From the sequence record LR745208.1: a stretch of 64,000 bases of DNA; one strand, written 5' to 3'. The notes under the pieces were generated by a model. The model had not been told where the DNA came from. It saw only the letters and a list, made by a program, of their open reading frames with translations, and did no database searches. The position numbers were made by a program, and so were the translations under genes. Each line of letters starts with the position of its first letter. The first letter of the stretch is position 1. Below are positions 1 to 64,000 of the stretch, one piece after another.

Positions 1-2965
1 CTTGCTCTGTAAGACCAACAACGACACCCCCATAGGTGGTGGACCCAGAGGGTAGTGCGGGAGCTGACATGCCCTTGGAAGGCAAGCGGTTCCAGAGTTG
101 GACCTGTGTTGCCCCATACACCCTATCCCCACTCGGGTACCCTGTCTCCGTGACAAACACAGGGTCTAGTGATCCAATGTCATTCCGCACGAAGGTGGCA
201 GCGGAATTTTTGGCTGAAAATCGAACAATCTGATCTGGCACGCGGGTGCTGGCCCCACGATTAGGGGACCACATTACGTTAGTCGTAATGACAGCCCTGC
301 TATCTATAGGCACCAATTTCCCCGTTGTTGCCGGGGCATCCGCAGTAGCAATAGGATTTGTGGGTGGGAAAACTGTCCCTCCAGACCATCGCATATCCGT
401 GAGAACCACCGCTACGCCAGAAGGTGGATTTGTACTCCCGTTGTCATCCTCGGCATTGATCTCCTGTGAACGGAACTCAATGGTGACTATATTGCCTGTG
501 TTGTCAAAAGCTATCCAATCCGCAGACAAGGGGCGTACGATCAGACTGTCTGCATTAGCCGCCGCTGCGTGATCTGTATAGGGGGAACCGCCATCCGCGG
601 CTGCTGTTCCAGCCCCAATAACCTGGAAGGCCCCATTGTTATCTTGGGAATCCTTGTCCCCATACACTACGATGTATAGACCGGATGAGCTTCCAGTGAT
701 ATCCTTACCATCATTGGTAAGGATATCCCGCAATGTGCGAACACTTCTTCCAAGAGGCAGAAGGTTCACGACGGTGTTGAAGTCTAGCCCCGTTGCCCGA
801 ATGGTGCCTATTGCGGCCGTAACAGAAACGAAATTGGCAGCATTGGCCACAACGGTCGCGGCCACCGCTGCATTAAGAATCCCACCGAGAACAATGAAGG
901 GGGACTCAAAATTCGTAGCAGCCAAAGGATACATTGGGCCTGGATGCTCGAAGGCATCCTCCCCAAAACCTCCTGGAGAGGTAACCATTGCCGCCCGATA
1001 GCCATTTTGACTTTCTGTGGGAAGTGCTCCACCTACACCATTACCTGACACACCCCCAACGAAGCGTAGCTTCCATGGGTACTGAGTTCCGACGAGGGAG
1101 TCTGTGTTCTGAAGATATACTTCAGCGGGAGACAAGAAACGAACGGACTCCTGTCCCCCCACCAAACCTGCATGAGCACCATCATTTCCTGTGGCCCCAC
1201 CAATGTCCATGAAGATAACAGACCCATTGGTCCAACCTTGTACTACCCCGACCCCCAAATTGAGGAACCCATGGGGTTGGAAATCTGCCCCCACAGCCCA
1301 CTTGGAAGAAACAGTTGCATCAAATGTTGTTGCCGTGATGTGGTTGGCGTCCAGAGTCACTCCAGGGTCGAGGATATTCGTGATGTCACCCTGTATTGCT
1401 GCACTGTCTGACCACACCGTACGAATGCCATCCGGCCCATCTACCACGTCCACTTGTGTGGGGGCCGGGAAGGGAACAGCACTGGGGGCCTGTAGGTAAG
1501 AAACCTCAGTGGTAACCGTGCCCACAGTATCCCCGCCAGTACCGGCCTTCTTCCACGAAGAGTGCAAGTTATTCTGGACCAGTGCCGCCACACCATTCTG
1601 AAGAAGACGGGTGTAGTCCCAGTCACCGAAGTTCACGGACCGGCGAAGGTCAATAATGTCTGTAATGTCAATCTGATCAGCATACAAACCGTCCGGATTG
1701 GTGTTGTACAGCCGAAGGGCCGAGCCAGCGGCATGATACTTAGCCATCGTCCCAGCACGTCCACGACCAGCAGCATCAATGAAAATGTCACTCGGATGCC
1801 CCCCCGGATCGGAGTTCACATTGATGGCGATGACCTCGGCATCAATTCCTTCACCAATGACGAGATACCTACGGGTTGTCCCAATGGGAAAAAGGTCGGC
1901 ATCACCCAATGCTGATGTGCTGTAGTTGGTGAGCGTAACCCACCCTGTCGTTGTATCCAACAAGGCAGCCGTCAAGGAAGCAAGGGCCAGAGTTCGGGCC
2001 CCACTCTGTGGGTCTGCCAGGGCATGAGAAGCCGGAGTACGTTCTGCAGCCCCATTCTGATTTGGGTTGCCAGCGTTAGCTACAGCCGTGAAGGCCCCGG
2101 TGTTTCGTCGAAACACGGCACACATTGGAATGGCATAAACATAGCCATCAACCGTTCCGAGAGCATTGGCTGGATCACCGCTACCAGCCCTCCACAGGGA
2201 GGGGTCCCCAAGCTCTTGGCGCATGTTGGTAAACACCGCCCCACCCACAGGGGCCACAGTGGTGCCTTGTGCCAGAACCTGAGGGTCTGTCAGGCCATCT
2301 GGGAAGTTTGCTAGATCGACCGAGGTACCACCAGCATCACCGGACCCAACCACACGAATCCGGTATTGAAGTTGGACCCTTTTCGTGGTCTCAAATCCAA
2401 GCGAGGGATCCTCAAGGTCATCTGTGACATTAGTCCCGCCGTACTGTGTGTTACCATTCTTCCAAATGAAGCCAGCCGAAGGCTTATTGGTCGTGGATGG
2501 ATTTGCCGATACTAGAGCACGCCAGACCTCCAGGAATACTAGGTCAGAACGAGCGTCAGTCGTCGGTGGCGGAAAAAGACGCACACGATTTGCGACTTCA
2601 TCCGGACCAGCGGACTCGGGAAGATAGGAGCCTGCCACAGGGATAACCCACCCATTGACCGCTGCCAGAAGGACCGGGGATGCCTCTTCGGTGCCACCGA
2701 CTGTGGCCGGTGGAGCAATGACAAACTGGTTGGCATACAGAGGGTCCGTCAGATAGTCCTGTTCGGTCCGCGTGGGATCAAGGAAGAATCCAGAATGAAC
2801 CTGTGCACGAACTGTTTGGGAGAGAGCCTCAAATTCCACCTGAGAAATCAGGTTCAACTCGGCATCGGTTGGCGGCTTGTCTGCCTGCCACACCACAGAT
2901 GTGAACTGCCGAGCGAGGGCAGAAAGCACACGAGAAACCCCAGGACCCCAGTTTTCAGCAGTCAT
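1..2965 (-). CDS. Large baseplate/tail-fibre-anchoring structural protein (DUF4815/DUF6519-like N-terminus), runs off the window start; not in the ORF track
   Basis: ATG at 2965-2963 reads MTAENWGPGVSRVLSALARQFTSVVWQADKPPTDAELNLISQ..., and the same frame at the window edge reads ...PSGSTTYGGVVVGLTEQ. The ORF track lists no ORF closing in this frame, so it appears open to the edge (>=988 aa). VVWQADKPPTDAELN resembles the VLxQxGRxxxxxELN start of DUF4815/DUF6519 baseplate proteins. Confidence 0.6.
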   Translation of the reverse strand, partial: MTAENWGPGVSRVLSALARQFTSVVWQADKPPTDAELNLISQVEFEALSQTVRAQVHSGFFLDPTRTEQDYLTDPLYANQFVIAPPATVGGTEEASPVLLAAVNGWVIPVAGSYLPESAGPDEVANRVRLFPPPTTDARSDLVFLEVWRALVSANPSTTNKPSAGFIWKNGNTQYGGTNVTDDLEDPSLGFETTKRVQLQYRIRVVGSGDAGGTSVDLANFPDGLTDPQVLAQGTTVAPVGGAVFTNMRQELGDPSLWRAGSGDPANALGTVDGYVYAIPMCAVFRRNTGAFTAVANAGNPNQNGAAERTPASHALADPQSGARTLALASLTAALLDTTTGWVTLTNYSTSALGDADLFPIGTTRRYLVIGEGIDAEVIAINVNSDPGGHPSDIFIDAAGRGRAGTMAKYHAAGSALRLYNTNPDGLYADQIDITDIIDLRRSVNFGDWDYTRLLQNGVAALVQNNLHSSWKKAGTGGDTVGTVTTEVSYLQAPSAVPFPAPTQVDVVDGPDGIRTVWSDSAAIQGDITNILDPGVTLDANHITATTFDATVSSKWAVGADFQPHGFLNLGVGVVQGWTNGSVIFMDIGGATGNDGAHAGLVGGQESVRFLSPAEVYLQNTDSLVGTQYPWKLRFVGGVSGNGVGGALPTESQNGYRAAMVTSPGGFGEDAFEHPGPMYPLAATNFESPFIVLGGILNAAVAATVVANAANFVSVTAAIGTIRATGLDFNTVVNLLPLGRSVRTLRDILTNDGKDITGSSSGLYIVVYGDKDSQDNNGAFQVIGAGTAAADGGSPYTDHAAAANADSLIVRPLSADWIAFDNTGNIVTIEFRSQEINAEDDNGSTNPPSGVAVVLTDMRWSGGTVFPPTNPIATADAPATTGKLVPIDSRAVITTNVMWSPNRGASTRVPDQIVRFSAKNSAATFVRNDIGSLDPVFVTETGYPSGDRVYGATQVQLWNRLPSKGMSAPALPSGSTTYGGVVVGLTEQ

Positions 2966-2979
2966 AACTTACCTTACCA

Positions 2980-3774
2980 TTAGAACATCACCGCGTAAGC
3001 AGTAACGTAGACTTTTGAGCGTGTATGGTTGATGAACGCGAGTCGCACATCATTCCCTGGAACACCTGTCGAAACTGTAGCCAATCTAGAAGCCTGTGTG
3101 TAACCCACCCCGTTGTCACAGGATAGGAACACATCCAAAATGTCCTGATCCACCTCAATCAGGTTCTTGAGGGCTGGGGTGTTCACTCCTGACGTGTAGT
3201 TCATCACGTCATTGGTGACTGACATCTGATAGACCTTCCAGTAAACCACGAAGGAACTAGCGCCAAGCCCCCCGGTGTAGGCAGCAATATCGATCTTGTC
3301 CGTAATCAATACCCCAGGACGAATCGGGGTGGTTGTGGAGTTCTCAGGAAGAACTGCCACCGAGTTGGGGGCCACCCCCTTCGTGCCCCCCAGTGGGGTT
3401 CCCGTCTGAAACCGTGAGGACCACGTTTTTATAGGGGGCCCAGGATCCCAAGGGAAAACCGCAGTGGCATCGAGTTTTGCGATATCCGATGCGTTAAGTA
3501 TCGGATTGTAAAGGATATTGCCATATGTTGGGTACTGGGCCAGCAAACTATTGTAGATCGTAGGAAGGATGCCAGGAGGAACCGATGGGTCCAGCAACCT
3601 GGACGCCGAGGTAATTACTGGTGGGGTGACCCCATCGGGGATACCCACCACGAATTTGCCGTTAATAGGCGTGGCTGTGTTTACCTCAGGGGTTCCAGCC
3701 ACCTGAATGATAACAGAACTTGTCTCCCCGGCCAGCAAGTCCGGGAACCGATTCACGTCAGCATAAATCCGCAT
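2980..3774 (-). CDS. Hypothetical virion/baseplate protein (264 aa)
   Basis: Long ORF with GGAGG Shine-Dalgarno (3780-3784), co-oriented between the hub and baseplate genes; beta-rich composition; no family recognised. Confidence 0.6.
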   Translation of the reverse strand: MRIYADVNRFPDLLAGETSSVIIQVAGTPEVNTATPINGKFVVGIPDGVTPPVITSASRLLDPSVPPGILPTIYNSLLAQYPTYGNILYNPILNASDIAKLDATAVFPWDPGPPIKTWSSRFQTGTPLGGTKGVAPNSVAVLPENSTTTPIRPGVLITDKIDIAAYTGGLGASSFVVYWKVYQMSVTNDVMNYTSGVNTPALKNLIEVDQDILDVFLSCDNGVGYTQASRLATVSTGVPGNDVRLAFINHTRSKVYVTAYAVMF

Positions 3775-3876
3775 GCTACCCTCCTGGGGGGATAGCTACT
3801 CTACCGATGACCACCGCCTATCTGACTCAACAACGTGTGACCATACATGACCCCATATGCTGATTTGCCGATTTCT

Positions 3877-3907
3877 CTAAAAAGTAGGTGCCCCATGCCG
3901 ATAGGGT
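3877..3907 (+). promoter_or_regulatory. sigma28 (FliA/SigD/WhiG)-type promoter, copy 1
   Basis: CTAAAAAGT-aggtgcccca-TGCCGATAGGGT, i.e. TAAA-N15-GCCGATAG, 17 nt before ATG 3925; the conserved blocks and spacer length are identical at 39734-39764. Confidence 0.75.
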
Positions 3908-3924
3908 TATGAAGGACATCCCCA

Positions 3925-4452
3925 ATGAAGACCGCAACGTTTCTGCTCTGCCTTGCCACCCTGCTAGTCCCAGTCCCCGGGCTCAGCCAGCCCGCCGCCA
4001 GGGTCCCCCCTGTGGTCGTTTCAAGGACGGTCCATGAATCCCCCGTCCCCACCACGGGTAACAACGACTTCCGCCTCCTGTGGGCTGAAGAGGTGGTTCG
4101 CATCGGTCCAAGAGTGGAATCACGACTGTACCTGGAACTCCACGACGCCTTCAGAGAGCCAGACCTGTTGGCTCGCATCGAGATCCGTGAAGCCCGTGGG
4201 TACCAGTTCTGCAACCCCCTCACCAATCCCGGAGCGTGGCGTGCCAGCCGTACCCCCGCCCTGATGGGGGTGGCCTGTGCCATGGGCAACAACGTCAGCA
4301 CCGCGGTAGCCATTTTCCGCACAGGCCCTGGGCACCTGACCATTCACGTCATCGCCGAAAGCCAGGAGTTCGTCCTGGACACCCTGGACATCCCACCCAC
4401 GGAAACTCTCTCCATTCCCGGAACGGAAGCATGGCATGTTGAAGTAGACTGA
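3925..4452 (+). CDS. Secreted/periplasmic hypothetical protein (175 aa)
   Basis: N-terminal signal peptide MKTATFLLCLATLLVPVPGLSQ; GAAGGA SD; first gene after the promoter. Confidence 0.65.
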   Translation: MKTATFLLCLATLLVPVPGLSQPAARVPPVVVSRTVHESPVPTTGNNDFRLLWAEEVVRIGPRVESRLYLELHDAFREPDLLARIEIREARGYQFCNPLTNPGAWRASRTPALMGVACAMGNNVSTAVAIFRTGPGHLTIHVIAESQEFVLDTLDIPPTETLSIPGTEAWHVEVD

Positions 4453-4464
4453 CCATCCCACGGT

Positions 4465-4953
4465 ATGGTTGGCATGCACCTGGAAATGGTACCTGAACCC
4501 ACCAAAAGTTGGAGCCTCAAATCGGAACTGGGAGCCAAGCAATGGACCCTACTCAATCAGGTTGTGTGCCAACGGGCCAGCAATCGCTGTGAGGAATGCC
4601 TGTGTTCCTCCCAAATCGAATGCCTGGAGCAATGGGAATACAACGACACCACCCACACCCAAACTCTGGTAGGCTTCAAGGCTCTATGCCCCGCCTGCCG
4701 TGAAGTAAGAGACTTGGGCCGTGCCTGTTCCAGGGGCGATGGAAAACGGGTAGCATCTCACCTTCAAGCTCTTAACCGATGGTCGCCAGAGGAACTTGAC
4801 GCCCAAATTGAAAAGGCATTTGACGTGTGGATGGAACGATCCGCACATGACTGGACTCTCGACCTCCGGCTACTTGTTGTCGTCCAAACCGACCCGGAGA
4901 TCATCGGCCGATCTTATTGGATGCCCTTTCAACTTGGGCAGCCTGCGAATTGA
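4465..4953 (+). CDS. HNH-family zinc-binding protein, apparently catalytically degenerate
   Basis: LEMVPEP...RCEEC...ECLEQWEYND..TQTLVGFKALCPACREVRDLGRA...AFDVWMERSAHDWTLDL matches the layout of a common phage HNH family (ECHE.W.YD...LC..CH.VKH.G), but the histidines are replaced. Confidence 0.65.
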   Translation: MVGMHLEMVPEPTKSWSLKSELGAKQWTLLNQVVCQRASNRCEECLCSSQIECLEQWEYNDTTHTQTLVGFKALCPACREVRDLGRACSRGDGKRVASHLQALNRWSPEELDAQIEKAFDVWMERSAHDWTLDLRLLVVVQTDPEIIGRSYWMPFQLGQPAN

Positions 4954-7900
4954 GCCGGTTGGTTCCTGTTGTGTTCGTCAGGTTGCTCGCCAGACTATCC
5001 GCCTGAGACTGAACCCCGCTCGCAATTGACTGCCATCCCGACACACTATCCAAGAGGGAGCGGCGCCCACTGCCTGTGGTAATACCCCGTAGAGCCGACT
5101 GAGCGGCTGCCCAGGCAGGTGCCGCCTGTACCATCTGCCCCGCCACCCATCGAGCCGCATCATCCGGAGTCTGGACACTCACGAAGGTAGTGTTCTCAGC
5201 TCCAGACATATAGGCCGCTAGAAGCAGATCCGCCTCAGCCCCACGACAAGCACAGGAATCCTGGCCCCCCAATGGGTCCCCCATTGGAGTCAGGTCGGTG
5301 AGGTTGAAAGCTGCGTTATTGACCGGGAGCTTCATCACGGCATCACGATCCGACATGATGTAGTTACGCAGCCCATTAGCGATCTGGGTTGTACGGGTCC
5401 CCGTGGCACCGGCTGTTGGGTTCTCTGCCCACTGCAATACCCTTTGGGCACCTTCTGCGAATTGAGGGTCGGCCGCAATTCGAGCCAAGACCCTGGCTTC
5501 AGTATCCGCATCCTGCCTGCGCATTGCCCTCAACAGAGCTTCCAGGTCTGCCGGGTTGGCAAAACGAAGGGGGTCACTTGACATCAACCGCTCGTAGTTG
5601 CCCCCCGGCTCGATGGAGAGCCCCCGGCCATATTGGTAGGACCCATAATGCTCATAGCCCTTGGCGTCGGACACGGGAAACACAGGGGAAAAAGTAGCGT
5701 TGTCCACAGAGGCGAACCGGGTTTCTGTGGACCTCTGGAAGGGCCTGCTGTTTGGAAGGGGCCTCCCAGCAAACAATGCCGTGATGGAATCCTCCCAGGG
5801 ACGAAGAAGCTGTGTTATTGTGGCTGGGATCTGAGTGGTTCTTGAGGGGAGATCCTGCAATGCAGAAATAGCTTGGGCCAGAGCCTCACTGTTTGCCTGA
5901 CTCACCTCTTGCACCAAAGCATGGGCCTTGGCACCTAGCACCGTCATAGTATGATGCCTGTTGGTCAGCATCCCGGTGTTGCTTGGGTCCACGTCATTCG
6001 GGGTACCATTTGAGATATTGGGGGTTCCATCAATGGGACCTGTAGCAGTATTGAGGTTGGCGATGCCTGTGATGGCCCCCTGAATTGCCTCGGAGGGGGG
6101 CCTAATCATTGTCATGTTCCCCAACACGGCCGCCATGTTGTTGGTTAGAGCCCGGACAAGGGATGTTGCAGTGCCTGCGAGGCAACTGTTAATGAAAACA
6201 ATGGCCGACTGTGGGGTGTGCCCAACGGCGAGAACCGTGGAGGTTCCCCTCGTGGGCCTACTGATCTGACTGGTACCAAACGTAAGGGACACAATCTCAC
6301 TGGTAGGCACGATCCTGGTGTTAGTGAAGGTACGGACCCGCAACCCTTTGGTAGGACGGTGTTTGGTGCCTATTTCCACGAAGTCCTGGCGCCTATCCTC
6401 AGGAAGCCCCTCAATGTTTGACGCCTGACGAACCACCGTTGTGGTCAAGTCCTCCTCCGGGTTCACATGGGTGCTACTACTCTGGGTCCCTGGGGTTGGG
6501 GCTGTATCCTCCGTTGTCTGGCTCTGAGGGATCCACTCCCTAAGGGAAGTTGTCGCCAATCTGTGGATGTTACGGGCATACTGCCCCTGATCCCCGGTGG
6601 AATATCCACTTCTCGATAACTGCGGGGCATACAGGTCAATGTTCCCTGTGGTCAGTACCTGATCAATTGCCTCTCCGTGGTTATGCAGGAGGTTTCGCAA
6701 GTAGTCTCTGGACCCCTCTTCTGCTGACCCATATGCCCTAAACCAAGCATTAGTATCATGAAGGGTTACAGTACCATCCGCATTTGTGGTTCCCTCCTGG
6801 GTTCCAAGATGTACTCTCCCACCCACCCAACGGTTTCCTGCCTTCACCCCTCCAAAATTGAAGTTATACATACCCTGACCACGAGCACCATTCTCCAGCG
6901 CCCACTGGGCTGACATTACAGCCAATACAGCATCTGGAGGAGATTGCCCCCGCTCTGCAATGTATGCCTGCCGCAAATACCGCACAGCTTCCTGTGGGCT
7001 CATCTGGGTGTGCTCTGCACGTTGATCCCCAGATAGGGTGGGTGAGTCCGATGTGGGGGTCGTGGTAGTCCCACCACTCGTTGTCGGCCTAGTGATATCA
7101 GCATCCCCTTGTTGAGCCGGATTGGGGTGGGAGGCGGAATAATAGCGGTACTGTCCTGGGGTGTTGACCGACATTGATGCCTTACGGTCTGACAGTAGCT
7201 CCAAAGTATTAGAGGACAGGTTGATGGTGCCGGTGGGGTCGAAGTCCATATCCCTTTGAACTGCTCCGGTCGAGCGGGTTTGAAGCTGTTGGATCAGGTA
7301 GGAAAGCAATACCACCTTGTCATTGTCCTGCAATGTGGTCGCATGACTAGATAGGCTGCTCGGATGGGCTGTGTGGTTGCCATTCACCTCATGAAGAATG
7401 TGTTCCACCGCAGTGAACTGATTGGCATAGGCAAGCAAAATGTCATTCTGTGTACCAGATGGGTCCGATGGGGGGGAGTCAAAATTTGTGGTCAGAGTTG
7501 TAAGCCGTTGTCGGGCGGTATCCAATTCAGATTGAAGGTGTGCAACATCCACATGCGAAGGGGCCCGGGGCCTGGGTGCCGGGTGAGGGGCCGTTGCAGG
7601 AGTGGTGGCCGGTGGTGTGGCCGGAGGCGTTGGGGCCGCTGGGGTAGCTGCGGGTGTAGCTGGGGCCGGATGGGTGCCCGTGCGGGGTCTCGTCGGTGTC
7701 GTTGTAGCCGGTGCTTGCACCCCCCCAATGTTTGCCAATTCAGCCGCCTGAATTTGACGCTCAAGCCTCTCCACCGTGGCACTGAGTGTTGTGATGCTGG
7801 TCTGCGTGAGGTCTCTGGTGGTAATGAAGGTGCCCAGAGCCCTAGTAAGGTCGGCCTCATTCACCGTGAAGGTGCTAAATTGGCTTCCAATAGCGACCCC

Positions 7901-9958
7901 CCATGATTGGGTAGTTGAGTTGCCAGTACTTCGATAATCGGTATTTCCCCTCGCTGAGGATGTTGAGGCCCCCTCATTTCCAGGGGATATAAGCACACCA
8001 CGCTCCAACAGGGCTTGAATGAATCCCCCAATGAAGGTCTGACGCCGGGCATCTGTTACCTCCCGTCGATTGGTACCTGTGGTGGCTGTGAGGTTTCTAG
8101 ACTCCGCTCCAAACCCATACGAGTAGAACATCGGGTTGATGTGCATAGGGTCAAGCGCCATGACCACGTTGGGGAACCCTATTAGCCGTGGGATCCCACT
8201 ATTGTCAAGGACCTGGAGAGGCCGGGGAGACATGTTGGTCTTATCCAACTGCACCTGGGGAAGGTCTGCCCCAACGGATGCCCCTGAGTTGTCTCCCGGT
8301 GGGATGAACTTCCTTCGGCGAGCCGTCAACGACAGGGTCGTGGTGCACTGGCCCCCAAAATTGAAGGCATGCGAGATGGACTGGACATAGTAGTAACAAT
8401 CAATGTGGGGGATGTATACGGGGTAGCCTGGACGAATCTCAGGCCGAAGTGGGATCGTGATCGAACAAGCGTTCACCCCCGCATTGATCCGGTCTAGCTG
8501 TGAGATGCCAAAGAAGAAGGCTGACTTGGCATTGTTGTAGTAGGTTGACTCGATGGAACTTTCGCGCCACCCATATTGGGCCACGAGTTTGTAGTCTACG
8601 TATGTGGACCGGGTACCCCACTCACTCTCGTCCACCAACCCACGGGTGTTCTGGAAAGCCCCTCCCTTGATGATGATGTATGTGGCCTCCGGCTCGGTCT
8701 CCGTAAACGAGATGGAGATGATGTCAATGGGCTCGATACGATAAACCCGCGAGGAGCTGGTATCCAGGTTGAACAGTGGGGGCTTGAAGACAAGGTCCCC
8801 GTCCACATCCTGGTAGAACTCATAGCCCGTGACCCCCGTCACCGAGGTAGCAATGTCAAGTTTTGACTCATAGGTGGACTCAAACAAGTTCACCTGCCCA
8901 TAGCTACCATAGTCAGTGGCGAAAGCTTGAAGCTGTTGGGCATTCGTACTGAGGCGGCTCCCATTTTCCGAAGGCAGCAATCGAGTTGCTTGCCTGAGGA
9001 CCCGACTATCAACCAAAGAACTGAGAGGGATGTCCTGGGCAAATGGGTCCCCAGATGGGCGGGCCGTTGCAGCACTGTGTCCAGCAATGTGCTGGTGACC
9101 CCCCTGGGCACTAGACCCTGAACCATAGAGGGACAGGAATGCCTGTTGGGAGGATGTGAAAAGCTCTCCCGTCGCCCCGTGCATACGGAGCCCATAGATA
9201 CGGCTGCGGAACCGCTGCTCCCAGTAACGGATAGTCAGTGCATACAGGGAGTCTCCCGTAGTCGCATTGACAGCCCCATAGTTGGACCTGCTAGACAGGG
9301 CAAACCCCACACCGGCTGCGGCCCCCGCAGTATCCCTGTAGAGGGAGTACATGATCGAATAAGGGGACTTGCCAGACAGGGGATGCCCTGTAACGGTGGT
9401 GTGCACCCCGCTGTTTGTGGGTCTTGCCCCGAAGAACGAACCAGAGGTGGAAAACTTGAGGTGCTGCCAGAAATGGAGCATCCCGTTACAGGTCAGGGTG
9501 GCCGAGTAGTATCCCCCCGAATACTCATAGCCAACCGAAGTCACTACCCCGTGAAACACTGGGTAGTAGGGATATTGGGGGATGTCTCCAAGGTTGATGC
9601 CACCAACCGCTGTGGGGGCATTGGAGGTAGTCATTCCCTTTACGGGGAAGTACCCTCGGAAATAGATATGTACCTCCAGCCCCGTCCTCAAGAGGGTGTT
9701 CCCATCCCTGAAAATGGAGTCCCCATAGGTCCGTGGGACTGCCAGGGAGATGCTGGAGTTGGAGGCTCCGGGCTCGACCCCACAGTCAATCGAGACAGAT
9801 GTCACGAACTTTTGGATGTCGATATTTCTACGGCATTGCCTGCAACCTGGAAGAGAAGTGTCCCCGTTGAGGTACACAAGAAAATCGCAGACCGTTTGCA
9901 CAACCTCCCTCTTGTTGGGAGCCCAGGTTCCAGCGTAAGGTCGATTGACTATGGACAT
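4901..9958 (-). CDS. Baseplate hub / central tail protein with inserted GH73 glucosaminidase-like domain (1685 aa)
   Basis: Position after the TMP and tube initiators; N-terminal hub-like region (FYQDVDGDLVFKPP, ITIPLRPEIRPGYPVYI); Pro/Thr/Ala linker; internal GH73 motifs. Confidence 0.7.
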   Translation of the reverse strand: MSIVNRPYAGTWAPNKREVVQTVCDFLVYLNGDTSLPGCRQCRRNIDIQKFVTSVSIDCGVEPGASNSSISLAVPRTYGDSIFRDGNTLLRTGLEVHIYFRGYFPVKGMTTSNAPTAVGGINLGDIPQYPYYPVFHGVVTSVGYEYSGGYYSATLTCNGMLHFWQHLKFSTSGSFFGARPTNSGVHTTVTGHPLSGKSPYSIMYSLYRDTAGAAAGVGFALSSRSNYGAVNATTGDSLYALTIRYWEQRFRSRIYGLRMHGATGELFTSSQQAFLSLYGSGSSAQGGHQHIAGHSAATARPSGDPFAQDIPLSSLVDSRVLRQATRLLPSENGSRLSTNAQQLQAFATDYGSYGQVNLFESTYESKLDIATSVTGVTGYEFYQDVDGDLVFKPPLFNLDTSSSRVYRIEPIDIISISFTETEPEATYIIIKGGAFQNTRGLVDESEWGTRSTYVDYKLVAQYGWRESSIESTYYNNAKSAFFFGISQLDRINAGVNACSITIPLRPEIRPGYPVYIPHIDCYYYVQSISHAFNFGGQCTTTLSLTARRRKFIPPGDNSGASVGADLPQVQLDKTNMSPRPLQVLDNSGIPRLIGFPNVVMALDPMHINPMFYSYGFGAESRNLTATTGTNRREVTDARRQTFIGGFIQALLERGVLISPGNEGASTSSARGNTDYRSTGNSTTQSWGVAIGSQFSTFTVNEADLTRALGTFITTRDLTQTSITTLSATVERLERQIQAAELANIGGVQAPATTTPTRPRTGTHPAPATPAATPAAPTPPATPPATTPATAPHPAPRPRAPSHVDVAHLQSELDTARQRLTTLTTNFDSPPSDPSGTQNDILLAYANQFTAVEHILHEVNGNHTAHPSSLSSHATTLQDNDKVVLLSYLIQQLQTRSTGAVQRDMDFDPTGTINLSSNTLELLSDRKASMSVNTPGQYRYYSASHPNPAQQGDADITRPTTSGGTTTTPTSDSPTLSGDQRAEHTQMSPQEAVRYLRQAYIAERGQSPPDAVLAVMSAQWALENGARGQGMYNFNFGGVKAGNRWVGGRVHLGTQEGTTNADGTVTLHDTNAWFRAYGSAEEGSRDYLRNLLHNHGEAIDQVLTTGNIDLYAPQLSRSGYSTGDQGQYARNIHRLATTSLREWIPQSQTTEDTAPTPGTQSSSTHVNPEEDLTTTVVRQASNIEGLPEDRRQDFVEIGTKHRPTKGLRVRTFTNTRIVPTSEIVSLTFGTSQISRPTRGTSTVLAVGHTPQSAIVFINSCLAGTATSLVRALTNNMAAVLGNMTMIRPPSEAIQGAITGIANLNTATGPIDGTPNISNGTPNDVDPSNTGMLTNRHHTMTVLGAKAHALVQEVSQANSEALAQAISALQDLPSRTTQIPATITQLLRPWEDSITALFAGRPLPNSRPFQRSTETRFASVDNATFSPVFPVSDAKGYEHYGSYQYGRGLSIEPGGNYERLMSSDPLRFANPADLEALLRAMRRQDADTEARVLARIAADPQFAEGAQRVLQWAENPTAGATGTRTTQIANGLRNYIMSDRDAVMKLPVNNAAFNLTDLTPMGDPLGGQDSCACRGAEADLLLAAYMSGAENTTFVSVQTPDDAARWVAGQMVQAAPAWAAAQSALRGITTGSGRRSLLDSVSGWQSIASGVQSQADSLASNLTNTTGTNRLNSQAAQVERASNKIGR
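6560..6990 (-). other. GH73 (FlgJ-like) peptidoglycan hydrolase domain within the hub protein
   Basis: AQWALENG, NFNFGGVKAG..W.G, GTQE, FRAYGSAEEG.RDYL..L, LSRSGYSTG..QYA correspond to the GH73 motifs AQAALESG, NLFGIKA, FRxYxS, GYATDPxYA. Bounds approximate. Confidence 0.75.
7560..7710 (-). repeat. Low-complexity Pro/Ala/Thr linker repeats in the hub protein
   Basis: PAPATPAATPAAPTPPATPPATTPATAPHPAPRPRAP. Confidence 0.7.
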
Positions 9959-9961
9959 GTC

Positions 9962-11179
9962 CTACCGCCTCCGTGATGAAACGGTTGCGGGCTGCACACC
10001 AGCAGTAGTTACCGCAGCACCTGCCCAAGGCTGGGCTGGGGCCTGTTGGCTCTCTATGCCTATAGTGGGGGCCGTAAAGAACTGAGACCCCCCCCTGCCA
10101 CTACGATTCAAAGACCCACCGGACACCCCCCTGTAGAGTGAATCCGGCCGGGTCATAGGGGACACCACAGAAACCTGAGGAGCGAAATCAAACTCCTTGA
10201 TGGCCGTGAAGTCAACCGATATCTCCAACCCCCCATGCTGTTGAGACTCCTCCTCCCCAAATGAAAAGGTGTCCATGTGTCCAACATAAGTTTTTTGGTC
10301 ATACTCGATGGCCAAGTTCCCAATCATCGGGAAGGCCCTGGAGTTCTGGACCATGTCCTGCAAATAGGCCCCACTCTTGAAAAGCATCAGCAATGCCTGG
10401 AGTTGCTGGAAAGAAGCACTATCGTTCCTGGACGCCCTCTGGACCCCTGACACCGCCTGTTGAGTCAATGATGCGTGTCCGGCCACATAGGCCCCTATCT
10501 TGAACGTGAAGGTCAGCTTGGGGAGTTCCTCTCCCCAAGACTGGTAGATATACCCGTAGCGGTTGCGTTCCTGGAACTGTCCAATCTTCTTGTACTGTAC
10601 CTGCATTGAGGTAGGGTTGATCAGCAATAGCAACGGAGGGATCTCAGACATCCTCTTGAGCTGAAGGGCAAGGCTCAGGGCGGAAATGTCATTGGTCATC
10701 GCCGGGACAATAGCAGGTCTGTGGTTTGGGTCTCTGTTAGGGATGGCTCCCCGAACCGCTGGTCCGAACACCTGATTGAAGACTGCTTGGTTATATTGGG
10801 TTTCCAGTTGTGCCGTGGATGTGGTAGACAGACCCGGAAGGGATCCCCCCAACTGAGTCAGCTTCCTATACTCCACAGCCGCATCGGCCGAAACGGTCTG
10901 AGCCGGTTGCGAATAGTTGGTGAGACTCCTGTTGTCCTCCCGAACCGACCCAGGTGGAGGGTTCCTGTTGTGGGGTTGCGGTGCAGCAAGCAGGTTGGAC
11001 CCATTGTCTCCGAGAATAGAAGGGAGCAACACCCGTATGAGGAATGGGGACAGGCTCCTGAGTTGGGCATTGCTGCCATCTATAGGAATGCCATCCTGGA
11101 CCACATAGTCACGGGCCGTGTTGTTGGTATCCGGGATGCCCTTGAAGAAGCTGGCTGGCTGAACTGGGTTTCTTGGCAT
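9962..11179 (-). CDS. Tail tube initiator / baseplate inner-ring-like protein (paralogue 2)
   Basis: LLINPTSMQVQYKKI...GYIYQSWGEELPKLTF parallels the next gene; lies between TMP and hub as tube initiators of contractile systems do. Confidence 0.5.
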   Translation of the reverse strand: MPRNPVQPASFFKGIPDTNNTARDYVVQDGIPIDGSNAQLRSLSPFLIRVLLPSILGDNGSNLLAAPQPHNRNPPPGSVREDNRSLTNYSQPAQTVSADAAVEYRKLTQLGGSLPGLSTTSTAQLETQYNQAVFNQVFGPAVRGAIPNRDPNHRPAIVPAMTNDISALSLALQLKRMSEIPPLLLLINPTSMQVQYKKIGQFQERNRYGYIYQSWGEELPKLTFTFKIGAYVAGHASLTQQAVSGVQRASRNDSASFQQLQALLMLFKSGAYLQDMVQNSRAFPMIGNLAIEYDQKTYVGHMDTFSFGEEESQQHGGLEISVDFTAIKEFDFAPQVSVVSPMTRPDSLYRGVSGGSLNRSGRGGSQFFTAPTIGIESQQAPAQPWAGAAVTTAGVQPATVSSRRR

Positions 11180-11183
11180 TGGC

Positions 11184-11963
11184 TTACAATCCTGCCAAGT
11201 CTCGGGCTATGGCCTGCTGTTCTGCAACAGAAGGATCTGGGGAGGCAAATGGTTGTGGCGCACTGGGGGGGGCCACAGGTGCCGTAGGAGTCTGAGGAGT
11301 GGCCAGAGTTGTGTTGGGCACCACTGGCAGAATTGAGTTCGTGGACTTCATCAGGAAGCGTTCCTTTTCCACGATGAAGTTGGTTGTCAGGCTAAACTGA
11401 TAGGGCTTGTCAGCAGTCTCCTCAACCGAGAATCCGTCGAACCACCCCCACCATGCCCCACCATCATAGAGGATCCGAATGCAGCCCTGCATGGCTAGGT
11501 TCCCTTGGCTATCATAGATGGCCCCATTGTTGTGGAACAGGGCCAGCAGGTCCAGGAACTTGTCATAGGCGATGGTATCCCTACGGGTGCCATTGACCGA
11601 CCTAGCACGGGCACTGGCAGGCTGGATGAGATCGTTGGATGGGGTTGGTCCCGTGACGTTCGAGAGTCCACTGTAGAGGCGTACAAACCCCCCTGTGGCG
11701 ATATTGAAACTGATCTCCGTGGGGTTCTCCCCCCAGTGGAACTCCACGAACCCCCCGAGAGTCTGTGTCCTCTCGATGGTCTTGGCATAAGTGAATTGCA
11801 TGGAGGTGGGGTTCACATGCAGAACCATCTTAAGGTCCATTGGCAGAAGCGATGTTTCCCGGTCGGGCCCAAGGATGTCAAACACAACAGGACGCTTCCC
11901 TGACCCCGTAAACTCGTCCAGGGGGGATTGGAAGGCCGACTTGACTGTGTACTGGGATGGCAT
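11184..11963 (-). CDS. Tail tube initiator / baseplate inner-ring-like protein (paralogue 1)
   Basis: LHVNPTSMQFTYAKTI...GFVEFHWGENPTEISF and FDGFSVEETADKPYQFSLTTNFIV, a CIS-tube-like pattern; immediately after the TMP. Confidence 0.5.
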   Translation of the reverse strand: MPSQYTVKSAFQSPLDEFTGSGKRPVVFDILGPDRETSLLPMDLKMVLHVNPTSMQFTYAKTIERTQTLGGFVEFHWGENPTEISFNIATGGFVRLYSGLSNVTGPTPSNDLIQPASARARSVNGTRRDTIAYDKFLDLLALFHNNGAIYDSQGNLAMQGCIRILYDGGAWWGWFDGFSVEETADKPYQFSLTTNFIVEKERFLMKSTNSILPVVPNTTLATPQTPTAPVAPPSAPQPFASPDPSVAEQQAIARDLAGL

Positions 11964-11966
11964 TGG

Positions 11967-14900
11967 CTAGGCGTTAGACCCAACCCGGTTAGGCTGGATT
12001 CCAGATTGTTGGAGGACCCTTCGCACTACGTCATACACTCTACGCTCGTCCCCACCGTAGATATTGACGTGAACGTTGCCACCACCACCTGACCTAGCAA
12101 TTGGACCCCCAGGCTTCGAGCCAACCACTTGATCCTCTCTATCAATTGGAGTAATGATGGGTCTCCCGCCACCGTTCTGGTAGACGAAGTCATGGGCAGC
12201 AGGGGCCACTGAGGCACGGGCCGAATTCAGGGTACCGAGCATCCTAGTGATATTGGCATCACCCGCCACATTGGTCCCAGCCGCCGAGCCGGTCTGCATG
12301 ATCCTGTTAATAGTGTCCGGGTCAATATCTTGTCCCACAAGGGTGTCCCGCAACTGGAGCTCATAGTTGGCTTGCGCGTTTGCTCTCCCGAGATCCATAG
12401 GCAAACTACTATTGCCAAGGGCATCACCGACGGCATTTCCTGTGAACAATCTTGTCTGTGCTCGTGCCACCCGTTTTGTTTCTCTTAGTGCCCGCTCACC
12501 CTGGGCTTGGGCGGTATCCGTAATAGCTGTGGCATCTGCTGAGGGCCGATTTGAAGCCTCTGGAGTTGCCGAGGGGGCACCTCCCCCAGGCATTACATCA
12601 GCCACAGTTCTCCCAGACACCCCGGCCCCAGACATTAGGTTTCTGAGGTATTCCGTGGGAGAAGCAGTGGTTGTGCGAGTCGTAGGCCGCCCCGGGGTTC
12701 TTGCGGCATCCCCAACCCCAAACATGTTCTCCAATCTGGTAATTACCCCACCACCCCCCTCAAGCAATTCGGAATCCTGTTGCTGAGGAGCTACCGTTAC
12801 GGTCCGCTCAACCCCCGTCATATCCCCAGTAGACAATCTCCGTTGGGCATCTGTTAAGGTGTCTCTCCTTCTTCTGGACTCCTCATACCTGCCCCGAAGG
12901 CCAGTCAGCTCTCCCTGAAGCACCCTCTTCCTAGCTATCGTGGTATCTGCGGATGAAGCCTCCCGCTCACGCGTCTTTATCTGACCGGAGATATTGGAGG
13001 CAGCTTCCTGTTCATGCCCCAACTCTTCACGAATTCCCCCACGGATCTCTGTAGCTGCGGCTCTCCTTGCCTCCCCAGCCGGATCCAATTGCTTGCCGAG
13101 CCATTGGATCAAAGGCTCCCCAACATTTTCATACAGGGATCGCGTGTAGTATAGGAGCTTGTTCTCAACAACATCGGCGAGAGAGGTTGTAGCCTCCATC
13201 GTCTGAAAAGCCAGTTCCGTTTGCTCATCCCGGGTCTTTATCTCATCCGCCCCCGATTGCTGCATGTAGGACAGAAGAAGCCCATTGGAGTCGGAGATCA
13301 CCTGCCCTGTACTAGAGGACACCACCTCCCCGCTACTGTTAATCTCTGCCCCCAATTCACTTGCCATCCGGGAGTTTTCCTCAGCGGTTACATTCCCCCT
13401 GGCCTGAAGGGCTTGCAGTCGAGTGAATCCCCCCCTCATGTTGAAGGCAAGTGTAGACAAAGCATCGGACTGAGGACCGGATACACCAATGAATGCCTCA
13501 GCCCCCGCCCTCTCTGCACCAGACAACTCATCAAATCCTCTACCAAAATGCTCCTGAATAGTGGCCAAACGTAGTGCAATTGACCCCCTAGGACCAAGGG
13601 CCTGGAAGGCGTTTGTCTGTGCCCCAATCCCCCCCTGAGTGGCGCGAGCGAGCTTCACCATTTGTTCCATCTGTCTACCCAAGTTGGATAGTTGTGGGTT
13701 GGAACTGCTAGTAAGGGTATTCACCATGGCTGCTTGCTGACCATGTGACATCGAGTTCATCTGATGAATCAGGTTTTGAGATGCCTCCTCTGCTTGATCC
13801 GAGGATGCTGTGCCTGCCCGCTCTATTGCATCTACAAGGGGCCCACTTCCCAACGCCACAGTAAGGTCATTGATCATGGACCTCCCCCCAGTACCTCCGG
13901 AGGTGGCTGTTGTACCAAGGGATCTGGCTTGTGAAACTGCCTCCCTACCAATAACTCTCCTGGTTGCCCTACCTCCCACCAAAGCCGTCCGCATTCTCTC
14001 TTGGGTGTTCATCTGGCTTAGGTCACCCCCATACTGACCAACCATCTCGGTGGCTTTCTTGGCCCCCATGATCTTCGTCATCTTCATAAGAAGGTCGGCA
14101 GTATCCTCCAACCTAACATTCAGGGAAGACTGGCCAGCTGTTGCCTGGACAACCATCGAATAGAAGCGTCTGGTTCCAAAAGCACTCTGTGATGCCATCT
14201 TCGAGATGGTGGCAAAAGAGTTGTTGACCGTCTCCAGACTCATACCAAGGTCATTGACATAGTTGGTCAGATTATCAGCATACTCTGTGAGCCCCACACC
14301 TGTCGCATTTGCAACCCTATGGATATCTGCCAGTGTCGTGGACAACTCCCTCTGGGCTACCGCAGCATTGGTTGAGCCGCGGGTAAGTCTATCGAGTGTG
14401 ATACCCCCTTTGTCCAAGGCGTCAAAAAGAGCCATTGCCTCCTCTTGATTAACCCCGAAGTTAGTCATCAGGTCGGTAACAGTATGGTTCAAGATGCGAA
14501 GACCCTTGGACAGATCTCCAGACCCTAAACTGGCCAAGGTAAGAGCCCCAAAGGTCTTTACCGTCGACCTATTGAATTCCTTGATCTTCTTGTCGGTGTC
14601 AAACATCACCCCGGCAAAAACACCAAGCATCCCAATGATGGCCCCAAGCGGACCCAGGAGCATCTTGAATGCCCCACCGGCCTTATCCCCTATAGACCCC
14701 AGACCTTTCCCCAAAGCGGCCCCTAGACTCCGGGCAATTGCCCCTGAATCAATACTGCCTGTCAGCTTGGAACCGAAGTTATCAGCTACCCCGGTAATGG
14801 TCTCCGCGAACTCCTTCGATGTCTTCTCCAGGTACCAAGCCATGACCTTTGAGGACTTCTCAGCCTTCTTCATGCCATGGACTACATCCGTAAGTTCCTC

Positions 14901-15326
14901 AAATGCCTTATTGAGCCCCTTCTCAAGTGCCTCAGCGGATTCTGTAAACAAAGCCAACTGCTGTTGGGCCACCTTTTTCTGTGATGTGAGCTGGATCTTC
15001 TCCTTCACCTTTATGGTCTTATTGTTAAGCCTCTTCTCCAAGTCAGCCAGTTCTTCAGCCAGTTCTTCCTTTACCTCAGCCTCCCTTCCAAGGTCCCGAA
15101 GTTTCTTGACAGCTAACCGCTTCTCAATCTTCTCTTTTACCTCAGCCTCTTTCTTCGCAGATTTCTCCAGATCCCTAGCAAGGGTCTGAAGCCCCTTGCT
15201 ATTGACCCCCTGTTTAATGGCGGCTGCAAACAAGTCCTCCATCTTGGAGGACGCCTCTTGGGCGTTCTTGACAAGACCCTTGAAGTCTGCCTCAAACGAG
15301 ACCTTGTATTTCTGGTCATTGCCCAT
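11967..15326 (-). CDS. Tape measure protein (~1119 aa)
   Basis: Long helical Ala/Gly/Lys/Glu-rich protein with an N-terminal coiled coil, a hydrophobic GA-rich segment and a typical C-terminus (GGNVHVNIYGGDERRVYDVVRRVL); follows the chaperones. Start placed at ATG 15326 (MGNDQ). Confidence 0.8.
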   Translation of the reverse strand: MGNDQKYKVSFEADFKGLVKNAQEASSKMEDLFAAAIKQGVNSKGLQTLARDLEKSAKKEAEVKEKIEKRLAVKKLRDLGREAEVKEELAEELADLEKRLNNKTIKVKEKIQLTSQKKVAQQQLALFTESAEALEKGLNKAFEELTDVVHGMKKAEKSSKVMAWYLEKTSKEFAETITGVADNFGSKLTGSIDSGAIARSLGAALGKGLGSIGDKAGGAFKMLLGPLGAIIGMLGVFAGVMFDTDKKIKEFNRSTVKTFGALTLASLGSGDLSKGLRILNHTVTDLMTNFGVNQEEAMALFDALDKGGITLDRLTRGSTNAAVAQRELSTTLADIHRVANATGVGLTEYADNLTNYVNDLGMSLETVNNSFATISKMASQSAFGTRRFYSMVVQATAGQSSLNVRLEDTADLLMKMTKIMGAKKATEMVGQYGGDLSQMNTQERMRTALVGGRATRRVIGREAVSQARSLGTTATSGGTGGRSMINDLTVALGSGPLVDAIERAGTASSDQAEEASQNLIHQMNSMSHGQQAAMVNTLTSSSNPQLSNLGRQMEQMVKLARATQGGIGAQTNAFQALGPRGSIALRLATIQEHFGRGFDELSGAERAGAEAFIGVSGPQSDALSTLAFNMRGGFTRLQALQARGNVTAEENSRMASELGAEINSSGEVVSSSTGQVISDSNGLLLSYMQQSGADEIKTRDEQTELAFQTMEATTSLADVVENKLLYYTRSLYENVGEPLIQWLGKQLDPAGEARRAAATEIRGGIREELGHEQEAASNISGQIKTREREASSADTTIARKRVLQGELTGLRGRYEESRRRRDTLTDAQRRLSTGDMTGVERTVTVAPQQQDSELLEGGGGVITRLENMFGVGDAARTPGRPTTRTTTASPTEYLRNLMSGAGVSGRTVADVMPGGGAPSATPEASNRPSADATAITDTAQAQGERALRETKRVARAQTRLFTGNAVGDALGNSSLPMDLGRANAQANYELQLRDTLVGQDIDPDTINRIMQTGSAAGTNVAGDANITRMLGTLNSARASVAPAAHDFVYQNGGGRPIITPIDREDQVVGSKPGGPIARSGGGGNVHVNIYGGDERRVYDVVRRVLQQSGIQPNRVGSNA

Positions 15327-16497
15327 TGAGAATGGTCTTCCTAGTTGCAATCAGTTCTTGGAGGCTGGGTTTGGGGTCCTGGGATGTCCCTTGTGCCATG
15401 TCCGCCGACACAACCCTCCCGTCTGGGTCTACTTTCAGGTTCCCTGGAGTTACATCGTGTCTTAGGTAGCGATTGAAAGTCCGACTAACGGGATCCGCCT
15501 CAATGATGAACTTGGCCCCCGGCTTTGCACCCTTGAACTTTTGCTCCATTTGCTCCTGAGTGAGACCCACCAAGGCTGGCTTCCTGACTCCTAGCACATG
15601 TGCCTCTTGCAGCTTTCTAGCCTGAACCTTTCGTAGGGCCTCTTCCCGGGCCCCTTCCTGCTCTAATTGTTGCGTCCTAATCCTGTCTTTGTAGTCTGCG
15701 ATGATCTTATCGTGACTATCCATATCCCCAGTCACCCACCTACGCATCTCATCCGCCAACTCTTGGTCAGTTCTGGCCGAACGAACACCATTAGGCAACT
15801 TAGAGTTCCCAGCATCATCAAGCTCCCCTCGATATATAGCCCCAACCCGATCAATTACAGCCCGACGGCGACCCTTCTCGGTCTCAATACGAGACTTGTC
15901 TCGATTGTCCATCTTCTGATAGGACTTGTGAGATTGAAGAGACACCATCACCTTCGTGTTGGACCAAATGTACTCCTGTTCCTCCCGGGTATCCTCAAGC
16001 TGGTTCCAGGACATCCACGCCGACTGTAGGGAGTTCAACCCCAGCCTCTCCAGCCCAGGCACAGGAGATTTTCTCCATAGTGGCACAGCCCCTCTTCCAA
16101 CGGCCCCCCATAGGCGCCTGGATTCCTCCTCATAGAGGAAGGCCTCCAGAAAAAGGTTAGCCTTCCTGACCCGTCTGAACAACCACAAGACCGTCCCAAA
16201 CAGGTCTGAGATCAACGCTCGGTTGGATCGGGAAAGGGCTTCAAAAACTACCTTTGGGGCATATACCACGTCTTCTAACAGAAAAATGCCATCCGCCACC
16301 CAAAGGCTATGAGCAACAATCCAAAGCTTCCACGTAGGGTCATTCTCATTGACTGCTTGGTCCAGTAGGAACAAGTCCCCATGTGATAGGGACTTCAGCC
16401 CATACCTATGCCCCCCCACGTTAACAGTCGTGGATAGAAACCCCGGGGTGAGGAGCTGCCGCAAATCCACATACGGATCCTGGGTGGTGGTAGCCAC
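15316..16497 (-). CDS. Tail assembly chaperone-like protein (393 aa, GTG start)
   Basis: Directly upstream of the TMP; N-terminus (TVNVGGHRYGLKSLSHGDLFLL) resembles that of the neighbouring gene. Confidence 0.45.
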   Translation of the reverse strand: MATTTQDPYVDLRQLLTPGFLSTTVNVGGHRYGLKSLSHGDLFLLDQAVNENDPTWKLWIVAHSLWVADGIFLLEDVVYAPKVVFEALSRSNRALISDLFGTVLWLFRRVRKANLFLEAFLYEEESRRLWGAVGRGAVPLWRKSPVPGLERLGLNSLQSAWMSWNQLEDTREEQEYIWSNTKVMVSLQSHKSYQKMDNRDKSRIETEKGRRRAVIDRVGAIYRGELDDAGNSKLPNGVRSARTDQELADEMRRWVTGDMDSHDKIIADYKDRIRTQQLEQEGAREEALRKVQARKLQEAHVLGVRKPALVGLTQEQMEQKFKGAKPGAKFIIEADPVSRTFNRYLRHDVTPGNLKVDPDGRVVSADMAQGTSQDPKPSLQELIATRKTILNGQ

Positions 16498-16502
16498 GCA
16501 CC

Positions 16503-17612
16503 CTATCCCTTGTTTACTGGCGGCTTAAACCTGGGATTGAGGTTGCTCTTCACTACCTTGGGAAGCACCACAGAGGCAACAGGGGGTTCAGTGGATTCAA
16601 CCTGATGCTCCGTCTTTTGTACTTCCTGAAATGCCTCTCTGGCCGAAAAATGTGGTGGCTTTACAACTGTTCGGCTACGTAGCTCCATAAGCCTGTGATT
16701 TTCAGCTTCAATCACATTTGGATCTGATGTATCAACGAATGAAGATTCTAACGGATCCTGAGGGGCCTGAGCGGGAACCTGAGGGACCCGAACAGGGATT
16801 GGTGTCATGGGCTTCACCATATCAAAAAGGGGCTTCCTGACCGGTGGGACCACTTGCTTAGGATGCTCCTCCGGGAGCTCAACACTCTTCTTCACATCGG
16901 AGGGGACTGCAACAAAAGACCCCTCCTCAGTTACCATATCCCCCTGGCCAAATGGTTCCTTCGAAGGGGCTTCGGGAACAGCTCCGTCATCTGTCGGAAG
17001 AAGGTCCTCTTTGGTAGAAGCAAATGGCCTGTCCATGGCGGCTCTCTTTACAAGGCCAGAACGAAGATCATTCGACCCAAGGTCCTTCTGGGACTTCTGA
17101 ATCTTCAGATCCCCTATCTTTTCCTCCAATCTGGCAATTTCCGCATCATAGTCAACATCATCGAAGTGAATGGTGGTTTCAACCTCCTTCTCCACTTTAT
17201 CAACCAACTCACTGAACTTCTTGAACACCGAAGTGGTCATCCCCCGACTCCACGTCTGGATAATGCCCATAAGGGCCTCATGCTTGCGGACCTTGACCGC
17301 AGTCCCATTGGCCAACTTCTCCCCAGTCTCCACGTACTCCACCCCACGAAAATCCATGGTCCCAATCTGGGTGATTGCATGCCCAAGGGTGCAGTTACGA
17401 AGCCGGTCCAGGAAGTCTAGTGCCCCCGTCTGATCCGTCGTATCCCCCTCGGCAAAAGCTGCCCGGGCATACCTCTGAATGAATACCTCCTCCTCCGGAG
17501 TCAACGTCCTCAGCGTAACCGCCAACCCGTTAACATCAAAAGTGTCCTCCTGTTTCCCCACCAGGGAAAGAGGGGCCATTATGGTTTCAAGATCTTTTAG
17601 GGTGAGGGCCAT
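16503..17612 (-). CDS. Tail assembly chaperone-like protein (369 aa)
   Basis: TFDVNGLAVTLRTLTPEEEVFIQ N-terminal chaperone-like domain plus a disordered Pro-rich tail; between tube and TMP. Confidence 0.5.
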   Translation of the reverse strand: MALTLKDLETIMAPLSLVGKQEDTFDVNGLAVTLRTLTPEEEVFIQRYARAAFAEGDTTDQTGALDFLDRLRNCTLGHAITQIGTMDFRGVEYVETGEKLANGTAVKVRKHEALMGIIQTWSRGMTTSVFKKFSELVDKVEKEVETTIHFDDVDYDAEIARLEEKIGDLKIQKSQKDLGSNDLRSGLVKRAAMDRPFASTKEDLLPTDDGAVPEAPSKEPFGQGDMVTEEGSFVAVPSDVKKSVELPEEHPKQVVPPVRKPLFDMVKPMTPIPVRVPQVPAQAPQDPLESSFVDTSDPNVIEAENHRLMELRSRTVVKPPHFSAREAFQEVQKTEHQVESTEPPVASVVLPKVVKSNLNPRFKPPVNKG

Positions 17613-17625
17613 GTTTGGGGACTCC

Positions 17626-17633
17626 GATAGGGG
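17626..17633 (-). promoter_or_regulatory. Recurrent upstream motif CCCCTATC (candidate late promoter)
   Basis: 13 nt before ATG 17612. CCCCTATCGGAGTCCCCAAACATG matches the 41522-41545 upstream region at 20/24 nt. Confidence 0.45.
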
Positions 17634-17681
17634 CGTGTGATGTGGTACCCCTCACCATACCAACCAAATAGGAGCTACCAC

Positions 17682-18863
17682 CTACCCTAGAAATCCCTGC
17701 ACCCATCCCTGATCGAGAAGTCCCTTGACATCCTCAGGTTGTACGCGGCGATTCTTGGTCCCATTGTTGATCCACACAAGCCCCTTTTGCTGAGAGGGGA
17801 TACCCGTGGAGTGGTGGGTCTTACCCCGTTCCCATCCCTGCTTGGTTAGTTCCTCAACCTCATTGGGCCAGACCTTCCGGCTTGTATAGCCATCATTAAT
17901 CCAGAGCAGTCCTTTTTGCAGGGTCTGCCCATTACCTGCTAGCCATCCCTGGGCAATGAGTTCCTCGGCCTCCTGGGGCCATACTAGACGGCTCTCCCCA
18001 GTAGTGGTGTGAACCCACACCTGCCCACTTTTCTGGTCCCCCAACTCCCACCCCTGCTTGAGGAGTTCCTCAGCTTCATCGGGCCACACCTTTCGACTGG
18101 TAAGGCCCTTGCGAATTCCTATCCGCCCTTTTTGCTTATCTGGGATAGCCTTAAAATTGATTTTGCCCAACACCCATCCCTGGCCGATTAGTTCCTCTGC
18201 CTCCTTGGGCCACAACCGGCGATTTGTGGTGGAGTTATGAACCCATATCCTCCCCTTTTGCTGGGTGGAAATAAGGGTGCGGGTATCTTGGTCGTGGGCT
18301 TGTGGGTGAGCTACGCAACGAACCTTGGCGGACTCTGACATCTGCTTGATGGTCTCGGGGGGGTGCCTTAATCCTAGAGTGGTTTTCACCATTTTGGCAA
18401 TGGGCTTTGGCCTCTTTGGACCCCGTTTGGCGGCAAGCGCGAGGTGTGCTTGTGGACGAATCCTATCCAGGATCTCCCTCTGTTTTGCAGCCAATCCTGG
18501 TTTGGTCCTATAGGTAAGTCTGGACTTCTGACGAGATTCCTCAGACCATTCCCCGCCACCACCATCTGAGGTACTACTCAAATTCACGCAACCCGGCTTC
18601 CGGAAATGCTCATCAAGCCACTTCTGTTCTACTGCCTCCAGGTCCATTCCTTCCTCCCATGGGATGGCGATCTCAGGCTCGAATCGACCATGGATATTGA
18701 ACACAGCCTGCATGCGCTTGTTAACGTGTCTGTTTGCACGAAGATCCCACAGATGTTCCTTCCACCGACGTTTACAGTGGACGGAGCGGCCCCCGTAATA
18801 ATGGACATCAGAGAGACGGATGACGTAAAGACCACTATTGGTAGTGGTAGGGTGAGTTAGCAT
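17682..18863 (-). CDS. Free-standing GIY-YIG homing endonuclease with NUMOD3-like segment and five C-terminal W..G..(N/S)R..WP.E.EEL..QGW..G repeats
   Basis: SGLYVIRLSDVHYYGGRSVHCKRRWKEH GIY-YIG-type catalytic motif; HPPETIKQMSESAK; five tandem repeats. Confidence 0.85.
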   Translation of the reverse strand: MLTHPTTTNSGLYVIRLSDVHYYGGRSVHCKRRWKEHLWDLRANRHVNKRMQAVFNIHGRFEPEIAIPWEEGMDLEAVEQKWLDEHFRKPGCVNLSSTSDGGGGEWSEESRQKSRLTYRTKPGLAAKQREILDRIRPQAHLALAAKRGPKRPKPIAKMVKTTLGLRHPPETIKQMSESAKVRCVAHPQAHDQDTRTLISTQQKGRIWVHNSTTNRRLWPKEAEELIGQGWVLGKINFKAIPDKQKGRIGIRKGLTSRKVWPDEAEELLKQGWELGDQKSGQVWVHTTTGESRLVWPQEAEELIAQGWLAGNGQTLQKGLLWINDGYTSRKVWPNEVEELTKQGWERGKTHHSTGIPSQQKGLVWINNGTKNRRVQPEDVKGLLDQGWVQGFLG

Positions 18864-18892
18864 TTCGACCTGTTTGTTAGGTGGGATTGTTA

Positions 18893-18927
18893 GGGCCAGT
18901 GAGGCGTTCGTTGCGCTTCACTGGCCC
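18893..18927. terminator. GC-rich hairpin after the tail tube gene
   Basis: GGGCCAGTGA (18893-18902) and TCACTGGCCC (18918-18927) form a perfect 10-bp stem 15 nt past the tube stop; no clear U-tract on the minus strand. Confidence 0.55.
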
Positions 18928-18942
18928 GTCTTATTTCAGAGA

Positions 18943-19740
18943 CTAGATTGCGCCACCAGCTGTTCCGACTGTACTGGTACCATACCGGATTGAGCCCAGT
19001 TGGCCCACGGTGGGATCCCCACCGCTCAAAAGTTGCTCCCCGTAGGTCGAAGCAAAATCGTGCACATCGCTCACGGTGACGTCCCCGGACTCCATAATCT
19101 GACCCTGGTCTTGCGAGTAGGTGGCCGACCAGCTCGTAAACCAGCATGCCTCATACATCGTGATGATTGCGGAGTGGCCAGGAGAGGCAGCATACCCTGT
19201 AGCCCCTGTAGCTGAGGCAGACACCCCAGGGGACACATTGGGATATCGCACTGGCTGGACGCCCTGTGCAAACCCGCTCGTGGGCATGTGGGTACCAAGG
19301 TTAGCCGCACCAAGGTCATTGTCCGCAAGGGACGAGAAGACCAGCTGGTGCTCAATGTCAAATGGCCAACGGTGATGGGCCAGTGACCTGACCGGGCCGT
19401 CAACGCCAGCCGCATAGCCCACTGCCTGCCAAAGATTCGACAAATACAGAAGAGCCCGTTCCAATGATCCAGTGACAGGTTCTGTAACTGATGGAACTAA
19501 TTCAGCAATTACGTCACCCATGCCGATTCCTCGAACGGCATCGACATTTCGGCTCTGGCTTGGAGAGAAGGAACTGACCACGCCCATTTGATACAGGCTG
19601 GTTGTTCCCGACCCGAATACAGGGGCAAGAAGACGGACCTTCTGGCTCACTGCCACGCGGGTATTGGGAGAAGTCCCGTAGTCATACAGGTAACTTGAGC
19701 CCTGTGCCCCGTGTGAATGATTGGTGTCCTGATTTGGCAT
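18943..19740 (-). CDS. Tail tube protein (265 aa)
   Basis: GVVSSFSPSQSRNVDAVRGIGMGDVIAELVP and ITMYEACWFTSWSATYSQDQGQIMESGDVTV follow the tube-fold pattern of Herelleviridae-like myoviruses; downstream of the sheath. Confidence 0.75.
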   Translation of the reverse strand: MPNQDTNHSHGAQGSSYLYDYGTSPNTRVAVSQKVRLLAPVFGSGTTSLYQMGVVSSFSPSQSRNVDAVRGIGMGDVIAELVPSVTEPVTGSLERALLYLSNLWQAVGYAAGVDGPVRSLAHHRWPFDIEHQLVFSSLADNDLGAANLGTHMPTSGFAQGVQPVRYPNVSPGVSASATGATGYAASPGHSAIITMYEACWFTSWSATYSQDQGQIMESGDVTVSDVHDFASTYGEQLLSGGDPTVGQLGSIRYGTSTVGTAGGAI

Positions 19741-19789
19741 CTTGTGTCTTCCTTACCTAATCGCGTGTGATAGGGGAAACATTGAGCAT

Positions 19790-20362
19790 CTATGGATGCA
19801 ACCTTCGCCATTCGGCGAGGTCTAGGTCAGTGGGGGTGTCCTGTGAGATTCCCGTGTACTGTGTGGATCCAGATACGGGGTCCCCATAGAGAAGTTCTGG
19901 GTTCATAACAGCAGAACCAATCCCCACGGGGCTACAGACGGGCAATTCCCCCGATTCCATGCAGATGTGTTGTAATCCTAGTGCGTGGCCCAACTCGTGT
20001 CCTACGGCTGCTCGGAGGCCCAATCCACCACCCGTACAAGCAGGATCTACCTCTACAAAGTGGGTTCCAATTGTGTATTGTCCACCACCATGTTCACAGT
20101 GAGGGCCTGAGTACCAATCCCTGACCACTAGATCTGGCGAGGACCACTCTGGAACCTCAACAAACGTTGGGCCTAGGGCGTTTAGGGCTGTAAGCTCGGT
20201 CCGAAGGTCTACCAGTTGATCGGTGGACCAATCCCATGCCCCATCAAGGGATGGCCCGAAGGCGACGGTAACCCTACCATAACGAGTCTCGTCATGTTGG
20301 GAGGGTGCCACACAGGCAACTATTAGAGTGGACAGTGCAAAGGCGAGGATTGAGAGCTTCAT
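19790..20362 (-). CDS. Metzincin (matrixin-like) zinc metalloprotease lipoprotein
   Basis: Lipobox I-V-A-C17; HELGHALGLQH (HExxHxxGxxH); Met-turn SAVMNP. Confidence 0.85.
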   Translation of the reverse strand: MKLSILAFALSTLIVACVAPSQHDETRYGRVTVAFGPSLDGAWDWSTDQLVDLRTELTALNALGPTFVEVPEWSSPDLVVRDWYSGPHCEHGGGQYTIGTHFVEVDPACTGGGLGLRAAVGHELGHALGLQHICMESGELPVCSPVGIGSAVMNPELLYGDPVSGSTQYTGISQDTPTDLDLAEWRRLHP

Positions 20363-20370
20363 AATGGTCT

Positions 20371-20404
20371 GGGTCCTATAGGGCGGTTATGCGCTATAGG
20401 ACCC
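20371..20404. terminator. Hairpin between the sheath and metalloprotease genes
   Basis: GGGTCCTATAG (20371-20381) and CTATAGGACCC (20394-20404) form a perfect 11-bp inverted repeat. Confidence 0.55.
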
Positions 20405-20420
20405 TTCCTGGCGGTCACTA

Positions 20421-23400
20421 TCAGGTGCTGGTGACGCGCTGTGTGACCTGGATGTAGAGGAGTGGGAAGACTGGGGCGAAGTACGAATCCGCCAGCACAC
20501 CCGTTGGATCCTCCGGGTCTGGAATGACCGAGATGCCCTTGAAGGCTGCGATGATCTGCTCAGCGACTGCCCTCTTGTACATCTCCGAGAGCTGCCCCTC
20601 GATCTGTCCGAGAACTTGTGGCAGGAACTTCTGGCCCTTGAAGGGGTCCAGGACTGCCCTGACGCGACGTTGCATCTCGTCCGTGATCTGGATGACCGTT
20701 GGGGTCTTGGTCAGGATATTGGACATATCCGATGTCAGACCGTGGCGGACCTTGACGAATGGGGGCTTATTTTCCAGGACTGTGATGCCCTTGATCGCGA
20801 TCTGGTTTGCCGTTGTCGTGCTGAGGCGACGGCTAAGGGTGAAGCCAACCAGTTGGCGGCTCTCCCAGGGGGTTGCCGGGTCAATGGTTGGGGAGGTGGT
20901 TGCCGCTGCAAGAGCCGCAGCTGGGTACCGACCATCCACCAAGTAACTCTTCACCTTCCCAAAAACATCCGTGAGAGACACGGTTGCGATCTCTGGGTAG
21001 ACAAACCGGACACGGGTGGAGCCCGCGGTCTGGGCGATTAGGCCCACTTGGTCTGCCCTGGTACCTGCTGCGAACCCGAAGATTGCGGTACGCTCTGCCT
21101 TGAACCGGATGGACGATTGCACATCACAGTGGATAGACACGTTCTTGACAAGGTTCGCGGTTGCTGGGGTCAGGAACACCAACACTGTGGGGCTGAGTGA
21201 CCCTGGGAGGCAATCCCCCGCTGAGTCATCCATTGCCGTCAGGTAAGCTGCTTCCGATGCCTGTGAGGAACCGGTGGTCTTCTGTACCTGCATGGTACCG
21301 ATGACTGTTGACCCATTCAGGAAGGCAAGGTGTGCGGCCAGCGAGAGGGGGTTATCTGGAGAGACGGGGCCATACTCGTTGACCACGTCAGACAGCTTCG
21401 CGAAGAGCTTAGGAGTGAAGTCCGTCTTCGTGTAGTTGTAGCTGACGTAGTAGGCCTCCCCAATTGAGGGCTCCGACCCACCACGCTTGAAGGTCTCCAC
21501 CAAGGCGGTATCCCCTGCTGGGACATCAACCGTGTTGGACACTGTCAGCTCCAGGCCAGGAATGGCCAGGACTGGGATGTTGCTATCCGTGAGGATAGTT
21601 GTGGAGGACCGGAAGGTCAGGGTGGCATTTGATCCCGTTGGGTAGTCTAGGCCACCGTCTCGTGGAAGTATTGTGAAGGTGAGGCCCGTCACATCGTCCA
21701 CGTAAGTCTGTCCAACCGACCCATCCTGGCCTGTACCTGCGGTTGCGGTATTGAGGACCGAGGTGTTTGCGGATCCCGACCCATTTGTTGGATCTGAGGA
21801 CTTGACGAAGAAGCCATTGATGGCTGCCTCACCGTTCGCCCCATCACCGGATACCAGACCCAGGCCTGTTCCGGTTCGAAGTGCGTCCAGGGTTGTAGCA
21901 TTCGCGAAGGCAAAGCTTGATGCTGTGCCCAGGGTCCTGCTCTGGATGTACACGTACTCCTTGTTCGTGAGACCCACTTCGACGCCCGCAATTGCCTTGC
22001 TGGCGAAGTATCCTGCACCCACCGCTGAAGGGTCGAGAACCCATGAAGCATAGGTCTGAACGTGAGACATCAGGGTCGAAGCAACCTGCTTGGCCGTGAC
22101 ACCCGTTGCGGTTGCCACTGCACCTGTGGTGAACCCAAGGGTGGCATTGGCAGAGCCACTACCGATGATGAAGGTTGCCGTCTGTGAGAAGGAGTCTGTC
22201 CCTGCCCCGTAGATTCGGATACCAGCCCCCTCTTGAATTGCAACTGGGGTGATGGTTCCCGGCACTGCCGAAAAAGCTGCCTGGATGGTATTGAGGATTG
22301 AACCAGCTGTGGTCTTGGGACCAAGGGCCGTTAGAGTTCCTGCGCCAGATCCAGTGAACGTAACGGCGACCAACACCCCATTGACGGTGATATTGAAGAC
22401 ATTATTCGCCGGGAAGCTAGGATCGCTGCCATCATAGAAGCGAACCACTGGCATGCCATCTCTGGCATCCGCGAAGCCGGTTCCAATTCCATCAACCCAT
22501 CCTGGCACTCCCAGGAAAGTTGGCCCCAAGGCTGTTCCTCGATAGGCTGCCTCCCCGGTTGCTCCTGCTGGTAGACCCGCCTTTACTGCCCCTGTCCCAC
22601 CCTGTGAGGCAAGGCCTGTAATGGACAGGGCGTGGAATGGTGCAAGGGATCCGGCACCGGGCATGATACGATTGCGTAGGATCAGGCGATCGTATGGAAG
22701 TCGCCCACCCGTTGTTGCAACTGTGTGTCGGGTAGCAATTGGACCACTGTAGAGCTTGGTCTGTGCTCCGGCGGCAGCTGCCGCTGTATCGATACCAGCG
22801 ATAATTGCGAAGTCTCGGGCAGGAGTACCACCAACGATAAACTCCAGAACACCCGAGGCATCACCGGCTGCTTGGGTGAGGGTGAACCGCATCTTGCTGT
22901 CTGCGGTTGCCGTACACACGATGGCCAACCCCAGGAAGGGGGCTGCCAAGAGACCCACTGCGATTGCAATCTGAGCGGATATCTCTGCCGCCAAGGTGGC
23001 TGCGGTGTAGGTGGCTGGGGTCAGGGTCACTGTCTGGCTACCCGAAGTACCCGATGTGGCACCCGTGTAGTTAAACATGAGACGGTCATACTCGTTGATA
23101 GTAACCGTGTACCCCTGTGCGAAACTACCCGCTGCCGTGTAGTAGGGGTCCGCTGCCCCACCCGCAATAGCTGCTGCGTTGATGGCAGTAGCATATGCCG
23201 CGACCGTCACAGCACCTGCGGCTGAGGTAGCCGTGAGGGAAACCCCATCCACAAGCACCGAGACCACGTCATCCACACCGGCCACCACAGTGTAAGTGGT
23301 CTCACCGGATGCCGCAGTGTAGGCAACCTCACCACCCAGAAGAGAAGCAAAAGCTCCCGCACGTCCAACACCCGAGGGGAGAGTCAGATCAATACCACCC

Positions 23401-25379
23401 ACCCCACCCGTGCTGCCTGCGACACCATCGATGGTAACTCGAAGGTTGCTGGACTGTCCAGGAACCGTGAAGTAGGGCCCGGATGCTGGGAATGTGAACC
23501 GGGCTGGAGTCGTATCGGAAGTCTCGAACCGGACCACCACAGTCTCGTCGATTGGTGTACCCCCCTCGATGCGGGCATCTGGGAACAGCTCAGATCCCGA
23601 AGGGAAATTCACTGTTACCGTTGCAAGGTCGGTGCCCTTTGAGGTAAGAGTCACGCCGTATTTTGAGCGGCTGAGACCGTCTACGAGCGAGTAGGTACCC
23701 ACTCCCGAAGTACCAGGAGTCACACAGGTCAGTGTGTATCCACGAGACGACCCTACAAACGCCTGATCAACCAGGGTGTTGTAGTAGAAGGTGGCGTACA
23801 CCGTGGCTCCCTCAGGAACCTCAGAACCCAGGGTGATTGTCGACGTTTCGCTGTCAACCTTGAGAACCGTGACTGCACCACGATTCAGGGCATCCAGCAC
23901 CCCAAAGCCCCAGTAAGCTGTTACCAGCTCTGGCTGATCGGTCGGGAGGTCCATCCGGTCATTGGCCACTGTCAGGTACATCGAGGATCCGAGGGGATTG
24001 CTCCGGCCGTTTCCTGTCGTGGGCTGGAAAGCAAGCTGGAACTGTGTGCGGCTCTCAACCGAGACGTTACCAGAGGTTACCAGTACCGTGCTGCATGGAG
24101 AGAGGTATGCCCGATTGTCCACAAGGCTGGCGGTCACCTGGGTCGAACCGAAAGCCGTAAACCCTTCCGTGTGCAAGCCTGAAGACACCAGGGAAGCTGT
24201 TCCCCAAAGGATTGTGTCATTCTTGAGGATGTAGTCCGAGCCCTGGATGAAAACACCAGCACCGTTGCTGTTGGGAGTAATTGCAGCACGAGTGATTGCT
24301 GAGATCCCTGTGTTTGCCAAGTAATCGAAAGTGTCTTGCCACGTATTGAAGTAGTACTGGATGGTGACCGTGCTGCCCACAACTGGAGCCGCAGGAAGGG
24401 TCACCGCTCGGGTACGACCATCAACCGAAGTGGCCGTTACTGCCACCCCGTCCACTTCGACCACCAGATCGGCTGGATTCGTGGAAGTAACGCCACCACC
24501 GTCGCCGGTCACAATTGGGCCATTGAACACGTAGAAGGTACGGTTTCGAGCCGTCGACTGATTGGCCACGAAACCGAGAACCCCATTCGCGTTCCCGTCA
24601 CCCAGAACAATCGAAACATCCGCGGTCAAACGAATGCAAACCCGCCCAAGGTAGTTGGTATAGGCTGTTGCTACCAGGGACCCGATACCCGAGGCACCGT
24701 TGATCGTTGCCACCACCACTGCCGCTGTGAAACTGACAGCACTCGTGGGCATCGTGATGCTGACTTGGGCCAGACCATCCACGGCAACCTTGAAGGTATC
24801 TGTCGTGCTCAGCACAAACGCGAAGTTCTCTCCCGTTTGGCCATCTAGAATAGCTGCGGTTGTGGTCACCTGAGACGAAACGTCATCGGTCACCTGTGTA
24901 TCCGTACGGTCGAAGAAGTAGGTGCAGAGCACCACATCCGTTGCAAGTGGGTACTCAGAGATCTCAACCAAACCCGTTGCTGAGTCCAGACCTAGCACCA
25001 CAATGGCGTCACCATTCACCGTGACGGACACGGCCGAGGTATCCGTTGCAGCTGTTCCCGTACCGTCCCCAGAGACGATCGGGAAGTTCTTCACCTGGAA
25101 GCGATTGGACGTCCCGTCAAACGCCCCAAGGGTAATTGACCCATCGGGGTTGACAGAAACCACCATCCTATCGGCTTCATCCTCGCTGACAATCTGCTGG
25201 TCCACCGTCGAGGAACTCCCACGAACTACTGGGAGGTTGCTCTGTGACAGTGTCTCCAATCCCGTTCCAATGAACAGGGGAAGAACTGGAGGAACCGAGG
25301 GAGGAACTGGAGGAGCCCCGAAAAAGGTCTGTGTGTAGACACCGGGAGGGGCATAACCGCCGTTTAGCAAACTTGGCAT
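20421..25379 (-). CDS. Tail sheath protein, unusually large (1652 aa)
   Basis: N-terminus MPSLLNGGYAPPGVYTQT; C-terminal sheath domain (VNEYGPVSPDNPLSLAAHLAFLNGS, GITVLE, FKGQKFLP, FAPVFPLLYIQVT); upstream of the tube. Start placed at ATG 25379. Confidence 0.85.
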   Translation of the reverse strand: MPSLLNGGYAPPGVYTQTFFGAPPVPPSVPPVLPLFIGTGLETLSQSNLPVVRGSSSTVDQQIVSEDEADRMVVSVNPDGSITLGAFDGTSNRFQVKNFPIVSGDGTGTAATDTSAVSVTVNGDAIVVLGLDSATGLVEISEYPLATDVVLCTYFFDRTDTQVTDDVSSQVTTTAAILDGQTGENFAFVLSTTDTFKVAVDGLAQVSITMPTSAVSFTAAVVVATINGASGIGSLVATAYTNYLGRVCIRLTADVSIVLGDGNANGVLGFVANQSTARNRTFYVFNGPIVTGDGGGVTSTNPADLVVEVDGVAVTATSVDGRTRAVTLPAAPVVGSTVTIQYYFNTWQDTFDYLANTGISAITRAAITPNSNGAGVFIQGSDYILKNDTILWGTASLVSSGLHTEGFTAFGSTQVTASLVDNRAYLSPCSTVLVTSGNVSVESRTQFQLAFQPTTGNGRSNPLGSSMYLTVANDRMDLPTDQPELVTAYWGFGVLDALNRGAVTVLKVDSETSTITLGSEVPEGATVYATFYYNTLVDQAFVGSSRGYTLTCVTPGTSGVGTYSLVDGLSRSKYGVTLTSKGTDLATVTVNFPSGSELFPDARIEGGTPIDETVVVRFETSDTTPARFTFPASGPYFTVPGQSSNLRVTIDGVAGSTGGVGGIDLTLPSGVGRAGAFASLLGGEVAYTAASGETTYTVVAGVDDVVSVLVDGVSLTATSAAGAVTVAAYATAINAAAIAGGAADPYYTAAGSFAQGYTVTINEYDRLMFNYTGATSGTSGSQTVTLTPATYTAATLAAEISAQIAIAVGLLAAPFLGLAIVCTATADSKMRFTLTQAAGDASGVLEFIVGGTPARDFAIIAGIDTAAAAAGAQTKLYSGPIATRHTVATTGGRLPYDRLILRNRIMPGAGSLAPFHALSITGLASQGGTGAVKAGLPAGATGEAAYRGTALGPTFLGVPGWVDGIGTGFADARDGMPVVRFYDGSDPSFPANNVFNITVNGVLVAVTFTGSGAGTLTALGPKTTAGSILNTIQAAFSAVPGTITPVAIQEGAGIRIYGAGTDSFSQTATFIIGSGSANATLGFTTGAVATATGVTAKQVASTLMSHVQTYASWVLDPSAVGAGYFASKAIAGVEVGLTNKEYVYIQSRTLGTASSFAFANATTLDALRTGTGLGLVSGDGANGEAAINGFFVKSSDPTNGSGSANTSVLNTATAGTGQDGSVGQTYVDDVTGLTFTILPRDGGLDYPTGSNATLTFRSSTTILTDSNIPVLAIPGLELTVSNTVDVPAGDTALVETFKRGGSEPSIGEAYYVSYNYTKTDFTPKLFAKLSDVVNEYGPVSPDNPLSLAAHLAFLNGSTVIGTMQVQKTTGSSQASEAAYLTAMDDSAGDCLPGSLSPTVLVFLTPATANLVKNVSIHCDVQSSIRFKAERTAIFGFAAGTRADQVGLIAQTAGSTRVRFVYPEIATVSLTDVFGKVKSYLVDGRYPAAALAAATTSPTIDPATPWESRQLVGFTLSRRLSTTTANQIAIKGITVLENKPPFVKVRHGLTSDMSNILTKTPTVIQITDEMQRRVRAVLDPFKGQKFLPQVLGQIEGQLSEMYKRAVAEQIIAAFKGISVIPDPEDPTGVLADSYFAPVFPLLYIQVTQRVTST

Positions 25380-25473
25380 TGGGAGTCTCCAGAGGGAAGG
25401 AAAGCGGCGAAAGCTCAAATGGTAGACCTGGAGAATCCTGGTCCAAGGGAAAGCTCACGACACAACCGCTCTA

Positions 25474-25833
25474 CTAGACTCGCCAGTATATACTGGATAC
25501 CGGGACCGGAACTTGTTGGTAGAGAATGGTGGGGATCTCGGTTCCAATAATTGTTATGCTTCCAGTTGTGTCCCCAGTATATACCGCTGGCCTACACTGT
25601 GCACACACGCACATGCATACGGTCCCGCAGTGGCATCCCGTCAACTGCACAGAAGTAGGTGACACCGGAAATGCTTGGTACTTCAAGTACCAAAAGTCAT
25701 CCTGTGGGCCTACCTGTGTCTCAACCACACCGAGACCTCCACATGGCTTACACTTGGTGAACTTACTGGGCTTCGCCCGATGAGGACGAGTTCCATAACC
25801 ATCACAAACCATACACTTTTCCATGACTTGCAC
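25474..25833 (-). CDS. Small Cys-rich zinc-binding protein with two DnaJ-type CxxCxGxG motifs
   Basis: CMVCDGYG and CKPCGGLG, plus CHCGTVCMCVCAQC. Confidence 0.55.
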   Translation of the reverse strand: MQVMEKCMVCDGYGTRPHRAKPSKFTKCKPCGGLGVVETQVGPQDDFWYLKYQAFPVSPTSVQLTGCHCGTVCMCVCAQCRPAVYTGDTTGSITIIGTEIPTILYQQVPVPVSSIYWRV

Positions 25834-25835
25834 CC

Positions 25836-26276
25836 CTACTTGAAAGGAACCTTCTTCAGAATCGGATGGGCGTCTAACACTTTGAAGTGGAATTCCCTGG
25901 ATCGCTCACTGGCAGCCCGTTCCTCGGGGGCCATCACCCGATAGCTACCATCGGCTTGTTTGGACAGGTCGAACCCTGTGGCCCCCTTGTTGGCGCTAAT
26001 CACGTCCAGTTTGTCCCGTTGTCTGGCAGCAATCCCCTGCCAGTTCTTCCTGGATGACTCCCCAACCGCCCGGTCGAAGTTGTAGTCCACCCCAGATAGA
26101 CCCGTAGTCGGAGGACCTAGCCCCTGAACGTTACCTGACACCGAGACATGGATCCCTTGGGGCAGTGTTCGCTTAGCTACCTTCCCGCAGTCACACTTGT
26201 ACTCCAGGACCTCAGCCCCTGCTCTTGCTGTGAAGCTCAACCCGCAGGCATTGCATTGAAAACGATAGGTAGGCAC
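25836..26276 (-). CDS. FmdB-family zinc-ribbon protein
   Basis: MPTYRFQCNACGLSF...CDCG..AKR N-terminal signature. Confidence 0.75.
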   Translation of the reverse strand: MPTYRFQCNACGLSFTARAGAEVLEYKCDCGKVAKRTLPQGIHVSVSGNVQGLGPPTTGLSGVDYNFDRAVGESSRKNWQGIAARQRDKLDVISANKGATGFDLSKQADGSYRVMAPEERAASERSREFHFKVLDAHPILKKVPFK

Positions 26277-26278
26277 GG

Positions 26279-27397
26279 TTAGGCCACCGTTGGGTAGGCA
26301 AACTTGGTGGTAAAGAAGGGATCCCGGAACCCTGCCAAGGTCAGCTCAGGTGGAAGAGTGGCTACCGTTTCATCATAGGAGAGAATTCTTGGGAGGATCG
26401 GCTCAAACAGGAACCAGTCTGTCTGCATGGTCATTGACAAGGTGGAGTTGTAGAAATAGTCATCCCCATTCTCATCATAGACTTCCTCACTCTCACCACT
26501 CATGGTGACATCGGAAATGTCTACCCCCTGATCCACCACATTGGGCCTGAGGTTGGCCCAAAGGTACATGGCCGTCTGGTCCGCAATCTCCATCTGGGAT
26601 TCCACATCCCGGGCAATGATGTCAATGTCCACAGACACTTCCCACCGCCCGCCATACTCCAGACAGGCATCCTCCCTCTTACGGGATACCAGCACCGCAA
26701 ACCGGTCGCCTACCTGAAGCTTCCTTCCGAAAACCAACACACATCCAGGAATAGGCTTGTTGTACCCCTTCAAAGTCTCAATATCCCAAGGTCCAGTGGC
26801 AGTTCCAGGATATCTATAGTCCACCACAATTGAGATCCCACGCACGATGGGGGTCCGCAACAAAATGGTAACCCCGTCTTCACCGATGGTGTAGTCCGTC
26901 TCCGGCCGGAGCAACTTTCCACTGGGCTGCTCAAACAGCCTCAAGCTACCTGGATATGGGACCTGCTGAAGCACTGCCTCGGCATTGGTCACCATGGACA
27001 GAGGCTCATTCCGTACCTCCAACAGGGGATCTATGAAGAGCTGAGGACCCTCCTCAACGGAACAGTAATAGATGCCGGGTTCCGACGGGAACAGGGCTCC
27101 ATTTTGCTCAATTGCTATGCCATCTTCTCGAACCCACTCCACTGAGGACCCGGGATACCCTGGGATCTTGGCAAGGGTCACATGGCTCTGCTGCACTCCA
27201 ATGAAGTTGTCTGGAGACAGTTGCACCTTACTGGCAGATCCCGTCTTGACGATGATTCCATACTGGGGGCGCTCCTCAAAAGAGTACTTACCCTGGATGT
27301 TGTCAACCAGATCCTGATACTCTGGGTGTGTAGACCAGTACGCCCTAAGGTTCCGGATAATCAGTTTCTTCGTGGCGGAGGACAGAAAAAAGTACAT
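26279..27397 (-). CDS. Tail terminator/completion-like protein with inserted beta domain (372 aa)
   Basis: EVSVDIDIIARDVESQMEIADQTAMYL and YFYNSTLSMTMQTDW fit a tail-terminator-like fold; located between neck and sheath. Confidence 0.45.
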   Translation of the reverse strand: MYFFLSSATKKLIIRNLRAYWSTHPEYQDLVDNIQGKYSFEERPQYGIIVKTGSASKVQLSPDNFIGVQQSHVTLAKIPGYPGSSVEWVREDGIAIEQNGALFPSEPGIYYCSVEEGPQLFIDPLLEVRNEPLSMVTNAEAVLQQVPYPGSLRLFEQPSGKLLRPETDYTIGEDGVTILLRTPIVRGISIVVDYRYPGTATGPWDIETLKGYNKPIPGCVLVFGRKLQVGDRFAVLVSRKREDACLEYGGRWEVSVDIDIIARDVESQMEIADQTAMYLWANLRPNVVDQGVDISDVTMSGESEEVYDENGDDYFYNSTLSMTMQTDWFLFEPILPRILSYDETVATLPPELTLAGFRDPFFTTKFAYPTVA

Positions 27398-27410
27398 AGG
27401 TTTCGACTAC

Positions 27411-28454
27411 TTAATATTCCTGGCTGGCTTGCACTAAGAGTCCATGTGCCACTGCATTGAGGGGGTCACTGGCTGCTCGAATCTCACTGATCTGAATGGG
27501 GAACTTCTTCCTCTTCCGGTCAAACACTGACTTGAACAGTTCCAGGAACCCCCCTGCCTTGGATGTGCCACCCGACACGACCATTGGGATGGGATTCGGA
27601 AGCGCAAACCTGCCTTGAATGGTCTGAAACTGAAGAGCAATCTGATCAATGGTGTACTCAATCAGGTTCCGAAAATAGAAGACCAAGGCTTCCTGCTCAC
27701 GGCCCACAGGAGCATTCAGGTCAATGCCCTTTTCCTTGATGGCACACATCCTGGCTTGAGTGCCACCAATGGACTTTGCCGCCCCTGCGTCGATAAAGTC
27801 CCCTCCCCGGGCAACCGAAAAAGACAGCCCCTCAATCGTGTTGATTGCGAGAGCACAATTTGTCATACCGGATCCATAACTTAGGGCAACTGCTGAGAAA
27901 TTCTCCTTAGCTGTCTCCGCAAAAACCAGAGACATGGCCTCATTCGCCGCCGTAGGGGTGTAGCCACATTCCCGAACGATCTTCTCCAGGACACCACGGT
28001 GATAGATCACATCCTGTCCGGGACGGTCCACAGGGGCGGCAGGAACCGAGAAGTAGCAATGCTCGTTTGGTACCTTAGGCTCCCCCAAGACATTCTTGAT
28101 CAGGAGCCCTAGCACTTCCATGGCATCAATGTCTGACGAGGACATCAACCCAGCGGCAAGGGGCCTACGAGCCTCCTTGCCGAAAATGTTGGCTGTGTCC
28201 AGGGCGGCATCCCCCAAAATCAGAAGCTCATCATCTCGCTCCACATAGCTCACGTTAGCGAGCTTCAGCATCTTCTTGGATTCCAGAGGAAGCTCCAGGA
28301 AGGCATCCCGAATACGGCGGGTCTCAATGCCCTTGTCCGTACGACGGGCAGCCACAATATTCATGGTCCCCACGTCTAAACCCGCGGATAAATTGGTCTT
28401 TTCACCCAGGTCCCCTGCAATGCTCTCCAGGATGTCATTCTTTGGTCGTGCCAT
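27411..28454 (-). CDS. Actin-fold ATPase (MreB/MamK/ParM-like)
   Basis: Phosphate-1 GLDVGTMN, RRPLAAG, connect-1 EAMSLV, phosphate-2 LSYGSGMT, adenosine VVSGGTS, connect-2 PLNAVAHG. Confidence 0.8.
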   Translation of the reverse strand: MARPKNDILESIAGDLGEKTNLSAGLDVGTMNIVAARRTDKGIETRRIRDAFLELPLESKKMLKLANVSYVERDDELLILGDAALDTANIFGKEARRPLAAGLMSSSDIDAMEVLGLLIKNVLGEPKVPNEHCYFSVPAAPVDRPGQDVIYHRGVLEKIVRECGYTPTAANEAMSLVFAETAKENFSAVALSYGSGMTNCALAINTIEGLSFSVARGGDFIDAGAAKSIGGTQARMCAIKEKGIDLNAPVGREQEALVFYFRNLIEYTIDQIALQFQTIQGRFALPNPIPMVVSGGTSKAGGFLELFKSVFDRKRKKFPIQISEIRAASDPLNAVAHGLLVQASQEY

Positions 28455-29058
28455 GGCTCTTCTTCCGTACTGCCTTCAGTGCACCCATTGCATCGGATAC
28501 CCCGACATCGGAAGCACTCTCTGACAATACCGTCAAAGACACATCTTGAGTCCCACTGCCCGTCAGATTTGAAGGAATGAACATCACATCATCCCCAGCA
28601 TTGTTATCCCCCTGTGGCTTACTGATAGGTCCCATCCCCTGCACTTGTTGCAGTAATGCCAGGACGGGTCCCATATCCACGGGAGTCGCCCTAGGGGCTT
28701 TGGCCAAATCTTGACGTAGACCCCTAATCTCTGCCACCAAGTCACCCATAACCCCCACAAAAGGGGTCATGTCCACCTGAGGGGGTACCACAACTTGGGG
28801 CACCACGGGTCGGGCCCTGGGAGACTGAGATGTCACCGTATCTGAGGACACATTCTCTTGTGTCCGTATGGCCGCAAACCGAAGGGTCTGGGTTACTACG
28901 GTTCCATCGATTTTGGCGTTCTTCAGGTCTCTAGACTGCTCCGCTGCGGTCAGGGAGACATAGGCCCGGGATCCCCGAGTCATATGGATCCCCAAGTCCC
29001 TCAAATGGACAGCATCTGTAATGCAAGTGATTGTGACTTCAGGTGAATTTGTAGTCAT
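28435..29058 (-). CDS. Hypothetical protein (207 aa)
   Basis: ORF coupled to its neighbours; no recognised motif. Confidence 0.55.
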   Translation of the reverse strand: MTTNSPEVTITCITDAVHLRDLGIHMTRGSRAYVSLTAAEQSRDLKNAKIDGTVVTQTLRFAAIRTQENVSSDTVTSQSPRARPVVPQVVVPPQVDMTPFVGVMGDLVAEIRGLRQDLAKAPRATPVDMGPVLALLQQVQGMGPISKPQGDNNAGDDVMFIPSNLTGSGTQDVSLTVLSESASDVGVSDAMGALKAVRKKSHGTTKE

Positions 29059-29064
29059 GTGGAT

Positions 29065-29565
29065 TTACCGAAGGTTCTGGAACGCCATTGGCAATGCTCG
29101 CCCAATGAAGTTCTTGACACATTCCTGTTTGGCCCGTCGAAAGGCCCTTTGAATGAAGCTGTGCTTGGCAATTTTGGGGTGAATCCAAGCCGTTGCCGTG
29201 GTCAAGGGGGCCGTTCGGATCGAGATGGACCCATCCCTATTCCGCAACGGGACCTTGTTGACCCCCTTCTCCTGTGTTAGCCACGCCATTTTGTAGGGAC
29301 CCTTCGTCCCCTCTACGATGATACCCAACCACTCCCAATTCGAGTAGATGACCACCATGTCATCCTCTACCTTGTAGGAAAAACTGGAGTAGAAATCCTG
29401 GTCCCTAGGAATGAATGTGCTCTTTGCAGCATCCTTGTGGGCTTCCTCTTTAATGTACTTGACCCATGCCTTGCCAAAAACCATAAGGTCCCTACGATCG
29501 GCCTTAAGGGTATCTTCCAGAGAGGGCTTGGGTGCCCTCCCTTTGGGCTTATTGGAGATCGCCAC
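29065..29565 (-). CDS. HK97 gp10-like neck/tail-completion protein
   Basis: Basic 166-aa protein with IIVEGTKG and C-terminal WIHPKIAKHSFIQRAF; neck position. Confidence 0.4.
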   Translation of the reverse strand: MAISNKPKGRAPKPSLEDTLKADRRDLMVFGKAWVKYIKEEAHKDAAKSTFIPRDQDFYSSFSYKVEDDMVVIYSNWEWLGIIVEGTKGPYKMAWLTQEKGVNKVPLRNRDGSISIRTAPLTTATAWIHPKIAKHSFIQRAFRRAKQECVKNFIGRALPMAFQNLR

Positions 29566-30953
29566 TAGGGTCGCCTCGCCGCGATGTTAGCCCCGGTCCC
29601 GGTATTGAATCGGACCTGTAGGGACTCCGTTACCCCTGCCTCATCCGTAGCCATTGGCAACGCAGCATCTGGCGTAACTGGCCATGCTGGATCCTCACGA
29701 GCATCATAGGTCTCCCGGAGAGGGGAATACGTGTACCGAGTCTGTGGCCAAGGCAGGTTCGGGGACACTAGTGTGCCGTCAATAGGCACTGAATACCTGA
29801 CATCTGGAGAGTCCAAATACTGGATGTTGAAATGCTGTTGCATCACGTTCCCTCGATTGGTTGGCCTGCGGACTGGACCAATCGAATAGCGGTCATTGTT
29901 CTGCTTGACAATGAAGTCCCTCTGGGAAACAATTGGGGTGTAAGACATCCATACTTCGTAGGTATGTTCCTTCCTGCGGCCAGTAGGGGTCTGTGAGATC
30001 CGCCTCTCAGCATCATCGGGGGCAATGATAATGTCATAACCCCCCTCATACCCCCCCACATATCCTACACCGTAGCATATGGTGCACCGATTACTGGGCT
30101 GCTTGTTGTAGGTCCGAGACCGCTCATCCTCATTCAATCGGCACAAGCAGGGAACCCCATTAACCTTCATTACAAACAGCTTCACCCGTTCCCCACCTTG
30201 CTCTAGAATCCACCTATTCCTCCTAATCCCCTCCCGCCAGATGTAGTCCAGCTGCTCAATCTGCATATCGGAAGCTGGGGCCGTGACATTCAAGGGGGTC
30301 TCTACTAGGCCCCCGGGCTGGGTGGCATCCTCTGCCACAGTTGTGACTCGGTAGAATGACTTCTTGTCCACCCCCGGAGACACGATATTTTGCAACGTGT
30401 AATAGGTGATAGTTACTACGCTGTCCACACTAATAGGCAGTGGTGCCCTCACGTAGCGGTCACTCTGGGGGTCTATCTGAATCGTAGTATCCAGGGTGAC
30501 TTCCCCAGTCGGCCCAAACACATCTACCACCCAAGCCTGGACCCCATCCACCATCACCTGAACGTCCTGTGGGGCATTGGCCAGGACCCCTTGAGTGCGT
30601 GGTTTGTAGATTGGCAATCTAGTCTTTAGGGTCCACCGACCCAGATTGGCAGCATCCCCCTTTGCTTGCCATCCTGTATCCCACAGAATGGTCTCCAGAC
30701 TTACCAGAGACACATCAGTGAAGTCCCTGAAGAAGGACCCACTCACCGGGTAGGAGTTCAACCTCCGGAACGGGCCACGATCTGAAGAAATAGACTTATA
30801 TACGTTGACCCCCAGAACGGACCACCCGGAGTTGGCCCCCAATAGAGAGGGGTCATCCCAACGGATGTCCAGAACCCCCTTTTCAAAGGGGGATACTACC
30901 AACACATTGGTTGGTGGAGAGGGGTATAGGGCTGCTATCCATCCTTCGGTCAT
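29565..30953 (-). CDS. Head-closure/neck protein with N-terminal fibronectin-like domain (462 aa)
   Basis: PCLCR...RCTICYGVGYVGGY zinc motif typical of myovirus head-completion proteins; DFIVKQNNDRYSI. Confidence 0.5.
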   Translation of the reverse strand: MTEGWIAALYPSPPTNVLVVSPFEKGVLDIRWDDPSLLGANSGWSVLGVNVYKSISSDRGPFRRLNSYPVSGSFFRDFTDVSLVSLETILWDTGWQAKGDAANLGRWTLKTRLPIYKPRTQGVLANAPQDVQVMVDGVQAWVVDVFGPTGEVTLDTTIQIDPQSDRYVRAPLPISVDSVVTITYYTLQNIVSPGVDKKSFYRVTTVAEDATQPGGLVETPLNVTAPASDMQIEQLDYIWREGIRRNRWILEQGGERVKLFVMKVNGVPCLCRLNEDERSRTYNKQPSNRCTICYGVGYVGGYEGGYDIIIAPDDAERRISQTPTGRRKEHTYEVWMSYTPIVSQRDFIVKQNNDRYSIGPVRRPTNRGNVMQQHFNIQYLDSPDVRYSVPIDGTLVSPNLPWPQTRYTYSPLRETYDAREDPAWPVTPDAALPMATDEAGVTESLQVRFNTGTGANIAARRP

Positions 30954-30992
30954 AGGGGTCCCATGACTAACGGACTAGAGCCTGAATACCGC

Positions 30993-31349
30993 CTAAGGCT
31001 GAATGACAGGAGGCGAGGCGGAGGGTTGGGTCACCGTTGTGACAGGCTGGCCCGTCTTGGGATCCAGAATCACGACAGTGCCATCCTGGGACATCTGCCA
31101 GGGGGTACCAGCTGGAATCTTCAACCGGGCTCCCGCCCCATTCATCACTTGCTGAGCACGGTCCTCAATGCCACCCAGCTGGACAATCAGGCGTTGCTTG
31201 CGAACTTCTGTTTGCCCAATTATGGAAACCAGTTCCTGGGCTTCCTTGTGGAAGTTAACTAGCGAGCTAACTTCCTCTGGGCTCAACTTCATCTCTATCT
31301 CAACGGGCGTTTCAGTAACTTCTGTGTTCAGTTCCGTAGCATTCGTCAT
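30993..31349 (-). CDS. Hypothetical coiled-coil protein
   Basis: Acidic helical ORF in operon context; start placed at MTNATE. Confidence 0.55.
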   Translation of the reverse strand: MTNATELNTEVTETPVEIEMKLSPEEVSSLVNFHKEAQELVSIIGQTEVRKQRLIVQLGGIEDRAQQVMNGAGARLKIPAGTPWQMSQDGTVVILDPKTGQPVTTVTQPSASPPVIQP

Positions 31350-31668
31350 CGGCTTCATTCCTCTCGGGTGGTGTTACCGCGTTTGCGGTTACCAGCACCT
31401 TACCCCGAAAAGAGCCTCTGAAGCACCGCATACGAATGGAAAGATCAGAAATCTCTGCTCTGAGCCCAGCGACTTGGCCCCTCTGATCCCGGGTCACCTG
31501 ATCTAGCCTCACCACATTCTCTCGCATTGCGTCATCGGAACGAACTTGTGGGACCCGACTGGAGGCATCTGCACTTCGAGAAGTGGCATACATGGGCACG
31601 GAAACCACTGAAAGGATCACACCCAGGGAAAAAAGTATCCCCAATGTTGTTTTACCATGGAAAGTCAT
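31312..31668 (-). CDS. Single-TM coiled-coil membrane protein (118 aa)
   Basis: N-terminal hydrophobic helix LGILFSLGVILSVVSVPMYA, then a coiled coil and two Cys; ATGA overlap with the upstream gene. Confidence 0.55.
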   Translation of the reverse strand: MTFHGKTTLGILFSLGVILSVVSVPMYATSRSADASSRVPQVRSDDAMRENVVRLDQVTRDQRGQVAGLRAEISDLSIRMRCFRGSFRGKVLVTANAVTPPERNEADDECYGTEHRSY

Positions 31669-31985
31669 TGACGTACTCCAGAACGTGTGTCAGCCGCAAT
31701 CCGCTCCCGAATGAACTCCAGGATTGTGCGAAGCTCCCGAATTTGGGCATTAGTGTCGGTCGCTGTGATCGCCACCTGATTAACCCTGGACGTGATGGCC
31801 TCAATCTGTTGTTGGTTTTCGTCCAGACGGTGTTGGGCCTGGGCAACTCGTTCCTTCTGGACCGAGACATCCGTGTACACGGAGATACCCATCGCCATAA
31901 TGGGGATAATCAGGATAGACAGGAATTTGAACCCGAGGTCTACCCAATTGACCGACTGGTTTGCAGGAGGTGCCATTAGTCCCAT
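31665..31985 (-). CDS. Single-TM coiled-coil membrane protein, holin/XhlA-like (106 aa)
   Basis: FKFLSILIIPIMAMGISVY followed by a heptad-rich segment. Confidence 0.5.
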   Translation of the reverse strand: MGLMAPPANQSVNWVDLGFKFLSILIIPIMAMGISVYTDVSVQKERVAQAQHRLDENQQQIEAITSRVNQVAITATDTNAQIRELRTILEFIRERIAADTRSGVRQ

Positions 31986-32494
31986 CCCTCTATATTAATA
32001 GGAGGGTCATTGAATTCCGACATCATGTCCGAAACCACCCGCTCGGAAATGTCCAACCCAGCCTCGTCATCCAATAGGGCGAAGAAGGTCTCAATATCCT
32101 GTGGCTCCAGGAAGTACACATCTTTCAGGAAGTCCTCATAGTCAGCCCTCAGGTCCTCCTCAGGCTCTGACAGCAGGCAATAGACTACCTCCTGGCCCTC
32201 AATACCCGTCAGAACCCCATCCCCCCAGTTGTGGGACCAGAATGGGATCTGAACAGACAAGGACCCCATAATCCTATGGAACCGCTCTGGATGTAGGCGC
32301 CGAAGCTTTTGCTTCCGCTTGAACATCGGATTATTCTTCATCCGGCGATACCGCTTGCGGGACCGTTGAAGGTTCTTAACCCGATTCTTCCTGTAGTTTC
32401 GCTTAGTTTGCGTCCGTGCCATACCTCGCTGTCTGTGCTGGCGTTGAAACGCCTCAACAATACGTGGTATGGAGGGGGAAACCGGGTCGGCCAT
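31976..32494 (-). CDS. Hypothetical protein with basic N-half and acidic C-half (172 aa)
   Basis: ORF in operon; RTQTKRNYRKNRVKNLQRSRKRYRR basic patch. Confidence 0.55.
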   Translation of the reverse strand: MADPVSPSIPRIVEAFQRQHRQRGMARTQTKRNYRKNRVKNLQRSRKRYRRMKNNPMFKRKQKLRRLHPERFHRIMGSLSVQIPFWSHNWGDGVLTGIEGQEVVYCLLSEPEEDLRADYEDFLKDVYFLEPQDIETFFALLDDEAGLDISERVVSDMMSEFNDPPINIEGWD

Positions 32495-32531
32495 ATGAGG
32501 TATGGCTTAAAGGTGGGATACCGAGATTGGG

Positions 32532-35003
32532 CTAGTTTCGAGTGAAATTTTCGCCCTTGACGTAGACGGTAATGACCACCCCATCAGGCAGGACAAAGAA
32601 GGTACCCTCTTCAGTCTCGTCCTTGGAGAGCTTGGCATTCGGGTAGGCGGTGGCGAACTGCTCGGCCGTCATGGACTTGGCATTGAGGGAATCTGGAACC
32701 AGCCCGGTTGCCCCGACGTAGAAGGCCAGTGGCCGAACCCGATCATAGATACCCTCGATGGCCTTGTTGACTTGGATGTTGGCATCTGTAGCTGCTGCCA
32801 CGATGGCATCCTTGTCCCCCCCATGGAGAGTCTTCAGGAAGGTGTCCGGGTCAGTGACACCGGCCACCTTGAGGACAGTCTTGACATCTGCACCACCCCC
32901 CAGCCCGAGGACCCCCTCGTAAATGGGATAGGAGAGAGTATCCACTGCATCCAACACAGTCTTAGATGAAAGCTTCTTGATGTCCCACTTAGCTTTGGGG
33001 GTCAGAAGCTGCCCTACAGTCGCCTTCTCGACTGCTTTTCCGGCAACCCCCAGGGTGAACCGCCTCTGGAGGTACTCATTCCCTGACTTGAGCTTGGACA
33101 CCGATGTCAACTCTGGCACCCCCACATTGATCTTGTAGGACAGCCGTGTATCCACCTTGCCAGTTGCCATGGCATCGGCCAGATCTGAATACTCATTGGT
33201 CGTGGGCGGAGAGAAGTTCAGGGAGGCAGACAGGTGGTGGGCCTTAAGCTCTGCTACCTGTTGGGTCGTCAGGGAGGTGGACTCCCCCTTGACCAGTTCT
33301 GACAGGATCTTGGACAGAACCGTCATCTTTGCCAAATCCTGAAGAGTGCCCTTGTCAATCCCACTGTTGTAGTTCATGTCGTAGTCCACCAGTGGCAGCT
33401 TGGACAGGTCCAAATCGAACTCAGCTCCCGGGGTGTACTCCCCTGACACAAGCCCAATATCCTTGAGGTCCTTGAAGCACCTCTTGTCAGTGGTTCGCAT
33501 CGGAAGGGCTGGCAGGTTGAGCTGCCCATCTCCCACTAGGGTGTAGGAATTGAAGTTGGTCAGGTCCAAGTTCACACCAGAGACGGAGGCAATCCGGTTA
33601 TTGGTCCCCGTACTGTAGAGATCAATTGGCTGGGCCAAGAGCATATTGGCCGTGGCTGTATTCCTATTGAGCTCAAACTTACCCACCGAAGCCCACCCAT
33701 CTGGGTCCCGAAGTCGGGACTCCACTGTGGGCACCTGAATGCTCCCGTCCTTCTGGCGTGTGCCTGGAATCTTCTTAATCCCACGACGCTTGTAGCTTGC
33801 TGACATCTTCTTGACGTTGACGGACAGCGAGCTGTGGTGCTTCTGTAGCACCGAGAACACCGTGAGGAGGGAGGGTCCAGTGGAAGTCAAACCATAGGTC
33901 TCCGTGGGTTTGTAGGAGGTCAGGTCGAACAGGTACCCCTCAACCGCTGCAGCAAATGCTGCCACATCCGAGGAAACCAATGCCTTTGCATGGGACGCAA
34001 GGAGTTCCCCACATCGTGTGGCCACCATGGCATACTTGGCGATATTGAGGTTGCCCTCCGAAATCTGAGTGCGGCAGTAGGCAAAAATGGGAGCCACCTC
34101 TACACTGGTATCCCCTGCCACAGGTGCTGGAATGGCCTTATACTCATCCTCTGAGATCTCGAAATACCGGAAGGCCACCTTGTCATCCGTTGCCGCTAGG
34201 CCCTGGACGGTCATGGTATCCTTGGACCCCAGGAGCTTGCGGGCCGACCGAGACACAAACGCCACGTAGTCTGCATCCCCCTTCCCTACCTCCAGGGCCG
34301 GGGACAGAGACCCCGTAAGGAGCTTGGTTGTGTCATAGATGGCTGAGTACACCTGACGAATGTCTCTAGCCTGGATGCACACCCCGGAGAGGGCGTTGCT
34401 GATCGAGCTGAGTAGCCCGAAGTCACAGTAATCCCGATAGGCGATGGTATTGGCAAACAGATTGGCATGGGTCTTTAGCTTAGTCACCACTGCTTGGATT
34501 GCCTTGCTCTCCGAAGTTGGGGAGTAGTCATTGGCAAACCCGTCCGTGTGAAGGGTCACACAGGTCATTTCCTTGTCATCCACAAGGGTCTCAGCCATTG
34601 CCAGCCCCTGTGAGATGCAGGTCATTGCCGTCGCCCGAATGGCTCGAATCTCCGCAAGATACGGAGATGATGTCTTCATCACATCCGCAACGGTGACCTT
34701 GGCGAAATGCAGCTTGACATCCCCTTGTGAGGAGTAGGTGATCAGGGACACCCGCAGAGATGGGTCATTGAACTCCGTCAGCGTGAGGAGCTTCTCTATT
34801 GTTGAGCGAATATCTGGCATATCCGCATGCATCGATCCGCTCCTGTCTACTACCAAGACGTGATGAGAGGGCTTCTTGACAGGTACCGTCGCCTGAGTGG
34901 CCAGATCCTCCCTCTTAACCAGAAAGAACTTGGTGGGCTTACCTGCAAATGTGTGAAGTGCGAACTTAGACGTATTGCTGTTGGATGATCTGCCGTGTGC
35001 CAT
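32532..35003 (-). CDS. vWA domain protein (823 aa)
   Basis: MIDAS motif VVDRSGSM, conserved T (TAMTCISQGL) and TDG (LHTDGFAN); GAGGA SD. Confidence 0.85.
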   Translation of the reverse strand: MAHGRSSNSNTSKFALHTFAGKPTKFFLVKREDLATQATVPVKKPSHHVLVVDRSGSMHADMPDIRSTIEKLLTLTEFNDPSLRVSLITYSSQGDVKLHFAKVTVADVMKTSSPYLAEIRAIRATAMTCISQGLAMAETLVDDKEMTCVTLHTDGFANDYSPTSESKAIQAVVTKLKTHANLFANTIAYRDYCDFGLLSSISNALSGVCIQARDIRQVYSAIYDTTKLLTGSLSPALEVGKGDADYVAFVSRSARKLLGSKDTMTVQGLAATDDKVAFRYFEISEDEYKAIPAPVAGDTSVEVAPIFAYCRTQISEGNLNIAKYAMVATRCGELLASHAKALVSSDVAAFAAAVEGYLFDLTSYKPTETYGLTSTGPSLLTVFSVLQKHHSSLSVNVKKMSASYKRRGIKKIPGTRQKDGSIQVPTVESRLRDPDGWASVGKFELNRNTATANMLLAQPIDLYSTGTNNRIASVSGVNLDLTNFNSYTLVGDGQLNLPALPMRTTDKRCFKDLKDIGLVSGEYTPGAEFDLDLSKLPLVDYDMNYNSGIDKGTLQDLAKMTVLSKILSELVKGESTSLTTQQVAELKAHHLSASLNFSPPTTNEYSDLADAMATGKVDTRLSYKINVGVPELTSVSKLKSGNEYLQRRFTLGVAGKAVEKATVGQLLTPKAKWDIKKLSSKTVLDAVDTLSYPIYEGVLGLGGGADVKTVLKVAGVTDPDTFLKTLHGGDKDAIVAAATDANIQVNKAIEGIYDRVRPLAFYVGATGLVPDSLNAKSMTAEQFATAYPNAKLSKDETEEGTFFVLPDGVVITVYVKGENFTRN

Positions 35004-35080
35004 TTGTGTTTCCTCGATTAGGTTACACTACCCAGGAGGCACCAGACCACAAATGGCAAAAGGGAGTGACAGGTAATGTC

Positions 35081-35341
35081 CTAAACTGGAACCCGCTTCT
35101 TCCGGCAATTGATGTCATGTCCGCGGCACTGCATGGTAGCGGAAGGAAGGGATTTGGCCCAAGAGAACCACTCGCAAGTGGAGTTCTCCTCATGTCTCGC
35201 CAACCACACCAAACCTACATCCCGCACCCGCTCCGCCAGGAGATCCGGGTCATGGTAGCGAACTTCGTATCCCTGAGGAAGCCTAGGCTCCGTCTGAGGG
35301 GTCGTGAGTTTCGGGGGGTTGGATCCACGGGGGGGCATCAT
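35081..35341 (-). CDS. Hypothetical protein (86 aa)
   Basis: ATGA overlap with the upstream gene; fills the gap before the vWA gene. Confidence 0.4.
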   Translation of the reverse strand: MMPPRGSNPPKLTTPQTEPRLPQGYEVRYHDPDLLAERVRDVGLVWLARHEENSTCEWFSWAKSLPSATMQCRGHDINCRKKRVPV

Positions 35342-35784
35342 TTCCTCTTATCAAACAGATCACTGAAGTCGTCAAAAGCTGTTTCCTTTGACTTGATTTC
35401 TGGCCTGATCTCGGGATCTGGATTTGCTGTGGGGGTATATGTCATGCCATAAGGGATTGTGTCTTTTAGCACAATTTCCATCTCAGGGATATCTTCCCAC
35501 GTATCGAAGGGCATCATCTTCACAAACCTACGATAACCATAGGCTTCCAGGATCAACTGTCTCAAGTCCGCCCTAATATCATTGGCAAAGGAGGAGCAAA
35601 TTCGGTCGATCTCCGATTCAGCCTCTATGTCCGTAGACCCAAGATGCCCCTTGATAACTCTTCGACGTTCCAGCAATGCTGAGAGACGAGCAGTCAACTT
35701 CATCTGGTAAGAAGCAATCAGATGAACAGGACCACCAATATTCTCCAACTCTTGAGTGGGGGTTTTCTTGGGGCCTGTGCTCAT
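35338..35784 (-). CDS. Hypothetical protein (148 aa)
   Basis: Helical ORF in operon context. Confidence 0.55.
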   Translation of the reverse strand: MSTGPKKTPTQELENIGGPVHLIASYQMKLTARLSALLERRRVIKGHLGSTDIEAESEIDRICSSFANDIRADLRQLILEAYGYRRFVKMMPFDTWEDIPEMEIVLKDTIPYGMTYTPTANPDPEIRPEIKSKETAFDDFSDLFDKRK

Positions 35785-35807
35785 ACTTCAGTAAAGGTAT
35801 GACTACT

Positions 35808-36608
35808 TCACCGAGCCATGAAGGGCTTCCCCATGAGGGCCAAGGAGCCTTCCAATTGAGGCATCTGCTCGTAATGGGCTGCCCTGAGGGCCACATTCAG
35901 GTTTGTCACCACCTGTGTCATCGGGGCTCCAGGACTCCGTACCAGTTCCTTCAACAGGTAGTACGTACAGGCCCCGTTGTATCGGCCATTGATGAAGGCA
36001 TCAGCCGATGTCTGGTTGCTCTTGCACCCACTGATCAGAGCCACGTTGAGGGGCACTCCCGGCATCCCAAGACCCATTCCCTGTGGGGTGATACCCGCCT
36101 CCTTGGCCGTCTGGACCCCCCAGCTAATGTCCTCAGGCATTGGCATCGAACGGGGAACGGAGTTGCTGAAGGAGCGATCCAGCGTTCCACTGTGACAACT
36201 ATCGGAAACCCATACAAAATTCACCCCGACTGGCACTTTGGAGAACATCTGATTGAACTCCTTATCCCGAATCATCGTGTCATCAGACCAGTTGAAGTTT
36301 TGAGGGCAAATTGCCTCATCCAAATTGTCCACTTCTCCCGCGGGGTTACGAGTGGGGACCTGCACCCCATGCCCTGAAAAATGGAAGAACAACCTATCCC
36401 CTGGCTTGGCTCCGTCCACCAACCAGTGCAACCTGTCGACAATTGCCTGCTTGGTCGCCCGACCATCCACCAAGAGCCGAATGTTGGCCCTCGGCATGGT
36501 ACAATGGTCCATCAGATAGTGGGCCATGTCTGTGATATCGTTGACACACCCATTAAGAGGGCAGCCTGGGTACTTGTTGATCCCAACCATCAAAGATTTA
36601 TCAGTCAT
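35808..36608 (-). CDS. Metacaspase / peptidase C14 (caspase-like)
   Basis: ALxxGINxY-like KSLMVGINKY, LNGCVND, catalytic His in HFSGHG, catalytic Cys in DSCHSG, SGCKSNQTSAD, QMPQLEG. Start placed at MTDKS. Confidence 0.92.
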   Translation of the reverse strand: MTDKSLMVGINKYPGCPLNGCVNDITDMAHYLMDHCTMPRANIRLLVDGRATKQAIVDRLHWLVDGAKPGDRLFFHFSGHGVQVPTRNPAGEVDNLDEAICPQNFNWSDDTMIRDKEFNQMFSKVPVGVNFVWVSDSCHSGTLDRSFSNSVPRSMPMPEDISWGVQTAKEAGITPQGMGLGMPGVPLNVALISGCKSNQTSADAFINGRYNGACTYYLLKELVRSPGAPMTQVVTNLNVALRAAHYEQMPQLEGSLALMGKPFMAR

Positions 36609-36631
36609 GCTAGAGCCCGATGATAGACGGC

Positions 36632-37165
36632 CTAATGAGAAACGAACGGGATACACCTGTAACTGAGTCGGCGCCCGGCACCCACCAAAAAGGAAACCCC
36701 AGTCCGCTTCCAGATCTCGGTTGTGAGGGCCAGACGGGCCTCCTCATCCATGTCATCGAGGATATGCTCGGTATAGAACTTGTGGGTCAGGGAGGGCCCC
36801 TCAGGACGTGGCTCCCCAGGAGTGCAGATCCCGTTCACGTAGTGGGCACTGCGGACTGTAGGCACACCAGCTAATGGGTTGGGAATGCCAGACACATACA
36901 GCTTGTGGGGCCAGCCATACTTCCAGTCTGCCACTTCCATGGTGATCAGGTCGGGATGTGCCTGTGTGAGGTTGAACAGGTCCTCGGGGTTCAAAGATCC
37001 ACAATAATCGCAGGTCCTGAAGGGGTAGATGTAAGGCCCATAGTCATCGGGACGGGCAACACAGCCCTTCGCCGACACCTCAGGTGCCCGCCATAGCCCC
37101 TTGGCTAGATGAATGAATGGACTGGGAGTTCCCTCGTGACAAGTATGTCGGTCTGGCCATCGCAT
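36632..37165 (-). CDS. Hypothetical protein with CxxC motif (177 aa)
   Basis: RTCDYCGSL...ADWKYGWPHKLY; ORF in operon. Confidence 0.55.
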   Translation of the reverse strand: MRWPDRHTCHEGTPSPFIHLAKGLWRAPEVSAKGCVARPDDYGPYIYPFRTCDYCGSLNPEDLFNLTQAHPDLITMEVADWKYGWPHKLYVSGIPNPLAGVPTVRSAHYVNGICTPGEPRPEGPSLTHKFYTEHILDDMDEEARLALTTEIWKRTGVSFLVGAGRRLSYRCIPFVSH

Positions 37166-37194
37166 GATGGACCATACCCACCATCCCAGGAGCC

Positions 37195-38679
37195 CTAGCT
37201 ATCTGAAATGCTGTAGGGGGCTGGCTTGGCCCGGAGAGCCTGTTTGCGGTGGCTTGCCCGCATCTCCGCGTGGTGCTTGGCGTCATCGGTCTCCCCCACA
37301 GCCTCATATGCCTGTTGGGCCATGTGATGGGCATGGGCAGCATCGAAATGCTGCTCCTTGTCAAAATCCTCCTCATCAGAGGCCATGGAGAGTTCGTTGG
37401 CCAAGTTGGCCCACTGGAGAGCTGATTTGCCCTTGAACAACTTGGATGACTGCAAATACTTGGAGGCTATTCTGGCAGCAGATTGGGACATGACTACTCC
37501 TCCTGACTCTCTCGAAGCCATCGTGGTCAATTCCGCTGGGGTGAACACCGCTTGAACAATGTCCGATGCCTTGGCCCATTCGACCCGGGCATCATAGCCC
37601 GCAACAGGTCCCAGCATGGAGGGTTGCTGTCGCCAATTGTCCAAATGTTTCAACTTCCCACCCAGCCTCGAAACCACAGACCCAATGGCTGGGCGAATAT
37701 CCTCCGGCTCCTCCCCACGAGCCAAAGCACTACGGTCCAACAACTCCCCATAGAAGGTTAGGGCACTTGAAAAAACGGCACCCTTAGCGATGAACTCGGG
37801 GAAGATTTCAAGGAGCCCCACACTTGGTGCATTCCTATTGAGGTAAACCTGAATTATGTCCTCCAGCTCCTCGCTGAATGGACTGTACAGTGCCCTATCA
37901 TCCAGGAAGAATTCCTTAGGCATTCGAGTCACAAGTGCGCCCAAAACCAACTCCGGCGTTGGTGCCTTCAGTTTCTTTAGGACAGCCCAGATTCCGGCCC
38001 CAACCCCCTCTGACAACCACTTCTTGTTCTCGGGCCGAGAGAAGTACTTGACCAGCCAATTCTGGACCGTCCCCGTCAATGCAGCTTGATGCCTCGCGGC
38101 TACCCTGGCTGCTTGAGAACCCATTGACACATTCTTTCTATCATCTCCGACCCAGAACCCCACCTCATTGAAGGCCACCGGAACCGCGTCCACCCTCTGT
38201 AGGGGCATATCAGCATCCTTGGGCGTGTAAGACAGGGTCATGTGAGGAGTATACCCATGGTTATCTTTCCAGGTCACCCCAAGGATCTTGAGAGCTTGGC
38301 CCACCCGGTCCCGGAACTCATTGAGCCCTGGCACATCCACACTGAGGAAGACCGGGTCTCCCCCATCCTCAGCCTGCCCAGCAAACCGCCCAATACCTCC
38401 CAGGACCCCCACTAAAGGCTGACTGGAGGCTGCTACCTCTCGGAGGACACCCAAAATAGCGTCGGGTGATACCGCAAGGTCAGCTGCCTTACCAAGGGCG
38501 AACAGGGTAATGTGCAGGTTTTCCACGGGCTCTGCACCCTCCCCCTCCAAGACAACCTGATTGGCTACCTCAACGGGAATGGGCAGACAGATCATCGATC
38601 CAGTATGGGCTGCCTCAAGAGCCCTACGAGCTACTTTGTGCACCAACAGGGTGTGCATTATGGGGTCCCACACGGGCAT
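37195..38679 (-). CDS. Multidomain protein with N-terminal 2H phosphoesterase (2'-5' RNA ligase/Acb1-like) domain
   Basis: Two HxT motifs, NLHITLF (~38501-38520) and TPHMTLSY (~38227-38250), with typical spacing; two further unknown domains. Start ATG 38679 (TTG 38688 or ATG 38658 possible). Confidence 0.85.
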   Translation of the reverse strand: MPVWDPIMHTLLVHKVARRALEAAHTGSMICLPIPVEVANQVVLEGEGAEPVENLHITLFALGKAADLAVSPDAILGVLREVAASSQPLVGVLGGIGRFAGQAEDGGDPVFLSVDVPGLNEFRDRVGQALKILGVTWKDNHGYTPHMTLSYTPKDADMPLQRVDAVPVAFNEVGFWVGDDRKNVSMGSQAARVAARHQAALTGTVQNWLVKYFSRPENKKWLSEGVGAGIWAVLKKLKAPTPELVLGALVTRMPKEFFLDDRALYSPFSEELEDIIQVYLNRNAPSVGLLEIFPEFIAKGAVFSSALTFYGELLDRSALARGEEPEDIRPAIGSVVSRLGGKLKHLDNWRQQPSMLGPVAGYDARVEWAKASDIVQAVFTPAELTTMASRESGGVVMSQSAARIASKYLQSSKLFKGKSALQWANLANELSMASDEEDFDKEQHFDAAHAHHMAQQAYEAVGETDDAKHHAEMRASHRKQALRAKPAPYSISDS

Positions 38680-38706
38680 CTCTCTCAATGGGTCGGGATA
38701 GGCCAG

Positions 38707-39120
38707 TTAACCGCCCGGCTGGAACGTGGTGATCTCCTGCTCAATAATGAGGTCCCTCAAATTTGGGTGTAGATGCCGCATCTTAGCCACCAAGATCCTG
38801 TTGTGTACTAGAATGTCCTTAGGGGCAACAATCGCTGTTCGAATGAGGATGTCATCACTGTCATTGAAGGAGGCGTTTAGCACGTCCCCAATATTGTCCA
38901 CCCAAGAGAGCAGGAGCTTGGATTTCTCAGGGCCAGGGTTTTCAACGTATCGCCAAAGCTGGATTGGGGATGTGGGTCGGAAAGGGGACAACTCCTCAAT
39001 AACCCTCTGTGGAGGAAGCCCCCGGGGTGCATGTAGCATCCACTCCTGAAGCCAGCCCATAGTTTCTTGGGATAGAGGCTTCAAAATCGCCCTTGCTGCC
39101 ACCCGTTCTACCAAGCCCAT
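38707..39120 (-). CDS. Hypothetical protein with N-terminal RVAAR motif (137 aa)
   Basis: MGLVERVAARAIL...; ORF in operon. Confidence 0.55.
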   Translation of the reverse strand: MGLVERVAARAILKPLSQETMGWLQEWMLHAPRGLPPQRVIEELSPFRPTSPIQLWRYVENPGPEKSKLLLSWVDNIGDVLNASFNDSDDILIRTAIVAPKDILVHNRILVAKMRHLHPNLRDLIIEQEITTFQPGG

Positions 39121-39126
39121 AGCAGG

Positions 39127-39378
39127 TCAGTCCCATAAGGGGCCTAACGAGACCTGCCGTTGCCCCGTGTAAGAAAACAACCGGCCAAACTTCCGGATCC
39201 CCTCTTCCGTCAGCACCACTGTTAGTGCCTGCGCCCTGGGGATGACGTATCGGTCTCCCGTCTTGGGATCGAAATAGATGCAGCTGTCCTCGGTGCTGTC
39301 CATTGACAACTTGAGGGCCCCGACTCCTGGGTTGTCCGCCGAAGGTGCTGGAATGGTTTCGGGGACTACTGCGTCCAT
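39127..39378 (-). CDS. Hypothetical protein (~83 aa)
   Basis: Start placed at MDAVVPE, directly after the upstream stop. Confidence 0.45.
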   Translation of the reverse strand: MDAVVPETIPAPSADNPGVGALKLSMDSTEDSCIYFDPKTGDRYVIPRAQALTVVLTEEGIRKFGRLFSYTGQRQVSLGPLWD

Positions 39379-39380
39379 CG

Positions 39381-39671
39381 TCAATCCTCCTGGAATTCCG
39401 TAGTACACAGGTACCCAGGACCCATTGCACGGGCCCACTCATCCATGGTCTTGGTCACCTCAACGGCCCCCGGCTCCTTGGGGTCACACATTGTACCATG
39501 TGTGACCACACCATTCTTGAAGGCAATCCCAAAGGGCTTCCAGGAGGGACACTCGGCCCAACCCGCCATGTCCTCCGCCTCATACCCGGTGGCAACCTGA
39601 AGGAGAGCCTCAGCCTCCTCCGCGGATCCAGCCACAACATAATCCACCTCCGAATAACACCACACAGCCAT
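39381..39671 (-). CDS. Hypothetical acidic protein (96 aa)
   Basis: First gene on the minus side of the divergent junction. Confidence 0.55.
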   Translation of the reverse strand: MAVWCYSEVDYVVAGSAEEAEALLQVATGYEAEDMAGWAECPSWKPFGIAFKNGVVTHGTMCDPKEPGAVEVTKTMDEWARAMGPGYLCTTEFQED

Positions 39672-39733
39672 CCGAAAAACCTCAACCTTTCCGCTATCCC
39701 TCTACCTTACACTCATAGGAGCATCATTTAGTC

Positions 39734-39764
39734 CTAAAAAGTTGCCTTCTCGTGCCGATAGGGT
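39734..39764 (+). promoter_or_regulatory. sigma28 (FliA/SigD/WhiG)-type promoter, copy 2
   Basis: CTAAAAAGT-tgccttctcg-TGCCGATAGGGT followed by GAGGA SD and ATG 39778; same blocks and spacer length as 3877-3907. Confidence 0.75.
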
Positions 39765-39777
39765 AGTGAGGAAACCG

Positions 39778-40065
39778 ATGAACTACCGTGACCACAACCG
39801 CCTGATCGCCATCCAGGAAGAGATGCTAGACCTCCTGAACGAAGCGAAGAGCCTCATCAAGCACGAGGGGCTAGCCTACGACCGGGCCAAGGCCTACTGG
39901 ATCGGAGCAGTGGAAATGGGACTCACCAACGACCACAGCTACCTCGGAAGTGCTGGAGTTTCCATGCAGGATACCATCGAGGAAACCCACCCCGAAGACG
40001 AGGAGGAAGATGGAGAAGACGAGGATGACGAGGATGACGAGGAAAAAGACGAAGATGACGAGTAA
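39778..40065 (+). CDS. Small protein with acidic C-terminal tail (95 aa)
   Basis: MNYRDHNRL...EDEEEDGEDEDDEDDEEKDEDDE; GAGGA SD. Confidence 0.65.
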   Translation: MNYRDHNRLIAIQEEMLDLLNEAKSLIKHEGLAYDRAKAYWIGAVEMGLTNDHSYLGSAGVSMQDTIEETHPEDEEEDGEDEDDEDDEEKDEDDE

Positions 40066-40070
40066 GGAAG

Positions 40071-40334
40071 ATGAACATGTGCACCAAGCCCACCCCAAAC
40101 AACCTGGACACCCTCTTTGCCAAGATCGCCAAGGAAGAGCTGTATATCGAAACCTTGGAACCCCGCCACATGGACGGCCTGGACTTCCATGAGGTGGGCG
40201 TGTGGGGGCTCAAGCGAGCCTTGAAGCGTGCCTACGAAGCCGGGGCAGCCAGTCAATGGCTCCCGACCACTGGGCCCAAGACCCGCCGTGTAAGAAAACC
40301 AAGATCCGCCCCGTCAAAAACAGAAAAACCATGA
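40071..40334 (+). CDS. DUF6900-like small protein
   Basis: IAKEELYIETLEPRHMDGLDFHEVGVWGLKRALKRAYEAG matches the IAxxxLxIETLExRxxDxLDFHDVxVWxxxxALxxAYxAG pattern. Confidence 0.7.
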   Translation: MNMCTKPTPNNLDTLFAKIAKEELYIETLEPRHMDGLDFHEVGVWGLKRALKRAYEAGAASQWLPTTGPKTRRVRKPRSAPSKTEKP

Positions 40335-40954
40335 ACCCCACCCCACACATCGAAAACCGGGAAACCTTCTTCGCCCGCCTTCGCCCCATCCTGGCCCCCT
40401 CGGAGTTGCTCAACGTCGAAGTCGCCTACGCGCTCGCCAAACATGCACACCGGGCACAAACCCGGAAGGAACTCGACGATGAGGGCCGCCCCCTCCGCTA
40501 CTTCGAGCACCTGCGTGGAACAGCCCTGATTGCCATCGAGGAGCTGGACCTTGTGGAGCCAGAGATCATCATCTCCGCCCTGATGCACGATGCGCTGGAG
40601 GATACCCGAGACATCTCGGCCCCCATGCTTGAGCACCTGTTTGGGGCCGAAGTCGCTAAGATCGTGCTGCTCCTCACCAAGGACCCCAAGGAGGGCTACT
40701 ACGAGCGACTCCTCCATTGGGGCACCGAGAAGGTCTGGCTGGTCAAGGGCTGCGACCGGCTACAGAACCTCCGCCACCTGAAGGACACCACCCCTGCCTT
40801 CCAAGCCAAGCAACTGGCCGAAACCCGGAAGGTCATCTACCCCATGACCCTCAAAATGGTCTTGCAGGCACGTGGCTCCAAGTATGAGTCCGCTGCCACT
40901 GCCCTCCAGGACAAAATCTACCAAACTGTCGAGTCTTTCGAGGTAGCAACGTGA
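40331..40954 (+). CDS. HD-domain small alarmone hydrolase-like protein (SpoT/Mesh1-like)
   Basis: AYALAKHAHRAQTRK, YFEHL, ALMHDALEDT, VLLLTK, VKGCDRLQNLR. Start placed at ATG 40331 (ATGA overlap). Confidence 0.85.
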   Translation: MNPTPHIENRETFFARLRPILAPSELLNVEVAYALAKHAHRAQTRKELDDEGRPLRYFEHLRGTALIAIEELDLVEPEIIISALMHDALEDTRDISAPMLEHLFGAEVAKIVLLLTKDPKEGYYERLLHWGTEKVWLVKGCDRLQNLRHLKDTTPAFQAKQLAETRKVIYPMTLKMVLQARGSKYESAATALQDKIYQTVESFEVAT

Positions 40955-41214
40955 GCCGAAAATCACCCCCAGGAACTTGCCGAATCTGTGGCACTCCCAC
41001 CGATGACCCCTCCGTGGCCAAACCCGTGTGCTCCAAATGTTGCCACCGATTCAACCTTCTTGCCAACCACTGCCGTGCCTGTCGAGAAGAATCGGAAGCC
41101 ATGGACCGAGGGATTGCCCGAGACCGGGCATCAGGGAAGCTTCCACCCCTCCCGGCCCCCATGGCCCCATGGGATTCCAGTGACTGGTCCCTTTTGGGAA
41201 TCCTGAAGTTCTAA
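40951..41214 (+). CDS. Small Cys-rich zinc-binding protein (GTG start)
   Basis: CRIC, CSKC and CRAC motifs; GTGA overlap with the upstream gene. Confidence 0.5.
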   Translation: MSRKSPPGTCRICGTPTDDPSVAKPVCSKCCHRFNLLANHCRACREESEAMDRGIARDRASGKLPPLPAPMAPWDSSDWSLLGILKF

Positions 41215-41243
41215 ATCCTGACCCCCGAGAAGAGGTAACAACC

Positions 41244-41495
41244 ATGCTCCCCACCCATGTCATCTGCGAAACCTACCCAGCCTACGTCAACCACATCCGC
41301 CCCGTCACCAAGGCCACCAAACTCAAGCCAGGAGGGGGACTCAAAGACATCCAAGCCCTCTGTGGCTACACCTTCAAAGAAGGCTGGGACAAGCCCGAGG
41401 TGGTCCTCACCCACCGCTACAGCGAGGCCATGGTGACCGGCAATGGCTCCAATTACTGCGCGGAATGCGTGAAGCTCTACCGGGAAGCCCCGTAG
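41244..41495 (+). CDS. Hypothetical protein (83 aa)
   Basis: AGAGG SD; ALCG...YCAECV putative Zn ligands. Confidence 0.55.
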   Translation: MLPTHVICETYPAYVNHIRPVTKATKLKPGGGLKDIQALCGYTFKEGWDKPEVVLTHRYSEAMVTGNGSNYCAECVKLYREAP

Positions 41496-41532
41496 AGTCC
41501 CATGCCCCTGCCCTGATAGTCCCCCTATCAGG
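41475..41532. terminator. Two tandem hairpins separating the sigma28-driven genes from the leader-peptide genes
   Basis: CTCTAC-c-GGG-aag-CCC-c-GTAGAG (41475-41497) and CCTGATAG-tcccc-CTATCAGG (41512-41532); the second contains the CCCCTATC motif. Confidence 0.45.
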
Positions 41533-41542
41533 ACCCCCAAAC

Positions 41543-41824
41543 ATGACCCTGCGTTCCAAACTCATCCGTCTCGCCCATGACAATCCCGAGCTTAGGCCCC
41601 AGCTGCTCCCACTCTTGAAGGAGGCTGCCCAAGCCTTCAACAAGCCCAATGTCACCAAGTGGATGAGGAATCATGCCAGCGAATTTGATACCGCCACCGA
41701 ACTGGCCGAAGACGCTGCCGATGAGTTCGGAGCCAAAGACAAGGGAGGCCCCCTGGACGATGACACCCACTGGATCTGGGACCTTGCCCAGGACGCCATG
41801 AGTTGGTCCAAAGACCACGCCTAA
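41543..41824 (+). CDS. Small protein with conserved N-terminal leader (93 aa)
   Basis: MTLRSKLIRLAHDNPELRPQLLPLLKEAA leader shared with the next gene. Confidence 0.7.
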   Translation: MTLRSKLIRLAHDNPELRPQLLPLLKEAAQAFNKPNVTKWMRNHASEFDTATELAEDAADEFGAKDKGGPLDDDTHWIWDLAQDAMSWSKDHA

Positions 41825-41837
41825 CAGGAACCCACCA

Positions 41838-42536
41838 ATGACCACCCTTCGATCCAAACTCATCCGTCTCGCCCATTCGGACCCGGCTCTCCGGCCCCAT
41901 CTCCTTCCCCTGTTGGCAGACCGCACAGCAGCCCTCCCCTCTGGCACCGTCCAGATGTTCCTGGAGGTCCTGAAATCGAAACTGACCCAGCATGACAAGC
42001 GGGTGAGCGAGGCGGAAGCCAAGAAGGGCCGGTCGAATATCTACCGCCTTGGGTTGCTCCTGGAAGCGGCCCACAAGGTAGATGGCGACGTACATAGTGT
42101 CATGGACCAGGACACCCCAGAGGCCCTGGAGGTGCTCAAGAAGTCCTTGGATCGCCGCTTTGAGGCGACCTTCCCACCCGTGAAGGCCACCCTTAAGCAA
42201 ATCGACGAGTTCCTCAAGTCGGGCAAGAAACCCTCCCTCATCAAGAGCGCCGCCGCCCGTTGGACCCCCAAGGCGAAGGTTTGGTACCAGCTCCCCGACA
42301 GGGATGGGAGTGACTTTTACTTCTACGCCACTGAGATCCAGAAGAATGGTGGTGCCAAAGGGGTCATGGTCGAATGGCGTCTAGGCAGCCGAGGAAAACG
42401 CCCACAGCCCCGGGCCAAAAGCTACAGCACAGGTCAGCTCTTTGAGGGTGATAACAGAGTCTACAAGGAAATCCCAGTGAGTGATGTTCCCGAGGAAGTG
42501 GTTTCGGAAGCTAAATCCTCAGGGAAGATGGGCTAG
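41838..42536 (+). CDS. Two-domain protein with conserved N-terminal leader (232 aa)
   Basis: MTTLRSKLIRLAHSDPALRPHLLPLLADRTAA leader; internal KSAA junction. Confidence 0.7.
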   Translation: MTTLRSKLIRLAHSDPALRPHLLPLLADRTAALPSGTVQMFLEVLKSKLTQHDKRVSEAEAKKGRSNIYRLGLLLEAAHKVDGDVHSVMDQDTPEALEVLKKSLDRRFEATFPPVKATLKQIDEFLKSGKKPSLIKSAAARWTPKAKVWYQLPDRDGSDFYFYATEIQKNGGAKGVMVEWRLGSRGKRPQPRAKSYSTGQLFEGDNRVYKEIPVSDVPEEVVSEAKSSGKMG

Positions 42537-43129
42537 CAGATCGAGGCCACCAACTTCAAGGTGGCCTGCCCATTGGCATCTACGGGGGTGCATGTCTGAG
42601 ATAGGGACACACCGGGATGCTTCCACTCCCGCTCTTGTGGCAATCCGGTCAGGATTACCTCCCGAATCTGCTTTCCTACCCGCTGTGCTCTAAATGCCTT
42701 TGGGATACTGTTGGCGGTCACCGTTAAGGTGACTTGACCACGAGTTGGGGACAGCCTATCCGTTACAACCAAAGGAGAGCTACTTGGGAACAGGTCGGAT
42801 CCAAGCTTTTCCATAGCCTTGTGAACATCCCCTGTGAGGTGTTCAACCTCCCCATGGATACGGGAGATTGTGACCCTGGCAGAGAACTTCTTGGTTGTCC
42901 TGAGGTTGGACAGGGGACTCGTAACCTGCATCCACCACGTCTGATCCTCATCCGGGTCGAAGACAAACGACTCCCCCTCCTTCAACTGCCCCGGCACCTT
43001 ACCCGTAAACGTGAAGGTAATCCCTCCCTCCCCAAGGTCCATCTGAACCTCGCAAAACGCCCCCAGCCTAGGGAACTTGACTGTGACCAACTTGGGCCCC
43101 GGACCATCCATATTGACAAAACCACCCAT
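42533..43129 (-). CDS. Hypothetical protein (198 aa)
   Basis: GGAGG SD; convergent 4-nt overlap with 41838..42536. Confidence 0.55.
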   Translation of the reverse strand: MGGFVNMDGPGPKLVTVKFPRLGAFCEVQMDLGEGGITFTFTGKVPGQLKEGESFVFDPDEDQTWWMQVTSPLSNLRTTKKFSARVTISRIHGEVEHLTGDVHKAMEKLGSDLFPSSSPLVVTDRLSPTRGQVTLTVTANSIPKAFRAQRVGKQIREVILTGLPQEREWKHPGVSLSQTCTPVDANGQATLKLVASIC

Positions 43130-43141
43130 TGAGTCCTCCTT

Positions 43142-44575
43142 CTATACTGACTGCATCACGTCTATCAGAAACCGTCGAATCCTCTCGGCTACCTCTTGGG
43201 GGCGCTTATTCACATCTCGCTCCCAAAGGATCAAGCACCGCATTCCACAATCCTTGTAGAAGGCGACCACATCATCATGGTGTGCCTCTCGGGACTTCCC
43301 AGTCTTCTCAGGGCCGTGCCACCAGTCACCAAACGCCTCAATGACCGCTGGGATGCGAAACAACTTGATGTCTGCCCCATTACGATGAGCTTCCATCTGC
43401 CCCCCCGTCAGGACGATGAAGTCCGGGTACCTGTCCTTAGGAGTCCCCGGACGCCTAACAGGATACACCCGGCTAGGACGTGATCGGTCCCCTGTGAAGA
43501 GAACCCCAGGAGGAGACAACTCCTGTACCCGTTGTTCCAACCCATTTGGAGACTCATGCTTCTGATTGCGCCACAGGAACTGAGGGGGATAGGGCACCCC
43601 ATACTTGCCATTCCATACCTCCTTGATCTTGAACCACACAGCTTCTACCTTCGAGGGGTTATCAGTCCCGTACTTCTCCAACCACGTCTCTCGGGCTTTG
43701 GCCAAGACATCAGGGCACTTCTGGGAATGCTGGCCATTGTGGTTGGCTAGGTTGGTCTCGTAGGCTCGCTTCTGTACTTCTGGCAAAAGCAATGGGGTAC
43801 GGACCCCAAAAACCTTCAAATTGCTGGTCTCCCAGACCAATTTGCCTCCAGGAGACATCATGGGGTGCCGGACACCCCAGTTCTTCATTGAGGTATCCTT
43901 GAACTGCACCTTGAAGGTGTCCGTTAGAAGATAGTGACCGACCCCATACTTCTCTTGATTGGTCTGTATCCTCTTCGCCATTACCTCTGGGGCCTGATTG
44001 GGATTCTCAACCCCAAACCGTTCGAGATTGGAGACACGGATCCGCCTCTGAATCTCCTCAGACCCAAATGGGTTCTCGGCCCCATACCTCTCCAAATTGG
44101 TAGCAGATGCCCTGGCCTTGATCTCTGGAGACTGAAGGCCCCAACCACCATATTTGATAAGCATTGTCTCCTTGGACTGAGCCTTCACATCCCCCGCCTG
44201 GAACACATTGTCCACTCCATACCTGTCCTGAACAGTGGCCACCCTCCGCTGAAGTGTCGCCCCAATTCTCACAGAGGCTTCAGGGAACTTGGCCCGGTAG
44301 GTTTCTTCGGTCATACCATGGACCTTCTTCAGGTGGTCCATCATCCGCTTGAACCGCATATCCCTACCCGTAAGGAAACACTCCTGGCATCGAACCCAAT
44401 CTGTTCCTTCCACCAACCCGTCAGCGTATGGGCCCCGCTTGAAGTAGGCCTCCCAATTGAACTCTGCGTAAGGAATACCGATCTCTGTGTTCCAGGAAAG
44501 GCAGGCTAAAGCATGGCTAGGGAGTCCCTTGTGGGACATTGACTTCTTACAGGCAGGGCAGAGGACATCACTCAT
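43142..44575 (-). CDS. Free-standing homing-endonuclease-like protein: Zn fingers, ~10 T(N)xE(R/K)YGxxNP repeats, C-terminal Vsr/PD-(D/E)xK nuclease
   Basis: CPAC and CQEC..HLKKVH Zn fingers; ~23-aa repeats (TNLERYGAENPFG, SNLERFGVENPNQ, TWLEKYGTDNPSK...); YPDFIVL...VIEAFGDWWHG...CLILWERD. Confidence 0.8.
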   Translation of the reverse strand: MSDVLCPACKKSMSHKGLPSHALACLSWNTEIGIPYAEFNWEAYFKRGPYADGLVEGTDWVRCQECFLTGRDMRFKRMMDHLKKVHGMTEETYRAKFPEASVRIGATLQRRVATVQDRYGVDNVFQAGDVKAQSKETMLIKYGGWGLQSPEIKARASATNLERYGAENPFGSEEIQRRIRVSNLERFGVENPNQAPEVMAKRIQTNQEKYGVGHYLLTDTFKVQFKDTSMKNWGVRHPMMSPGGKLVWETSNLKVFGVRTPLLLPEVQKRAYETNLANHNGQHSQKCPDVLAKARETWLEKYGTDNPSKVEAVWFKIKEVWNGKYGVPYPPQFLWRNQKHESPNGLEQRVQELSPPGVLFTGDRSRPSRVYPVRRPGTPKDRYPDFIVLTGGQMEAHRNGADIKLFRIPAVIEAFGDWWHGPEKTGKSREAHHDDVVAFYKDCGMRCLILWERDVNKRPQEVAERIRRFLIDVMQSV

Positions 44576-44581
44576 GCCCTC

Positions 44582-44609
44582 ACTATACCCACTCGGAGGG
44601 TCTTGTCAA
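44582..44609 (-). promoter_or_regulatory. sigma70-type promoter giving a probably leaderless mRNA for the 477-aa endonuclease
   Basis: TTGACA (44609-44604), N16, TATAGT (44587-44582), then 6 nt to ATG 44575; no SD. Confidence 0.6.
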
Positions 44610-44612
44610 CTC

Positions 44613-44637
44613 GGAATTGTCGGTGGCTGACAATTCC
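44613..44637. terminator. Hairpin downstream of the C-extein gene
   Basis: GGAATTGTC-ggtggct-GACAATTCC, a perfect 9-bp stem. Confidence 0.55.
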
Positions 44638-44703
44638 TATCCTGTACTTTGGGTGTGGGGTTCGGGGTTTCTTACTATTTCATAACTATGCGAAACTAAT
44701 GGA

Positions 44704-45597
44704 TTAAAGGAAATTCCGAGGTGAAAGCACACCCCTACCCACCGAACTTCCAAATGCCGATTTTATCCCTATCCCATACTTAGGCTGTGAAATTCCTCTC
44801 AAGAACTTAACTGTCCTAGCCTTAGCCTCCGCCGCCTTATCAAACTGGGATTCCGCGTTCTGCTTGAGGGACTCATACTTGGAGGATCGCTCAATGGACA
44901 ACGAAATGCCGCCAATTGAGTAGTCGAACTCTTCATGGACCATCATAGCCGCAAGGGCAAAGCAGGCGTGGGAGATGGCCTCCCAGAGGATGGCGGTCCG
45001 CCACGCTGGCTTTTCCATGACGAGCTTATCAATGGTGTCGAGCCCCTCAGTCATGGGAGGCATCATATTAAACCAGTCCAATCCCCGCTCAAGGTAACAA
45101 AATAGCTCATCCTCTCGCCATATCTGGCCAAAGACCCGATTGTAAGCCCCAATGTTCCCCTCAGCCTCTGGAGGAGCGAAGTGATAATCGCGATCAGGGC
45201 AGTTGTGACCCGTTATTGAGGACTTGGACAGCACAAGGTTGTGGTTGCCCTCAACCGTGATGTCATACATGACATCCCTAGGTGGGAGTGGATGGAGCCC
45301 CCTGACTCGACTGTAGGCAATCTGACCTCCAACAACGGCCAATACATAAGCACCTGCTTGAAGGTCCTTCGCCTCAACAGCCTCTGTTGGTGAGGTATAG
45401 ATCCGATGTCCGCCAGTAACCACAGATGCCCCATAATCCGTTACCAATTCCCAAACCGTCTCAGCCCCAATCTGTGCTTGGTGCACTCTTTCAACCTGAC
45501 GCCACTCTACTTCCCCACCAGGAGAGACAGAACGGACTCGGAGGGTTCCGGCTCGATAGGAGGCTTGGAGTTTTTCTTTTTGCGTCTCAGTAAGCAT
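44704..45597 (-). CDS. C-terminal half of fractured head-tail adaptor-like gene: C-intein (132 aa) + C-extein (165 aa)
   Basis: GAGGAG SD + ATG; intein blocks B (VVTGGHRIY), F (MYDITVEGNHNLVL) and G (GHN/C); C-extein CPDRDYHFAPP...FDYSIGGISLSIERSSKYESL. Confidence 0.85.
   Translation of the reverse strand: MLTETQKEKLQASYRAGTLRVRSVSPGGEVEWRQVERVHQAQIGAETVWELVTDYGASVVTGGHRIYTSPTEAVEAKDLQAGAYVLAVVGGQIAYSRVRGLHPLPPRDVMYDITVEGNHNLVLSKSSITGHNCPDRDYHFAPPEAEGNIGAYNRVFGQIWREDELFCYLERGLDWFNMMPPMTEGLDTIDKLVMEKPAWRTAILWEAISHACFALAAMMVHEEFDYSIGGISLSIERSSKYESLKQNAESQFDKAAEAKARTVKFLRGISQPKYGIGIKSAFGSSVGRGVLSPRNFL
45202..45597 (-). other. C-intein (long half) of an atypically split intein
   Basis: 132 aa ending His-Asn (45207-45202), followed by Cys+1 (45201-45199). 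Confidence 0.85.
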
Positions 45598-46550
45598 TCC
45601 TTCAGCTCCTCTTCGGTCCAGATGGCAAACCCCCAGCCGCGGGCGGAAGCTTCCATCTCTGCTACCCTAAGGCGTTCGATAGCCTCATCATTCTCTGGGC
45701 GTGACTTGAGTACATAGGCTGGCTTCACCTCCACCAACACAATCCTACCATCTGAGTAGGTGACCAGGAAATCTGGAAGGATCCATTTCCCGACCCATTT
45801 CTCCAGGGTTATTGACGAAAGGTACAGCACCTTCTCATATTCATAACCAAGCACCCTAGGGTCCCCCTCCAAATGATCTATGGCAGCTACCTCATAGGAG
45901 CTTCTCACGTACCCACGGGGCTCAACCCCTTTGGGTGTATCCATCCACTGCCCTTTGCCATGACTGTTGTGGTCAGGATGCTCTTTCATCCAGAGGGTCT
46001 TTTGCTTCGACAGGAGGGCACGATGTTCGGGAGCATTCATGGCCTCAAGAGTCTTGGCCCTGAATGCTGGGTCTTTCCAATTGGCCTTCTGCCTCTCTGA
46101 CATCATGGCAAGAACCTCAGGAGTGAAGGATTCTCTCTGTTTGGCAATATCCTCAGGGGTGCGAACCCTTCCCTTATGGAAATCGAAAAACCCATCCTCC
46201 CATAGTTTTTTGAGCTTAACAGAGGCCGTGGGGTACTTCCTGCCCTTTCCTGCCCGGCCATTTTTTGCTGAGTTATCAAGTCTATTCTGCCTAGAAGCTG
46301 GGTTCCACATTGCTCGGGTATATTTCTGAATCGCAGATAACCCTGTAATCTCCCGCATCTTTTTCCAAGGAGTTCCCGCCGCATGAAGTTCCGTGATAAT
46401 TAGGGATCGGACCTCCAGGATAAGGTCTCTCCGGTCTGCTGGAAGATGGTTTCTCTTCACAAATTCTTCATTGGTTACCCCATGTTTCTCCAACATGGGG
46501 ACTAGAAGTGGATGTGGGACTGTAACAACAGGCTTAGGTGATTTGCGCAT
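45507..46550 (-). CDS. Free-standing TnsA-like PD-(D/E)xK endonuclease between the split-intein halves
   Basis: RSSYEVAAIDHLEGDPRVLGYEYE...ILPDFLVTYSDGRIVLVEVKP...GWGFAIWTEEEL; NUMOD3-like segments; own ATG; overlaps the C-intein start by 91 nt in another frame. Confidence 0.8.
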   Translation of the reverse strand: MRKSPKPVVTVPHPLLVPMLEKHGVTNEEFVKRNHLPADRRDLILEVRSLIITELHAAGTPWKKMREITGLSAIQKYTRAMWNPASRQNRLDNSAKNGRAGKGRKYPTASVKLKKLWEDGFFDFHKGRVRTPEDIAKQRESFTPEVLAMMSERQKANWKDPAFRAKTLEAMNAPEHRALLSKQKTLWMKEHPDHNSHGKGQWMDTPKGVEPRGYVRSSYEVAAIDHLEGDPRVLGYEYEKVLYLSSITLEKWVGKWILPDFLVTYSDGRIVLVEVKPAYVLKSRPENDEAIERLRVAEMEASARGWGFAIWTEEELKECLLRRKKKNSKPPIEPEPSESVLSLLVGK

Positions 46551-46580
46551 ACCTAAGCACGTCTATAGAAGGAATAGCTC

Positions 46581-47078
46581 TTACCCGGGATTGACTTCGA
46601 GGGTTTCCCAAAGGTCATCCAATCTGACTATCATCCGTTCCCCCTCTACATCCAGCTCAACCGTTTCTTCCCCCCCAAGGCACTGGTCCCTGAGGAGCAT
46701 CCTCAACTTGTCGATCATGCCTTGGACGTTGGTCGAGTAGGCACCTGGAACGATGATGGTACTGTCGACGACAACGGCCCATTCCTGGACTACCTGTTGG
46801 GCAGGGGAGCTTGAGAACTGTTGGAAGGTCCAACGGATCCTGTAGTCGCCCGGGGTGGCAGAGCCGGGCACCTGGAGGGAAGCGAAATATTCCCCAACGT
46901 TGGGATGAGCAGGAATCCTAGTTGGGGACCCAATCAGAACCTCTGTGGGTCCTGGAGCCACGAAAAAAATGGCATAGGTGATGGAAAAAGCATCGGAAGG
47001 ATTGCCCGATGCGTTTGTCAAAAATATGTCCAGACCCCCTTGGGTTAGAAGATCATTGGGATGCCAGACTACAGCCAT
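46581..47078 (-). CDS. N-terminal half of fractured gene: N-extein (132 aa) + short N-intein (33 aa)
   Basis: ...KLRMLLRDQ|CLGGEETVELDVEGERMIVRLDDLWETLEVNPG-stop; block A begins with Cys1. Confidence 0.85.
   Translation of the reverse strand: MAVVWHPNDLLTQGGLDIFLTNASGNPSDAFSITYAIFFVAPGPTEVLIGSPTRIPAHPNVGEYFASLQVPGSATPGDYRIRWTFQQFSSSPAQQVVQEWAVVVDSTIIVPGAYSTNVQGMIDKLRMLLRDQCLGGEETVELDVEGERMIVRLDDLWETLEVNPG
46584..46682 (-). other. N-intein (33 aa) of an atypically split intein
   Basis: C1-L-G-G-E-E-T-V block A, then the RLDDLW helix, then TAA at 46581-46583. Confidence 0.8.
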
Positions 47079-48193
47079 TGTCGGTTCCTCCGTGAAATGA
47101 GAAGCACTTGAAAAGGAAGGTCAGGAAAATCAATTCGGAATTGCTTGATCTTGTCATAGGAAGGGTGATGGGGGGCAAACCATCCTTTTGTATCCTCAAT
47201 TCTCACCAGATGCCGAGAAATAAAAGTTCGGATATCTTTCAAGGTTGGCCACTCCCCCAGCTGTTGTTGTGCCTCGCTTAGGGAGACATCTGTCACCCAG
47301 AAGTCTGGCAGGTAAGATCTCCCGTCTGACAGTGGGTAGACCATAGCCTCATAAAACCATGCTTTTCCTTCCCGGCTCAACTCTCCTGCCCTCATTGCCT
47401 CGGTGGCACTCCTCATTGTCAGCATGCCTTGAAATGGTGTGCCCGCACGAGTCTTAGCCCCATACCCAATACCCTTAGGCACCACCCTCTTTTCCGTACT
47501 ATAGTCAGAGAGGGCAGTTCTGGACCGCTTGATCCCTGCCCATAGGGCTTGATCTACCCCGAACAACTGACAGAGGAGGGCGAGCTTAACTTCTGTGATA
47601 CTGAACAGCCGGATAATCTCATCTGTGGCTTTGAGGCCGATAGTGTGGGCTGTCAAAGCCCCAATAATCTCCTCCCTAGAGAACCTCCGTTGTGCAAGCT
47701 GTGAGAACTCTCTAGGATCCCCCAGAACCCCATTCAAAATGGCCCCCCAGCGTTGTGGGTCAACACTTCCCCATCGCTCTAACGGGGTGGTGCCTGCACG
47801 AATCAGGTCCTGTTCTTCCTCCACAGCAATCCTAACCAGATGAGAAGCCCCCCTGATATCTCCAATCTCCTTGCTCAACGCCCCCCTAGACATGTCAATA
47901 TGCTGTCGCACCTGTAGTCTGGTCAGACCAGATGCCCCCATTATTTCCCCAAGGCCCATACCGGCCACCACAAAACCACGAACAACCTTCGATATGTTGG
48001 GGTCCAAAGGCTCCTTTCTGGCCGTTCTAGTCCTGCCCATTCTTGAGGCAGTGGTCAGAATGGTACCCTTAGATTTACCCGTTAAAGCCATAATTTCCGC
48101 TACACTACAGGTACCCTCAGCATAACTATCAAGAAGTTGTAGCCCCTCTTGTGTCCAAGGTGAATGAGTCCCAGTGGTTAGGCTAACAGGCAT
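47069..48193 (-). CDS. Free-standing PD-(D/E)xK endonuclease-like protein with N-terminal HTH-like repeats (374 aa)
   Basis: WFYEA..Y.LSDGRSYLPDFWV...IEDTKGW C-terminal nuclease pattern; overlaps the start of the N-extein gene. Confidence 0.7.
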   Translation of the reverse strand: MPVSLTTGTHSPWTQEGLQLLDSYAEGTCSVAEIMALTGKSKGTILTTASRMGRTRTARKEPLDPNISKVVRGFVVAGMGLGEIMGASGLTRLQVRQHIDMSRGALSKEIGDIRGASHLVRIAVEEEQDLIRAGTTPLERWGSVDPQRWGAILNGVLGDPREFSQLAQRRFSREEIIGALTAHTIGLKATDEIIRLFSITEVKLALLCQLFGVDQALWAGIKRSRTALSDYSTEKRVVPKGIGYGAKTRAGTPFQGMLTMRSATEAMRAGELSREGKAWFYEAMVYPLSDGRSYLPDFWVTDVSLSEAQQQLGEWPTLKDIRTFISRHLVRIEDTKGWFAPHHPSYDKIKQFRIDFPDLPFQVLLISRRNRQWL

Positions 48194-48239
48194 CGTATCC
48201 TGGTAGGGCTATAACCCAAGTAGAGGCGAGTGGCGTGGG

Positions 48240-48467
48240 TCACCGTACTAGGAGCAGTTCCAATGCCTGTTCACGGAACAGTTGCTCGGTCTGCACGTAC
48301 GTCTCCGTCCAGGGCCACCGTGGCAGGTCAACGACCGTTTCTAGGGGCACGTCGAACCTCACTGCAACTCCATGCTCAGTGTGCCGGTCCACGACGCCTG
48401 TGGCGCCGAGGAACTTGCCATGTTCGACCACTTTCACGGGGTCTCCGCCGAAGAACTTGGGCTCCAT
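48240..48467 (-). CDS. Small KOW/SH3-like protein (75 aa)
   Basis: FFGGDPVKVVEHGKFLGATGVV; TGATG overlap with the upstream gene. Confidence 0.5.
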   Translation of the reverse strand: MEPKFFGGDPVKVVEHGKFLGATGVVDRHTEHGVAVRFDVPLETVVDLPRWPWTETYVQTEQLFREQALELLLVR

Positions 48468-49936
48468 CAGAACAACTCCTCCCATTCGGACCCGACTACC
48501 ATGTCAACATTTGCGGCACTCTGTATGGTGACCGTGATTTGCTCTCCCGGGTTCAGCACATGTGAGCCATGTTTTTCATGTCGGATCTCAATGTTGTCTA
48601 CTTTTGCCATACCACGTCCATGAAGCAAAGTACCCCCTGAAAAGGACGTGGCCGCCGTGTCATATGAAGCTGGAGATGTTGATGCGGACACATCCGTGAA
48701 AGACGCTGCAACCAGCGTAGCATTCAGGTAGACTCGCACCACTACATTCTTGGTGCCATCAGATGATGCTGCAATCCCGTGGATGTCCAAAACGATGCGG
48801 TTGAGCTTTGATGCATAGGTCGACTTATTCCGAATGGTCAGGACTGGGGTCTCAGTTGTGATGCCCGTTTTGATTGCCACAATCCCACGTGCAATACCGA
48901 AGAGGTTATTTTCACCCTCATGGAAGATCCCAAAAGAACTGACGAGGGGTCCTACAACCGTTGCATTAGTTGTATTGGCCGCCTCCATCATGAAGGGCAG
49001 GGAAGGGTTAGTGATCGAGGGTGTGGTGGCCGTCCCGGCGTATTGAATCCGGTGCACGAGCACAAACTTGCCTGTGGCAGGGTTCTCCACATAGAATGTG
49101 ATCATCCCGTAACCCAGCCATTGGAACCGGATCTGAAACACTTGCCCTTTCGTCCAGTCCAATATGGGTAGCTCCACTTTGGCATCCGCCCGGTCATCAC
49201 TCCAGGCAGATTGGGCCACGAAGTTGGTGTCATTCGCAGCAACCCCAACTACAGATGAGGCGAAGGCCCCGACAATTGTGGAACCAGCAACGGAATAGGC
49301 TCCAGGAAGAGACCCTGACCGATACGACCTGAAGATCACGGTATTGCCGACTGCTTCGGTTTGCCAGCCTCCATTGGTCCCCACCTCAGAGAAGTCGACG
49401 GCTGCGATCTCATTGGCGGTCACAGTAGAATCGGCCCCATTGGTCACGGGGCACAACTTGGCGACCCCATTCAAAGTAACCGTAACGGACTCTAGTGTAC
49501 TGGATTTGGTCGTGATTGTGAGTGTGCGTACCTCGCTCGATCCACCATAACGTCGCAGCACCCCGAAGGTAGTTCCCTGGTACCCAAATGCAAAGGCGTC
49601 ATTGACCGACCCATAGCCAACGTACTGTGTTGAGTTGGTGGCCCCTGTAACGAAGAACCCAGCGAACCTAGCCACAATCCCCTGACCGGGAACGTATTTG
49701 ACTGACTTGCGCGAGAGCAATTGAGAAAAACTGTTGTTTGCGGCTGCCGTAGAGATCACAGCCATGCTGTTGGTCTGGGCCGATGTGCCACTACCATTTT
49801 TGCGCAAAATCAAAGCATCGTTGGAGAGGTTGTACGTGAATCCCTGAGCCACGACAGGAAAGGGTTCCGTAACCAGCAACTCATTGAAGGCTGACTTCTG
49901 GTTACCCGAATCGGTCTGGGAGAAAACGGTACTCAT
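48467..49936 (-). CDS. Putative virion collar/fibre-associated beta-rich protein (489 aa)
   Basis: SRKSVKYVPGQG, FAFGYQGTTFGV and FQIRFQWLGYG..FYV segments typical of large-phage structural proteins; GGAGG SD. Confidence 0.55.
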   Translation of the reverse strand: MSTVFSQTDSGNQKSAFNELLVTEPFPVVAQGFTYNLSNDALILRKNGSGTSAQTNSMAVISTAAANNSFSQLLSRKSVKYVPGQGIVARFAGFFVTGATNSTQYVGYGSVNDAFAFGYQGTTFGVLRRYGGSSEVRTLTITTKSSTLESVTVTLNGVAKLCPVTNGADSTVTANEIAAVDFSEVGTNGGWQTEAVGNTVIFRSYRSGSLPGAYSVAGSTIVGAFASSVVGVAANDTNFVAQSAWSDDRADAKVELPILDWTKGQVFQIRFQWLGYGMITFYVENPATGKFVLVHRIQYAGTATTPSITNPSLPFMMEAANTTNATVVGPLVSSFGIFHEGENNLFGIARGIVAIKTGITTETPVLTIRNKSTYASKLNRIVLDIHGIAASSDGTKNVVVRVYLNATLVAASFTDVSASTSPASYDTAATSFSGGTLLHGRGMAKVDNIEIRHEKHGSHVLNPGEQITVTIQSAANVDMVVGSEWEELF

Positions 49937-50071
49937 ATCAGGTAGACCCTCCTGATAGTGGCAAAGCTAATAGGTCGAATATGGAACCTCAGGAACCTGG
50001 ATGGGTCTCCTGGTTTTTGAGGATAAGGGTCTACTGACTTTCAGGGAATAGCCTGAAGCCTTGAGCCCGGT

Positions 50072-52324
50072 TTAGCCCTCTGCTGTTACAGAAAGCAGCC
50101 AACAAGCGAGCTGATTCGTTGCGCCGTTGCAACCAATGTCTAAGGTTGTACCTGCTGGTACCACGGGCTGTGCTGCTCCTGCCACTGCGGGAGTGACAGT
50201 GGCCCCACCGTTTACGCTATATGTGACTACAGCTACCTTGTTGCCTGTGTCCACCATAAGGTCCACCGTATCATATTGAGCCCACACGATAGCTGCCGTG
50301 GTGTTGCTGGTTCCACCAACCACAACGGTCATCACACCTGTGGTGGCAATCTCACAGTAGTTGGTACCGTTTATGTACCAGATCGTTTGAGCTGAGTCAG
50401 CATTGGCAAGAGTAGACTTGGGCCGGAATACAATACGTACCTTGAGCTTACCCGTGATGCTGGCAGCGGCATTGGGGTGGTACAGACGCTCCGGCTGGCG
50501 AGTAGCTGAGGCTCCTGCTGTTATGACGTGCTCGCTTCTGTACGCCCCAACTTCGTATTGAGCGCCCCACGCCCCTACGTTACTAATAGACTCTAGGGTG
50601 CCTTCTGTAGGGCTTATGACGTAGTAGGTTGCAGCAGTATGGGTGGCAGTCTGCTCGACTACCTTCCACAATGTGGATGTCGTGAAATTTGTGGTTGTGG
50701 GCGGATTCACGGTCTGGATGAATCCTACACCACTGTAGGCCCACTTGTACCACACGGATTGAGTGTATATTCCGGCCGCCCCCAGAGGATTCTGAGACAG
50801 GTACTGCCAAACAGTAGGACTCAGTGCGATCATCTCCTTAGCTGTCCCGCCATCTGGTGCCTGAGTGTTCCTGAATGTGAGACCGAACGAATTTAGCCAG
50901 GAAGCATTAGAAATATCTGTGCTACGTAGAACGACGTTGATTCTGGTAGGTTCCAGGACCAGACCTATTACATCGGCATCCAACCGCTTACCGAATCGCG
51001 GTATATTAGTGGTGATACCTGTGGTGACCACGGTGCTGGTGCCAGTCTGCACAGTCTCACTGGCAGCCGTACCAGCAGCCCGTAGGAACACCGCATCGTT
51101 GGGTAGCACCCCACCCCTGAAGTCCCAGTTGATGAGCGAACCAGTTTGTGTAGACGGGGTTAGGTCCCGTGGCCTACCAGTGTTGAGAACTGTTGCCAGT
51201 GTTGGTGCAGTGTGAACGACATTGGACTGGCTTATCTGGACCCTAGCGAATGTCATGGTCCCTGTACCGTCACCCTGATATGTGTAGGTCCCAGTTCCTG
51301 CCCCATAGATTTGGAGAATCCACGAGGTTCCTGAAGCAACATTTGAGGGCCATGTTGCTTCACAACGATAGAACCCATTCGGAGCTGGTATAATGCGCCC
51401 AGTACGGCCGCTCACTGCCGGAGTATGCGTCACTACTAGGGTTTGCAGGTTAAACTCAGTCGCCGTACCCGTGGAGGCGTCCCAGAGCGAAAACATGTAC
51501 TTAGTTCCGGGTTTGGCATAAATGAGGATAGAAAATGGCTTAGCAACGAGTAGACCCGCAGAAGTCTGTCTGTAGTAATGTGACGTAGGAGCCCCATCCA
51601 CAGTATCAGTGAACAAGCAGGCTGTAGTTCCACCAAATGGGTCTATTTGTCCACCAGTTGTGGAGCCCACATTGGTCTTCACCCAGTTTGCATTTGTCTG
51701 GTCATCACTGTAAGTGAAAAAGTTCTGTGCCTCAGCGTCAATATTTCTGATGTTCCCATCATCCACCGGTTGGACGGTAGTGGGGCAGTAGGGACCTTCC
51801 CAGTTAGCTTGCACAAGCTGGAAACCAAACAAGTACAAGCCCTTCGTTGCGTCACCGACGTGGATTGCACCACCATTCCCAGAAGCTGTGAATATCTCAG
51901 AGTAGAAGGCGGTAGAATATGGTGTTGTCCGTGTAATTGAACAGCGATACCACCCAGGATACCCAACAACCGGAGTGATTTTCGGTGTTTGGGAGGCGTG
52001 AGTGGTACCAACAACACCGTTGGCCAAATCGAAGTAACTAAGGTCCTCAGTTCCTACGACATTGATAGCTAATGCCAACCACGTCCACTCACCAGCCTTG
52101 GCATAGACAGACAAAGTGTATTGTCCAGGTGGCAGTGTAAGTGGTGCACCAGGGTAGCAACCATGGTAGTTGTTTGCGACACCTGTGTCCGCGAGACGAT
52201 CAGCGGTCAGTGCACTGTCGATGGGATTTGTGACAGCATTAGCAGAAATGGCGCTCAGGAATTTCGTATATAATGCGTTGTCGAACTCCTCAGAGTACTT
52301 GAGTTTGTTCTGCTTAGTAGCCAT
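50072..52324 (-). CDS. Head/tail fibre-like protein (750 aa): two spike-fibre-type domains + module A + module C
   Basis: N.L.YSEEFDNA and NFFTYSDDQTNANW...DPFGGTTA spike-fibre-type repeats; RAAGTAASETVQTG and ERLYHP modules shared with the neighbours. Confidence 0.7.
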   Translation of the reverse strand: MATKQNKLKYSEEFDNALYTKFLSAISANAVTNPIDSALTADRLADTGVANNYHGCYPGAPLTLPPGQYTLSVYAKAGEWTWLALAINVVGTEDLSYFDLANGVVGTTHASQTPKITPVVGYPGWYRCSITRTTPYSTAFYSEIFTASGNGGAIHVGDATKGLYLFGFQLVQANWEGPYCPTTVQPVDDGNIRNIDAEAQNFFTYSDDQTNANWVKTNVGSTTGGQIDPFGGTTACLFTDTVDGAPTSHYYRQTSAGLLVAKPFSILIYAKPGTKYMFSLWDASTGTATEFNLQTLVVTHTPAVSGRTGRIIPAPNGFYRCEATWPSNVASGTSWILQIYGAGTGTYTYQGDGTGTMTFARVQISQSNVVHTAPTLATVLNTGRPRDLTPSTQTGSLINWDFRGGVLPNDAVFLRAAGTAASETVQTGTSTVVTTGITTNIPRFGKRLDADVIGLVLEPTRINVVLRSTDISNASWLNSFGLTFRNTQAPDGGTAKEMIALSPTVWQYLSQNPLGAAGIYTQSVWYKWAYSGVGFIQTVNPPTTTNFTTSTLWKVVEQTATHTAATYYVISPTEGTLESISNVGAWGAQYEVGAYRSEHVITAGASATRQPERLYHPNAAASITGKLKVRIVFRPKSTLANADSAQTIWYINGTNYCEIATTGVMTVVVGGTSNTTAAIVWAQYDTVDLMVDTGNKVAVVTYSVNGGATVTPAVAGAAQPVVPAGTTLDIGCNGATNQLACWLLSVTAEG

Positions 52325-52357
52325 GACCTAGACCATACCCTTCAAGGTTGTTTATGC

Positions 52358-55300
52358 TCATACCCATGATGGTCGGGCTCCGTTGGTCCACTTCCACACT
52401 GACACGTTAGTAACCCAAGCTGAGAACTGGCTGGCGGTACCATTACAGAGGACATCCAAGGTACTGGCTACCGAGATGTTCCCGAGGGTAGCCCCGGCTA
52501 CAGCTGGACTGGTCTTGGCCCCACCATTGACCCTGTAGGCGACTGTGGTGGCAACGTTGCCACCCGTGGCGATATACAGGTCCAAACTATCATACTGGGC
52601 CCACACGATCGCGGCCGTAGTATTGGTTACGCCACCTACACTAATAGTCATGACTCCGTTACTAGCGATCTCACAGTAGTCTGAACCTGAGGTCCAGACC
52701 CGTGAAGTAGCCGTGAAGTTAGCGGCTGTAGACTTGGGGCGTAGGGATATGCTGATGGCCAGCCTACCGTTGGTAATCAGGTTTGCGGCTACCGGGTAGT
52801 ACAGACGCTCCGGGGAACGAGTTGCTGTGGCAGAGGCGGCCGTGATGATAGCTTCTGAGGGCCATTTTCCGAGTTCCACCTGTGGCATGTCTATGTACAT
52901 GCTTCGATTAGCTGCCGAGAGTCCTGGAGTGGCAGCTCTTCCATCGTTTGGTACATACTGCACGTTAGCCGTACCGGTAGCAGCCAGAGGTGAGAAGGCG
53001 TAGCGCAACCAATTAGCCGTGGCAGTACCTGTAATGAAATTGGTTAATGGGGATTGTGTCCATGAACCGTAAGTGTCGTTTGCCCCTACGCTGACAGCCT
53101 TCGTCCACTGGGATACTGTGTAAGTCAGACCACTCGTTACGGAAGCTGCTCCTGAGTTGTATGACCCGTACTGGGCACTGGTACACACTATAGACACCGC
53201 AGCCGTGGACCCATCGGGTGCAGCTTGTCCTACGGTAGTAGTACCCGTACCCGCTGTCCAACCAAGTGTAGTTCCCGAAGGTATAGAATGTGACGCCGGT
53301 ACACTATTCGTTCTCGTTTCCTCAAGCACCAGACCCACAGGGAAGATGCTTGGGGTATCGGTATTGGTCCAAACTGGCGAGTTGGTCAGGACGATGTTCT
53401 TGGCTCCTGTCCCGTTGTCTATTATGGTTGTTTGCCCGGTGATGTTGGTCCAGTTGTAGTTGGCAAGTAATGTCCCACCTGAAGGGTAGACACCAGTCTG
53501 GTACTCAGCCAGGGCTTCAGCGGCAGTGTAAGCCTTACCGGTTGTGATACGATCTAGGACAAGACTACCAGAAAACCGATTGGTGCCACCAACTCGGAGA
53601 CCCACAACGAGAGAATTAGTGTCGATTCCTGCCAAGCATTGTTGGTCACTTGGTCGAGAAGCTGTGTTGGCAATACCATCTAGGTATATGAGAGCTTGTG
53701 CACTCCCTAAGGTCTCATCAATTACCAACGTGAACCTATACCACCTATTCGTAGCTAATGCACCTGTGTTGACAGTTGAGGTTCTGGCGTTCGTCTGGTC
53801 GTGTACCCTCATCTGGAGAGTACCACTCCCGTTGTTTAGTAAGAAAAAGGCGTTGGCCACACCAGAGTCAGATGACGTTTCTAGAATGATCTCCCCACCC
53901 ACGTTATTGGGATTTTTGACCCAACCACAGAGCGTGGTCTGAGTAGCAGCCGCAAACGGGACCGCGGTAGCAGTACCATACTTGACAGTTCCATCAAACT
54001 GTAATGCTTGTGGGTAGTTCCTAGCCGTATAGGGGCTCAGGTGGCGTCCAGCACGGGCGACGTTGGCCGTGATGCCGGTGGTGACTACCGTAGACAAACC
54101 AGTCTGGACTGTCTCACTAGCAGCCGTTCCAGCCGTACGGGTCAACACAAACCCACTTGGCAGGGTAGCAACCGCACCCGGTGTCAGAGCTGTGAAGTCT
54201 GCATTGAGGATGGTAGGTTCTGTGATCGCCCACGTCGGTACCTGCCCGCTCTTCCATGCGGTGATGTTGGTGATCCAAGCACTGAACTGGCTGGCAGTTC
54301 CATTGCAAAGTAGGTCCAAGGTGCTTGCAGTGGAGACATTGCCCAATGGCAGCCCTGTCACGGTCACATAGGTTGGGATACCACCGTTGACTCGGTAGGT
54401 GACCTGCGTGACCGAACCACCACCAGTGGCCACATAGATGTCCAGGGTGTCATAGGCTGCCCAGGTGATAGCCGACGTGACGTTAGTGACCCCACCAACG
54501 CTAATGGTCATGACCCCGGTTGAAGCGATTTCACAATAATCGCTACCAGAGGTCCACACTCTACTGGTTGCTGTGAAGTTCGCTGGGGTACACTTTGGCC
54601 TCAGGCTGACCGACAACGACAACCTGCCCGCCTGGACCAGTGAGGAGGCAGTAGGATGGTAGAGACGCTCCCCATTACGAGTCGCCGAGGCTCCTGCAGA
54701 AACTATGGCTTCAGACGACCACCTACCACTCTCCCAGTGGATTAGGTCAACCACAACATCTCTGGCTCCAGCCGCTACCCCATTTAAGGCCCTACCATCA
54801 CAGGGCTGTGCATACTGTGATGTGGCTGAAGTTGTAATGATTCTGGTATAGCTTGTAGCAGCAATACCACCAACGGCTGAGCCATCAGCAGCACTTGCCT
54901 GCTGCTGAGCCATTCCATAAGCTCCAGTGCCAGGACCCTTAATAACCCATTGGGACATGACATGCGTGGTAGAGGCGGTGTTCCAATTTTTACCCCAACC
55001 TCCACTTGGCACTACCATCTCAATACCCAACACACCTCCATCGGGTTGTGCATTATTAGTTGTGGGGTAACTATCCCCTGACCCAGCGGCCAAACCTACA
55101 GCATTAGGGGCACGTGCGTAAGGGAACCAGTTGACCCGGCTCTCCTCCAGAACTAGACCCAATGTGTCTGTGGTCAAGCGTCTGCCGACTCTGGCTACGT
55201 TGGCGATCAAGCCTGTGGTGACGACCGTGCTAGTACCTGTTTGTACCGTTTCAGATGCCGCGGTACCGAGAGCACGAGCAAATGCCAGCCCTCCAGGTAG

Positions 55301-56554
55301 GGTTGCTGCTGCCCCCGCTGCCAGGGTCGTGAAGTCAGCCGCCAGAAGGGTAGGCGTGGAATCCACAACCCATGAGGGACTGGTTCCAACCTTCCACGCC
55401 TGGATGGACGTGATCCACGCACTGAACTGTGACGCTGTACCGTTGCATAGCAGGTCCAGGGTTCCAGCGATGCTCACGTTGCCTAGTACTGCCCCAGTGA
55501 CTGTTGGGTACGTGGTGGCACCACCGTTGACCCGATAACCCACCCTCGTGGCAATCCCGCCACCGGCACCAACGTACAGGTCAAGAGAGTCATACTGTGC
55601 CCAGGAGAGAGCAACGGTAGTGTTGGTGACCCCACCGATACTAATCGTCATCACGCCAGTACTGGCAATTTCACAGTAGTCTGACCCGCTGGTCCACACC
55701 CTTGAAGTTGCTGTGAAGTTTGCAGCAGTGCTCTTTGGACGGAGACTGACTGAGAAGGCTAGGCGCCCAGACCGAACTAGGGTACTAGCTGTGGGATGAT
55801 AGAGACGCTCTGGTGAGCGGGTAGAGTTGGCACCTGCTACTAGGATTGCCTCGCTGACCCAACCACCCGCCTCACTTTGTACCAAGTCCACCACAAAATC
55901 TCGGGCCGCTGCTGCGATAGGAGCATTACTCCTACCCTCTACAGGACCAAGGTACACAGTGGAGTTACCCACCGGGGATTGAACATTAGAGTACCTAGTG
56001 AATGCAGTGGTTCCAGTCGTACCGGTTACGTGGGAATTGAGGGTTCCAAATTGCATCAAGATACCAACAGTATCGTTGGTTCCTGGAGTTGTGGCCCGCA
56101 TCCAGCCCGACAGGGCTACAGGAGCACCCACTGTTTGGGACGAGGGTCCAAGGTTGCAGACCTGACCAGAGGCCGCACTCATGCGGAACGCTGTGGTGGG
56201 TGAACCATCAACACCGGCGGCATATGCTTGCGTAGTGGTCCCACCTTGTGCAGACCACCCGGTCACACCATCTCTATTGTTGAGGATCTTGTTAACCCGA
56301 GTTTCCTCCAGAACCAATCCAGGTAGGTCGGTGTCTAATCTCCTACCGACGCGGGGCACGTTGGCGGTGATATTGGTGGTAACGACTTGGGACGTGCCCG
56401 TCTGTACGGTCTCTGAGGCTGCTGTACCTGCTGCCCTAGCTAGAACTAGTACATCCGGTAGTTTGGTTGACGTGAGCCCGCCCAGAGGCAGGACAGTGAA
56501 GTCTGCGTCAAGTAGCTTGTCACTATCCTGTGCCCAAAATGGTTTCGTACTCAT
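52358..56554 (-). CDS. Modular fibre/lectin protein (1398 aa): three A-B-C units with one LamG module inserted
   Basis: Three copies each of AGTAASETVQTG and ERLY(H/Y)P...CNGTASQFSAW, plus one LamG module. Confidence 0.8.
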   Translation of the reverse strand: MSTKPFWAQDSDKLLDADFTVLPLGGLTSTKLPDVLVLARAAGTAASETVQTGTSQVVTTNITANVPRVGRRLDTDLPGLVLEETRVNKILNNRDGVTGWSAQGGTTTQAYAAGVDGSPTTAFRMSAASGQVCNLGPSSQTVGAPVALSGWMRATTPGTNDTVGILMQFGTLNSHVTGTTGTTAFTRYSNVQSPVGNSTVYLGPVEGRSNAPIAAAARDFVVDLVQSEAGGWVSEAILVAGANSTRSPERLYHPTASTLVRSGRLAFSVSLRPKSTAANFTATSRVWTSGSDYCEIASTGVMTISIGGVTNTTVALSWAQYDSLDLYVGAGGGIATRVGYRVNGGATTYPTVTGAVLGNVSIAGTLDLLCNGTASQFSAWITSIQAWKVGTSPSWVVDSTPTLLAADFTTLAAGAAATLPGGLAFARALGTAASETVQTGTSTVVTTGLIANVARVGRRLTTDTLGLVLEESRVNWFPYARAPNAVGLAAGSGDSYPTTNNAQPDGGVLGIEMVVPSGGWGKNWNTASTTHVMSQWVIKGPGTGAYGMAQQQASAADGSAVGGIAATSYTRIITTSATSQYAQPCDGRALNGVAAGARDVVVDLIHWESGRWSSEAIVSAGASATRNGERLYHPTASSLVQAGRLSLSVSLRPKCTPANFTATSRVWTSGSDYCEIASTGVMTISVGGVTNVTSAITWAAYDTLDIYVATGGGSVTQVTYRVNGGIPTYVTVTGLPLGNVSTASTLDLLCNGTASQFSAWITNITAWKSGQVPTWAITEPTILNADFTALTPGAVATLPSGFVLTRTAGTAASETVQTGLSTVVTTGITANVARAGRHLSPYTARNYPQALQFDGTVKYGTATAVPFAAATQTTLCGWVKNPNNVGGEIILETSSDSGVANAFFLLNNGSGTLQMRVHDQTNARTSTVNTGALATNRWYRFTLVIDETLGSAQALIYLDGIANTASRPSDQQCLAGIDTNSLVVGLRVGGTNRFSGSLVLDRITTGKAYTAAEALAEYQTGVYPSGGTLLANYNWTNITGQTTIIDNGTGAKNIVLTNSPVWTNTDTPSIFPVGLVLEETRTNSVPASHSIPSGTTLGWTAGTGTTTVGQAAPDGSTAAVSIVCTSAQYGSYNSGAASVTSGLTYTVSQWTKAVSVGANDTYGSWTQSPLTNFITGTATANWLRYAFSPLAATGTANVQYVPNDGRAATPGLSAANRSMYIDMPQVELGKWPSEAIITAASATATRSPERLYYPVAANLITNGRLAISISLRPKSTAANFTATSRVWTSGSDYCEIASNGVMTISVGGVTNTTAAIVWAQYDSLDLYIATGGNVATTVAYRVNGGAKTSPAVAGATLGNISVASTLDVLCNGTASQFSAWVTNVSVWKWTNGARPSWV

Positions 56555-56555
56555 A

Positions 56556-59500
56556 TTAGCGCCATACCGTGATGTTAGTTATCCAAGCTGAGAACTGGTT
56601 AGCCGTACCATTGCATAGCAGGTCAATTGTGGTACTGGCTGTCGAGACGTTACCCAATACTGCCCCTGCGATGCCAGGGGCTTGTGTGGCACCATTGTTC
56701 ACCCTGTACCATACCTGTGTGGCTTGGCTGCCACCAGCGGCTACGTAGATGTCTAGGGTGTCATATTGAGCCCAGACAATCGCTGATGTGGTATTGGTCA
56801 CGCCACCAATGGAGATTGTCAGGACACCAGCCGTACTGATCTCAGCGTAGTCTGCACCACTTGTCCACAGCCTACTAGCAGCCGTGAAGTTGGCCGCCGT
56901 GGACTTGGGTCGGAGCGTGAACGAGATAGCCAGACGACCACCAAGGATCAAACTGGCAGCCGACGGGTGGTAGAGTCGCTCTGGTTGACGAGTCGAATCA
57001 GCCCCAACCGAATAGATGAACTCTGATGCCCACTTACCAGACTCCCACTGCATCATATCTATGACGGCATCCTTATTAGCTGCCGCTACACCGCCGATGG
57101 TAACCTCATTTCTTGCATCTTGTGGAACCAAGTAGGCGCCACCACCTGCTAGAACAGTGGTAGTCATAACCCTAGCGTAGGCCGTTGCGGCTGTCCCCGC
57201 TGTACTTGTCGACGGTGGTGTGTTTGGAAGGGCAGTCTCCTGATTTGTAAGCTGGTAAGTACCTGCCCCTGGGCCCTTTAGCACCCACTCTGAAGCCGTG
57301 TAGGTCCCAGAGATTGCCCCTAGAGATCGATACCTGGAAAACCCTACGGATGTAACCACAACCTCAACACCAGCTGTACCACCATCTGGTTGAGCATTGT
57401 TGGTTGTGGGGTAGGAGTCTAGTGAACCTGCCGTAAGACCAGCATTGTTAGGAAGACGAGACCAGATCATATTATTGATCCTTGTCTCCTCCAAAACCAG
57501 ACCTGCTTTATCAGTGTCCAATCTCCTACCAACACGGGCAATGTTGGCGCCCATACCCGCTGTAACGACCGTGGAGGTACCCGTCTGTACGGTTTCGGAG
57601 GCTGCTGTACCGGCGGCACGGGTGAGCACCAAGGAGCCCGGTAAGGTCGTCAGAGCGCCTGGGGTTTGTGAGGTGAAGTCTACGCTAAGTACGGTGTTGT
57701 AGCGGTTGTTGAAGTAGGCTTCAAGGGCTGCAATCTCCGCAGCAGATGGCACTGTGCTCGTTACTATGACTTCACAGACTTCGATGTTGGTGGTGCGAGT
57801 ACCTAATGCGTTCCCGCCTAATGTAAAGCCTTGTCCCGCAGACGCCCCCGTACCACTGGACACAACATCAACCCCGTTGACACGGATCTTTGAAGATACC
57901 CCATTAAAAGTGAGAACTGCATGAGCATAGGACCCCTCGGCAATAATTGGTGCTGCCGAGGTAAATGGGCTTCCTGCGTACAGCTTGGATTCCTTGGGTG
58001 GGACATTGTATGACGACATAAACATGGTGGTGTCCGTAGTCCCATCAAATACCCCATCCTTTCCAGCGGTCCCAATGGTCACATGTCTGTACACAATGAA
58101 CACAGTGCTTGGCTGGACCAGCGTAAACGCAGCCTGCAAGTAATCGTTCACACCGTCGAACAGCACGGCTGGTTGACCGGCAGCCCCAACGACCACCCTG
58201 GGTTGGTTGGCTACCGTAGCTTGTGTGAGTGCCCTACCAGTGTGCCCAGAGAGGTCTGCCCAAGAGGCCACTGTACCATTGACGATGGTCAACCCTCGGT
58301 CAGCCCTGCACCACAACTGAACACCAGAGATGGTGCTTGGGACTTCGTTGTCCTGGACCCTTGGGTGTGAAGGGGTATCGTTGTTCCAGATGGCTAGCGT
58401 CGGGGCTACCACTCCGGTGTAACCACCCGCTGAGTCAGATAACGCGGTACCAGATCCTTCAACCCCGTCCCACGAGGCTACCAGATTGGCCGTTACTGGT
58501 CTGCCTGTAAGATATACGGAACGGATCTCAGCGGGGGTCAGGTTTCGGTTATAGTACCTGACCGCAGCTAGGCTACCTCCAAAGTGGTAGTAGACCGACC
58601 CACTCCAACCAAACAGGAGGTCAGCAGTAGCAATCACCATGTCAGAGGCCACAGTGGTTCGTGCCAGTAAGGCCCCGTCCCTGTAGATGGAGAGTACCTT
58701 AGCTGCGTAGGTACAGACAATGTGATTCCACCCGGGGTGGATATTGATACTTGGACCATTGGGCCAGCTGTTTACCCAAAAGATAAATCCAAGCTGCCCA
58801 GGAGAACGGGTAATTGCCCAACCGTCCGTGCTCCAACCGGCTCCAGACGAGCTCTTCAAGAAGAGTGTTTCGTATGTACCTGCTGCGGCTGGTAGGTTGA
58901 CATAGAATTCTAGTGAGAAGGTGGAGCCTCTAAGCGCAGGGGAGTCAGTCACGCGGACCCCACCATTACCAACATCTCCAGCGGCCACTGTCCGTAAACT
59001 ATAGGGGATGTTCCTGATCTGTGGACGTGCCTGTGATGGGGTATCGGTGGTCCACACCGGGCTGTTGGTCAGAGCAATGTTCTTTGCCCCAGTACCGGAA
59101 TCTACAATGCTCGTGAAGCTAGTGTTTGGGTTCCAGGCATAGTTCGCCAGAATAGTACCACCAGTGGGGTAGCGACCAGTCTGATACTCTGAAAGGACTT
59201 CAGCGGCCGAGTAGGCTTTACCGATGGTGATCCTATCGACTACAACGTTACCAGTAAATGGAAATGTTGCCGCACCACGCATTCCAATATACAGGTCGTC
59301 AGTTGCGATTCCCGCTAGACAATGGGAATCCGTGCTCTGTATTGTACCACTAGCTGAGCCATTCAAGTATAGTGCCGTTTGTAAACTTGCCAAGGTTTGG
59401 TCAAGAACCATGGTGACCCGAACCCAGCTAACGGTGTCAACAGCACCTACGGCAGATAGGCGTAATGAGTATCCGACTGCATCATGGGCACCAAATACCA

Positions 59501-59732
59501 ATCGATGTGTAGGTTGATCCCAGTATAGTACTAGACTGTTACCAACACCGTAGTTTGTTGATGTTTCAAAGATAACCTGTGATGCTGCCCCAACCACGAT
59601 TTTCAACCACAAATGGATGGTAAGCTGTGTAGCATTGGCAAATGGTACAGCAGTAGCCTTCCCGTACATGGTTGTACCGGGATTATTGAAGGATAGACTG
59701 TGCGTGATATCCCGTTGAGTTACGCGCGACAT
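56556..59732 (-). CDS. Modular LamG/concanavalin-like fibre protein (1058 aa)
   Basis: Two LamG domains (FSLEFYV, WNHIVCTY..KVLSIYRDG), a WCRADRG..SWADLSG..LFDGVNDYL domain, then an A-B-C unit. Confidence 0.8.
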   Translation of the reverse strand: MSRVTQRDITHSLSFNNPGTTMYGKATAVPFANATQLTIHLWLKIVVGAASQVIFETSTNYGVGNSLVLYWDQPTHRLVFGAHDAVGYSLRLSAVGAVDTVSWVRVTMVLDQTLASLQTALYLNGSASGTIQSTDSHCLAGIATDDLYIGMRGAATFPFTGNVVVDRITIGKAYSAAEVLSEYQTGRYPTGGTILANYAWNPNTSFTSIVDSGTGAKNIALTNSPVWTTDTPSQARPQIRNIPYSLRTVAAGDVGNGGVRVTDSPALRGSTFSLEFYVNLPAAAGTYETLFLKSSSGAGWSTDGWAITRSPGQLGFIFWVNSWPNGPSINIHPGWNHIVCTYAAKVLSIYRDGALLARTTVASDMVIATADLLFGWSGSVYYHFGGSLAAVRYYNRNLTPAEIRSVYLTGRPVTANLVASWDGVEGSGTALSDSAGGYTGVVAPTLAIWNNDTPSHPRVQDNEVPSTISGVQLWCRADRGLTIVNGTVASWADLSGHTGRALTQATVANQPRVVVGAAGQPAVLFDGVNDYLQAAFTLVQPSTVFIVYRHVTIGTAGKDGVFDGTTDTTMFMSSYNVPPKESKLYAGSPFTSAAPIIAEGSYAHAVLTFNGVSSKIRVNGVDVVSSGTGASAGQGFTLGGNALGTRTTNIEVCEVIVTSTVPSAAEIAALEAYFNNRYNTVLSVDFTSQTPGALTTLPGSLVLTRAAGTAASETVQTGTSTVVTAGMGANIARVGRRLDTDKAGLVLEETRINNMIWSRLPNNAGLTAGSLDSYPTTNNAQPDGGTAGVEVVVTSVGFSRYRSLGAISGTYTASEWVLKGPGAGTYQLTNQETALPNTPPSTSTAGTAATAYARVMTTTVLAGGGAYLVPQDARNEVTIGGVAAANKDAVIDMMQWESGKWASEFIYSVGADSTRQPERLYHPSAASLILGGRLAISFTLRPKSTAANFTAASRLWTSGADYAEISTAGVLTISIGGVTNTTSAIVWAQYDTLDIYVAAGGSQATQVWYRVNNGATQAPGIAGAVLGNVSTASTTIDLLCNGTANQFSAWITNITVWR

Positions 59733-59757
59733 ACTGGCCTCAAGTCATCTATGCTGG

Positions 59758-61857
59758 TCATAGCGCCCACTCCGCTTTGGCGTACGCTTCCCACGTTGCA
59801 ATCTCTGCTGCTGAAGGAATGGCCGAGAGTACCCGTAGTTCGTGAAGGAGAGAGTTGGTGGGTCGGGTTACATTCCCCGTCCCGCTGCCCATCCCACCCA
59901 TTGTCACACCAGTGGTTCCAGGACCTAAGTTACCTGTACCCCGACCCATCTCGACCCCGTTTACGCGAATGAAGGATGCGTTACCACCGCTACCACCATG
60001 ACAAAACACGGCATATACGTAAACACCATTTCCAGCGGCACCAGCGTATGTAGCACTAATACCGACGGAGTCGTCATAGATCCTAGTGAATGGTGTTGCT
60101 GGATCAACCCATACCACCCGTCTCGCAGAGGCGATATCGTCAATCAATCCATCGTTGGTTCCAAAGATGGGCGGGGTTACGAACTTGTAGACCATCATAT
60201 ACGTAATAGGTGTGGCAAGAGTGACCCCCCAAGTAATATTGAGGAAATCGTTTACACCGTCGAACAGCAGTCCAGGTCTACCATTAGACCCACGTGACAG
60301 CAACGGCCGTACGGTTGTAAGTGCAGCTGATGGACGGGCCAGCCTACGATTAAGGTACCCTCTCGTGTCACCCACGGATTCCACGGCCCCACCAATCATC
60401 TCGACATAGCGATCTGGGCGGATTATGAGTTCCTGGTTGGCAATACCTAGGTCAATGTCCCTGAGGCGTGCGTGGCAAGGCGAATCGTTTGTCCACCGGG
60501 GGACATTTATGCTACCATGAAAACTGTTGCCCGAAAAGTCTGTGAGAACACCACCCGACCCATCACTATATTGCCAATCAAGGATCAACCCATTTGTTAC
60601 GCGCCCGTTTTTGGAGGCGAAACTGATCTCTGTTAGAGACAGAACTCGTGAGTGTTGGCGGACGAGAGCGATCTTCCCATTGAACGGGTAGGCATTGTTC
60701 GTTGTACCGTCGACACAAAATGTTCCGTTGCACTGAGTGAGAGCCAGTACTGCCATCCCCACCAGGGCACCATTCACATATACCTTATTTGTTGTTGTCC
60801 CACTATCGTAAGTCAATATTAGACTGAACCACTCCCCTGTGGGGACTATGAAGTCAATTCCTGTTGTGTAACTGCTCTGCCAAAATCTCAGGATGTGGTT
60901 CGGTTGACCATTGATGGCCGAAAGCCCCCAACCGTCATTCCACGCGGAGCTGGTTGTTTTCGTACAGATGCTCTCATAGTTGGGGTTTGCTCCAGCTTTA
61001 TTGCGTTTGACCTTTAGCTCAATAGTGAAACTTGCAGGCTTGATCGTAGCATTGTCAGCTAGTTCGGTCTTGGCGGTTGTGGTCCCGTCTATGCTGTACG
61101 GCATCTCGACGATCGCCCTCTTAGCCTGTATGGGAGTATTCAGGCTCCACACGGGGCTGTTCGTCAACGTGACGTTCTTGGCCCCAGTGCCGGAGTCCGT
61201 GATGATCGTCATCGAATTGTTCGGTGTCCAGTCGTAGTTCGCTAGAATGGTCCCACCAGTCGGGTATCTTGCCGTGGTGTACTCTGAGAGTGCTTCAGCG
61301 ACGGTATACGCCTTACCTATCGTCACCCTATCAACGATCAGGTTACCTATAAGCGGGAACGCAGCTCCCGCGCCCCGACATCCAAAATACATATCATTGG
61401 TATCGATACCAGTGACCACGTTCTGGTTGTTAGGACGAGCATTGACATTGAGAACACCGGCCACATAGATGTTGACCTGATTGCTGGCTACGGACTGGTC
61501 AATCGTGAGGAGCACACGCATCCACTGATCGAATGGTAGGGCAGATGTATTGGCCCTATTCGCCAGACCGCCTCCTTGCGTGTACCAAGACAGGATGTTA
61601 CCATCTCTGAATAACCAGAAAGTCTTCGCACCACCTGTGGTTCCATTCGTGGTCATCTCCAAGATGGTTTCTGTCGTGACAGAAACGGAGAGCCTCAACC
61701 AAATGGCGATGGTGATCTGGGTGGCGTTGGCGAAAGGCACTGCCGTAGCAATGCCGTACTGTGTCGTTCCAGGCGAGTTAAACAGCACCGAGTGCGTGAT
61801 GTCCCGGATCACGACACGCGACGAGTCTGGTACTTCTCTGGTCCAAGTGCTTGTCAT
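59758..61857 (-). CDS. Modular LamG protein (699 aa)
   Basis: Module D, a second LamG (FTIELKV, WFSLILTYD..NKVYVNG) and an LFDGVNDFL domain. Confidence 0.8.
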   Translation of the reverse strand: MTSTWTREVPDSSRVVIRDITHSVLFNSPGTTQYGIATAVPFANATQITIAIWLRLSVSVTTETILEMTTNGTTGGAKTFWLFRDGNILSWYTQGGGLANRANTSALPFDQWMRVLLTIDQSVASNQVNIYVAGVLNVNARPNNQNVVTGIDTNDMYFGCRGAGAAFPLIGNLIVDRVTIGKAYTVAEALSEYTTARYPTGGTILANYDWTPNNSMTIITDSGTGAKNVTLTNSPVWSLNTPIQAKRAIVEMPYSIDGTTTAKTELADNATIKPASFTIELKVKRNKAGANPNYESICTKTTSSAWNDGWGLSAINGQPNHILRFWQSSYTTGIDFIVPTGEWFSLILTYDSGTTTNKVYVNGALVGMAVLALTQCNGTFCVDGTTNNAYPFNGKIALVRQHSRVLSLTEISFASKNGRVTNGLILDWQYSDGSGGVLTDFSGNSFHGSINVPRWTNDSPCHARLRDIDLGIANQELIIRPDRYVEMIGGAVESVGDTRGYLNRRLARPSAALTTVRPLLSRGSNGRPGLLFDGVNDFLNITWGVTLATPITYMMVYKFVTPPIFGTNDGLIDDIASARRVVWVDPATPFTRIYDDSVGISATYAGAAGNGVYVYAVFCHGGSGGNASFIRVNGVEMGRGTGNLGPGTTGVTMGGMGSGTGNVTRPTNSLLHELRVLSAIPSAAEIATWEAYAKAEWAL

Positions 61858-63167
61858 GTTAGGGTACCCGTATTAGTCCCGGTGGTGTCTGCAATCACAG
61901 TCCCGGTGCCTTCAGTGATGGGCCACGTCGACACGAGACCTGTCGTCGGTTTACGGCCGGTGAGGTACCACGCTCGTATCTGAGCCGGTGTCAGGGCAAC
62001 GTTGTGGAATGAGGCATCAGCATAGTAAGCGCCTACTATTGCGGCGCTCGCTGATGCGTAACCTCCAATTGCCATCTGGGTGGCATCATTGTTCTTTGTC
62101 ATCAGTCCAGACACAACCATACACCCGTCCACGTACACAGCGGACCCGTTTGCTACGCCACTCTGGTACACAAACGCTACCCAATGCCAACGGTCATCGT
62201 TGATATAGTAGTTGCTGGTCCGATGTGTGGTGGTTGCGTAATCGTAGAACCCAAGCACGGGGGTGGCGATGCTGTTCAACGTACAGATAAGCCATGCATT
62301 GTCCTTAGCTACTAATCCCCAGAAGGTGGCTGAAGCTGTAAGAGTCTTAGGTATCTTTGTCCAGAATGCTACTGTCCCGTTCGCCGTCTGGAGAGATGCA
62401 GCGTTACCAACAGTAATCTTGTCACCGATAGCATTGATCTGCACACTGTATGGGATCTGTACCTTTTGGTGTCTGGCAGAGACAGGTGTATCGAGTGACC
62501 ATACTGGGGCAGTAAGAGTGATGTTCTTCGCTCCTGTGCCCGAGTCTGTGACCACGGTCATTGAATTGTTGGGGGTCCAATCGTAACTTGCCAGAATAGT
62601 ACCACCAGTGGGGTAGCGGGCGGTCTGGTATTCGGAGAGGGCTTCAGCGGCGGTATACGCCTTACCTGTGGTAATTCTATCAACGACCAAACCGCCGCTG
62701 AGTGGGAGTGTGACGCTATTACGCGCCGCGAAGTACATGTTATTAGTCGCGATGCCTGCGGTGCAGTTCTGATTGGACGTGTAAGTGAGCGGTGATGGGG
62801 CACCGTTGATGTACAACTTCCCTTGTGATGACGAGACACTTTGATCGATGACGTGTACAAAACGCAACCAGACGCCTATAGGTAGTGGTGCTGTGTAGCC
62901 AGAGCAAATCAGTCCTCCGTGAGTCGCATCTGCATGAGCGGCATACAGGGTATTTTGTGCTGCGAAAACCCCACTGCTCAATACGAAAGCGTTAGCAGCA
63001 GAATACAGCCCGCTCGTTTCGTACACGAAACCATCGCCTATACGGAGCTTTACCCACCCGCAGATCGTCACCTGCGTTGCATTCGCGAAGGGTACGGCTG
63101 TGGCCACGCCAGATGTCACACCCTTACAATCAATGGAGTGTGTGATATCTCTAAGTATCTGCCTCAT
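61854..63167 (-). CDS. Tandem LamG protein (437 aa)
   Basis: Module D plus a second LamG (TVAFWTK, WHWVAFVY..SAVYVDG). Start placed at MRQILRDITHS. Confidence 0.8.
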   Translation of the reverse strand: MRQILRDITHSIDCKGVTSGVATAVPFANATQVTICGWVKLRIGDGFVYETSGLYSAANAFVLSSGVFAAQNTLYAAHADATHGGLICSGYTAPLPIGVWLRFVHVIDQSVSSSQGKLYINGAPSPLTYTSNQNCTAGIATNNMYFAARNSVTLPLSGGLVVDRITTGKAYTAAEALSEYQTARYPTGGTILASYDWTPNNSMTVVTDSGTGAKNITLTAPVWSLDTPVSARHQKVQIPYSVQINAIGDKITVGNAASLQTANGTVAFWTKIPKTLTASATFWGLVAKDNAWLICTLNSIATPVLGFYDYATTTHRTSNYYINDDRWHWVAFVYQSGVANGSAVYVDGCMVVSGLMTKNNDATQMAIGGYASASAAIVGAYYADASFHNVALTPAQIRAWYLTGRKPTTGLVSTWPITEGTGTVIADTTGTNTGTLT

Positions 63168-63274
63168 AGCGTCGACCTCCATGCCAGTCCGCCGTAAAAC
63201 GGCTCAGCCGCCCCCGTGAGGCGCAGGAACGCGTCGAGGTTGTCGGCAGCGGGGGGTGCGAAAGTGAAACCCAC
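63164..63274 (-). CDS. 36-aa micro-ORF missed by the ORF track
   Basis: GTG overlaps the upstream TAG (TAGTG) and TGA overlaps the downstream ATG (ATGA): (M)GFTFAPPAADNLDAFLRLTGAAEPFYGGLAWRSTL. Confidence 0.55.
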   Translation of the reverse strand: MGFTFAPPAADNLDAFLRLTGAAEPFYGGLAWRSTL

Positions 63275-63564
63275 TATGCCACCGTCATTCCGGCACCCAC
63301 TGCGAGATTCTGACCCAATGCGACCAGGACACGTCGCAGAGCATCCACGTCCTCCTGTGCGATGACACCGTCCGTCACTGCCTTGGTGAGATTGAACTCC
63401 CCACGTAGGCGGTCCAGCACTCGGCCATTGGCCCGCACCGCAAGCACCCTCCCCACATTGAGACTTGGACTGCCGTCAGGGTCAATGGCTACGGCGAAGT
63501 TGATGATGTGCTCTGGGTCCCCGACCACTACTGAAAGAGCACTGCTTGCGATTGGATCAGCCAT
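63274..63564 (-). CDS. Hypothetical protein (96 aa)
   Basis: AGGAGG SD before ATG 63564 (MADPIASS). Confidence 0.6.
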   Translation of the reverse strand: MADPIASSALSVVVGDPEHIINFAVAIDPDGSPSLNVGRVLAVRANGRVLDRLRGEFNLTKAVTDGVIAQEDVDALRRVLVALGQNLAVGAGMTVA

Positions 63565-63800
63565 GGACTTGCCTCCTGAATTCTTCTTCTTCCCCTTATT
63601 CCAGGGGGTGTTCCCTATATGGGCATCAACCATATGCTGTCTATAGGCAGGATCTTACCATCTCTCCTTACCTAATTCCCGCAACCTCTCTTTAGCTTCC
63701 TCTGTTTGACTTAGCCCCTTGTTCCAGGCCACCTGACCCATGTGGGAGGCACTAGCCTTAGCACGAGTCTCCTCGGGCATGACCCCATACCTTTATTCCA
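63565..63800 (-). pseudogene. Degenerate NUMOD3-type (WNKG repeat) homing endonuclease remnant
   Basis: GWNKGM, then a frameshift to MPEETRAKASASHMGQVAWNKGLSQTEEAKERLRELGKERW*DPAYRQHMVDAHIGNTPWNKGKKK, with in-frame TAA at 63655-63657; no nuclease domain. Confidence 0.7.
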
Positions 63801-63833
63801 CCCCCATTATCCCAATAGGTATAGGAGGATAAC

Positions 63834-64000
63834 CTAGAGGGCCACCACAGCCCCATCAGCGGACATTGCCTGCCACTCTACGAAGAACTGGATGACACCA
63901 CTACTTGCACCGGCATCCTTCGTGAACAGAAACTCAATGTCAGTATTGATGGCTCCAGTTTTCTGGGTCATCTCAAACATCGTGGTGGGGACTTGGTTCA
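63834..64000 (-). CDS. 3' end of a gene entering from the right edge
   Basis: Open frame ...NQVPTTMFEMTQKTGAINTDIEFLFTKDAGASSGVIQFFVEWQAMSADGAVVAL-TAG (63834-63836). Confidence 0.65.
   Translation of the reverse strand, partial: NQVPTTMFEMTQKTGAINTDIEFLFTKDAGASSGVIQFFVEWQAMSADGAVVAL

What the first reader, a model, noticed from the sequence alone, without database searches (positions are those of the whole stretch)
3877..39764. Twin sigma28-type promoters head both plus-strand islets
Seen: CTAAAAAGT-N10-TGCCGATAGGGT at 3877-3907 and 39734-39764. All 21 block positions are identical, the 10-nt spacers are unrelated, and each copy is 13-17 nt before the first ATG of a plus-strand islet. Established: TAAA-N15-GCCGATAA is the sigma28 (FliA/SigD/WhiG) consensus, and these read TAAA-N15-GCCGATAG. 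Inference: the accessory genes (secreted protein, dead HNH, acidic protein, DUF6900, alarmone hydrolase) are transcribed by host flagellar/sporulation sigma28 or by a phage-encoded sigma28-like factor. That would be unusual for a phage and is a clue to the host. The -10 half read on the other strand is CCCTATC, so each site may also serve the divergent late genes.
Basis: partly seen in the sequence, partly recalled or inferred. Interest (0 to 1): 0.7.

Follow-up and report, generated by a model that had tools for sequence, protein, structure and literature searches.

The report
Two copies of phage promoter cassette
The two identical motifs are almost certainly promoters, but they are only two of about 57 copies of a promoter cassette used throughout this 485-kb uncultured phage, and it is more likely read by a sigma factor the phage itself encodes than by the host's flagellar sigma-28.

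Summary
CTAAAAAGT-N10-TGCCGATAGGGT occurs exactly twice in the window (3877-3907 and 39734-39764, + strand), 17 and 13 nt before the first ATG of the two plus-strand islets.

The window is LR745208.1 (485,034 bp, uncultured phage). Genome-wide the motif is not a twin. There are 55 ungapped matches plus 2 with a 1-nt longer spacer, against 0 in a reversed-sequence control. 47 lie in the first 160 kb, nearly all intergenic and co-oriented with a small ORF.

The full cassette is CGATTTC-n-CTAAAAAkT-N10-T(G/A)CCGATAGGGTrTTGAGGA-N5-10-ATG. It fits sigma-28 geometry (TAAA-N15-GCCGATA), but several results argue against sigma-28:
- No group-3 sigma or RNA polymerase gene was found.
- Related phages carry the homologous cassette with CGTTAG, TGTTAG or CGTGGT in place of CCGATAG.
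- In two relatives the ATG sits exactly 7 nt after that hexamer, a leaderless-promoter geometry.
- The phage has one divergent ECF-like sigma gene (record 74150-74884), behind a consensus sigma-70 promoter.

Best reading: a phage-sigma-dependent early/middle promoter class, of which two copies drive accessory islets inside the late region. Host sigma-28 stays possible. The divergent late genes have their own TGTA(T/A)GGT elements, so dual use is not supported.

The parts
3869..3875 (+). Upstream box CGATTTC of cassette copy 1. It falls at about -43 to -37 relative to the predicted start.
   Evidence: Conserved in most of the 55 copies (column counts). CGATT is also conserved in the cassettes of related phages.
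3877..3885 (+). -35-like box CTAAAAAGT of copy 1.
   Evidence: TAAAAA is near-invariant across the 55 sites.
3896..3907 (+). -10-like block TGCCGATAGGGT of copy 1. The core hexamer CGATAG is at 3899-3904.
   Evidence: T-R-CCGAT is invariant and the following AGG nearly so across the 55 sites. The register is fixed by the leaderless geometry of homologous cassettes in L118 and L120.
3911..3916 (+). Predicted transcription start (3911 or 3912) and the Shine-Dalgarno-like GAAGGA. The ATG is at 3925.
   Evidence: Inference from -10 geometry. The purine-rich, C-free block recurs at a fixed distance in the family.
3925..4953 (+). Islet 1. Gene 3925-4452 encodes a 175-aa protein with an N-terminal signal-peptide-like sequence. 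Gene 4465-4953 encodes a 162-aa HNH-endonuclease-like protein.
   Evidence: ORFs, translations. PHROG 5200 HNH endonuclease, E 2.6e-25. No Pfam hit for the first gene.
39734..39742 (+). -35-like box CTAAAAAGT of copy 2. There is no CGATTTC upstream; the sequence there reads ATCATTTAGTC.
39753..39764 (+). -10-like block TGCCGATAGGGT of copy 2. The core CGATAG is at 39756-39761.
   Evidence: The 31-mer 39734-39764 is identical to record position 12950.
39768..39772 (+). Predicted start (39768 or 39769) and the Shine-Dalgarno-like GAGGA. The ATG is at 39778.
   Evidence: Inference, as for copy 1.
39778..42536 (+). Islet 2, seven tightly packed genes:
- 39778-40065: acidic 95-aa protein
- 40071-40334: DUF6900
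- 40331-40954: HD-domain phosphohydrolase
- 40951-41214
- 41244-41495
- 41465-41824
- 41838-42536
   Evidence: Pfam DUF6900 E 4e-22 and HD_4 E 8e-11. PHROG 990 metal-dependent phosphohydrolase. The ATG at 40331 overlaps the preceding stop.
3840..3847 (-). TGTATGGT, a separate promoter-like -10 element for the divergent minus-strand gene 2980-3774.
   Evidence: The motif class [GT]GTA[AT]GGT has 24 intergenic copies against 6.1 expected, mostly before minus-strand late genes.
39704..39711 (-). TGTAAGGT, a separate promoter-like -10 element for the divergent minus-strand gene that starts at 39671.

Best explanation
The two motifs are two members of one promoter class of the phage LR745208.1.

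Each is a compact cassette: CGATTTC box, then CTAAAAAkT (-35 position), a 16-nt gap, the CGATAG hexamer (-10 position, inside T-R-CCGATAGGGT), and a purine-rich start region rTTGAGGA that doubles as the ribosome-binding site. An ATG follows 5-10 nt later.

Proposed mechanism:
1. Host core RNA polymerase is directed to these cassettes by the phage's own divergent two-domain (sigma2+sigma4, ECF-like) sigma factor.
2. That factor is encoded at record 74150-74884, outside the window. It is itself preceded by a consensus host sigma-70-type promoter.
3. Transcription is predicted to begin about 7 nt after CGATAG, at window 3911/3912 and 39768/39769. This gives very short leaders that begin at the GAGGA.

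The class drives about 57 mostly one-gene units of small early-region ORFs. Two copies sit inside the late structural block and let the two plus-strand accessory islets be expressed with the early/middle class, independently of and opposite to the surrounding late genes.

What is shown and what is inferred:
- Shown: the copy number, placement and orientation of the cassette; its homologues in related phages; the presence of one sigma-like gene.
- Inferred: that this sigma reads the cassette; the start sites; the temporal class.
For: Cassette behaves as a promoter class:
- The PWM gives 55 sites at more than 12 bits, against 0 in the reversed sequence (maximum 11.4). 47 lie in record 1-160 kb.
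- Two further sites have a 16-nt spacing.
- 51 of 55 have an ORF starting within 45 nt (median 17 nt). Median ORF length is 82 aa.

Relatives carry homologous cassettes:
- They keep the same CGATT box and spacing but have the hexamers TGTTAG, CGTTAG or CGTGGT.
- In L118 and L120, 8 and 12 copies place the A of ATG 7 nt after CGTGGT. This leaderless geometry fits a promoter and fixes the -10 register.

Architecture fits ECF-type promoters:
- ECF promoters have CGT or CGw at -10, a 14-17 nt spacer, and adhere closely to consensus (PMC5758882).

The sigma candidate:
- It is a single copy. The A3 profile hits it at E 4.7e-50; the next hit is E 1.3.
- Its family has 602 cluster representatives.
- Of 134 members scanned, 38 hit Pfam Sigma70_r2 (best E 1.3e-6), 11 hit Sigma70_ECF and 6 hit Sigma70_r4_2.
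- In the AF2 model, 8 of the 13 Foldseek matches are sigma-factor structures. They include the phiEco32 gp79-dependent open complex, BldN, SigH, SigL, FliA and SigC sigma4.
- TTGACA-N16-TATATT (11 of 12) lies 59 nt upstream of the gene.

No competing machinery found:
- No RNA polymerase or other full sigma was found.

Precedent:
- Phage 7-11 gp47 reads GTAAtg-N16-aCTA while its early genes use host sigma-70 (PMC8948821).
Against: - The phage's own protein gives no direct Pfam, PDB or hhalign hit to sigma factors. The assignment rests on transitive homology.
- All Foldseek matches are non-significant (best E 0.88), and the model is of modest quality (mean pLDDT 62.5).
- Nothing links this sigma to this cassette except co-occurrence.
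- The sigma4 helix (WGQRVL) is the same in relatives whose -35 boxes differ: CTAAAC, CTAAG, TTTAGA, GGTTAC. There is therefore no clean covariation.
- Relatives carry more than one cassette class.
- Many sigma-bearing loci show no cassette within 10 kb.
- The conserved CGATT box at about -40 is not explained by a sigma alone.
- The sigma-70-type promoter before the sigma gene is not conserved in relatives (2 of 27).
- The exact 11-of-12 match to the sigma-28 consensus in this phage remains a striking coincidence under this model.
Confidence: 0.55

Rival explanations
1. Host sigma-28 (FliA/SigD/WhiG-type) holoenzyme reads the cassettes directly. The phage's main early gene class would then be tied to the host's motility or sporulation state.
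For: - 31 sites match TAAA-N15-GCCGATA exactly.
- The geometry is identical to P. aeruginosa fliC: -35 TCTAAAG, -10 GCCGATAA.
- CCGAT is invariant and the following A nearly so (53 of 55) in all 55 sites.
- The host is unknown, so a motile host cannot be excluded.
Against: - Homologous cassettes in related phages lack the sigma-28 -10 core. They have CGTTAG, TGTTAG or CGTGGT, with T where the flipped A-11 would be.
- 21 of 55 sites have A instead of the extended -10 G.
- Position 8 of the octamer is G in 51 of 55 sites, where the consensus has A.
- Invariant bases lie outside the sigma-28 consensus: the T before the octamer, the GG after it, and CGATTTC.
- About 57 promoters of the main small-gene class would depend on a conditionally active sigma held by an anti-sigma. 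This last point rests on established FliA/FlgM biology, not on a test here.
Confidence: 0.15
2. Host primary-sigma holoenzyme uses TAGGGT as a TAnnnT-type -10. A phage DNA-binding factor bound at CGATTTC and/or CTAAAAA replaces the -35 contact, in the manner of T4 MotA/AsiA sigma appropriation. The tandem sigma4-like protein at record 419691-420284 is a candidate for that factor.
For: - TAGGGT has T-12, A-11 and T-7 in many copies.
- TAGGG is shared by this phage and several relatives.
- In L086 a TTGACA lies 17 nt upstream of a TAGGGG.
- The CGATT box at about -40 is the one element conserved in all lineages.
- The phage encodes a 197-aa protein with two Sigma70_r4-like HTH domains (Pfam E 3.4e-10). 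Its best PDB matches are SigF and FliA region 4.
Against: - The T at the -7 position is not conserved. It is G or A in many copies, and relatives have TAGGGG.
- This register would place the start inside or beyond GAGGA and lose the ribosome-binding site.
- The L118 and L120 cassettes have CGTGGT, not TAnnnT, and their leaderless ATG fits the CGxxxx register.
- The tandem sigma4 gene sits in an operon with a clamp loader and a NusG-like gene. That fits a late-transcription role better.
Confidence: 0.15
3. A phage-encoded RNA polymerase reads the cassette, starting at the GGG after ATA as in T7-type promoters (TATAGGGAGA). It could be a single-subunit or an unrecognised enzyme, possibly injected with the DNA.
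For: - ATAGGG followed by a conserved purine-rich stretch resembles the start region of T7-like promoters. This is a resemblance from memory, not a test.
- A 3642-aa orphan ORF (record 230286-241214) has no Pfam, PDB or phage homologue. It is the size of known virion polymerases.
Against: - phmmer with T7 RNA polymerase finds nothing.
- There is no NADFDGD-type or D-x-D-G-D polymerase motif in a plausible ORF.
- Conservation extends to about -45 as discrete boxes with fixed spacing, which is typical of sigma-dependent recognition.
- The L118 and L120 cassettes lack the GGG yet keep the geometry.
Confidence: 0.05
4. The cassette is not primarily a promoter. It could be an RNA-level or recombination element, such as a translational operator or a junction sequence for shuffling small genes.
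For: - The cassette includes the ribosome-binding site and lies at a fixed distance from the ATG.
- A C/T-rich spacer faces a G-rich downstream block.
- Copies flank single small genes, as the promoter-stem-loop cassettes of T4-type phages do (from memory).
Against: - The bipartite boxes with rigid spacing, the strict co-orientation, and the leaderless geometry in relatives (ATG 7 nt after the hexamer) are promoter properties.
- A recombination role would be additional to a promoter role, not an alternative to it.
Confidence: 0.05

Closest known systems
Sigma-28 (FliA/SigD/WhiG) promoters, TAAA-N15-GCCGATAA
   Same: Same two boxes and same spacing. Both window copies read TAAA-N15-GCCGATAG, and 31 genome copies match TAAA-N15-GCCGATA.
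   Different: - The last base is G, not A.
- The first G is A in 21 of 55 copies.
- There are extra invariant bases and an extra CGATTTC box.
- The cassette occurs about 57 times in a phage that has no detectable group-3 sigma.
- Homologous cassettes in related phages do not have the sigma-28 -10 core.
Phage-encoded sigma systems: phage 7-11 gp47 (GTAAtg-N16-aCTA) and phiEco32 gp36 (tAATGTAtA)
   Same: - A phage sigma of the sigma-70 family redirects host core polymerase to a phage-specific promoter class.
- Early genes use host sigma-70 promoters (PMC8948821).
- The Foldseek top match of the candidate is a chain of the phiEco32 gp79-dependent open complex.
   Different: - Those phages have 6-8 such promoters before late genes. 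Here about 57 stand before small early-region genes.
- The promoter sequence is different.
- There is no detectable sequence similarity to gp36 or gp47.
- The function is untested.
ECF sigma promoters (B. subtilis sigma-W TGAAAC/CGTA, sigma-X CGAC/CGwC)
   Same: - Bipartite with a rigid 16-17 nt spacer.
- A -10 that begins CG(T/A).
- Very close adherence to consensus (PMC5758882).
- Relatives have CTAAAC or GGTTAC at -35 and CGT at -10.
   Different: - In this phage the -35 box is CTAAAAA, without the AAC hallmark.
- The cognate sigma is far from any curated ECF group and reaches Pfam sigma models only through relatives.
T4 early and middle promoters (MotA/AsiA appropriation; promoter cassettes flanking small early genes)
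   Same: Many near-identical promoters, each heading one small early gene. A possible extra factor box lies upstream of -35. This comparison is from memory and was not tested here.
   Different: No MotA or AsiA homologue was looked for or found. The -10 is not TAnnnT in all copies.

Membership tests
Sigma-28-dependent promoter | TAAA at -35 and GCCGATAA at -10, separated by 15 nt | tested here: met
   Both window copies and 31 genome copies match TAAA-N15-GCCGATA. The eighth base is G in 51 of 55 copies. Reference geometry from PMC12784957.
Sigma-28-dependent promoter | A group-3 sigma encoded by the phage to read it | tested here: not met
   phmmer --max with E. coli FliA, RpoD, RpoE and an RpoH-like protein was run against all six-frame ORFs of at least 50 aa. 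The only hit is a sigma4-only protein at E 0.14.
Sigma-28-dependent promoter | -10 core (CGA with A at -11) kept in homologous promoters of related phages | tested here: not met
   Relatives have TGTTAG, CGTTAG or CGTGGT at the aligned position.
Sigma-28-dependent promoter | Transcription dependent on host sigma-28, with a start 7-8 nt after the octamer | not testable with these tools
   The host is unknown, the phage is uncultured, and no transcript data are available.
ECF-type sigma promoter | Bipartite, rigid 14-17 nt spacer, -10 beginning CGT/CGw | tested here: met
   CTAAAA-N16-CGATAG here. CTAAAC-N16-TGTTAG, CGTTAG and GGTTAC-N17-CGTGGT in relatives. Criteria from PMC5758882.
ECF-type sigma promoter | AAC motif in the -35 box | tested here: inconclusive
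   Absent from most copies in this phage (CTAAAAAkT). Present as CTAAAC or TTAC in relatives.
Sigma-70 family, ECF-like (the 244-aa protein, record 74150-74884) | Sigma region 2 and region 4 domains | tested here: inconclusive
   - There is no direct Pfam or PDB hit.
- Among 134 homologues, 38 hit Sigma70_r2, 11 hit Sigma70_ECF and 6 hit Sigma70_r4_2.
- The AF2 model has two helical domains.
- 8 of 13 Foldseek matches are sigma structures, but all have E of 0.88 or more.
Phage sigma cascade (phiEco32 / 7-11 / SPO1 type) | Host-type promoter before the phage sigma gene, and a phage-specific promoter class over-represented before phage genes | tested here: met
   - TTGACA-N16-TATATT lies 59 nt before the gene.
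- 10 of 20 TTGACW-N15-19-TAnnnT matches are intergenic, while only 10.5% of the genome is intergenic.
- 55+2 cassette copies.
Phage sigma cascade (phiEco32 / 7-11 / SPO1 type) | The phage sigma binds core polymerase and initiates at the cassette | not testable with these tools
   Needs in vitro transcription or reporter assays.
T7-type single-subunit polymerase promoter | A phage RNA polymerase gene and a contiguous -17 to +6 consensus | tested here: not met
   There is no T7-like polymerase and no double-psi-barrel catalytic motif. Conservation is in separate boxes out to about -45.

The most novel reading that the evidence does not exclude
The cassette really is read by the host's sigma-28-type holoenzyme. 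A 485-kb lytic phage would then have tied about 57 promoters of its main early gene class to the host's flagellar or sporulation sigma, for example because it infects only motile cells. The different hexamers in related phages would reflect switches to other sigmas.
Probability: 0.12. Interest if true: 0.75.

Novelty: new member of a known kind. Interest (0 to 1): 0.45.

Why it matters
Huge uncultured phages are known almost only from gene content, and their transcription programmes are unknown. This result gives one such phage a readable regulatory map with three promoter-like classes:
- a handful of host sigma-70-type promoters;
- about 57 copies of a phage-specific cassette before small early-region genes;
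- a TGTA(T/A)GGT class before late genes.

It also points to one candidate sigma gene. That gene belongs to a large, unannotated family (602 clusters at 50% identity), found on 24 IMG/VR loci whose contigs range from 24 to 536 kb, eleven of them over 200 kb.

If the sigma-cassette link holds, it would supply two things. The first is a way to sort genes of such phages into temporal classes from sequence alone. The second is a set of compact orthogonal sigma/promoter pairs.

The result also shows that a near-perfect match to a host alternative-sigma consensus is not a safe clue to the host.

Tried and rejected
- **Cassette pattern in public collections.** I searched IMG/VR, JGI metagenomes and GTDB genomes for CTAAAA-N13-GTRCCGATAGG. 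Only this phage (two records and one 1.7-kb fragment) carries full matches. The bacterial hits are singletons with no clear flagellar context, so they were no use as a positive control.
- **RNA polymerase genes.** T7 polymerase phmmer, catalytic-motif regexes, and Pfam on 23 large ORFs found none. The 3642-aa ORF has no homologue anywhere I looked.
- **Direct sigma tests on the 244-aa protein.** Pfam, phmmer and profile search against PDB, and hhalign against RpoE and FliA were all negative. A weak MazG-like match (E about 1.2) was not pursued.
- **Covariation between sigma residues and promoter boxes.** No clean signal. The sigma4 helix is constant where the -35 boxes differ.
- **Co-occurrence of sigma and cassette within 10 kb in 24 IMG/VR loci.** Only some loci show cassettes, so the test is underpowered.
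- **Conservation of a sigma-70 promoter before the sigma gene in relatives.** Not found: 2 of 27 against a 4% background.
- **Intrinsic terminators after the islets.** None above chance.

Full report
**1. Observation**

The motif CTAAAAAGT-N10-TGCCGATAGGGT is at 3877-3907 and 39734-39764 on the + strand. These are the only two matches in the window even with three mismatches allowed, and none is expected by chance. The first ATGs follow at 3925 and 39778.

The window is mostly minus-strand structural and tail genes. Pfam or PHROG hits include Glucosaminidase in a 1685-aa protein, Laminin_G_3 fibre-like proteins, VWA, head closure and a virion structural protein. There are two plus-strand islets, 3925-4953 and 39778-42536.

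- a protein with a signal-peptide-like N-terminus;
- an HNH-like protein;
- an acidic protein;
- DUF6900;
- an HD-domain phosphohydrolase.

**2. The pair is part of a genome-wide family**

The window is identical to LR745208.1, an unannotated 485,034-bp 'uncultured phage' record, at positions 310001-374000. The window contains no N. I fetched the whole record.

- The strict sigma-28 pattern TAAA-N14-16-GCCGATA occurs 33 times, 31 of them with N15.
- A 39-column matrix built from those sites finds 55 sites above 12 bits. The reversed genome gives none (maximum 11.4).
- 47 of the 55 lie in the first 160 kb. The strand switches in blocks that follow the genes.
- The other eight are at 197, 212, 314 (window site 1), 350 (window site 2), 426, 464 (a divergent pair) and 483 kb.
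- 51 of 55 have an ORF starting within 45 nt (median 17 nt). Median ORF length is 82 aa.
- Many consecutive small genes each have their own copy.

The full consensus is CGATTTC-n-CTAAAAAkT-N10-T(G/A)CCGATAGGGTrTTGAGGA-N5-10-ATG. T-R-CCGAT is invariant and the following AGG nearly so. The first base of the octamer is G in 34 sites and A in 21. The ten positions after the octamer contain no C at all.

Site 1 has the upstream CGATTTC (3869-3875); site 2 lacks it. Site 2's 31-mer, spacer included, is identical to the copy at record 12950.

**3. Is it a sigma-28 promoter?**

The match to the consensus is real. The P. aeruginosa fliC promoter has (-36)TCTAAAG(-30) and (-15)GCCGATAA(-8), the same TAAA-N15-GCCGATA geometry (PMC12784957).

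*No group-3 sigma gene.* phmmer with filters off, using E. coli FliA, RpoD, RpoE, an RpoH-like protein and T7 RNA polymerase against every six-frame ORF of at least 50 aa, gives nothing beyond one weak hit. That hit is a 197-aa protein at record 419691-420284.
- It has two tandem Sigma70_r4-like HTH domains and no region 2 (Pfam E 3.4e-10).
- Its best PDB matches are region 4 of SigF and of FliA.
- It lies in an operon with a NusG/KOW-like protein and an intein-bearing clamp loader.

*No RNA polymerase.* No catalytic motif of multisubunit polymerases was found. The large ORFs I scanned are replication and structural proteins, or orphans.

*Group-3 sigma genes are not rare in phages.* 183 phage records match FliA.

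**4. Other promoter classes in the same genome**

*Sigma-70 type.* Canonical sigma-70-type promoters exist but are few. Of 20 matches to TTGACW-N15-19-TAnnnT, 10 are intergenic, although only 10.5% of the genome is intergenic. Most read cTTGACA-N16/17-TATAcT. One is in the window at 44582-44609 (-), directly before the 477-aa homing-endonuclease-like gene.

*Late type.* A third motif, (T/G)GTA(T/A)GGT, has 24 intergenic copies against 6.1 expected. Most lie before minus-strand genes between 256 and 482 kb, and several sit 5-7 nt before the ATG.

Copies of this late-type motif lie at window 3840-3847 (-) and 39704-39711 (-), in the two divergent intergenic regions next to the cassette copies. 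The divergent late genes therefore have their own element. In addition, 42 of the 55 cassettes have a same-strand upstream neighbour.

**5. A candidate reader**

The sigma-70-type promoter at record 74943 (-) heads a 244-aa ORF (74150-74884). By eye its sequence resembles an ECF sigma:
- DIEDFIQELFRAIL...SSMGHMVHLIARCVISNMLRRDRRR;
- a C-terminal HTH-like QRAGRFLMLLEAGYSRRDAL...VIRKLREKF.

Direct searches fail: Pfam, phmmer and profile search against PDB, and hhalign against RpoE and FliA. A weak MazG-like match (E about 1.2) is the only alternative lead.

The indirect evidence is as follows.
- It has 31 homologues at 38-60% identity over the aligned part.
- A profile of them finds 602 cluster representatives at E up to 0.001.
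- Of 134 members scanned, 38 hit Sigma70_r2 (best 1.3e-6), 11 hit Sigma70_ECF (9.5e-7), 6 hit Sigma70_r4_2, and many hit C-terminal HTH models.
- An AF2 model of a 53%-identical homologue has mean pLDDT 62.5, with the C-terminal four-helix domain at 81-94.
- That model has two helical domains. 8 of its 13 Foldseek matches in the PDB are sigma-factor structures (the phiEco32 gp79-dependent open complex, BldN, SigH, SigL, FliA, sigma-70, SigC sigma4), but none is significant (best E 0.88).
- The phage has exactly one member of the family (E 4.7e-50; next hit 1.3).
- In IMG/VR the family lies on 24 loci whose contigs range from 24 to 536 kb; eleven contigs exceed 200 kb.

I therefore treat it as a divergent two-domain sigma, established by transitive homology and not directly.

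**6. Comparative evidence on the cassette**

Contigs of related phages that carry this gene (GC 60-68%) lack TAAA-N15-CCGATA. They do carry repeated intergenic cassettes that align with ours without gaps or with a 1-nt shift.

| Locus | Cassette |
|---|---|
| L085/L086, L089, L092, L105, L114 | CGATTTCgCTAAACACCCCC-N7-GAGAGTTGTTAGGGGTTGGAGG |
| L087 | CGATTGTTACTAAGCCCG...CCCGTTAGGGGGTGAAGG |
| L117 | CGATTTCCATTTAGAC...GCGTTAGTGGGTG |
| L118 (8 copies), L120 (12 copies) | CGATTCTTGGTTAC-N13-CTCCGTGGTG-N5-ATG |

The CGATT box and the overall spacing are conserved. The hexamer is CG(T/A)xxG. The 'GCC...A' that makes our copy look like sigma-28 is peculiar to this phage.

In L118 and L120 the A of the start codon lies 7 nt after CGTGGT in almost every copy. 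That is the geometry of a leaderless transcript starting at the ATG. It shows the cassettes behave as promoters, and it fixes the -10 register at the CGxxxx hexamer.

By homology, our starts are predicted about 7 nt after CGATAG. That is the G or A that opens GAGGA (window 3911/3912 and 39768/39769), so the ribosome-binding site sits at the very 5' end of a 10-17 nt leader.

The architecture fits what is described for ECF sigma promoters: a box at -35, a rigid 16-17 nt spacer, CGT/CGA at -10, and very close adherence to consensus (PMC5758882).

The closest worked example is phage 7-11. Its sigma gp47 reads GTAAtg-N16-aCTA, while its early genes use host sigma-70 (PMC8948821).

**7. What remains open**

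- The sigma-cassette link is inferred from there being only one full sigma-like gene, from co-occurrence in relatives, and from the promoter architecture.
- I found no clean covariation. The predicted sigma4 helix is the same in relatives whose -35 boxes differ.
- Relatives carry a second cassette class, GGGTTCCGTACC-N12-GGAAGGAG-ATG.
- Many sigma-bearing loci show no cassette within 10 kb.
- The CGATT box at about -40 calls for a further contact, by an activator, the tandem sigma4 protein or the alpha subunit.
- The host is unknown, so host sigma-28 cannot be excluded.

My probabilities are:

| Reading | Probability |
|---|---|
| Phage sigma | 0.55 |
| Host sigma-28 | 0.15 |
| Primary sigma plus a phage factor | 0.15 |
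| Unknown phage polymerase | 0.05 |
| Not primarily a promoter | 0.05 |

The rest is unassigned.

**8. Verdict**

The promoter reading is well supported. The sigma-28 assignment is a good description of the sequence, but it is probably not the mechanism. The divergent-use idea is not supported.

The two window copies are ordinary members of the class (49.1 and 45.7 bits; range 14.6-64.2). They place two accessory islets, embedded in the late block and transcribed against it, under the same control as the phage's small early-region genes.

This is a new instance of a known kind of system: a phage-specific promoter class with a phage sigma. The extra interest lies in its scale and in the large unannotated sigma-like family of huge phages that it points to.

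Noticed in passing
window 2971-2978, 3840-3847, 17654-17661, 25808-25815, 37171-37178, 39704-39711, 52332-52339 (all - strand): A second promoter-like motif, (T/G)GTA(T/A)GGT, precedes minus-strand late genes. Genome-wide it has 24 intergenic copies against 6.1 expected. In several cases the ATG follows 5-7 nt later, which suggests leaderless late transcripts and a host that translates them.
   Followed up: partly
window 44582-44609 (-), before gene 43142-44575: A near-perfect sigma-70-type promoter, TTGACA-N16-TATAGT, lies 6 nt before the ATG of a 477-aa homing-endonuclease-like gene. It is one of about 8-10 such promoters in the genome.
   Followed up: partly
LR745208.1 record 419691-422702 (outside the window; L009 19691-22702): A minus-strand operon encodes an intein-bearing DnaX-like clamp loader, a NusG/KOW-like 207-aa protein, and a 197-aa protein with two tandem sigma region-4-like HTH domains. 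It may be a late-transcription module reminiscent of clamp-coupled T4 late transcription.
   Followed up: partly
LR745208.1 record 230286-241214 (outside the window; L005 30286-41214): A 3642-aa ORF has no Pfam hit, no PDB sequence match, and no tblastn match in 50,697 phage records other than itself.
   Followed up: partly
LR745208.1 record 284-306 kb (L006, L007): Replication genes are heavily invaded by inteins and LAGLIDADG elements. DnaB, family A DNA polymerase, an SNF2 helicase and a UvrD-like helicase all carry them.
   Followed up: no
window 246-2627 (+): The string of small plus-strand ORFs at the start of the window overlaps a 1832-aa minus-strand ORF that runs off the window's left end and starts at 2965. 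They are probably not genes, so the window has only the two plus-strand islets.
   Followed up: partly
L086, L087, L117 (related phage contigs): Relatives carry a second repeated upstream cassette, tcGGGTTCCGTACC-N12-GGAAGGAGA-N5-ATG, before small genes. No counterpart was found in this phage.
   Followed up: partly
window 4901-4953: The HNH-like gene of islet 1 (+) overlaps the 3' end of the 1685-aa minus-strand gene by 53 nt, and no terminator was detected. Islet transcripts would therefore run antisense into the late genes.
   Followed up: no
window 37195-38688 (-): A 497-aa protein inside the structural block matches PHROG RNA ligase families over its N-terminal part (E 2.3e-18).
   Followed up: no
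L126 (IMG/VR contig of 234 kb carrying the sigma-like gene): About 12 copies of GGTTCGAnTC-type 9-mers within 20 kb look like a tRNA gene cluster next to the sigma-like gene.
   Followed up: no

What the first reader, a model, noticed from the sequence alone, without database searches (positions are those of the whole stretch)
37195..39120. 2H phosphoesterase (Acb1-like) embedded in a polyprotein-like chain punctuated by R(V/I)A(A/S)(R/K) motifs
Seen: the ~494-aa protein has KVARRALEAA before the 2H domain, RVAARHQAA (~38081-38110) before domain 2 and RIASKYLQSS (~37455-37480) before domain 3. The neighbouring gene starts LVERVAARA. Both HxT catalytic motifs are intact. Established: T4 Acb1 is a 2H phosphodiesterase that degrades CBASS cyclic-nucleotide signals; other 2H enzymes process RNA ends. 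Inference: the motif may mark protease-separated modules of a packaged cargo, delivering an anti-defence phosphodiesterase together with two unknown effectors.
Basis: partly seen in the sequence, partly recalled or inferred. Interest (0 to 1): 0.65.

Follow-up and report, generated by a model that had tools for sequence, protein, structure and literature searches.

The report
Leader-tagged phage 2H phosphoesterase fusion
A 485-kb groundwater phage encodes a LigT-like 2H phosphoesterase joined to two orphan helical modules. The repeated short motif marks the starts of modules, one of which is a separate gene in a relative, not shown protease sites, and the enzyme belongs to a known capsid-gene-associated group of phage 2H domains rather than to Acb1.

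Summary
The window is part of LR745208.1, an uncultured 485-kb phage. The minus-strand ORF 37195-38688 has a real 2H phosphoesterase domain with both HxT motifs intact. It passes Pfam PF13563 but fails the Acb1 model, and its fold is closest to bacterial LigT/CPDase. Its nearest viral relatives are 2H domains fused to or next to portal, MuF or prohead-protease genes. This is the "polyvalent protein" 2H group described in 2017. One relative is fused to the anti-Thoeris domain Tad3.

The motif is real and not chance, but it sits 5-7 residues after a Met in all four copies. In the one distinct relative, module 3 is a separate 97-aa gene that starts with the motif. The window keeps AGGAGG-N7-ATG in front of that module. 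The chain is therefore best read as a gene fusion of leader-bearing modules, not a demonstrated polyprotein.

Modules 2 and 3 have no relatives among 1.84 billion representative proteins. Packaging, cleavage (a metacaspase lies two genes away) and substrate remain untested. The finding is a new member of a known kind and of moderate interest.

The parts
37195..38688 (-). Fused ORF of 497 aa from TTG (likely start ATG at 38679 or 38658): leader 1 + 2H domain + module 2 + module 3
   Evidence: ORF list. A 99%-identical copy in another assembly (P0001/L084) is also fused. The junction is identical in contigs of four sequencing runs.
38605..38658 (-). Leader 1: MHTLLVHKVARRALEAAH, an N-terminal helix ahead of the 2H core
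   Evidence: Conserved in L004 with R22 changed to M. Absent from other 2H relatives. Predicted helical at low confidence. The invariant T-G just before M32 shows translation must start upstream of M32.
38125..38604 (-). 2H phosphoesterase core (res 29-188) with HxT motifs at 38506-38514 and 38236-38244
   Evidence: PF13563 E 4.7e-13. phrog_14859 E 2.3e-18. AlphaFold2 mean pLDDT 87.8. Foldseek best matches are 5h7e and E. coli LigT. The two His and two Thr are invariant in 18 sequences.
38077..38124 (-). Leader 2: MGSQAARVAARHQAAL, a helix at the 2H / module 2 junction
   Evidence: Conserved in L004, where a 37-residue zinc-ribbon insert follows it directly. Predicted helix 182-201 in the 2H model. 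No clear Shine-Dalgarno sequence upstream.
37492..38076 (-). Module 2 (res 205-399): all-helical, lineage-specific, no known family
   Evidence: Only P0002 matches among 1.84e9 representative proteins. No Pfam, PHROG or NCBIfam hit. No usable Atlas hit.
37499..37504 (-). AGGAGG Shine-Dalgarno sequence, 7 nt upstream of the in-frame ATG at 37489-37491
   Evidence: Genome-wide, 11 of 15 AGGAGG-N5-9-ATG sites followed by an ORF of >=60 aa are ORF starts. The variant L084 keeps GGAGG-N7-ATG.
37195..37491 (-). Module 3 (res 400-497), beginning with leader 3 MSQSAARIASKYLQSS (37444-37491). It is a separate 97-aa gene in the relative.
   Evidence: L004:1998-2291 encodes a free-standing 97-aa protein 80% identical to it, starting MNVVAKVASRYL. 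The same protein, P0006, was recovered in the exhaustive search.
38707..39120 (-). Upstream 137-aa gene, whose product starts with leader 4 MGLVERVAARAILK (39073-39120)
   Evidence: Its ATG lies 6 nt after the stop of the preceding ORF. No family hit. The homologue in L004 is truncated at the contig end.
35808..36605 (-). Metacaspase-type C14 peptidase, two genes downstream. It is a candidate processing enzyme, by inference only.
   Evidence: PF00656 E 1.8e-25. Matches metacaspase structures 7qp0 (E 4.6e-30) and 4f6o, with the SGHG and DSCHSG dyad motifs intact. It is the only C14 gene in the genome. Synteny is kept in L004 and L084.
32532..35003 (-). 823-aa protein with an N-terminal VWA domain, in the same conserved gene string
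   Evidence: PF13519/PF00092. phrog_2426 E 2.5e-23. Synteny in L004 and L084.

Best explanation
The 497-aa ORF is a fusion of originally separate small genes in a huge groundwater phage.

Shown:
- Its first module is a catalytically intact, LigT/CPDase-like 2H phosphoesterase.
- This 2H belongs to the clade of phage 2H domains that are fused to or encoded beside portal, MuF and prohead-protease genes (the 'polyvalent protein' 2H of Iyer et al. 2017). It is not Acb1.
- Modules 2 and 3 are helical and specific to this lineage.
- Each of the three modules, and the product of the upstream 137-aa gene, begins with the same short basic helix, M-x(4-6)-[RK]-[VI]-A-x-[RK]. The motif is therefore an N-terminal leader and not an internal linker.
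- Module 3 is a free-standing gene in a relative, and the window keeps its own ribosome-binding site and ATG. It can probably be made both as the tail of the fusion and as a separate 98-aa protein.

Inferred:
- The shared leader is a recruitment or targeting peptide that brings the enzyme and its partner modules to one place. The most likely place is the assembling capsid, for delivery with the DNA, as the capsid-targeting sequence does for the diverse T4 internal proteins.
- The two histidines of the HxT motifs would hydrolyse 2',3'-cyclic-phosphate RNA ends or 2'-5'/3'-5' linked nucleotide signals early in infection.
For: - 2H domain: PF13563 E 4.7e-13 and phrog_14859. His and Thr of both motifs are invariant in 18 relatives. 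AlphaFold2 model pLDDT 87.8.
- Fold comparison: best PDB matches are D. radiodurans CPDase 5h7e (1.5e-8) and E. coli LigT, with Acb1 7t27 at rank 45. Best viral matches are actinophage 'RNA ligase', 'capsid morphogenesis' and 'structural' proteins at TMq up to 0.75, with Acb1 at rank 29.
- Clade context, among the 15 closest IMG/VR proteins: 3 are fused to Phage_portal, 4 to XkdF-type protease, 1 to an HK97-type protease and 1 to Tad3+DUF7701. Others lie directly beside a Mu-type portal, MuF or capsid gene. Cultured actinophages show the same pattern.
- Literature: 2H domains in phage polyvalent proteins fused to MuF or portal, never linked to RNA ligases (PMC5512222).
- Consistent with that, the genome's RtcB and four ligase-family genes lie more than 100 kb away.
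- Fusion: L004 has module 3 as a separate 97-aa gene, 80% identical, that starts with the motif.
- Internal start: AGGAGG-N7-ATG precedes module 3, a signal that marks ORF starts in 11 of 15 comparable sites. The fused form is identical in four runs and in a 99% variant.
- Leader: the Met-anchored motif occurs 5 times against 0.25 expected, 4 of them here. Codons differ between copies, so the similarity is at protein level. The modules are otherwise unrelated.
- A second, clearer N-terminal leader family (LIRLAH) on at least 9 unrelated proteins shows this phage does use shared leaders.
- T4 precedent for diverse internal proteins sharing only a targeting leader: PMC3012670.
Against: - There is no direct evidence of packaging, of processing or of any enzymatic activity.
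- In this genome the gene is not beside an identifiable portal, MuF, capsid or prohead-protease gene. Pfam models for these found nothing. The nearest recognisable virion genes are about 10 kb away.
- Outside the locus the motif is not significantly tied to N-termini, so it is a local feature, not a genome-wide signal.
- Only one distinct relative exists (L004, plus a 99% variant), so conservation of the leader cannot be judged. Its first copy already varies (R to M).
- Public gene calls start both genes downstream of the leader (P0001 at M32; a 117-aa call in L084).
- Module 2's Met has no clear ribosome-binding site.
- The helices are predicted at low confidence.
Confidence: 0.5

Rival explanations
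1. The ORF is a true polyprotein that a protease cuts at or after each R(V/I)A(A/S)(R/K) motif to release a phosphodiesterase and two effectors. The protease would be the prohead protease or the neighbouring metacaspase.
For: - The motif sits at every module boundary.
- A metacaspase with an intact His/Cys dyad, from a family known to cut after Arg/Lys, lies two genes downstream and stays syntenic in all three contigs.
- Relatives of the 2H domain are embedded in large portal or protease fusions that are likely to need processing.
- Polyvalent proteins are proposed to be cut into units (PMC5512222).
Against: - Each copy follows a Met by 5-7 residues.
- One boundary is an ordinary gene boundary in L004, with the motif at the free N-terminus.
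- The window keeps a Shine-Dalgarno sequence plus ATG there, so separate products need no protease.
- The motif is not a known site of any phage prohead protease (own knowledge: T4 L/I-x-E, phiKZ S/A/G-x-E).
- Basic residues are too common to link the motif to the metacaspase.
- There is no embedded peptidase.
Confidence: 0.15
2. An ordinary cytoplasmic RNA-end-healing or cyclic-phosphodiesterase enzyme of the LigT type with lineage-specific accessory domains. The Ala/Arg-rich helices would be only linkers, or relics of gene starts, with no shared function.
For: - The closest solved folds are LigT and CPDase.
- The genome carries RtcB and four ligase-family genes, so RNA repair is part of its repertoire.
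- No head genes were identified next to the locus.
- The leader is not enriched elsewhere in the genome.
Against: - The gene is more than 100 kb from every ligase gene.
- It fails the ThpR/LigT equivalog model (23.8 bits against 65.7).
- Its sequence and structure neighbours are the head-module and polyvalent 2H clade, which Iyer et al. found never linked to RNA ligases.
- Four Met-anchored copies in a row are far beyond chance.
Confidence: 0.22
3. A genuine Acb1-family anti-CBASS nuclease that cleaves 3'3'-cGAMP and cA3.
For: It has the 2H fold with both HxT motifs. There is a weak partial hit to PF23474 (E 0.0031). 2H enzymes of viruses repeatedly degrade immune nucleotides (PMC9117128 listed; PMC5512222).
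Against: - PF23474 scores 17.7 bits against a cut-off of 27 and covers only profile positions 85-129.
- Acb1 structures rank 45th in PDB (TMq 0.38) and 29th in BFVD (TMq 0.43), behind LigT and the actinophage 2H proteins.
- tblastn against 50,697 phage records listed no T4-like phage among the 32 records with a hit at E<=1e-5.
Confidence: 0.06
4. The motif is a chance product of an Ala/Arg-rich composition.
For: The core is only five residues and of low complexity. It was defined after seeing it. Ala/Arg-rich helices also follow the 2H domain in GC-rich relatives.
Against: - The 5-mer occurs 8 times against about 1.4 expected, more than in any of 300 shuffles.
- The Met-anchored form occurs 5 times against 0.25 expected, with 4 in adjacent modules.
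- Leader 2 is unchanged in L004, and leader 3 keeps the [RK]-[VI]-A-S-[RK]-Y-L core there.
Confidence: 0.04

Closest known systems
2H phosphoesterase domains of phage 'polyvalent proteins' (Iyer, Burroughs, Anand, de Souza, Aravind 2017, PMC5512222) and the actinophage 'RNA ligase'/2H-XkdF proteins encoded after portal and MuF
   Same: - The same 2H clade by sequence (29-43% identity) and by structure (TMq up to 0.75).
- A multi-module chain.
- No linkage to RNA ligase genes.
- One relative carries a validated anti-defence domain, Tad3.
   Different: - Not fused to or adjacent to a recognisable MuF, portal or protease gene.
- No embedded peptidase.
- The partner modules are orphans.
- The host genome is a 485-kb phage rather than a 60-90-kb actinophage.
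- Modules carry a shared Met-anchored leader, and one of them toggles between fused and separate.
T4 internal proteins (IPI, IPII, IPIII) with the capsid targeting sequence (PMC3012670)
   Same: Gene products that are neighbouring, or fused here, and otherwise unrelated share only a short N-terminal leader. The proposed role is counter-defence cargo delivered with the DNA.
   Different: The leader sequence is unrelated (basic Ala/Arg helix against the T4 CTS). No L/I-x-E protease site is present. No T4-type prohead protease was found. Packaging is untested.
Bacterial/archaeal LigT (ThpR) and CPDase, e.g. E. coli LigT 5ldm and D. radiodurans CPDase 5h7e
   Same: The best solved structural matches (E 1.5e-8 to 1e-6, TM 0.55-0.66). 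Both HxT motifs are present.
   Different: Only 16-18% identity. It fails the TIGR02258 equivalog cut-off. It carries extra N-terminal and C-terminal helices and two added modules.
Acb1 (phage T4 gp57B / FBB1 Acb1, anti-CBASS nuclease; PMC9117128)
   Same: The 2H superfamily fold and catalytic HxT pair. A possible role in degrading immune nucleotides.
   Different: Below the family threshold and only a distant structural neighbour. Acb1 proteins in the matched entries are single-domain, about 140-150 aa.
In-frame nested or fused phage genes (lambda C/Nu3, own knowledge)
   Same: An internal ribosome-binding site and ATG inside a longer ORF would give a co-C-terminal short product.
   Different: Here the arrangement looks like a recent fusion of two genes. 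They are separate in L004, with an extra gene between them. It does not look like a conserved nested pair, and expression is untested.

Membership tests
2H phosphoesterase superfamily | Two H-x-T/S motifs | tested here: met
   H59-I-T61 and H149-M-T151. Invariant in 18 aligned relatives.
2H phosphoesterase superfamily | Family model above its curated threshold, and the 2H fold | tested here: met
   PF13563 49.9 bits against 27. AlphaFold2 pLDDT 87.8. 47 PDB matches at E<=1e-3; those listed are 2H-fold proteins (LigT, CPDase, Usb1, AKAP18, VP3, ns2, Acb1).
Acb1 (PF23474) | Score above the Pfam gathering threshold over the whole domain | tested here: not met
   17.7 bits against 27. Only profile positions 85-129 of 144 are matched.
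Acb1 (PF23474) | Closest structural neighbours are Acb1 proteins | tested here: not met
   7t27 is at rank 45 (TMq 0.38). BFVD Acb1 entries are at ranks 29 and 40 (TMq 0.43).
Acb1 (PF23474) | Cleaves 3'3'-cGAMP and cA3, and rescues phage from CBASS | not testable with these tools
   Needs enzymology and infection assays.
LigT/ThpR RNA 2',3'-cyclic phosphodiesterase (TIGR02258 equivalog) | Score above the equivalog cut-off | tested here: not met
   23.8 bits against 65.7. The fold-level similarity is nevertheless the best among solved structures.
Phage polyvalent-protein 2H clade (PMC5512222) | 2H domain of the clade whose members are fused to MuF, portal or head proteins | tested here: met
   The closest relatives are portal-2H, 2H-XkdF and S78-2H fusions, or neighbours of portal, MuF or capsid genes.
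Phage polyvalent-protein 2H clade (PMC5512222) | This protein is itself fused or adjacent to a virion domain or an embedded peptidase | tested here: not met
   No such domain in the ORF. No MuF, portal, S77, S78, S78_2 or HK97 capsid hit anywhere in the genome with Pfam models. Divergent huge-phage versions may escape these models.
Phage polyvalent-protein 2H clade (PMC5512222) | No association with RNA ligase genes | tested here: met
   RtcB and the four PF09414 hits lie more than 100 kb away.
CTS-type leader-tagged capsid cargo (T4 internal proteins) | A short N-terminal leader shared by otherwise unrelated, clustered gene products | tested here: met
   Four Met-anchored copies in two adjacent ORFs. 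The modules are unrelated. Module 3 is free-standing in L004.
CTS-type leader-tagged capsid cargo (T4 internal proteins) | Presence in virions and removal of the leader by the prohead protease | not testable with these tools
   The phage is uncultured. No RNA or proteome data were available.
Viral polyprotein | Modules are released only by proteolysis at defined junction sites | tested here: inconclusive
   The module 2/3 junction is a gene boundary in L004 and has its own Shine-Dalgarno sequence plus ATG in the window. The 2H/module 2 junction has neither. Cleavage was not tested.

The most novel reading that the evidence does not exclude
The basic Met-anchored helix would be a new kind of N-terminal address tag in a huge phage. 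It would load a 2H phosphodiesterase and three orphan modules into the capsid or onto a common hub. It would then be removed or activated by the phage's own Arg/Lys-specific metacaspase, which is encoded with a VWA partner in the same conserved gene string. Together with the separate LIRLAH leader found on at least 9 unrelated proteins, this would mean the phage sorts its proteins with at least two dedicated leader codes.
Probability: 0.12. Interest if true: 0.75.

Novelty: new member of a known kind. Interest (0 to 1): 0.4.

Why it matters
- It places a huge-phage gene in the clade of capsid-gene-associated 2H phosphoesterases. These have long been predicted, but not shown, to be injected counter-defence enzymes. 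One relative is physically fused to the validated Thoeris inhibitor Tad3.
- That makes the clade a sensible target for assays against nucleotide-signalling defences: CBASS, type III CRISPR, Thoeris and Pycsar.
- The split/fused state of module 3 is a 'Rosetta stone' hint that the orphan modules work with the enzyme.
- The shared leaders (this one and LIRLAH) suggest that protein sorting signals in huge phages can be read from sequence.
- Nothing here is yet surprising to a specialist. The value lies in correcting the Acb1 label and the cleavage-site reading.

Tried and rejected
- AlphaFold2 on the whole protein with 4 sequences gave pLDDT 40, which is unusable.
- Word-based searches with the whole protein, the C-terminal 308 aa and the 2H domain alone found only P0001 and P0002, or nothing.
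- The exhaustive phmmer search of residues 189-497 found only P0002 and P0006.
- The ESM Atlas gave no usable hit for module 2 and noise-level hits (<0.8) for module 3.
- A PDB sequence search with the 2H domain found nothing relevant.
- IMG/VR and JGI metagenome scans with the protein found only the genome itself.
- Paralogy between modules: none by BLASTP.
- A DNA-level repeat behind the motif: rejected, because the codons differ.
- A genome-wide N-terminal signal: a short HMM and regexes found a few more N-terminal-looking copies (for example genome 27116-28441 and 100737-101117). Enrichment outside the locus is not significant, and those proteins have no annotation.
- Locating the head module with Pfam models for portal, MuF, capsid and proteases: nothing found.
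- No RNA runs hold the locus.
Full report
**Source and anatomy.**
The window is identical to bases 310001-374000 of LR745208.1, an unannotated 'uncultured phage' record of 485 kb. CheckV-type completeness is 92%. The DNA occurs in several groundwater metagenome runs.

The finding covers two adjacent minus-strand ORFs:
- 38707-39120 (137 aa).

The two ORFs sit in a long minus-strand gene block. Downstream lie a 177-aa ORF, a C14 peptidase, a 148-aa ORF and an 823-aa VWA protein. Recognisable virion genes are 10 kb or more away. These are phrog_1645 'virion structural protein', a tail protein, and a 1685-aa protein with an endolysin-like domain.

**The enzyme.**
Residues about 29-188 form a 2H phosphoesterase domain.
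- PF13563 gives E 4.7e-13 (49.9 bits, cut-off 27). PF02834 is also above its cut-off. phrog_14859 gives E 2.3e-18.
- H59-I-T61 and H149-M-T151 are intact and invariant in an 18-sequence alignment of relatives.
- The Acb1 model PF23474 scores 17.7 bits against 27 and covers only part of the profile.
- The ThpR/LigT equivalog TIGR02258 scores 23.8 bits against 65.7.
- With the 18-sequence alignment, AlphaFold2 gives a confident model: mean pLDDT 87.8, pTM 0.83.
- Against PDB, Foldseek ranks D. radiodurans CPDase (5h7e, 1.5e-8), E. coli LigT and archaeal LigT-like proteins first. Usb1, AKAP18, and the rotavirus and coronavirus phosphodiesterases follow. Acb1 (7t27) is at rank 45, with TMq 0.38.
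- Against predicted viral structures, the best matches (TMq 0.64-0.75) are actinophage proteins named 'RNA ligase', 'capsid morphogenesis protein' or 'putative structural protein', many of them 900-1100 aa long. Acb1 entries appear at ranks 29 and 40.

So the domain is a real, probably active 2H enzyme with a LigT-like fold. It is not a member of the Acb1 family.

**The company the 2H clade keeps.**
tblastn against 50,697 phage records found only actinophage relatives, at about 30-36% identity over the 2H domain. In three annotated examples the gene lies directly after portal, MuF or 'maturation protease' genes. In two of them the 2H domain is fused to an XkdF-type (Peptidase_S78_2) protease domain.

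A profile-guided scan of IMG/VR gave 15 distinct proteins with the closest 2H domains. Their architectures and neighbours are as follows:

| Arrangement | Loci |
|---|---|
| C-terminal fusion to Phage_portal | 3 proteins |
| Fusion to Peptidase_S78_2 | 4 proteins |
| Fusion to Peptidase_S78 | 1 protein |
| Weak match to Mu-like_Pro | 1 protein |
| Directly downstream of a Mu-type portal | L077, L080 |
| Downstream of MuF | L079 |
| Directly upstream of a capsid gene | L063 |
| 2H + Tad3 + DUF7701, 502 aa | L081 |

L081 has the same three-module layout as the window protein. Tad3 is a ThsB-binding inhibitor of type I Thoeris (PMC13728456).

This is the group Iyer et al. described in 2017. They reported 2H domains in phage 'polyvalent proteins' fused to MuF or portal and never linked to RNA ligases. 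They predicted these act as RNases or as degraders of defence nucleotides after delivery (PMC5512222). In agreement, this genome has one 2H gene, and its RtcB and four ligase-family genes lie more than 100 kb away.

**The motif.**
The three peptides and the neighbour's N-terminus are present as described.
- R[VI]A[AS][RK] occurs 8 times in about 150,000 residues. About 1.3-1.5 are expected, and the maximum in 300 shuffles was 5.
- All four local copies lie 5-7 residues after a Met: MHTLLVHKVARR, MGSQAARVAAR, MSQSAARIASK and MGLVERVAAR.
- The Met-anchored pattern M-x(4-6)-[RK][VI]A[ASR][RK] occurs 5 times in the proteome against 0.25 expected, with a maximum of 3 in 500 shuffles. Four of the five are in these two ORFs.
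- The chance that 4 of their 17 Mets carry the pattern is about 7e-14. The pattern was defined after the fact, so the exact figure overstates the case, but chance is not a tenable explanation.
- The codons differ between copies, so this is protein-level similarity and not a DNA repeat.
- The modules show no other similarity to each other.
- Outside the locus the motif is not significantly tied to N-termini, so it is a local feature.

**The relative that decides the reading.**
The protein has one distinct relative in 5.8 billion clustered proteins, P0002 on the 6.4-kb groundwater contig L004. There is also a 99% variant, P0001, on L084.
- In L004 the 2H-module 2 gene ends after module 2.
- A 128-aa gene of the LIRLAH family follows.
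- Then comes a separate 97-aa gene that begins MNVVAKVASRYL and is 80% identical to module 3 of the window protein.
- The exhaustive HMMER search of residues 189-497 against 1.84 billion representatives returned only P0002 (module 2) and this 97-aa protein, P0006.
- In the window, the ATG that aligns with that gene's start is preceded by AGGAGG at a 7-nt spacing.
- In this genome, 11 of the 15 AGGAGG-N5-9-ATG sites followed by an ORF of 60 aa or more are ORF starts. AGGAG is enriched upstream of ORF starts, at 9.3% against 1.9% background.
- The 99% variant keeps GGAGG-N7-ATG.
- The fused junction is identical in contigs of four runs, so it is not an assembly slip.
- In L004 a 37-residue zinc ribbon is inserted directly after the second motif helix. 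That helix is therefore not an integral part of module 2's fold.

Hence the module 2/3 junction is a former gene boundary, and possibly a start site still in use. The motif is the N-terminal leader of each module.

**What the leader does (inference).**
A cluster of otherwise unrelated products that share only a short N-terminal leader recalls the T4 internal proteins. These are diverse counter-defence proteins that share only the capsid targeting sequence (PMC3012670).

The same phage has a second and much clearer leader. M-x(1-3)-LRSKLIRLAHxNPxLRPxLLPLL heads at least 9 ORFs whose remaining sequences are unrelated. Two of them are in the window, and one lies between the modules in L004. So shared leaders are a habit of this genome.

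I therefore favour a recruitment or targeting role. Capsid loading is the most likely destination, given where the 2H clade is found. This step is not shown. No portal, MuF, capsid or prohead-protease gene could be identified in this genome with Pfam models. There are no expression or proteome data.

**The protease question.**
The neighbouring C14 peptidase is a metacaspase. It matches 7qp0 (E 4.6e-30), 4f6o and MCA2, and its SGHG and DSCHSG dyad motifs are intact. It is the only C14 gene in the genome and is syntenic with the 2H gene in all three contigs.

Metacaspases cut after Arg or Lys (established knowledge of the family), and the leaders are bracketed by basic residues. Nothing here tests it, and basic residues are too common for the link to carry weight.

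**Modules 2 and 3.**
Both are predicted helical, at low confidence. Neither has a family, Atlas or structural lead. Their function is open. The split/fused alternation suggests they act together with the enzyme.

**Verdict.**
- The 'Acb1-like' label is wrong at family level.
- The 'polyprotein punctuated by cleavage motifs' is better explained as a fusion of leader-bearing modules.
- The 'delivered anti-defence cargo' idea is consistent with the published polyvalent-protein concept, and with the fusions of this 2H clade to portal, protease and Tad3 domains, but it is unproven for this gene.
- It is a new member of a known kind. Interest is 0.4.

Noticed in passing
window 41465-41824 (+) and 41838-42536 (+); also L004:1615-2001 and at least 7 further ORFs of the 485-kb genome: A conserved N-terminal leader of about 25 residues, M-x(1-3)-LRSKLIRLAHxNPxLRPxLLPLL, heads at least 9 ORFs whose remaining sequences show no similarity to each other. 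One copy is internal, at residue 351 of a 594-aa ORF. There is no Pfam family. In L004 a member sits exactly between the 2H-module 2 gene and the module 3 gene.
   Followed up: partly
window 27411-28454 (-): A 347-aa protein matches Pfam Volactin (PF25216) over the full length at E 1.6e-68. This is an actin-family cytoskeletal protein encoded by a huge phage.
   Followed up: no
window 35808-36605 (-) and 32532-35003 (-): A metacaspase with an intact His/Cys dyad, the only C14 gene in the genome, and an 823-aa VWA-domain protein (phrog_2426) stay in the same order with the 2H gene in L004 and L084. NCBIfam gives a weak hit to 'caspase, EACC1-associated type'.
   Followed up: partly
window 40334-40954 (+): An HD_4 domain protein (PF13328, E 4.3e-11; phrog_990 'metal-dependent phosphohydrolase') lies on the opposite strand. 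HD_4 is the RelA/SpoT-type hydrolase HD domain (own knowledge). A second nucleotide-phosphohydrolase candidate therefore lies about 1.6 kb from the 2H gene.
   Followed up: no
L081:2923-4431: An IMG/VR phage protein of 502 aa combines a 2H domain of the same clade with Tad3 (PF25185, E 2e-31, anti-Thoeris) and DUF7701.
   Followed up: partly
window 4901-9958 (-): A 1685-aa ORF has an endolysin-like domain at residues about 1013-1157 (phrog_3513). This is typical of a virion-associated lysin or ejection protein.
   Followed up: no
window 17682-18863 (-), 43142-44575 (-), 44704-45597 (-): Two ORFs resemble homing endonucleases (phrog_314, phrog_3339). A third has a weak intein-splicing hit below threshold.
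   Followed up: no
window 39742-40065 (+): A small ORF ends in a run of about 30 Asp/Glu residues. Its function is unknown.
   Followed up: no
genome C1:230865-231950 and C1:248035-248490, 51312-51899, 138914-139399, 32277-32741 (outside the window): The phage encodes an RtcB RNA ligase (E 1e-112) and four PF09414 ligase-family hits. All lie far from the single 2H gene.
   Followed up: partly

What the first reader, a model, noticed from the sequence alone, without database searches (positions are those of the whole stretch)
41543..42536. Shared ~28-aa N-terminal leader on unrelated proteins: a candidate capsid-packaging/processing tag
Seen: two adjacent genes begin M(T)TLRSKLIRLAHxxPxLRPxLLPLL and end the segment in KEAA or RTAA, after which the sequences diverge completely. 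The DNA shares a 24-nt identical core (TCCAAACTCATCCGTCTCGCCCAT). The 232-aa protein has a second KSAA junction before another domain. The pair lies after two hairpins and behind the CCCCTATC motif found before structural genes, despite being on the plus strand. Established: T4 internal proteins use a short N-terminal capsid-targeting sequence removed by the prohead protease. Inference: this may be an address-tag system that loads diverse cargo into the head for injection.
Basis: inference. Interest (0 to 1): 0.7.

Follow-up and report, generated by a model that had tools for sequence, protein, structure and literature searches.

The report
Shared 27-residue tag in huge phages
Two neighbouring phage genes begin with the same short peptide, which also occurs on thousands of otherwise unrelated proteins of uncultured giant phages and is most likely an address label that brings them all to one viral assembly, perhaps the inside of the head.

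Summary
Genes A (41543-41824) and B (41838-42536) share an N-terminal peptide, LRSKLIRLAHxNPxLRPHLLPLLK, and are otherwise unrelated.

The window lies in LR745208.1, a 485-kb uncultured phage whose capsid protein resembles that of phage G.
- The genome has 11 copies of the peptide on 11 different proteins.
- 69 IMG/VR loci hold 136 distinct copies.
- A profile search finds 4,280 protein clusters.
- The peptide has no match in Pfam or in PDB sequences, and no other GenBank phage has it.
- A pattern scan of 185,579 species genomes found only four MAG contigs.

Synonymous codons differ between copies, so selection acts on the peptide, not on the DNA. AlphaFold predicts two short helices with high confidence.

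The peptide is not only a leader. It also occurs at C-termini and inside proteins, and small proteins with charged linkers carry 2-7 copies.

Attached domains include ART-PolyVal, a 2H phosphoesterase, an RNA ligase, pentapeptide repeats and DUF2958. Two tagged genes lie in the protease / scaffold-like / capsid gene cluster.

My best reading is a position-independent docking or sorting tag for one phage-made assembly, most likely the procapsid interior. Packaging into the head and cleavage of the tag are untested. No conserved T4-type cleavage site is present. The CCCCTATC 8-mer is not enriched.

The parts
41543..41824 (+). Gene A, 93 aa: tag followed by a 64-aa helical domain
   Evidence: ORF; also called as a 93-aa gene on a JGI contig. 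AlphaFold gives helices at 3-13 and 15-32 with pLDDT 88-95 for the first 30 residues.
41543..41629 (+). Tag module of gene A (residues 1-29, MTLRSKLIRLAHDNPELRPQLLPLLKEAA)
   Evidence: Local HMM score 63.2 bits. The logo shows conservation from the first Leu to the Lys after LLPLL, a weak x-A-[A/G] after that, and background composition beyond.
41630..41821 (+). Cargo domain of gene A
   Evidence: The same domain recurs without a tag in L018 2749-3303, and N-terminal to a tag in L054 11083-12330. No Pfam match; one weak PHROG match, E 0.14.
41838..42536 (+). Gene B, 232 aa: tag, helical domain X, linker, beta-rich domain Y
   Evidence: AlphaFold secondary structure and pLDDT. The gene caller started it at Met40.
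41838..41933 (+). Tag module of gene B and its junction (residues 1-32, ...LLPLLADRTAA)
   Evidence: Local HMM score 59.5 bits. B has Ala-Asp where most copies have Lys-x.
41934..42242 (+). Domain X of gene B (about residues 33-135)
   Evidence: 50-54% identical to P0002-P0004, which are 128-130 aa and carry a different N-terminus instead of the tag.
42243..42257 (+). KSAAA inter-domain linker of gene B
   Evidence: The homologues end just before it. pLDDT is below 50 at residues 134-141.
42258..42533 (+). Domain Y of gene B (residues 141-232)
   Evidence: Weak homologues lie directly after a tag in L025 8831-9976 and P0122; P0061, which carries two tags, also has one. No significant structural match.
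41555..41578 (+). 24-nt identical core, copy 1
   Evidence: Over the whole module, A and B are only 72% identical in DNA.
41853..41876 (+). 24-nt identical core, copy 2
41475..41497 (.). Hairpin 1, overlapping the stop codon of the upstream 83-aa ORF
   Evidence: Inverted repeat with 10-nt arms, 90% complementary.
41512..41532 (.). Hairpin 2, CCTGATAG-TCCCC-CTATCAGG, which contains the CCCCTATC motif
   Evidence: Perfect 8-nt arms. The 8-mer is not enriched in the window.

Best explanation
The shared segment is a self-contained peptide module of about 27 residues. Its consensus is x-L-R-S-K-[LV]-I-R-L-A-H-x-N-P-x-L-R-P-H-L-L-P-L-L-K-x-A, predicted as two short helices joined at N-P.

It works as a position-independent docking or sorting tag. 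All copies bind the same surface on a phage-encoded partner. Proteins with one copy ('clients', such as genes A and B) are thereby recruited to one phage-made assembly. Small proteins made of 2-7 copies joined by linkers rich in Lys, Glu and Asp act as multivalent linkers of that assembly.

The most likely destination is the interior or core of the procapsid. [quoted passage not shown]

Shown here:
- the module exists and is under selection as a peptide;
- it is modular and found almost only in viral sequence;
- it sits on unrelated domains, at either end or inside;
- some tagged genes lie in the head-gene cluster.

Inferred, not shown:
- that it binds a common partner;
- that the partner belongs to the procapsid;
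- that the cargo is injected.

Nothing here shows that the tag is cleaved off.
For: 1. Scale and cargo diversity. There are 11 copies on 11 different proteins in LR745208.1, 136 distinct copies in 69 IMG/VR loci, and 4,280 clusters at 50% identity with E<=1e-3, of which 995 have E<=1e-10.

2. Selection on the peptide. Among the 11 genomic copies, mean DNA identity is 71%, and only 46% of identical residues use the same codon. The logo has sharp edges, with Ala12, Arg19 and Pro24 invariant.

3. Modularity. Among 127 distinct tagged ORFs in the loci, 96 have a single N-terminal copy. The rest have internal, C-terminal or multiple copies, though some scored as internal probably just start at GTG or TTG. 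Proteins with several copies have linkers of 16% Lys, 13% Glu and 9% Asp. Gene A's cargo and B's domain Y recur in other positions relative to the tag.

4. New and almost entirely viral. Pfam has no match and PDB sequences give nothing better than E 0.46. A degenerate pattern hits only 4 contigs, all from MAGs, among 185,579 species genomes, against 96 stretches in IMG/VR.

5. Structure. AlphaFold predicts helices at residues 3-13 and 15-32 with pLDDT 88-95. In B, a low-confidence linker follows before the cargo.

6. Cargo types. They include ART-PolyVal (40.7 bits, cut-off 31.2), 2H-SAK, RNA_ligase, pentapeptide repeats, DUF2958 and WGR, with RelA_SpoT and LPD1 as weak matches. These overlap the domains of 'polyvalent proteins', which were argued to be packaged and injected (PMC5512222).

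7. Head context. The gene order is protease, a 422-aa scaffold-like protein rich in Ala, Glu and Lys, tagged gene P0017, a 228-aa gene, then the major capsid protein. The capsid protein matches PDB 6WKK (phage G gp27) at E 1e-59 and PHROG 2522 at E 2e-47. Tagged gene P0008 lies about 5.5 kb downstream. Tagged genes also lie within 10 kb of the capsid or protease genes in L023, L044, L060, L069 and L078.

8. Precedent. Short targeting peptides load diverse proteins into heads in T4 and P1. SPN3US gp53 and gp54 share identical N-termini, which the authors compare with the T4 targeting sequences (PMC5694885, PMC9024508).
Against: - There are no virion data. No cultured phage carries the module: tblastn of GenBank phages finds only LR745208.1. 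The 75 kb of Tunturi_5 and the 21 kb of phage G that I examined contain none.
- No conserved T4-type cleavage site is present. Glu at the position after L-K occurs in only 30% of copies. Copies at both ends or between domains are unusual for a removed propeptide.
- Only 8 of 69 loci (12%) have head genes within 10 kb, and 3 of those 8 are copies of this same genome. That is barely above the 4-7% expected by chance.
- The three multi-copy linker proteins I checked lie among NUDIX, NAD-synthase, GNAT and two-component genes, not head genes.
- The neighbours of genes A and B are HD_4, DUF6900, a LigT/2H enzyme, a caspase-like peptidase and homing-endonuclease-like genes.
- A 402-kb relative with an 82% identical capsid protein has no canonical module in its head locus. 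It also does not appear in the pattern scans, as far as they were listed.
Confidence: 0.4

Rival explanations
1. The module is a sorting tag, but its destination is not the capsid. It recruits clients to another phage-built assembly in the infected cell, such as a replication or assembly factory or a condensate. The multi-copy charged proteins would hold that assembly together, in the way a common Rubisco-binding motif organises the algal pyrenoid (that comparison is from my own knowledge).
For: The pattern of single-copy clients and multi-copy linker proteins fits this. Most tagged genes, and all three multi-copy genes I checked, lie among metabolic or accessory genes rather than head genes. 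Position independence and the lack of a conserved cleavage site also fit a tag that stays attached.
Against: No candidate shell or compartment gene was identified. Two tagged genes are embedded in the head-gene cluster. Some cargo types resemble proteins predicted to be injected.
Confidence: 0.22
2. The module associates with itself. The helix pair forms dimers or bundles, so it oligomerises its carriers, and proteins with several copies form polymers. No separate receptor exists.
For: Architectures with N- and C-terminal copies, or N-terminal and internal copies, are common among the top profile hits. Mini-proteins such as P0116 (63 aa) consist of only two modules and a linker. The sequence shows a leucine-rich amphipathic helix pair, and the helices are predicted with confidence.
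Against: Invariant Arg and Pro residues, with constraint on almost every face of both helices, suggest recognition by a fixed partner rather than a generic zipper. About three quarters of carriers in the loci have a single copy on small monomer-like domains. The structure tools returned no contact data to test self-pairing.
Confidence: 0.13
3. The module binds nucleic acid or a hub protein of the host, such as the nucleoid, membrane, a chaperone or a polymerase. It would tether phage enzymes there.
For: The module is basic, with conserved Arg5, Arg/Lys10, Arg19 and Lys27. Several cargo domains act on nucleic acids: RNA ligase, the 2H phosphoesterase, a ParB-like motif, and pentapeptide repeats, which are known DNA mimics (my own knowledge).
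Against: Arg5 and Arg19 are almost never replaced by Lys, and the hydrophobic and proline positions are equally fixed. That is atypical for electrostatic binding to DNA or membrane. No known DNA-binding family matches. A motif that binds a host protein would not obviously need 2-7 copies joined by acidic linkers.
Confidence: 0.1
4. The module is a degenerate structural repeat unit, similar to an LRV or HEAT repeat. It merely caps or extends helical domains and has no sorting role.
For: It looks loosely like LRV repeats ([VI]R..A..NP...LL). One carrier, P0135, has a module followed directly by true LRV-like repeats, and one member of the set matches Pfam LRV.
Against: Pfam LRV and HEAT models do not match the module in A or B, even at E<=1. 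The module is separated from its cargo by low-confidence linkers. It sits on all-beta as well as helical domains, and occurs alone in mini-proteins.
Confidence: 0.05

Closest known systems
T4 capsid-targeting sequence on internal proteins IPI-III and Alt; the N-terminal 30-residue packaging signal of P1 DarB
   Same: A short peptide shared by, or transferable to, unrelated proteins sends them into the prohead for delivery with the DNA. In both those systems it is N-terminal, as in most copies here. One cargo type, an ADP-ribosyltransferase, is shared with T4 Alt (PMC5694885, PMC9024508, PMC5512222).
   Different: No sequence relationship was detected, since the module is found in no other GenBank phage. 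It is longer, at about 27 aa against 10-20. It also occurs at C-termini, internally and in multiple copies. No conserved L/I-x-E cleavage site is present. Packaging has not been shown.
Cargo-loading peptides of encapsulins, encapsulation peptides of bacterial microcompartments, and the C-terminal capsid-targeting tail of the HK97 protease (from my own knowledge)
   Same: These are short helical peptides at either terminus, joined by flexible linkers, that dock diverse cargo to the inner face of a protein shell. For encapsulins and HK97 the shell has the HK97 fold.
   Different: Those peptides are usually encoded next to the shell gene and mark only a few cargo types. Here the tag marks thousands of protein clusters scattered over genomes of 100-485 kb, and dedicated multi-copy linker proteins exist. 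The receptor is unknown.
Polyvalent proteins and MuF-fused effectors of phages (Iyer et al. 2017, PMC5512222)
   Same: The repertoire of effector-like domains overlaps: ART-PolyVal, 2H phosphoesterase and RelA/SpoT, plus weak or motif-level signs of LPD1, ParB-like and zincin-like domains. Domains are also shuffled combinatorially.
   Different: Polyvalent proteins join many domains into one large polypeptide or fuse them to a head protein. Here most domains are separate small proteins that each carry the same tag.
Motif-guided assembly of condensate organelles, such as the Rubisco-binding motif of the algal pyrenoid or the CsoS2 repeats of carboxysomes (from my own knowledge)
   Same: One short motif occurs once in client proteins and many times in disordered, charged linker proteins, and its position in the protein does not matter.
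   Different: That is a different organism and a different motif, and the partner here is unknown. The resemblance is in logic only.

Membership tests
T4-type capsid-targeting sequence (CTS) | N-terminal propeptide of 10-20 residues on internal head proteins | tested here: inconclusive
   About 27 residues. N-terminal only in 96 of 127 distinct tagged ORFs, but also C-terminal, internal or multi-copy. Whether the carriers are head proteins is unknown.
T4-type capsid-targeting sequence (CTS) | Removed by the prohead protease at a conserved L/I-x-E site | tested here: not met
   L26-K27-x28 has Glu in only 34 of 114 copies, with T, K, S, Q or A elsewhere. Gene B has L-A-D. Actual cleavage cannot be tested here.
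T4-type capsid-targeting sequence (CTS) | Sequence relationship to the T4 or P1 signals | tested here: not met
   tblastn of the module, and of a four-module protein, against 50,697 GenBank phage records hits only LR745208.1.
T4-type capsid-targeting sequence (CTS) | Sufficient to load a foreign protein into the head | not testable with these tools
   Requires tag-reporter fusions and procapsids or virions.
Shell-targeting peptides (encapsulin cargo-loading peptides, microcompartment encapsulation peptides, HK97 protease tail) | Short amphipathic helix at either terminus, joined to the cargo by a flexible linker | tested here: met
   Helices at 3-13 and 15-32 with pLDDT 88-95. In B, pLDDT is below 50 at residues 24-30, just before the cargo. 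N- and C-terminal copies both occur.
Shell-targeting peptides (encapsulin cargo-loading peptides, microcompartment encapsulation peptides, HK97 protease tail) | Cargo genes encoded next to the shell gene | tested here: inconclusive
   P0017 and P0008 flank the capsid gene, and five other phage contigs also have tagged genes within 10 kb of head genes. Only 8 of 69 loci in all show this.
Shell-targeting peptides (encapsulin cargo-loading peptides, microcompartment encapsulation peptides, HK97 protease tail) | Binds the inner face of the shell protein | not testable with these tools
   No multimer prediction or binding assay was available.
Polyvalent proteins (Iyer et al. 2017) | Between 2 and 15 effector domains in one polypeptide, drawn from a characteristic domain set | tested here: not met
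   Most carriers have a single domain. The domain set overlaps: ART-PolyVal is above its cut-off and 2H-SAK matches, while RelA_SpoT and LPD1 fall below their cut-offs.
LRV / HEAT-like helical repeats | Matches the Pfam LRV or HEAT models and occurs as tandem arrays that form a solenoid | tested here: not met
   No Pfam match for A or B at E<=1. Spacing between copies ranges from 3 to 845 residues.

The most novel reading that the evidence does not exclude
Phage-G-like huge phages use a general protein-sorting code. One 27-residue tag marks thousands of client enzymes. Dedicated proteins made of several tags joined by charged disordered linkers, together with an unknown receptor, build a scaffold-and-client body, either an internal capsid core or a cytoplasmic condensate. 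That body defines which proteins travel with, or work beside, the genome. The tag would then be a readable label for the whole set of sorted proteins in uncultured giant phages, and a portable handle for loading proteins into very large capsids.
Probability: 0.25. Interest if true: 0.9.

Novelty: new variant of a known kind. Interest (0 to 1): 0.74.

Why it matters
If the tag is a sorting signal, three things follow.
- The packaged or co-localised proteins of a whole clade of uncultured 100-485-kb phages could be listed directly from sequence.
- The thousands of unknown domains that carry the tag would become candidate host-takeover or counter-defence proteins.
- The tag would be a compact peptide that could be reused to load proteins into very large capsids.

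It would also extend the idea of a capsid-targeting sequence, known from a few proteins in T4 and P1, to a position-independent, multivalent system on a much larger scale. Even if the destination is not the capsid, a virus-specific peptide module under strong selection in over 4,000 protein clusters, with no Pfam or PDB counterpart, is a clear gap in current annotation.

Tried and rejected
- **Recent duplication or DNA repeat:** rejected. The 11 genomic copies share only 71% DNA identity, and only 46% of identical residues use the same codon.
- **An RNA- or translation-level signal at the 5' end:** rejected, because C-terminal and internal copies exist.
- **CCCCTATC as an enriched promoter word:** not supported. 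CTATC is not linked to gene starts genome-wide, although it is frequent upstream of tagged genes.
- **Pfam and PHROG scans of genes A and B and other carriers:** no family covers the module.
- **Literature search for the motif strings, the accession, Tunturi_5 and jumbo-phage targeting peptides:** nothing relevant.
- **Structure search with both AlphaFold models:** no significant match. B's model has only moderate confidence, mean pLDDT 65.
- **Finding the prohead protease family by PDB sequence search:** no hit.
- **Resemblance between the protease's C-terminal tail (...EARTLIRLASLL...) and helix 1 of the tag:** too weak to score with the module profile. I keep it only as a lead.
- **Expectation that multi-copy linker proteins would lie beside head genes:** not borne out in the three contigs checked.
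- **Tool failures:** One alignment meant for structure prediction was misaligned by MAFFT and discarded.
Full report
**1. The observation**

The window holds two adjacent plus-strand ORFs: gene A (41543-41824, 93 aa) and gene B (41838-42536, 232 aa). Both begin M(T)TLRSKLIRLAHxxPxLRPxLLPLL. A continues with KEAA and B with ADRTAA.

The identical 24-nt core occurs exactly twice, at 41555 and 41853, where shuffles give none. Beyond the shared segment the two proteins have no detectable similarity.

The 'KSAA' site in B is a genuine domain boundary. Three metagenomic homologues of B's middle domain (P0002-P0004, 50-54% identical) lack the leader and end at ...KKPSLI. AlphaFold gives low confidence at residues 134-141, between a helical domain and a beta-rich one.

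Two small hairpins precede gene A. The CCCCTATC 8-mer is not enriched in the window: 5 found against 3.0 expected. Here it is simply part of the second hairpin.

**2. Where the window comes from**

Gene B matches LR745208.1, an unannotated 485,034-bp 'uncultured phage', at 100% identity. Window position 41838 corresponds to record position 351838.

The phage's major capsid protein lies outside the window, at record 396,421-397,293.
- It matches the solved phage G capsid protein (PDB 6WKK, gp27) at E 1e-59, and PHROG 2522 'major head protein' at E 2e-47.
- Its closest cultured relative is Tunturiibacter phage Tunturi_5, which infects an Acidobacteriota host, at 47.8% identity. Phage G is 37% identical.

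Inside the window, the 1665-aa ORF at 20421-25418 (minus strand) is a tail-sheath homologue. The ORF at 18943-19740 is a homologue of a Tunturi_5 virion protein.

Genes A and B sit in a small plus-strand islet of about six genes, from roughly 39.8 to 42.5 kb. It includes a DUF6900 protein and an HD_4 protein. The islet is flanked by a LigT/2H-like gene, a caspase-like peptidase, a DUF7487 gene and a TnsA-like gene.

**3. The leader is a widespread module, not a duplicate pair**

- A profile built from the first examples finds 11 strong copies across the whole record, at record positions 15, 21, 31, 226, 276, 351.5, 351.8, 391, 399, 432.5 and 433 kb. Each is on a different protein.
- Ten copies directly follow the start codon. 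One lies about 345 residues into a 588-aa ORF.
- A leader alignment recovered 69 loci from IMG/VR contigs, many of them 100-485 kb long. These loci hold 136 distinct copies.
- A full HMMER search of 1.84 billion cluster representatives finds 4,280 proteins at E<=1e-3 and 995 at E<=1e-10.
- A strict degenerate DNA pattern hits 96 stretches in IMG/VR. In one genome each of 185,579 bacterial and archaeal species it hits only four contigs, all from MAGs.
- No other GenBank phage has the module. Pfam has no model for it. No PDB sequence matches better than E 0.46.

**4. What the module looks like**

The logo is sharply bounded. Conservation starts at a helix-capping S/T/D/N, then runs through L-R-S-K-[LV]-I-R-L-A-H-x-[NQK]-P-x-L-R-P-H-L-L-P-L-L-K. 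A weaker x-A-[A/G] follows, and composition is at background from the next residue on. Ala12, Arg19 and Pro24 are invariant in 104-114 sequences, and ten more positions are above 90%.

The 11 copies in this genome use different synonymous codons: 71% DNA identity, with the same codon at only 46% of identical residues. The conservation is therefore selection on the peptide, not a DNA repeat or recent gene conversion.

AlphaFold, given a 59-sequence module alignment, predicts helices at 3-13 and 15-32 with pLDDT 88-95. In B the module is followed by a low-confidence linker.

On a helical wheel, the second helix has its leucines on one face and its three prolines (i, i+4, i+8) on the other. This follows from the sequence alone.

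**5. It is not only an N-terminal leader**

Among 127 distinct tagged ORFs in the loci, 96 have one N-terminal copy. The others carry copies at the extreme C-terminus, between domains, or in several places. Some of those scored as internal probably just start at GTG or TTG.

The top profile hits have 2-7 copies. Many are small proteins made only of modules joined by linkers containing 16% Lys, 13% Glu and 9% Asp, for example P0116 (63 aa), P0031 and P0025. Internal copies tend to be preceded by K-x-A-S and followed by K-x-A-A.

Domains move relative to the tag.
- Gene A's cargo domain occurs untagged in L018, and upstream of a tag in L054.
- B's C-terminal domain follows a tag directly in P0122 and in L025 8831-9976. 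P0061, which carries two tags, also has a copy.

Three other short motifs co-occur in these proteins: YLxxHPxADxxxHxV, GCEKLPxGPMRxNC and DEPYMKGxFT.

**6. The cargo**

Most attached domains have no Pfam or informative PHROG match. Those that do include ART-PolyVal (above its cut-off), 2H-SAK, RNA_ligase, pentapeptide repeats, DUF2958, DUF7007, DUF7717, WGR and zinc ribbons. RelA_SpoT and LPD1 match weakly.

Several of these belong to the domain set of 'polyvalent proteins', which Iyer et al. argued are delivered with the DNA (PMC5512222). T4 Alt, a packaged ADP-ribosyltransferase, is the classic example cited in that paper.

**7. Link to head genes**

In LR745208.1 the head cluster reads as follows:
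- a protease of 474 aa, homologous to the Tunturi_5 head maturation protease and to phage G gp19;
- a 422-aa scaffold-like protein rich in Ala, Glu and Lys;
- tagged gene P0017;
- a 228-aa gene;
- the major capsid protein;
- an ORF rich in homing-endonuclease domains;
- four small genes;
- tagged gene P0008.

Tagged genes also lie within 10 kb of the capsid or protease genes in five other phage contigs. However, only 8 of the 69 loci include head genes at all. Three multi-copy linker proteins lie among metabolic and accessory genes. A 402-kb relative with an 82% identical capsid protein shows no canonical tag in its head locus or in the listed pattern scans.

**8. Interpretation**

The data firmly establish a peptide module that is new, almost entirely viral, strongly selected and position-independent, and that sits on unrelated domains. 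The simplest mechanism consistent with all features is a docking or sorting tag recognised by one common partner. Proteins with one copy would be clients, and proteins with several copies and charged linkers would be multivalent linkers.

The procapsid interior is the leading destination, for three reasons:
- the T4, P1 and SPN3US precedents;
- the effector-like cargo;
- the two tagged genes inside the head cluster.

I put about 0.7 on 'common docking tag' and about 0.4 on 'docking tag that loads the capsid'.

Cleavage of the tag is unsupported. A T4-type L-x-E site is present in only 30% of copies, and internal or double-ended copies argue against a simple propeptide.

The rivals are a non-capsid assembly, self-association, binding to nucleic acid or a host hub, and a plain structural repeat. 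They are listed with their tests in the Rival explanations section.

**9. Novelty and verdict**

Targeting peptides for phage heads are known. This sequence family, its scale, its position independence and the dedicated multi-copy linker proteins are not described in Pfam, in the PDB or in the literature I could search.

I rate it a new variant of a known kind, and of high interest. The main limit is that every carrier is uncultured, so function must be tested by reconstitution or metaproteomics.

Noticed in passing
outside the window: LR745208.1 396,421-397,293 (-); L085 3656-4531: The phage's major capsid protein is a close relative of phage G gp27 (PDB 6WKK, E 1e-59). It is 47.8% identical to that of Tunturiibacter (Acidobacteriota) phage Tunturi_5. 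Two of the four MAG contigs carrying the tag were binned as Acidobacteria or Terriglobia, which hints at an Acidobacteriota host.
   Followed up: partly
window 20421-25418 (-) and 18943-19740 (-): The 1665-aa ORF is a tail-sheath homologue of Tunturi_5 gp326, about three times the usual sheath length. The 265-aa ORF matches Tunturi_5 virion structural protein gp329.
   Followed up: partly
window 41838-41954: The public gene call for B (P0001, 193 aa) starts at Met40 and omits the tag. Tags may be under-counted in automatic annotations.
   Followed up: yes
LR745208.1, upstream of the tagged genes at record 15269, 20732, 226077, 275658, 351543 and 390948: CTATC, often as CTATC(C)AGG..CCCC about 18-20 nt before the ATG, lies within 70 nt upstream of 6 of the 10 tagged genes that start with the tag. 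CTATC is not linked to gene starts genome-wide. It may be a shared regulatory or leader element, or a remnant of ancient duplication.
   Followed up: partly
proteins P0025, P0031, P0036, P0057, P0136; L013, L023, L055 and L059 ORFs: Three further short motifs recur beside the tag in charged, probably disordered proteins: YLxxHPxADxxxHxV, GCEKLPxGPMRxNC and DEPYMKGxFTxxE. Their roles are unknown.
   Followed up: no
LR745208.1 401,413-399,992 (-); L090 6998-8548: The prohead protease has a C-terminal extension of about 185 aa ending ...GRKPNSSEARTLIRLASLLSAHK, and this tail is conserved in a 402-kb relative. The tail faintly resembles helix 1 of the tag, but does not score with the module profile.
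   Followed up: partly
window 17682-18863 (-), 43142-44575 (-), 44704-45597 (-), 45507-46550 (-); L085 4735-8424: Many selfish-element genes are present: a homing endonuclease/HNH gene, a DUF7487 gene, a weak intein-like match, a TnsA-like endonuclease, and a 1229-aa ORF with LAGLIDADG and HNH domains right after the capsid gene.
   Followed up: no
window 37195-38688 (-), 35808-36656 (-), 40331-40954 (+): The neighbours of the pair include a LigT/2H phosphoesterase with a weak Acb1 (anti-CBASS) match, a Peptidase_C14 caspase-like protein and an HD_4 domain protein. These may be counter-defence or signalling genes.
   Followed up: no
L090 (IMGVR_UViG_3300028422_000919, 402 kb): This relative has an 82% identical capsid protein and a 57% identical protease domain. 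It shows no canonical tag in the 15-kb head locus and does not appear in the listed pattern scans. The tag may have been gained or lost within the clade.
   Followed up: partly
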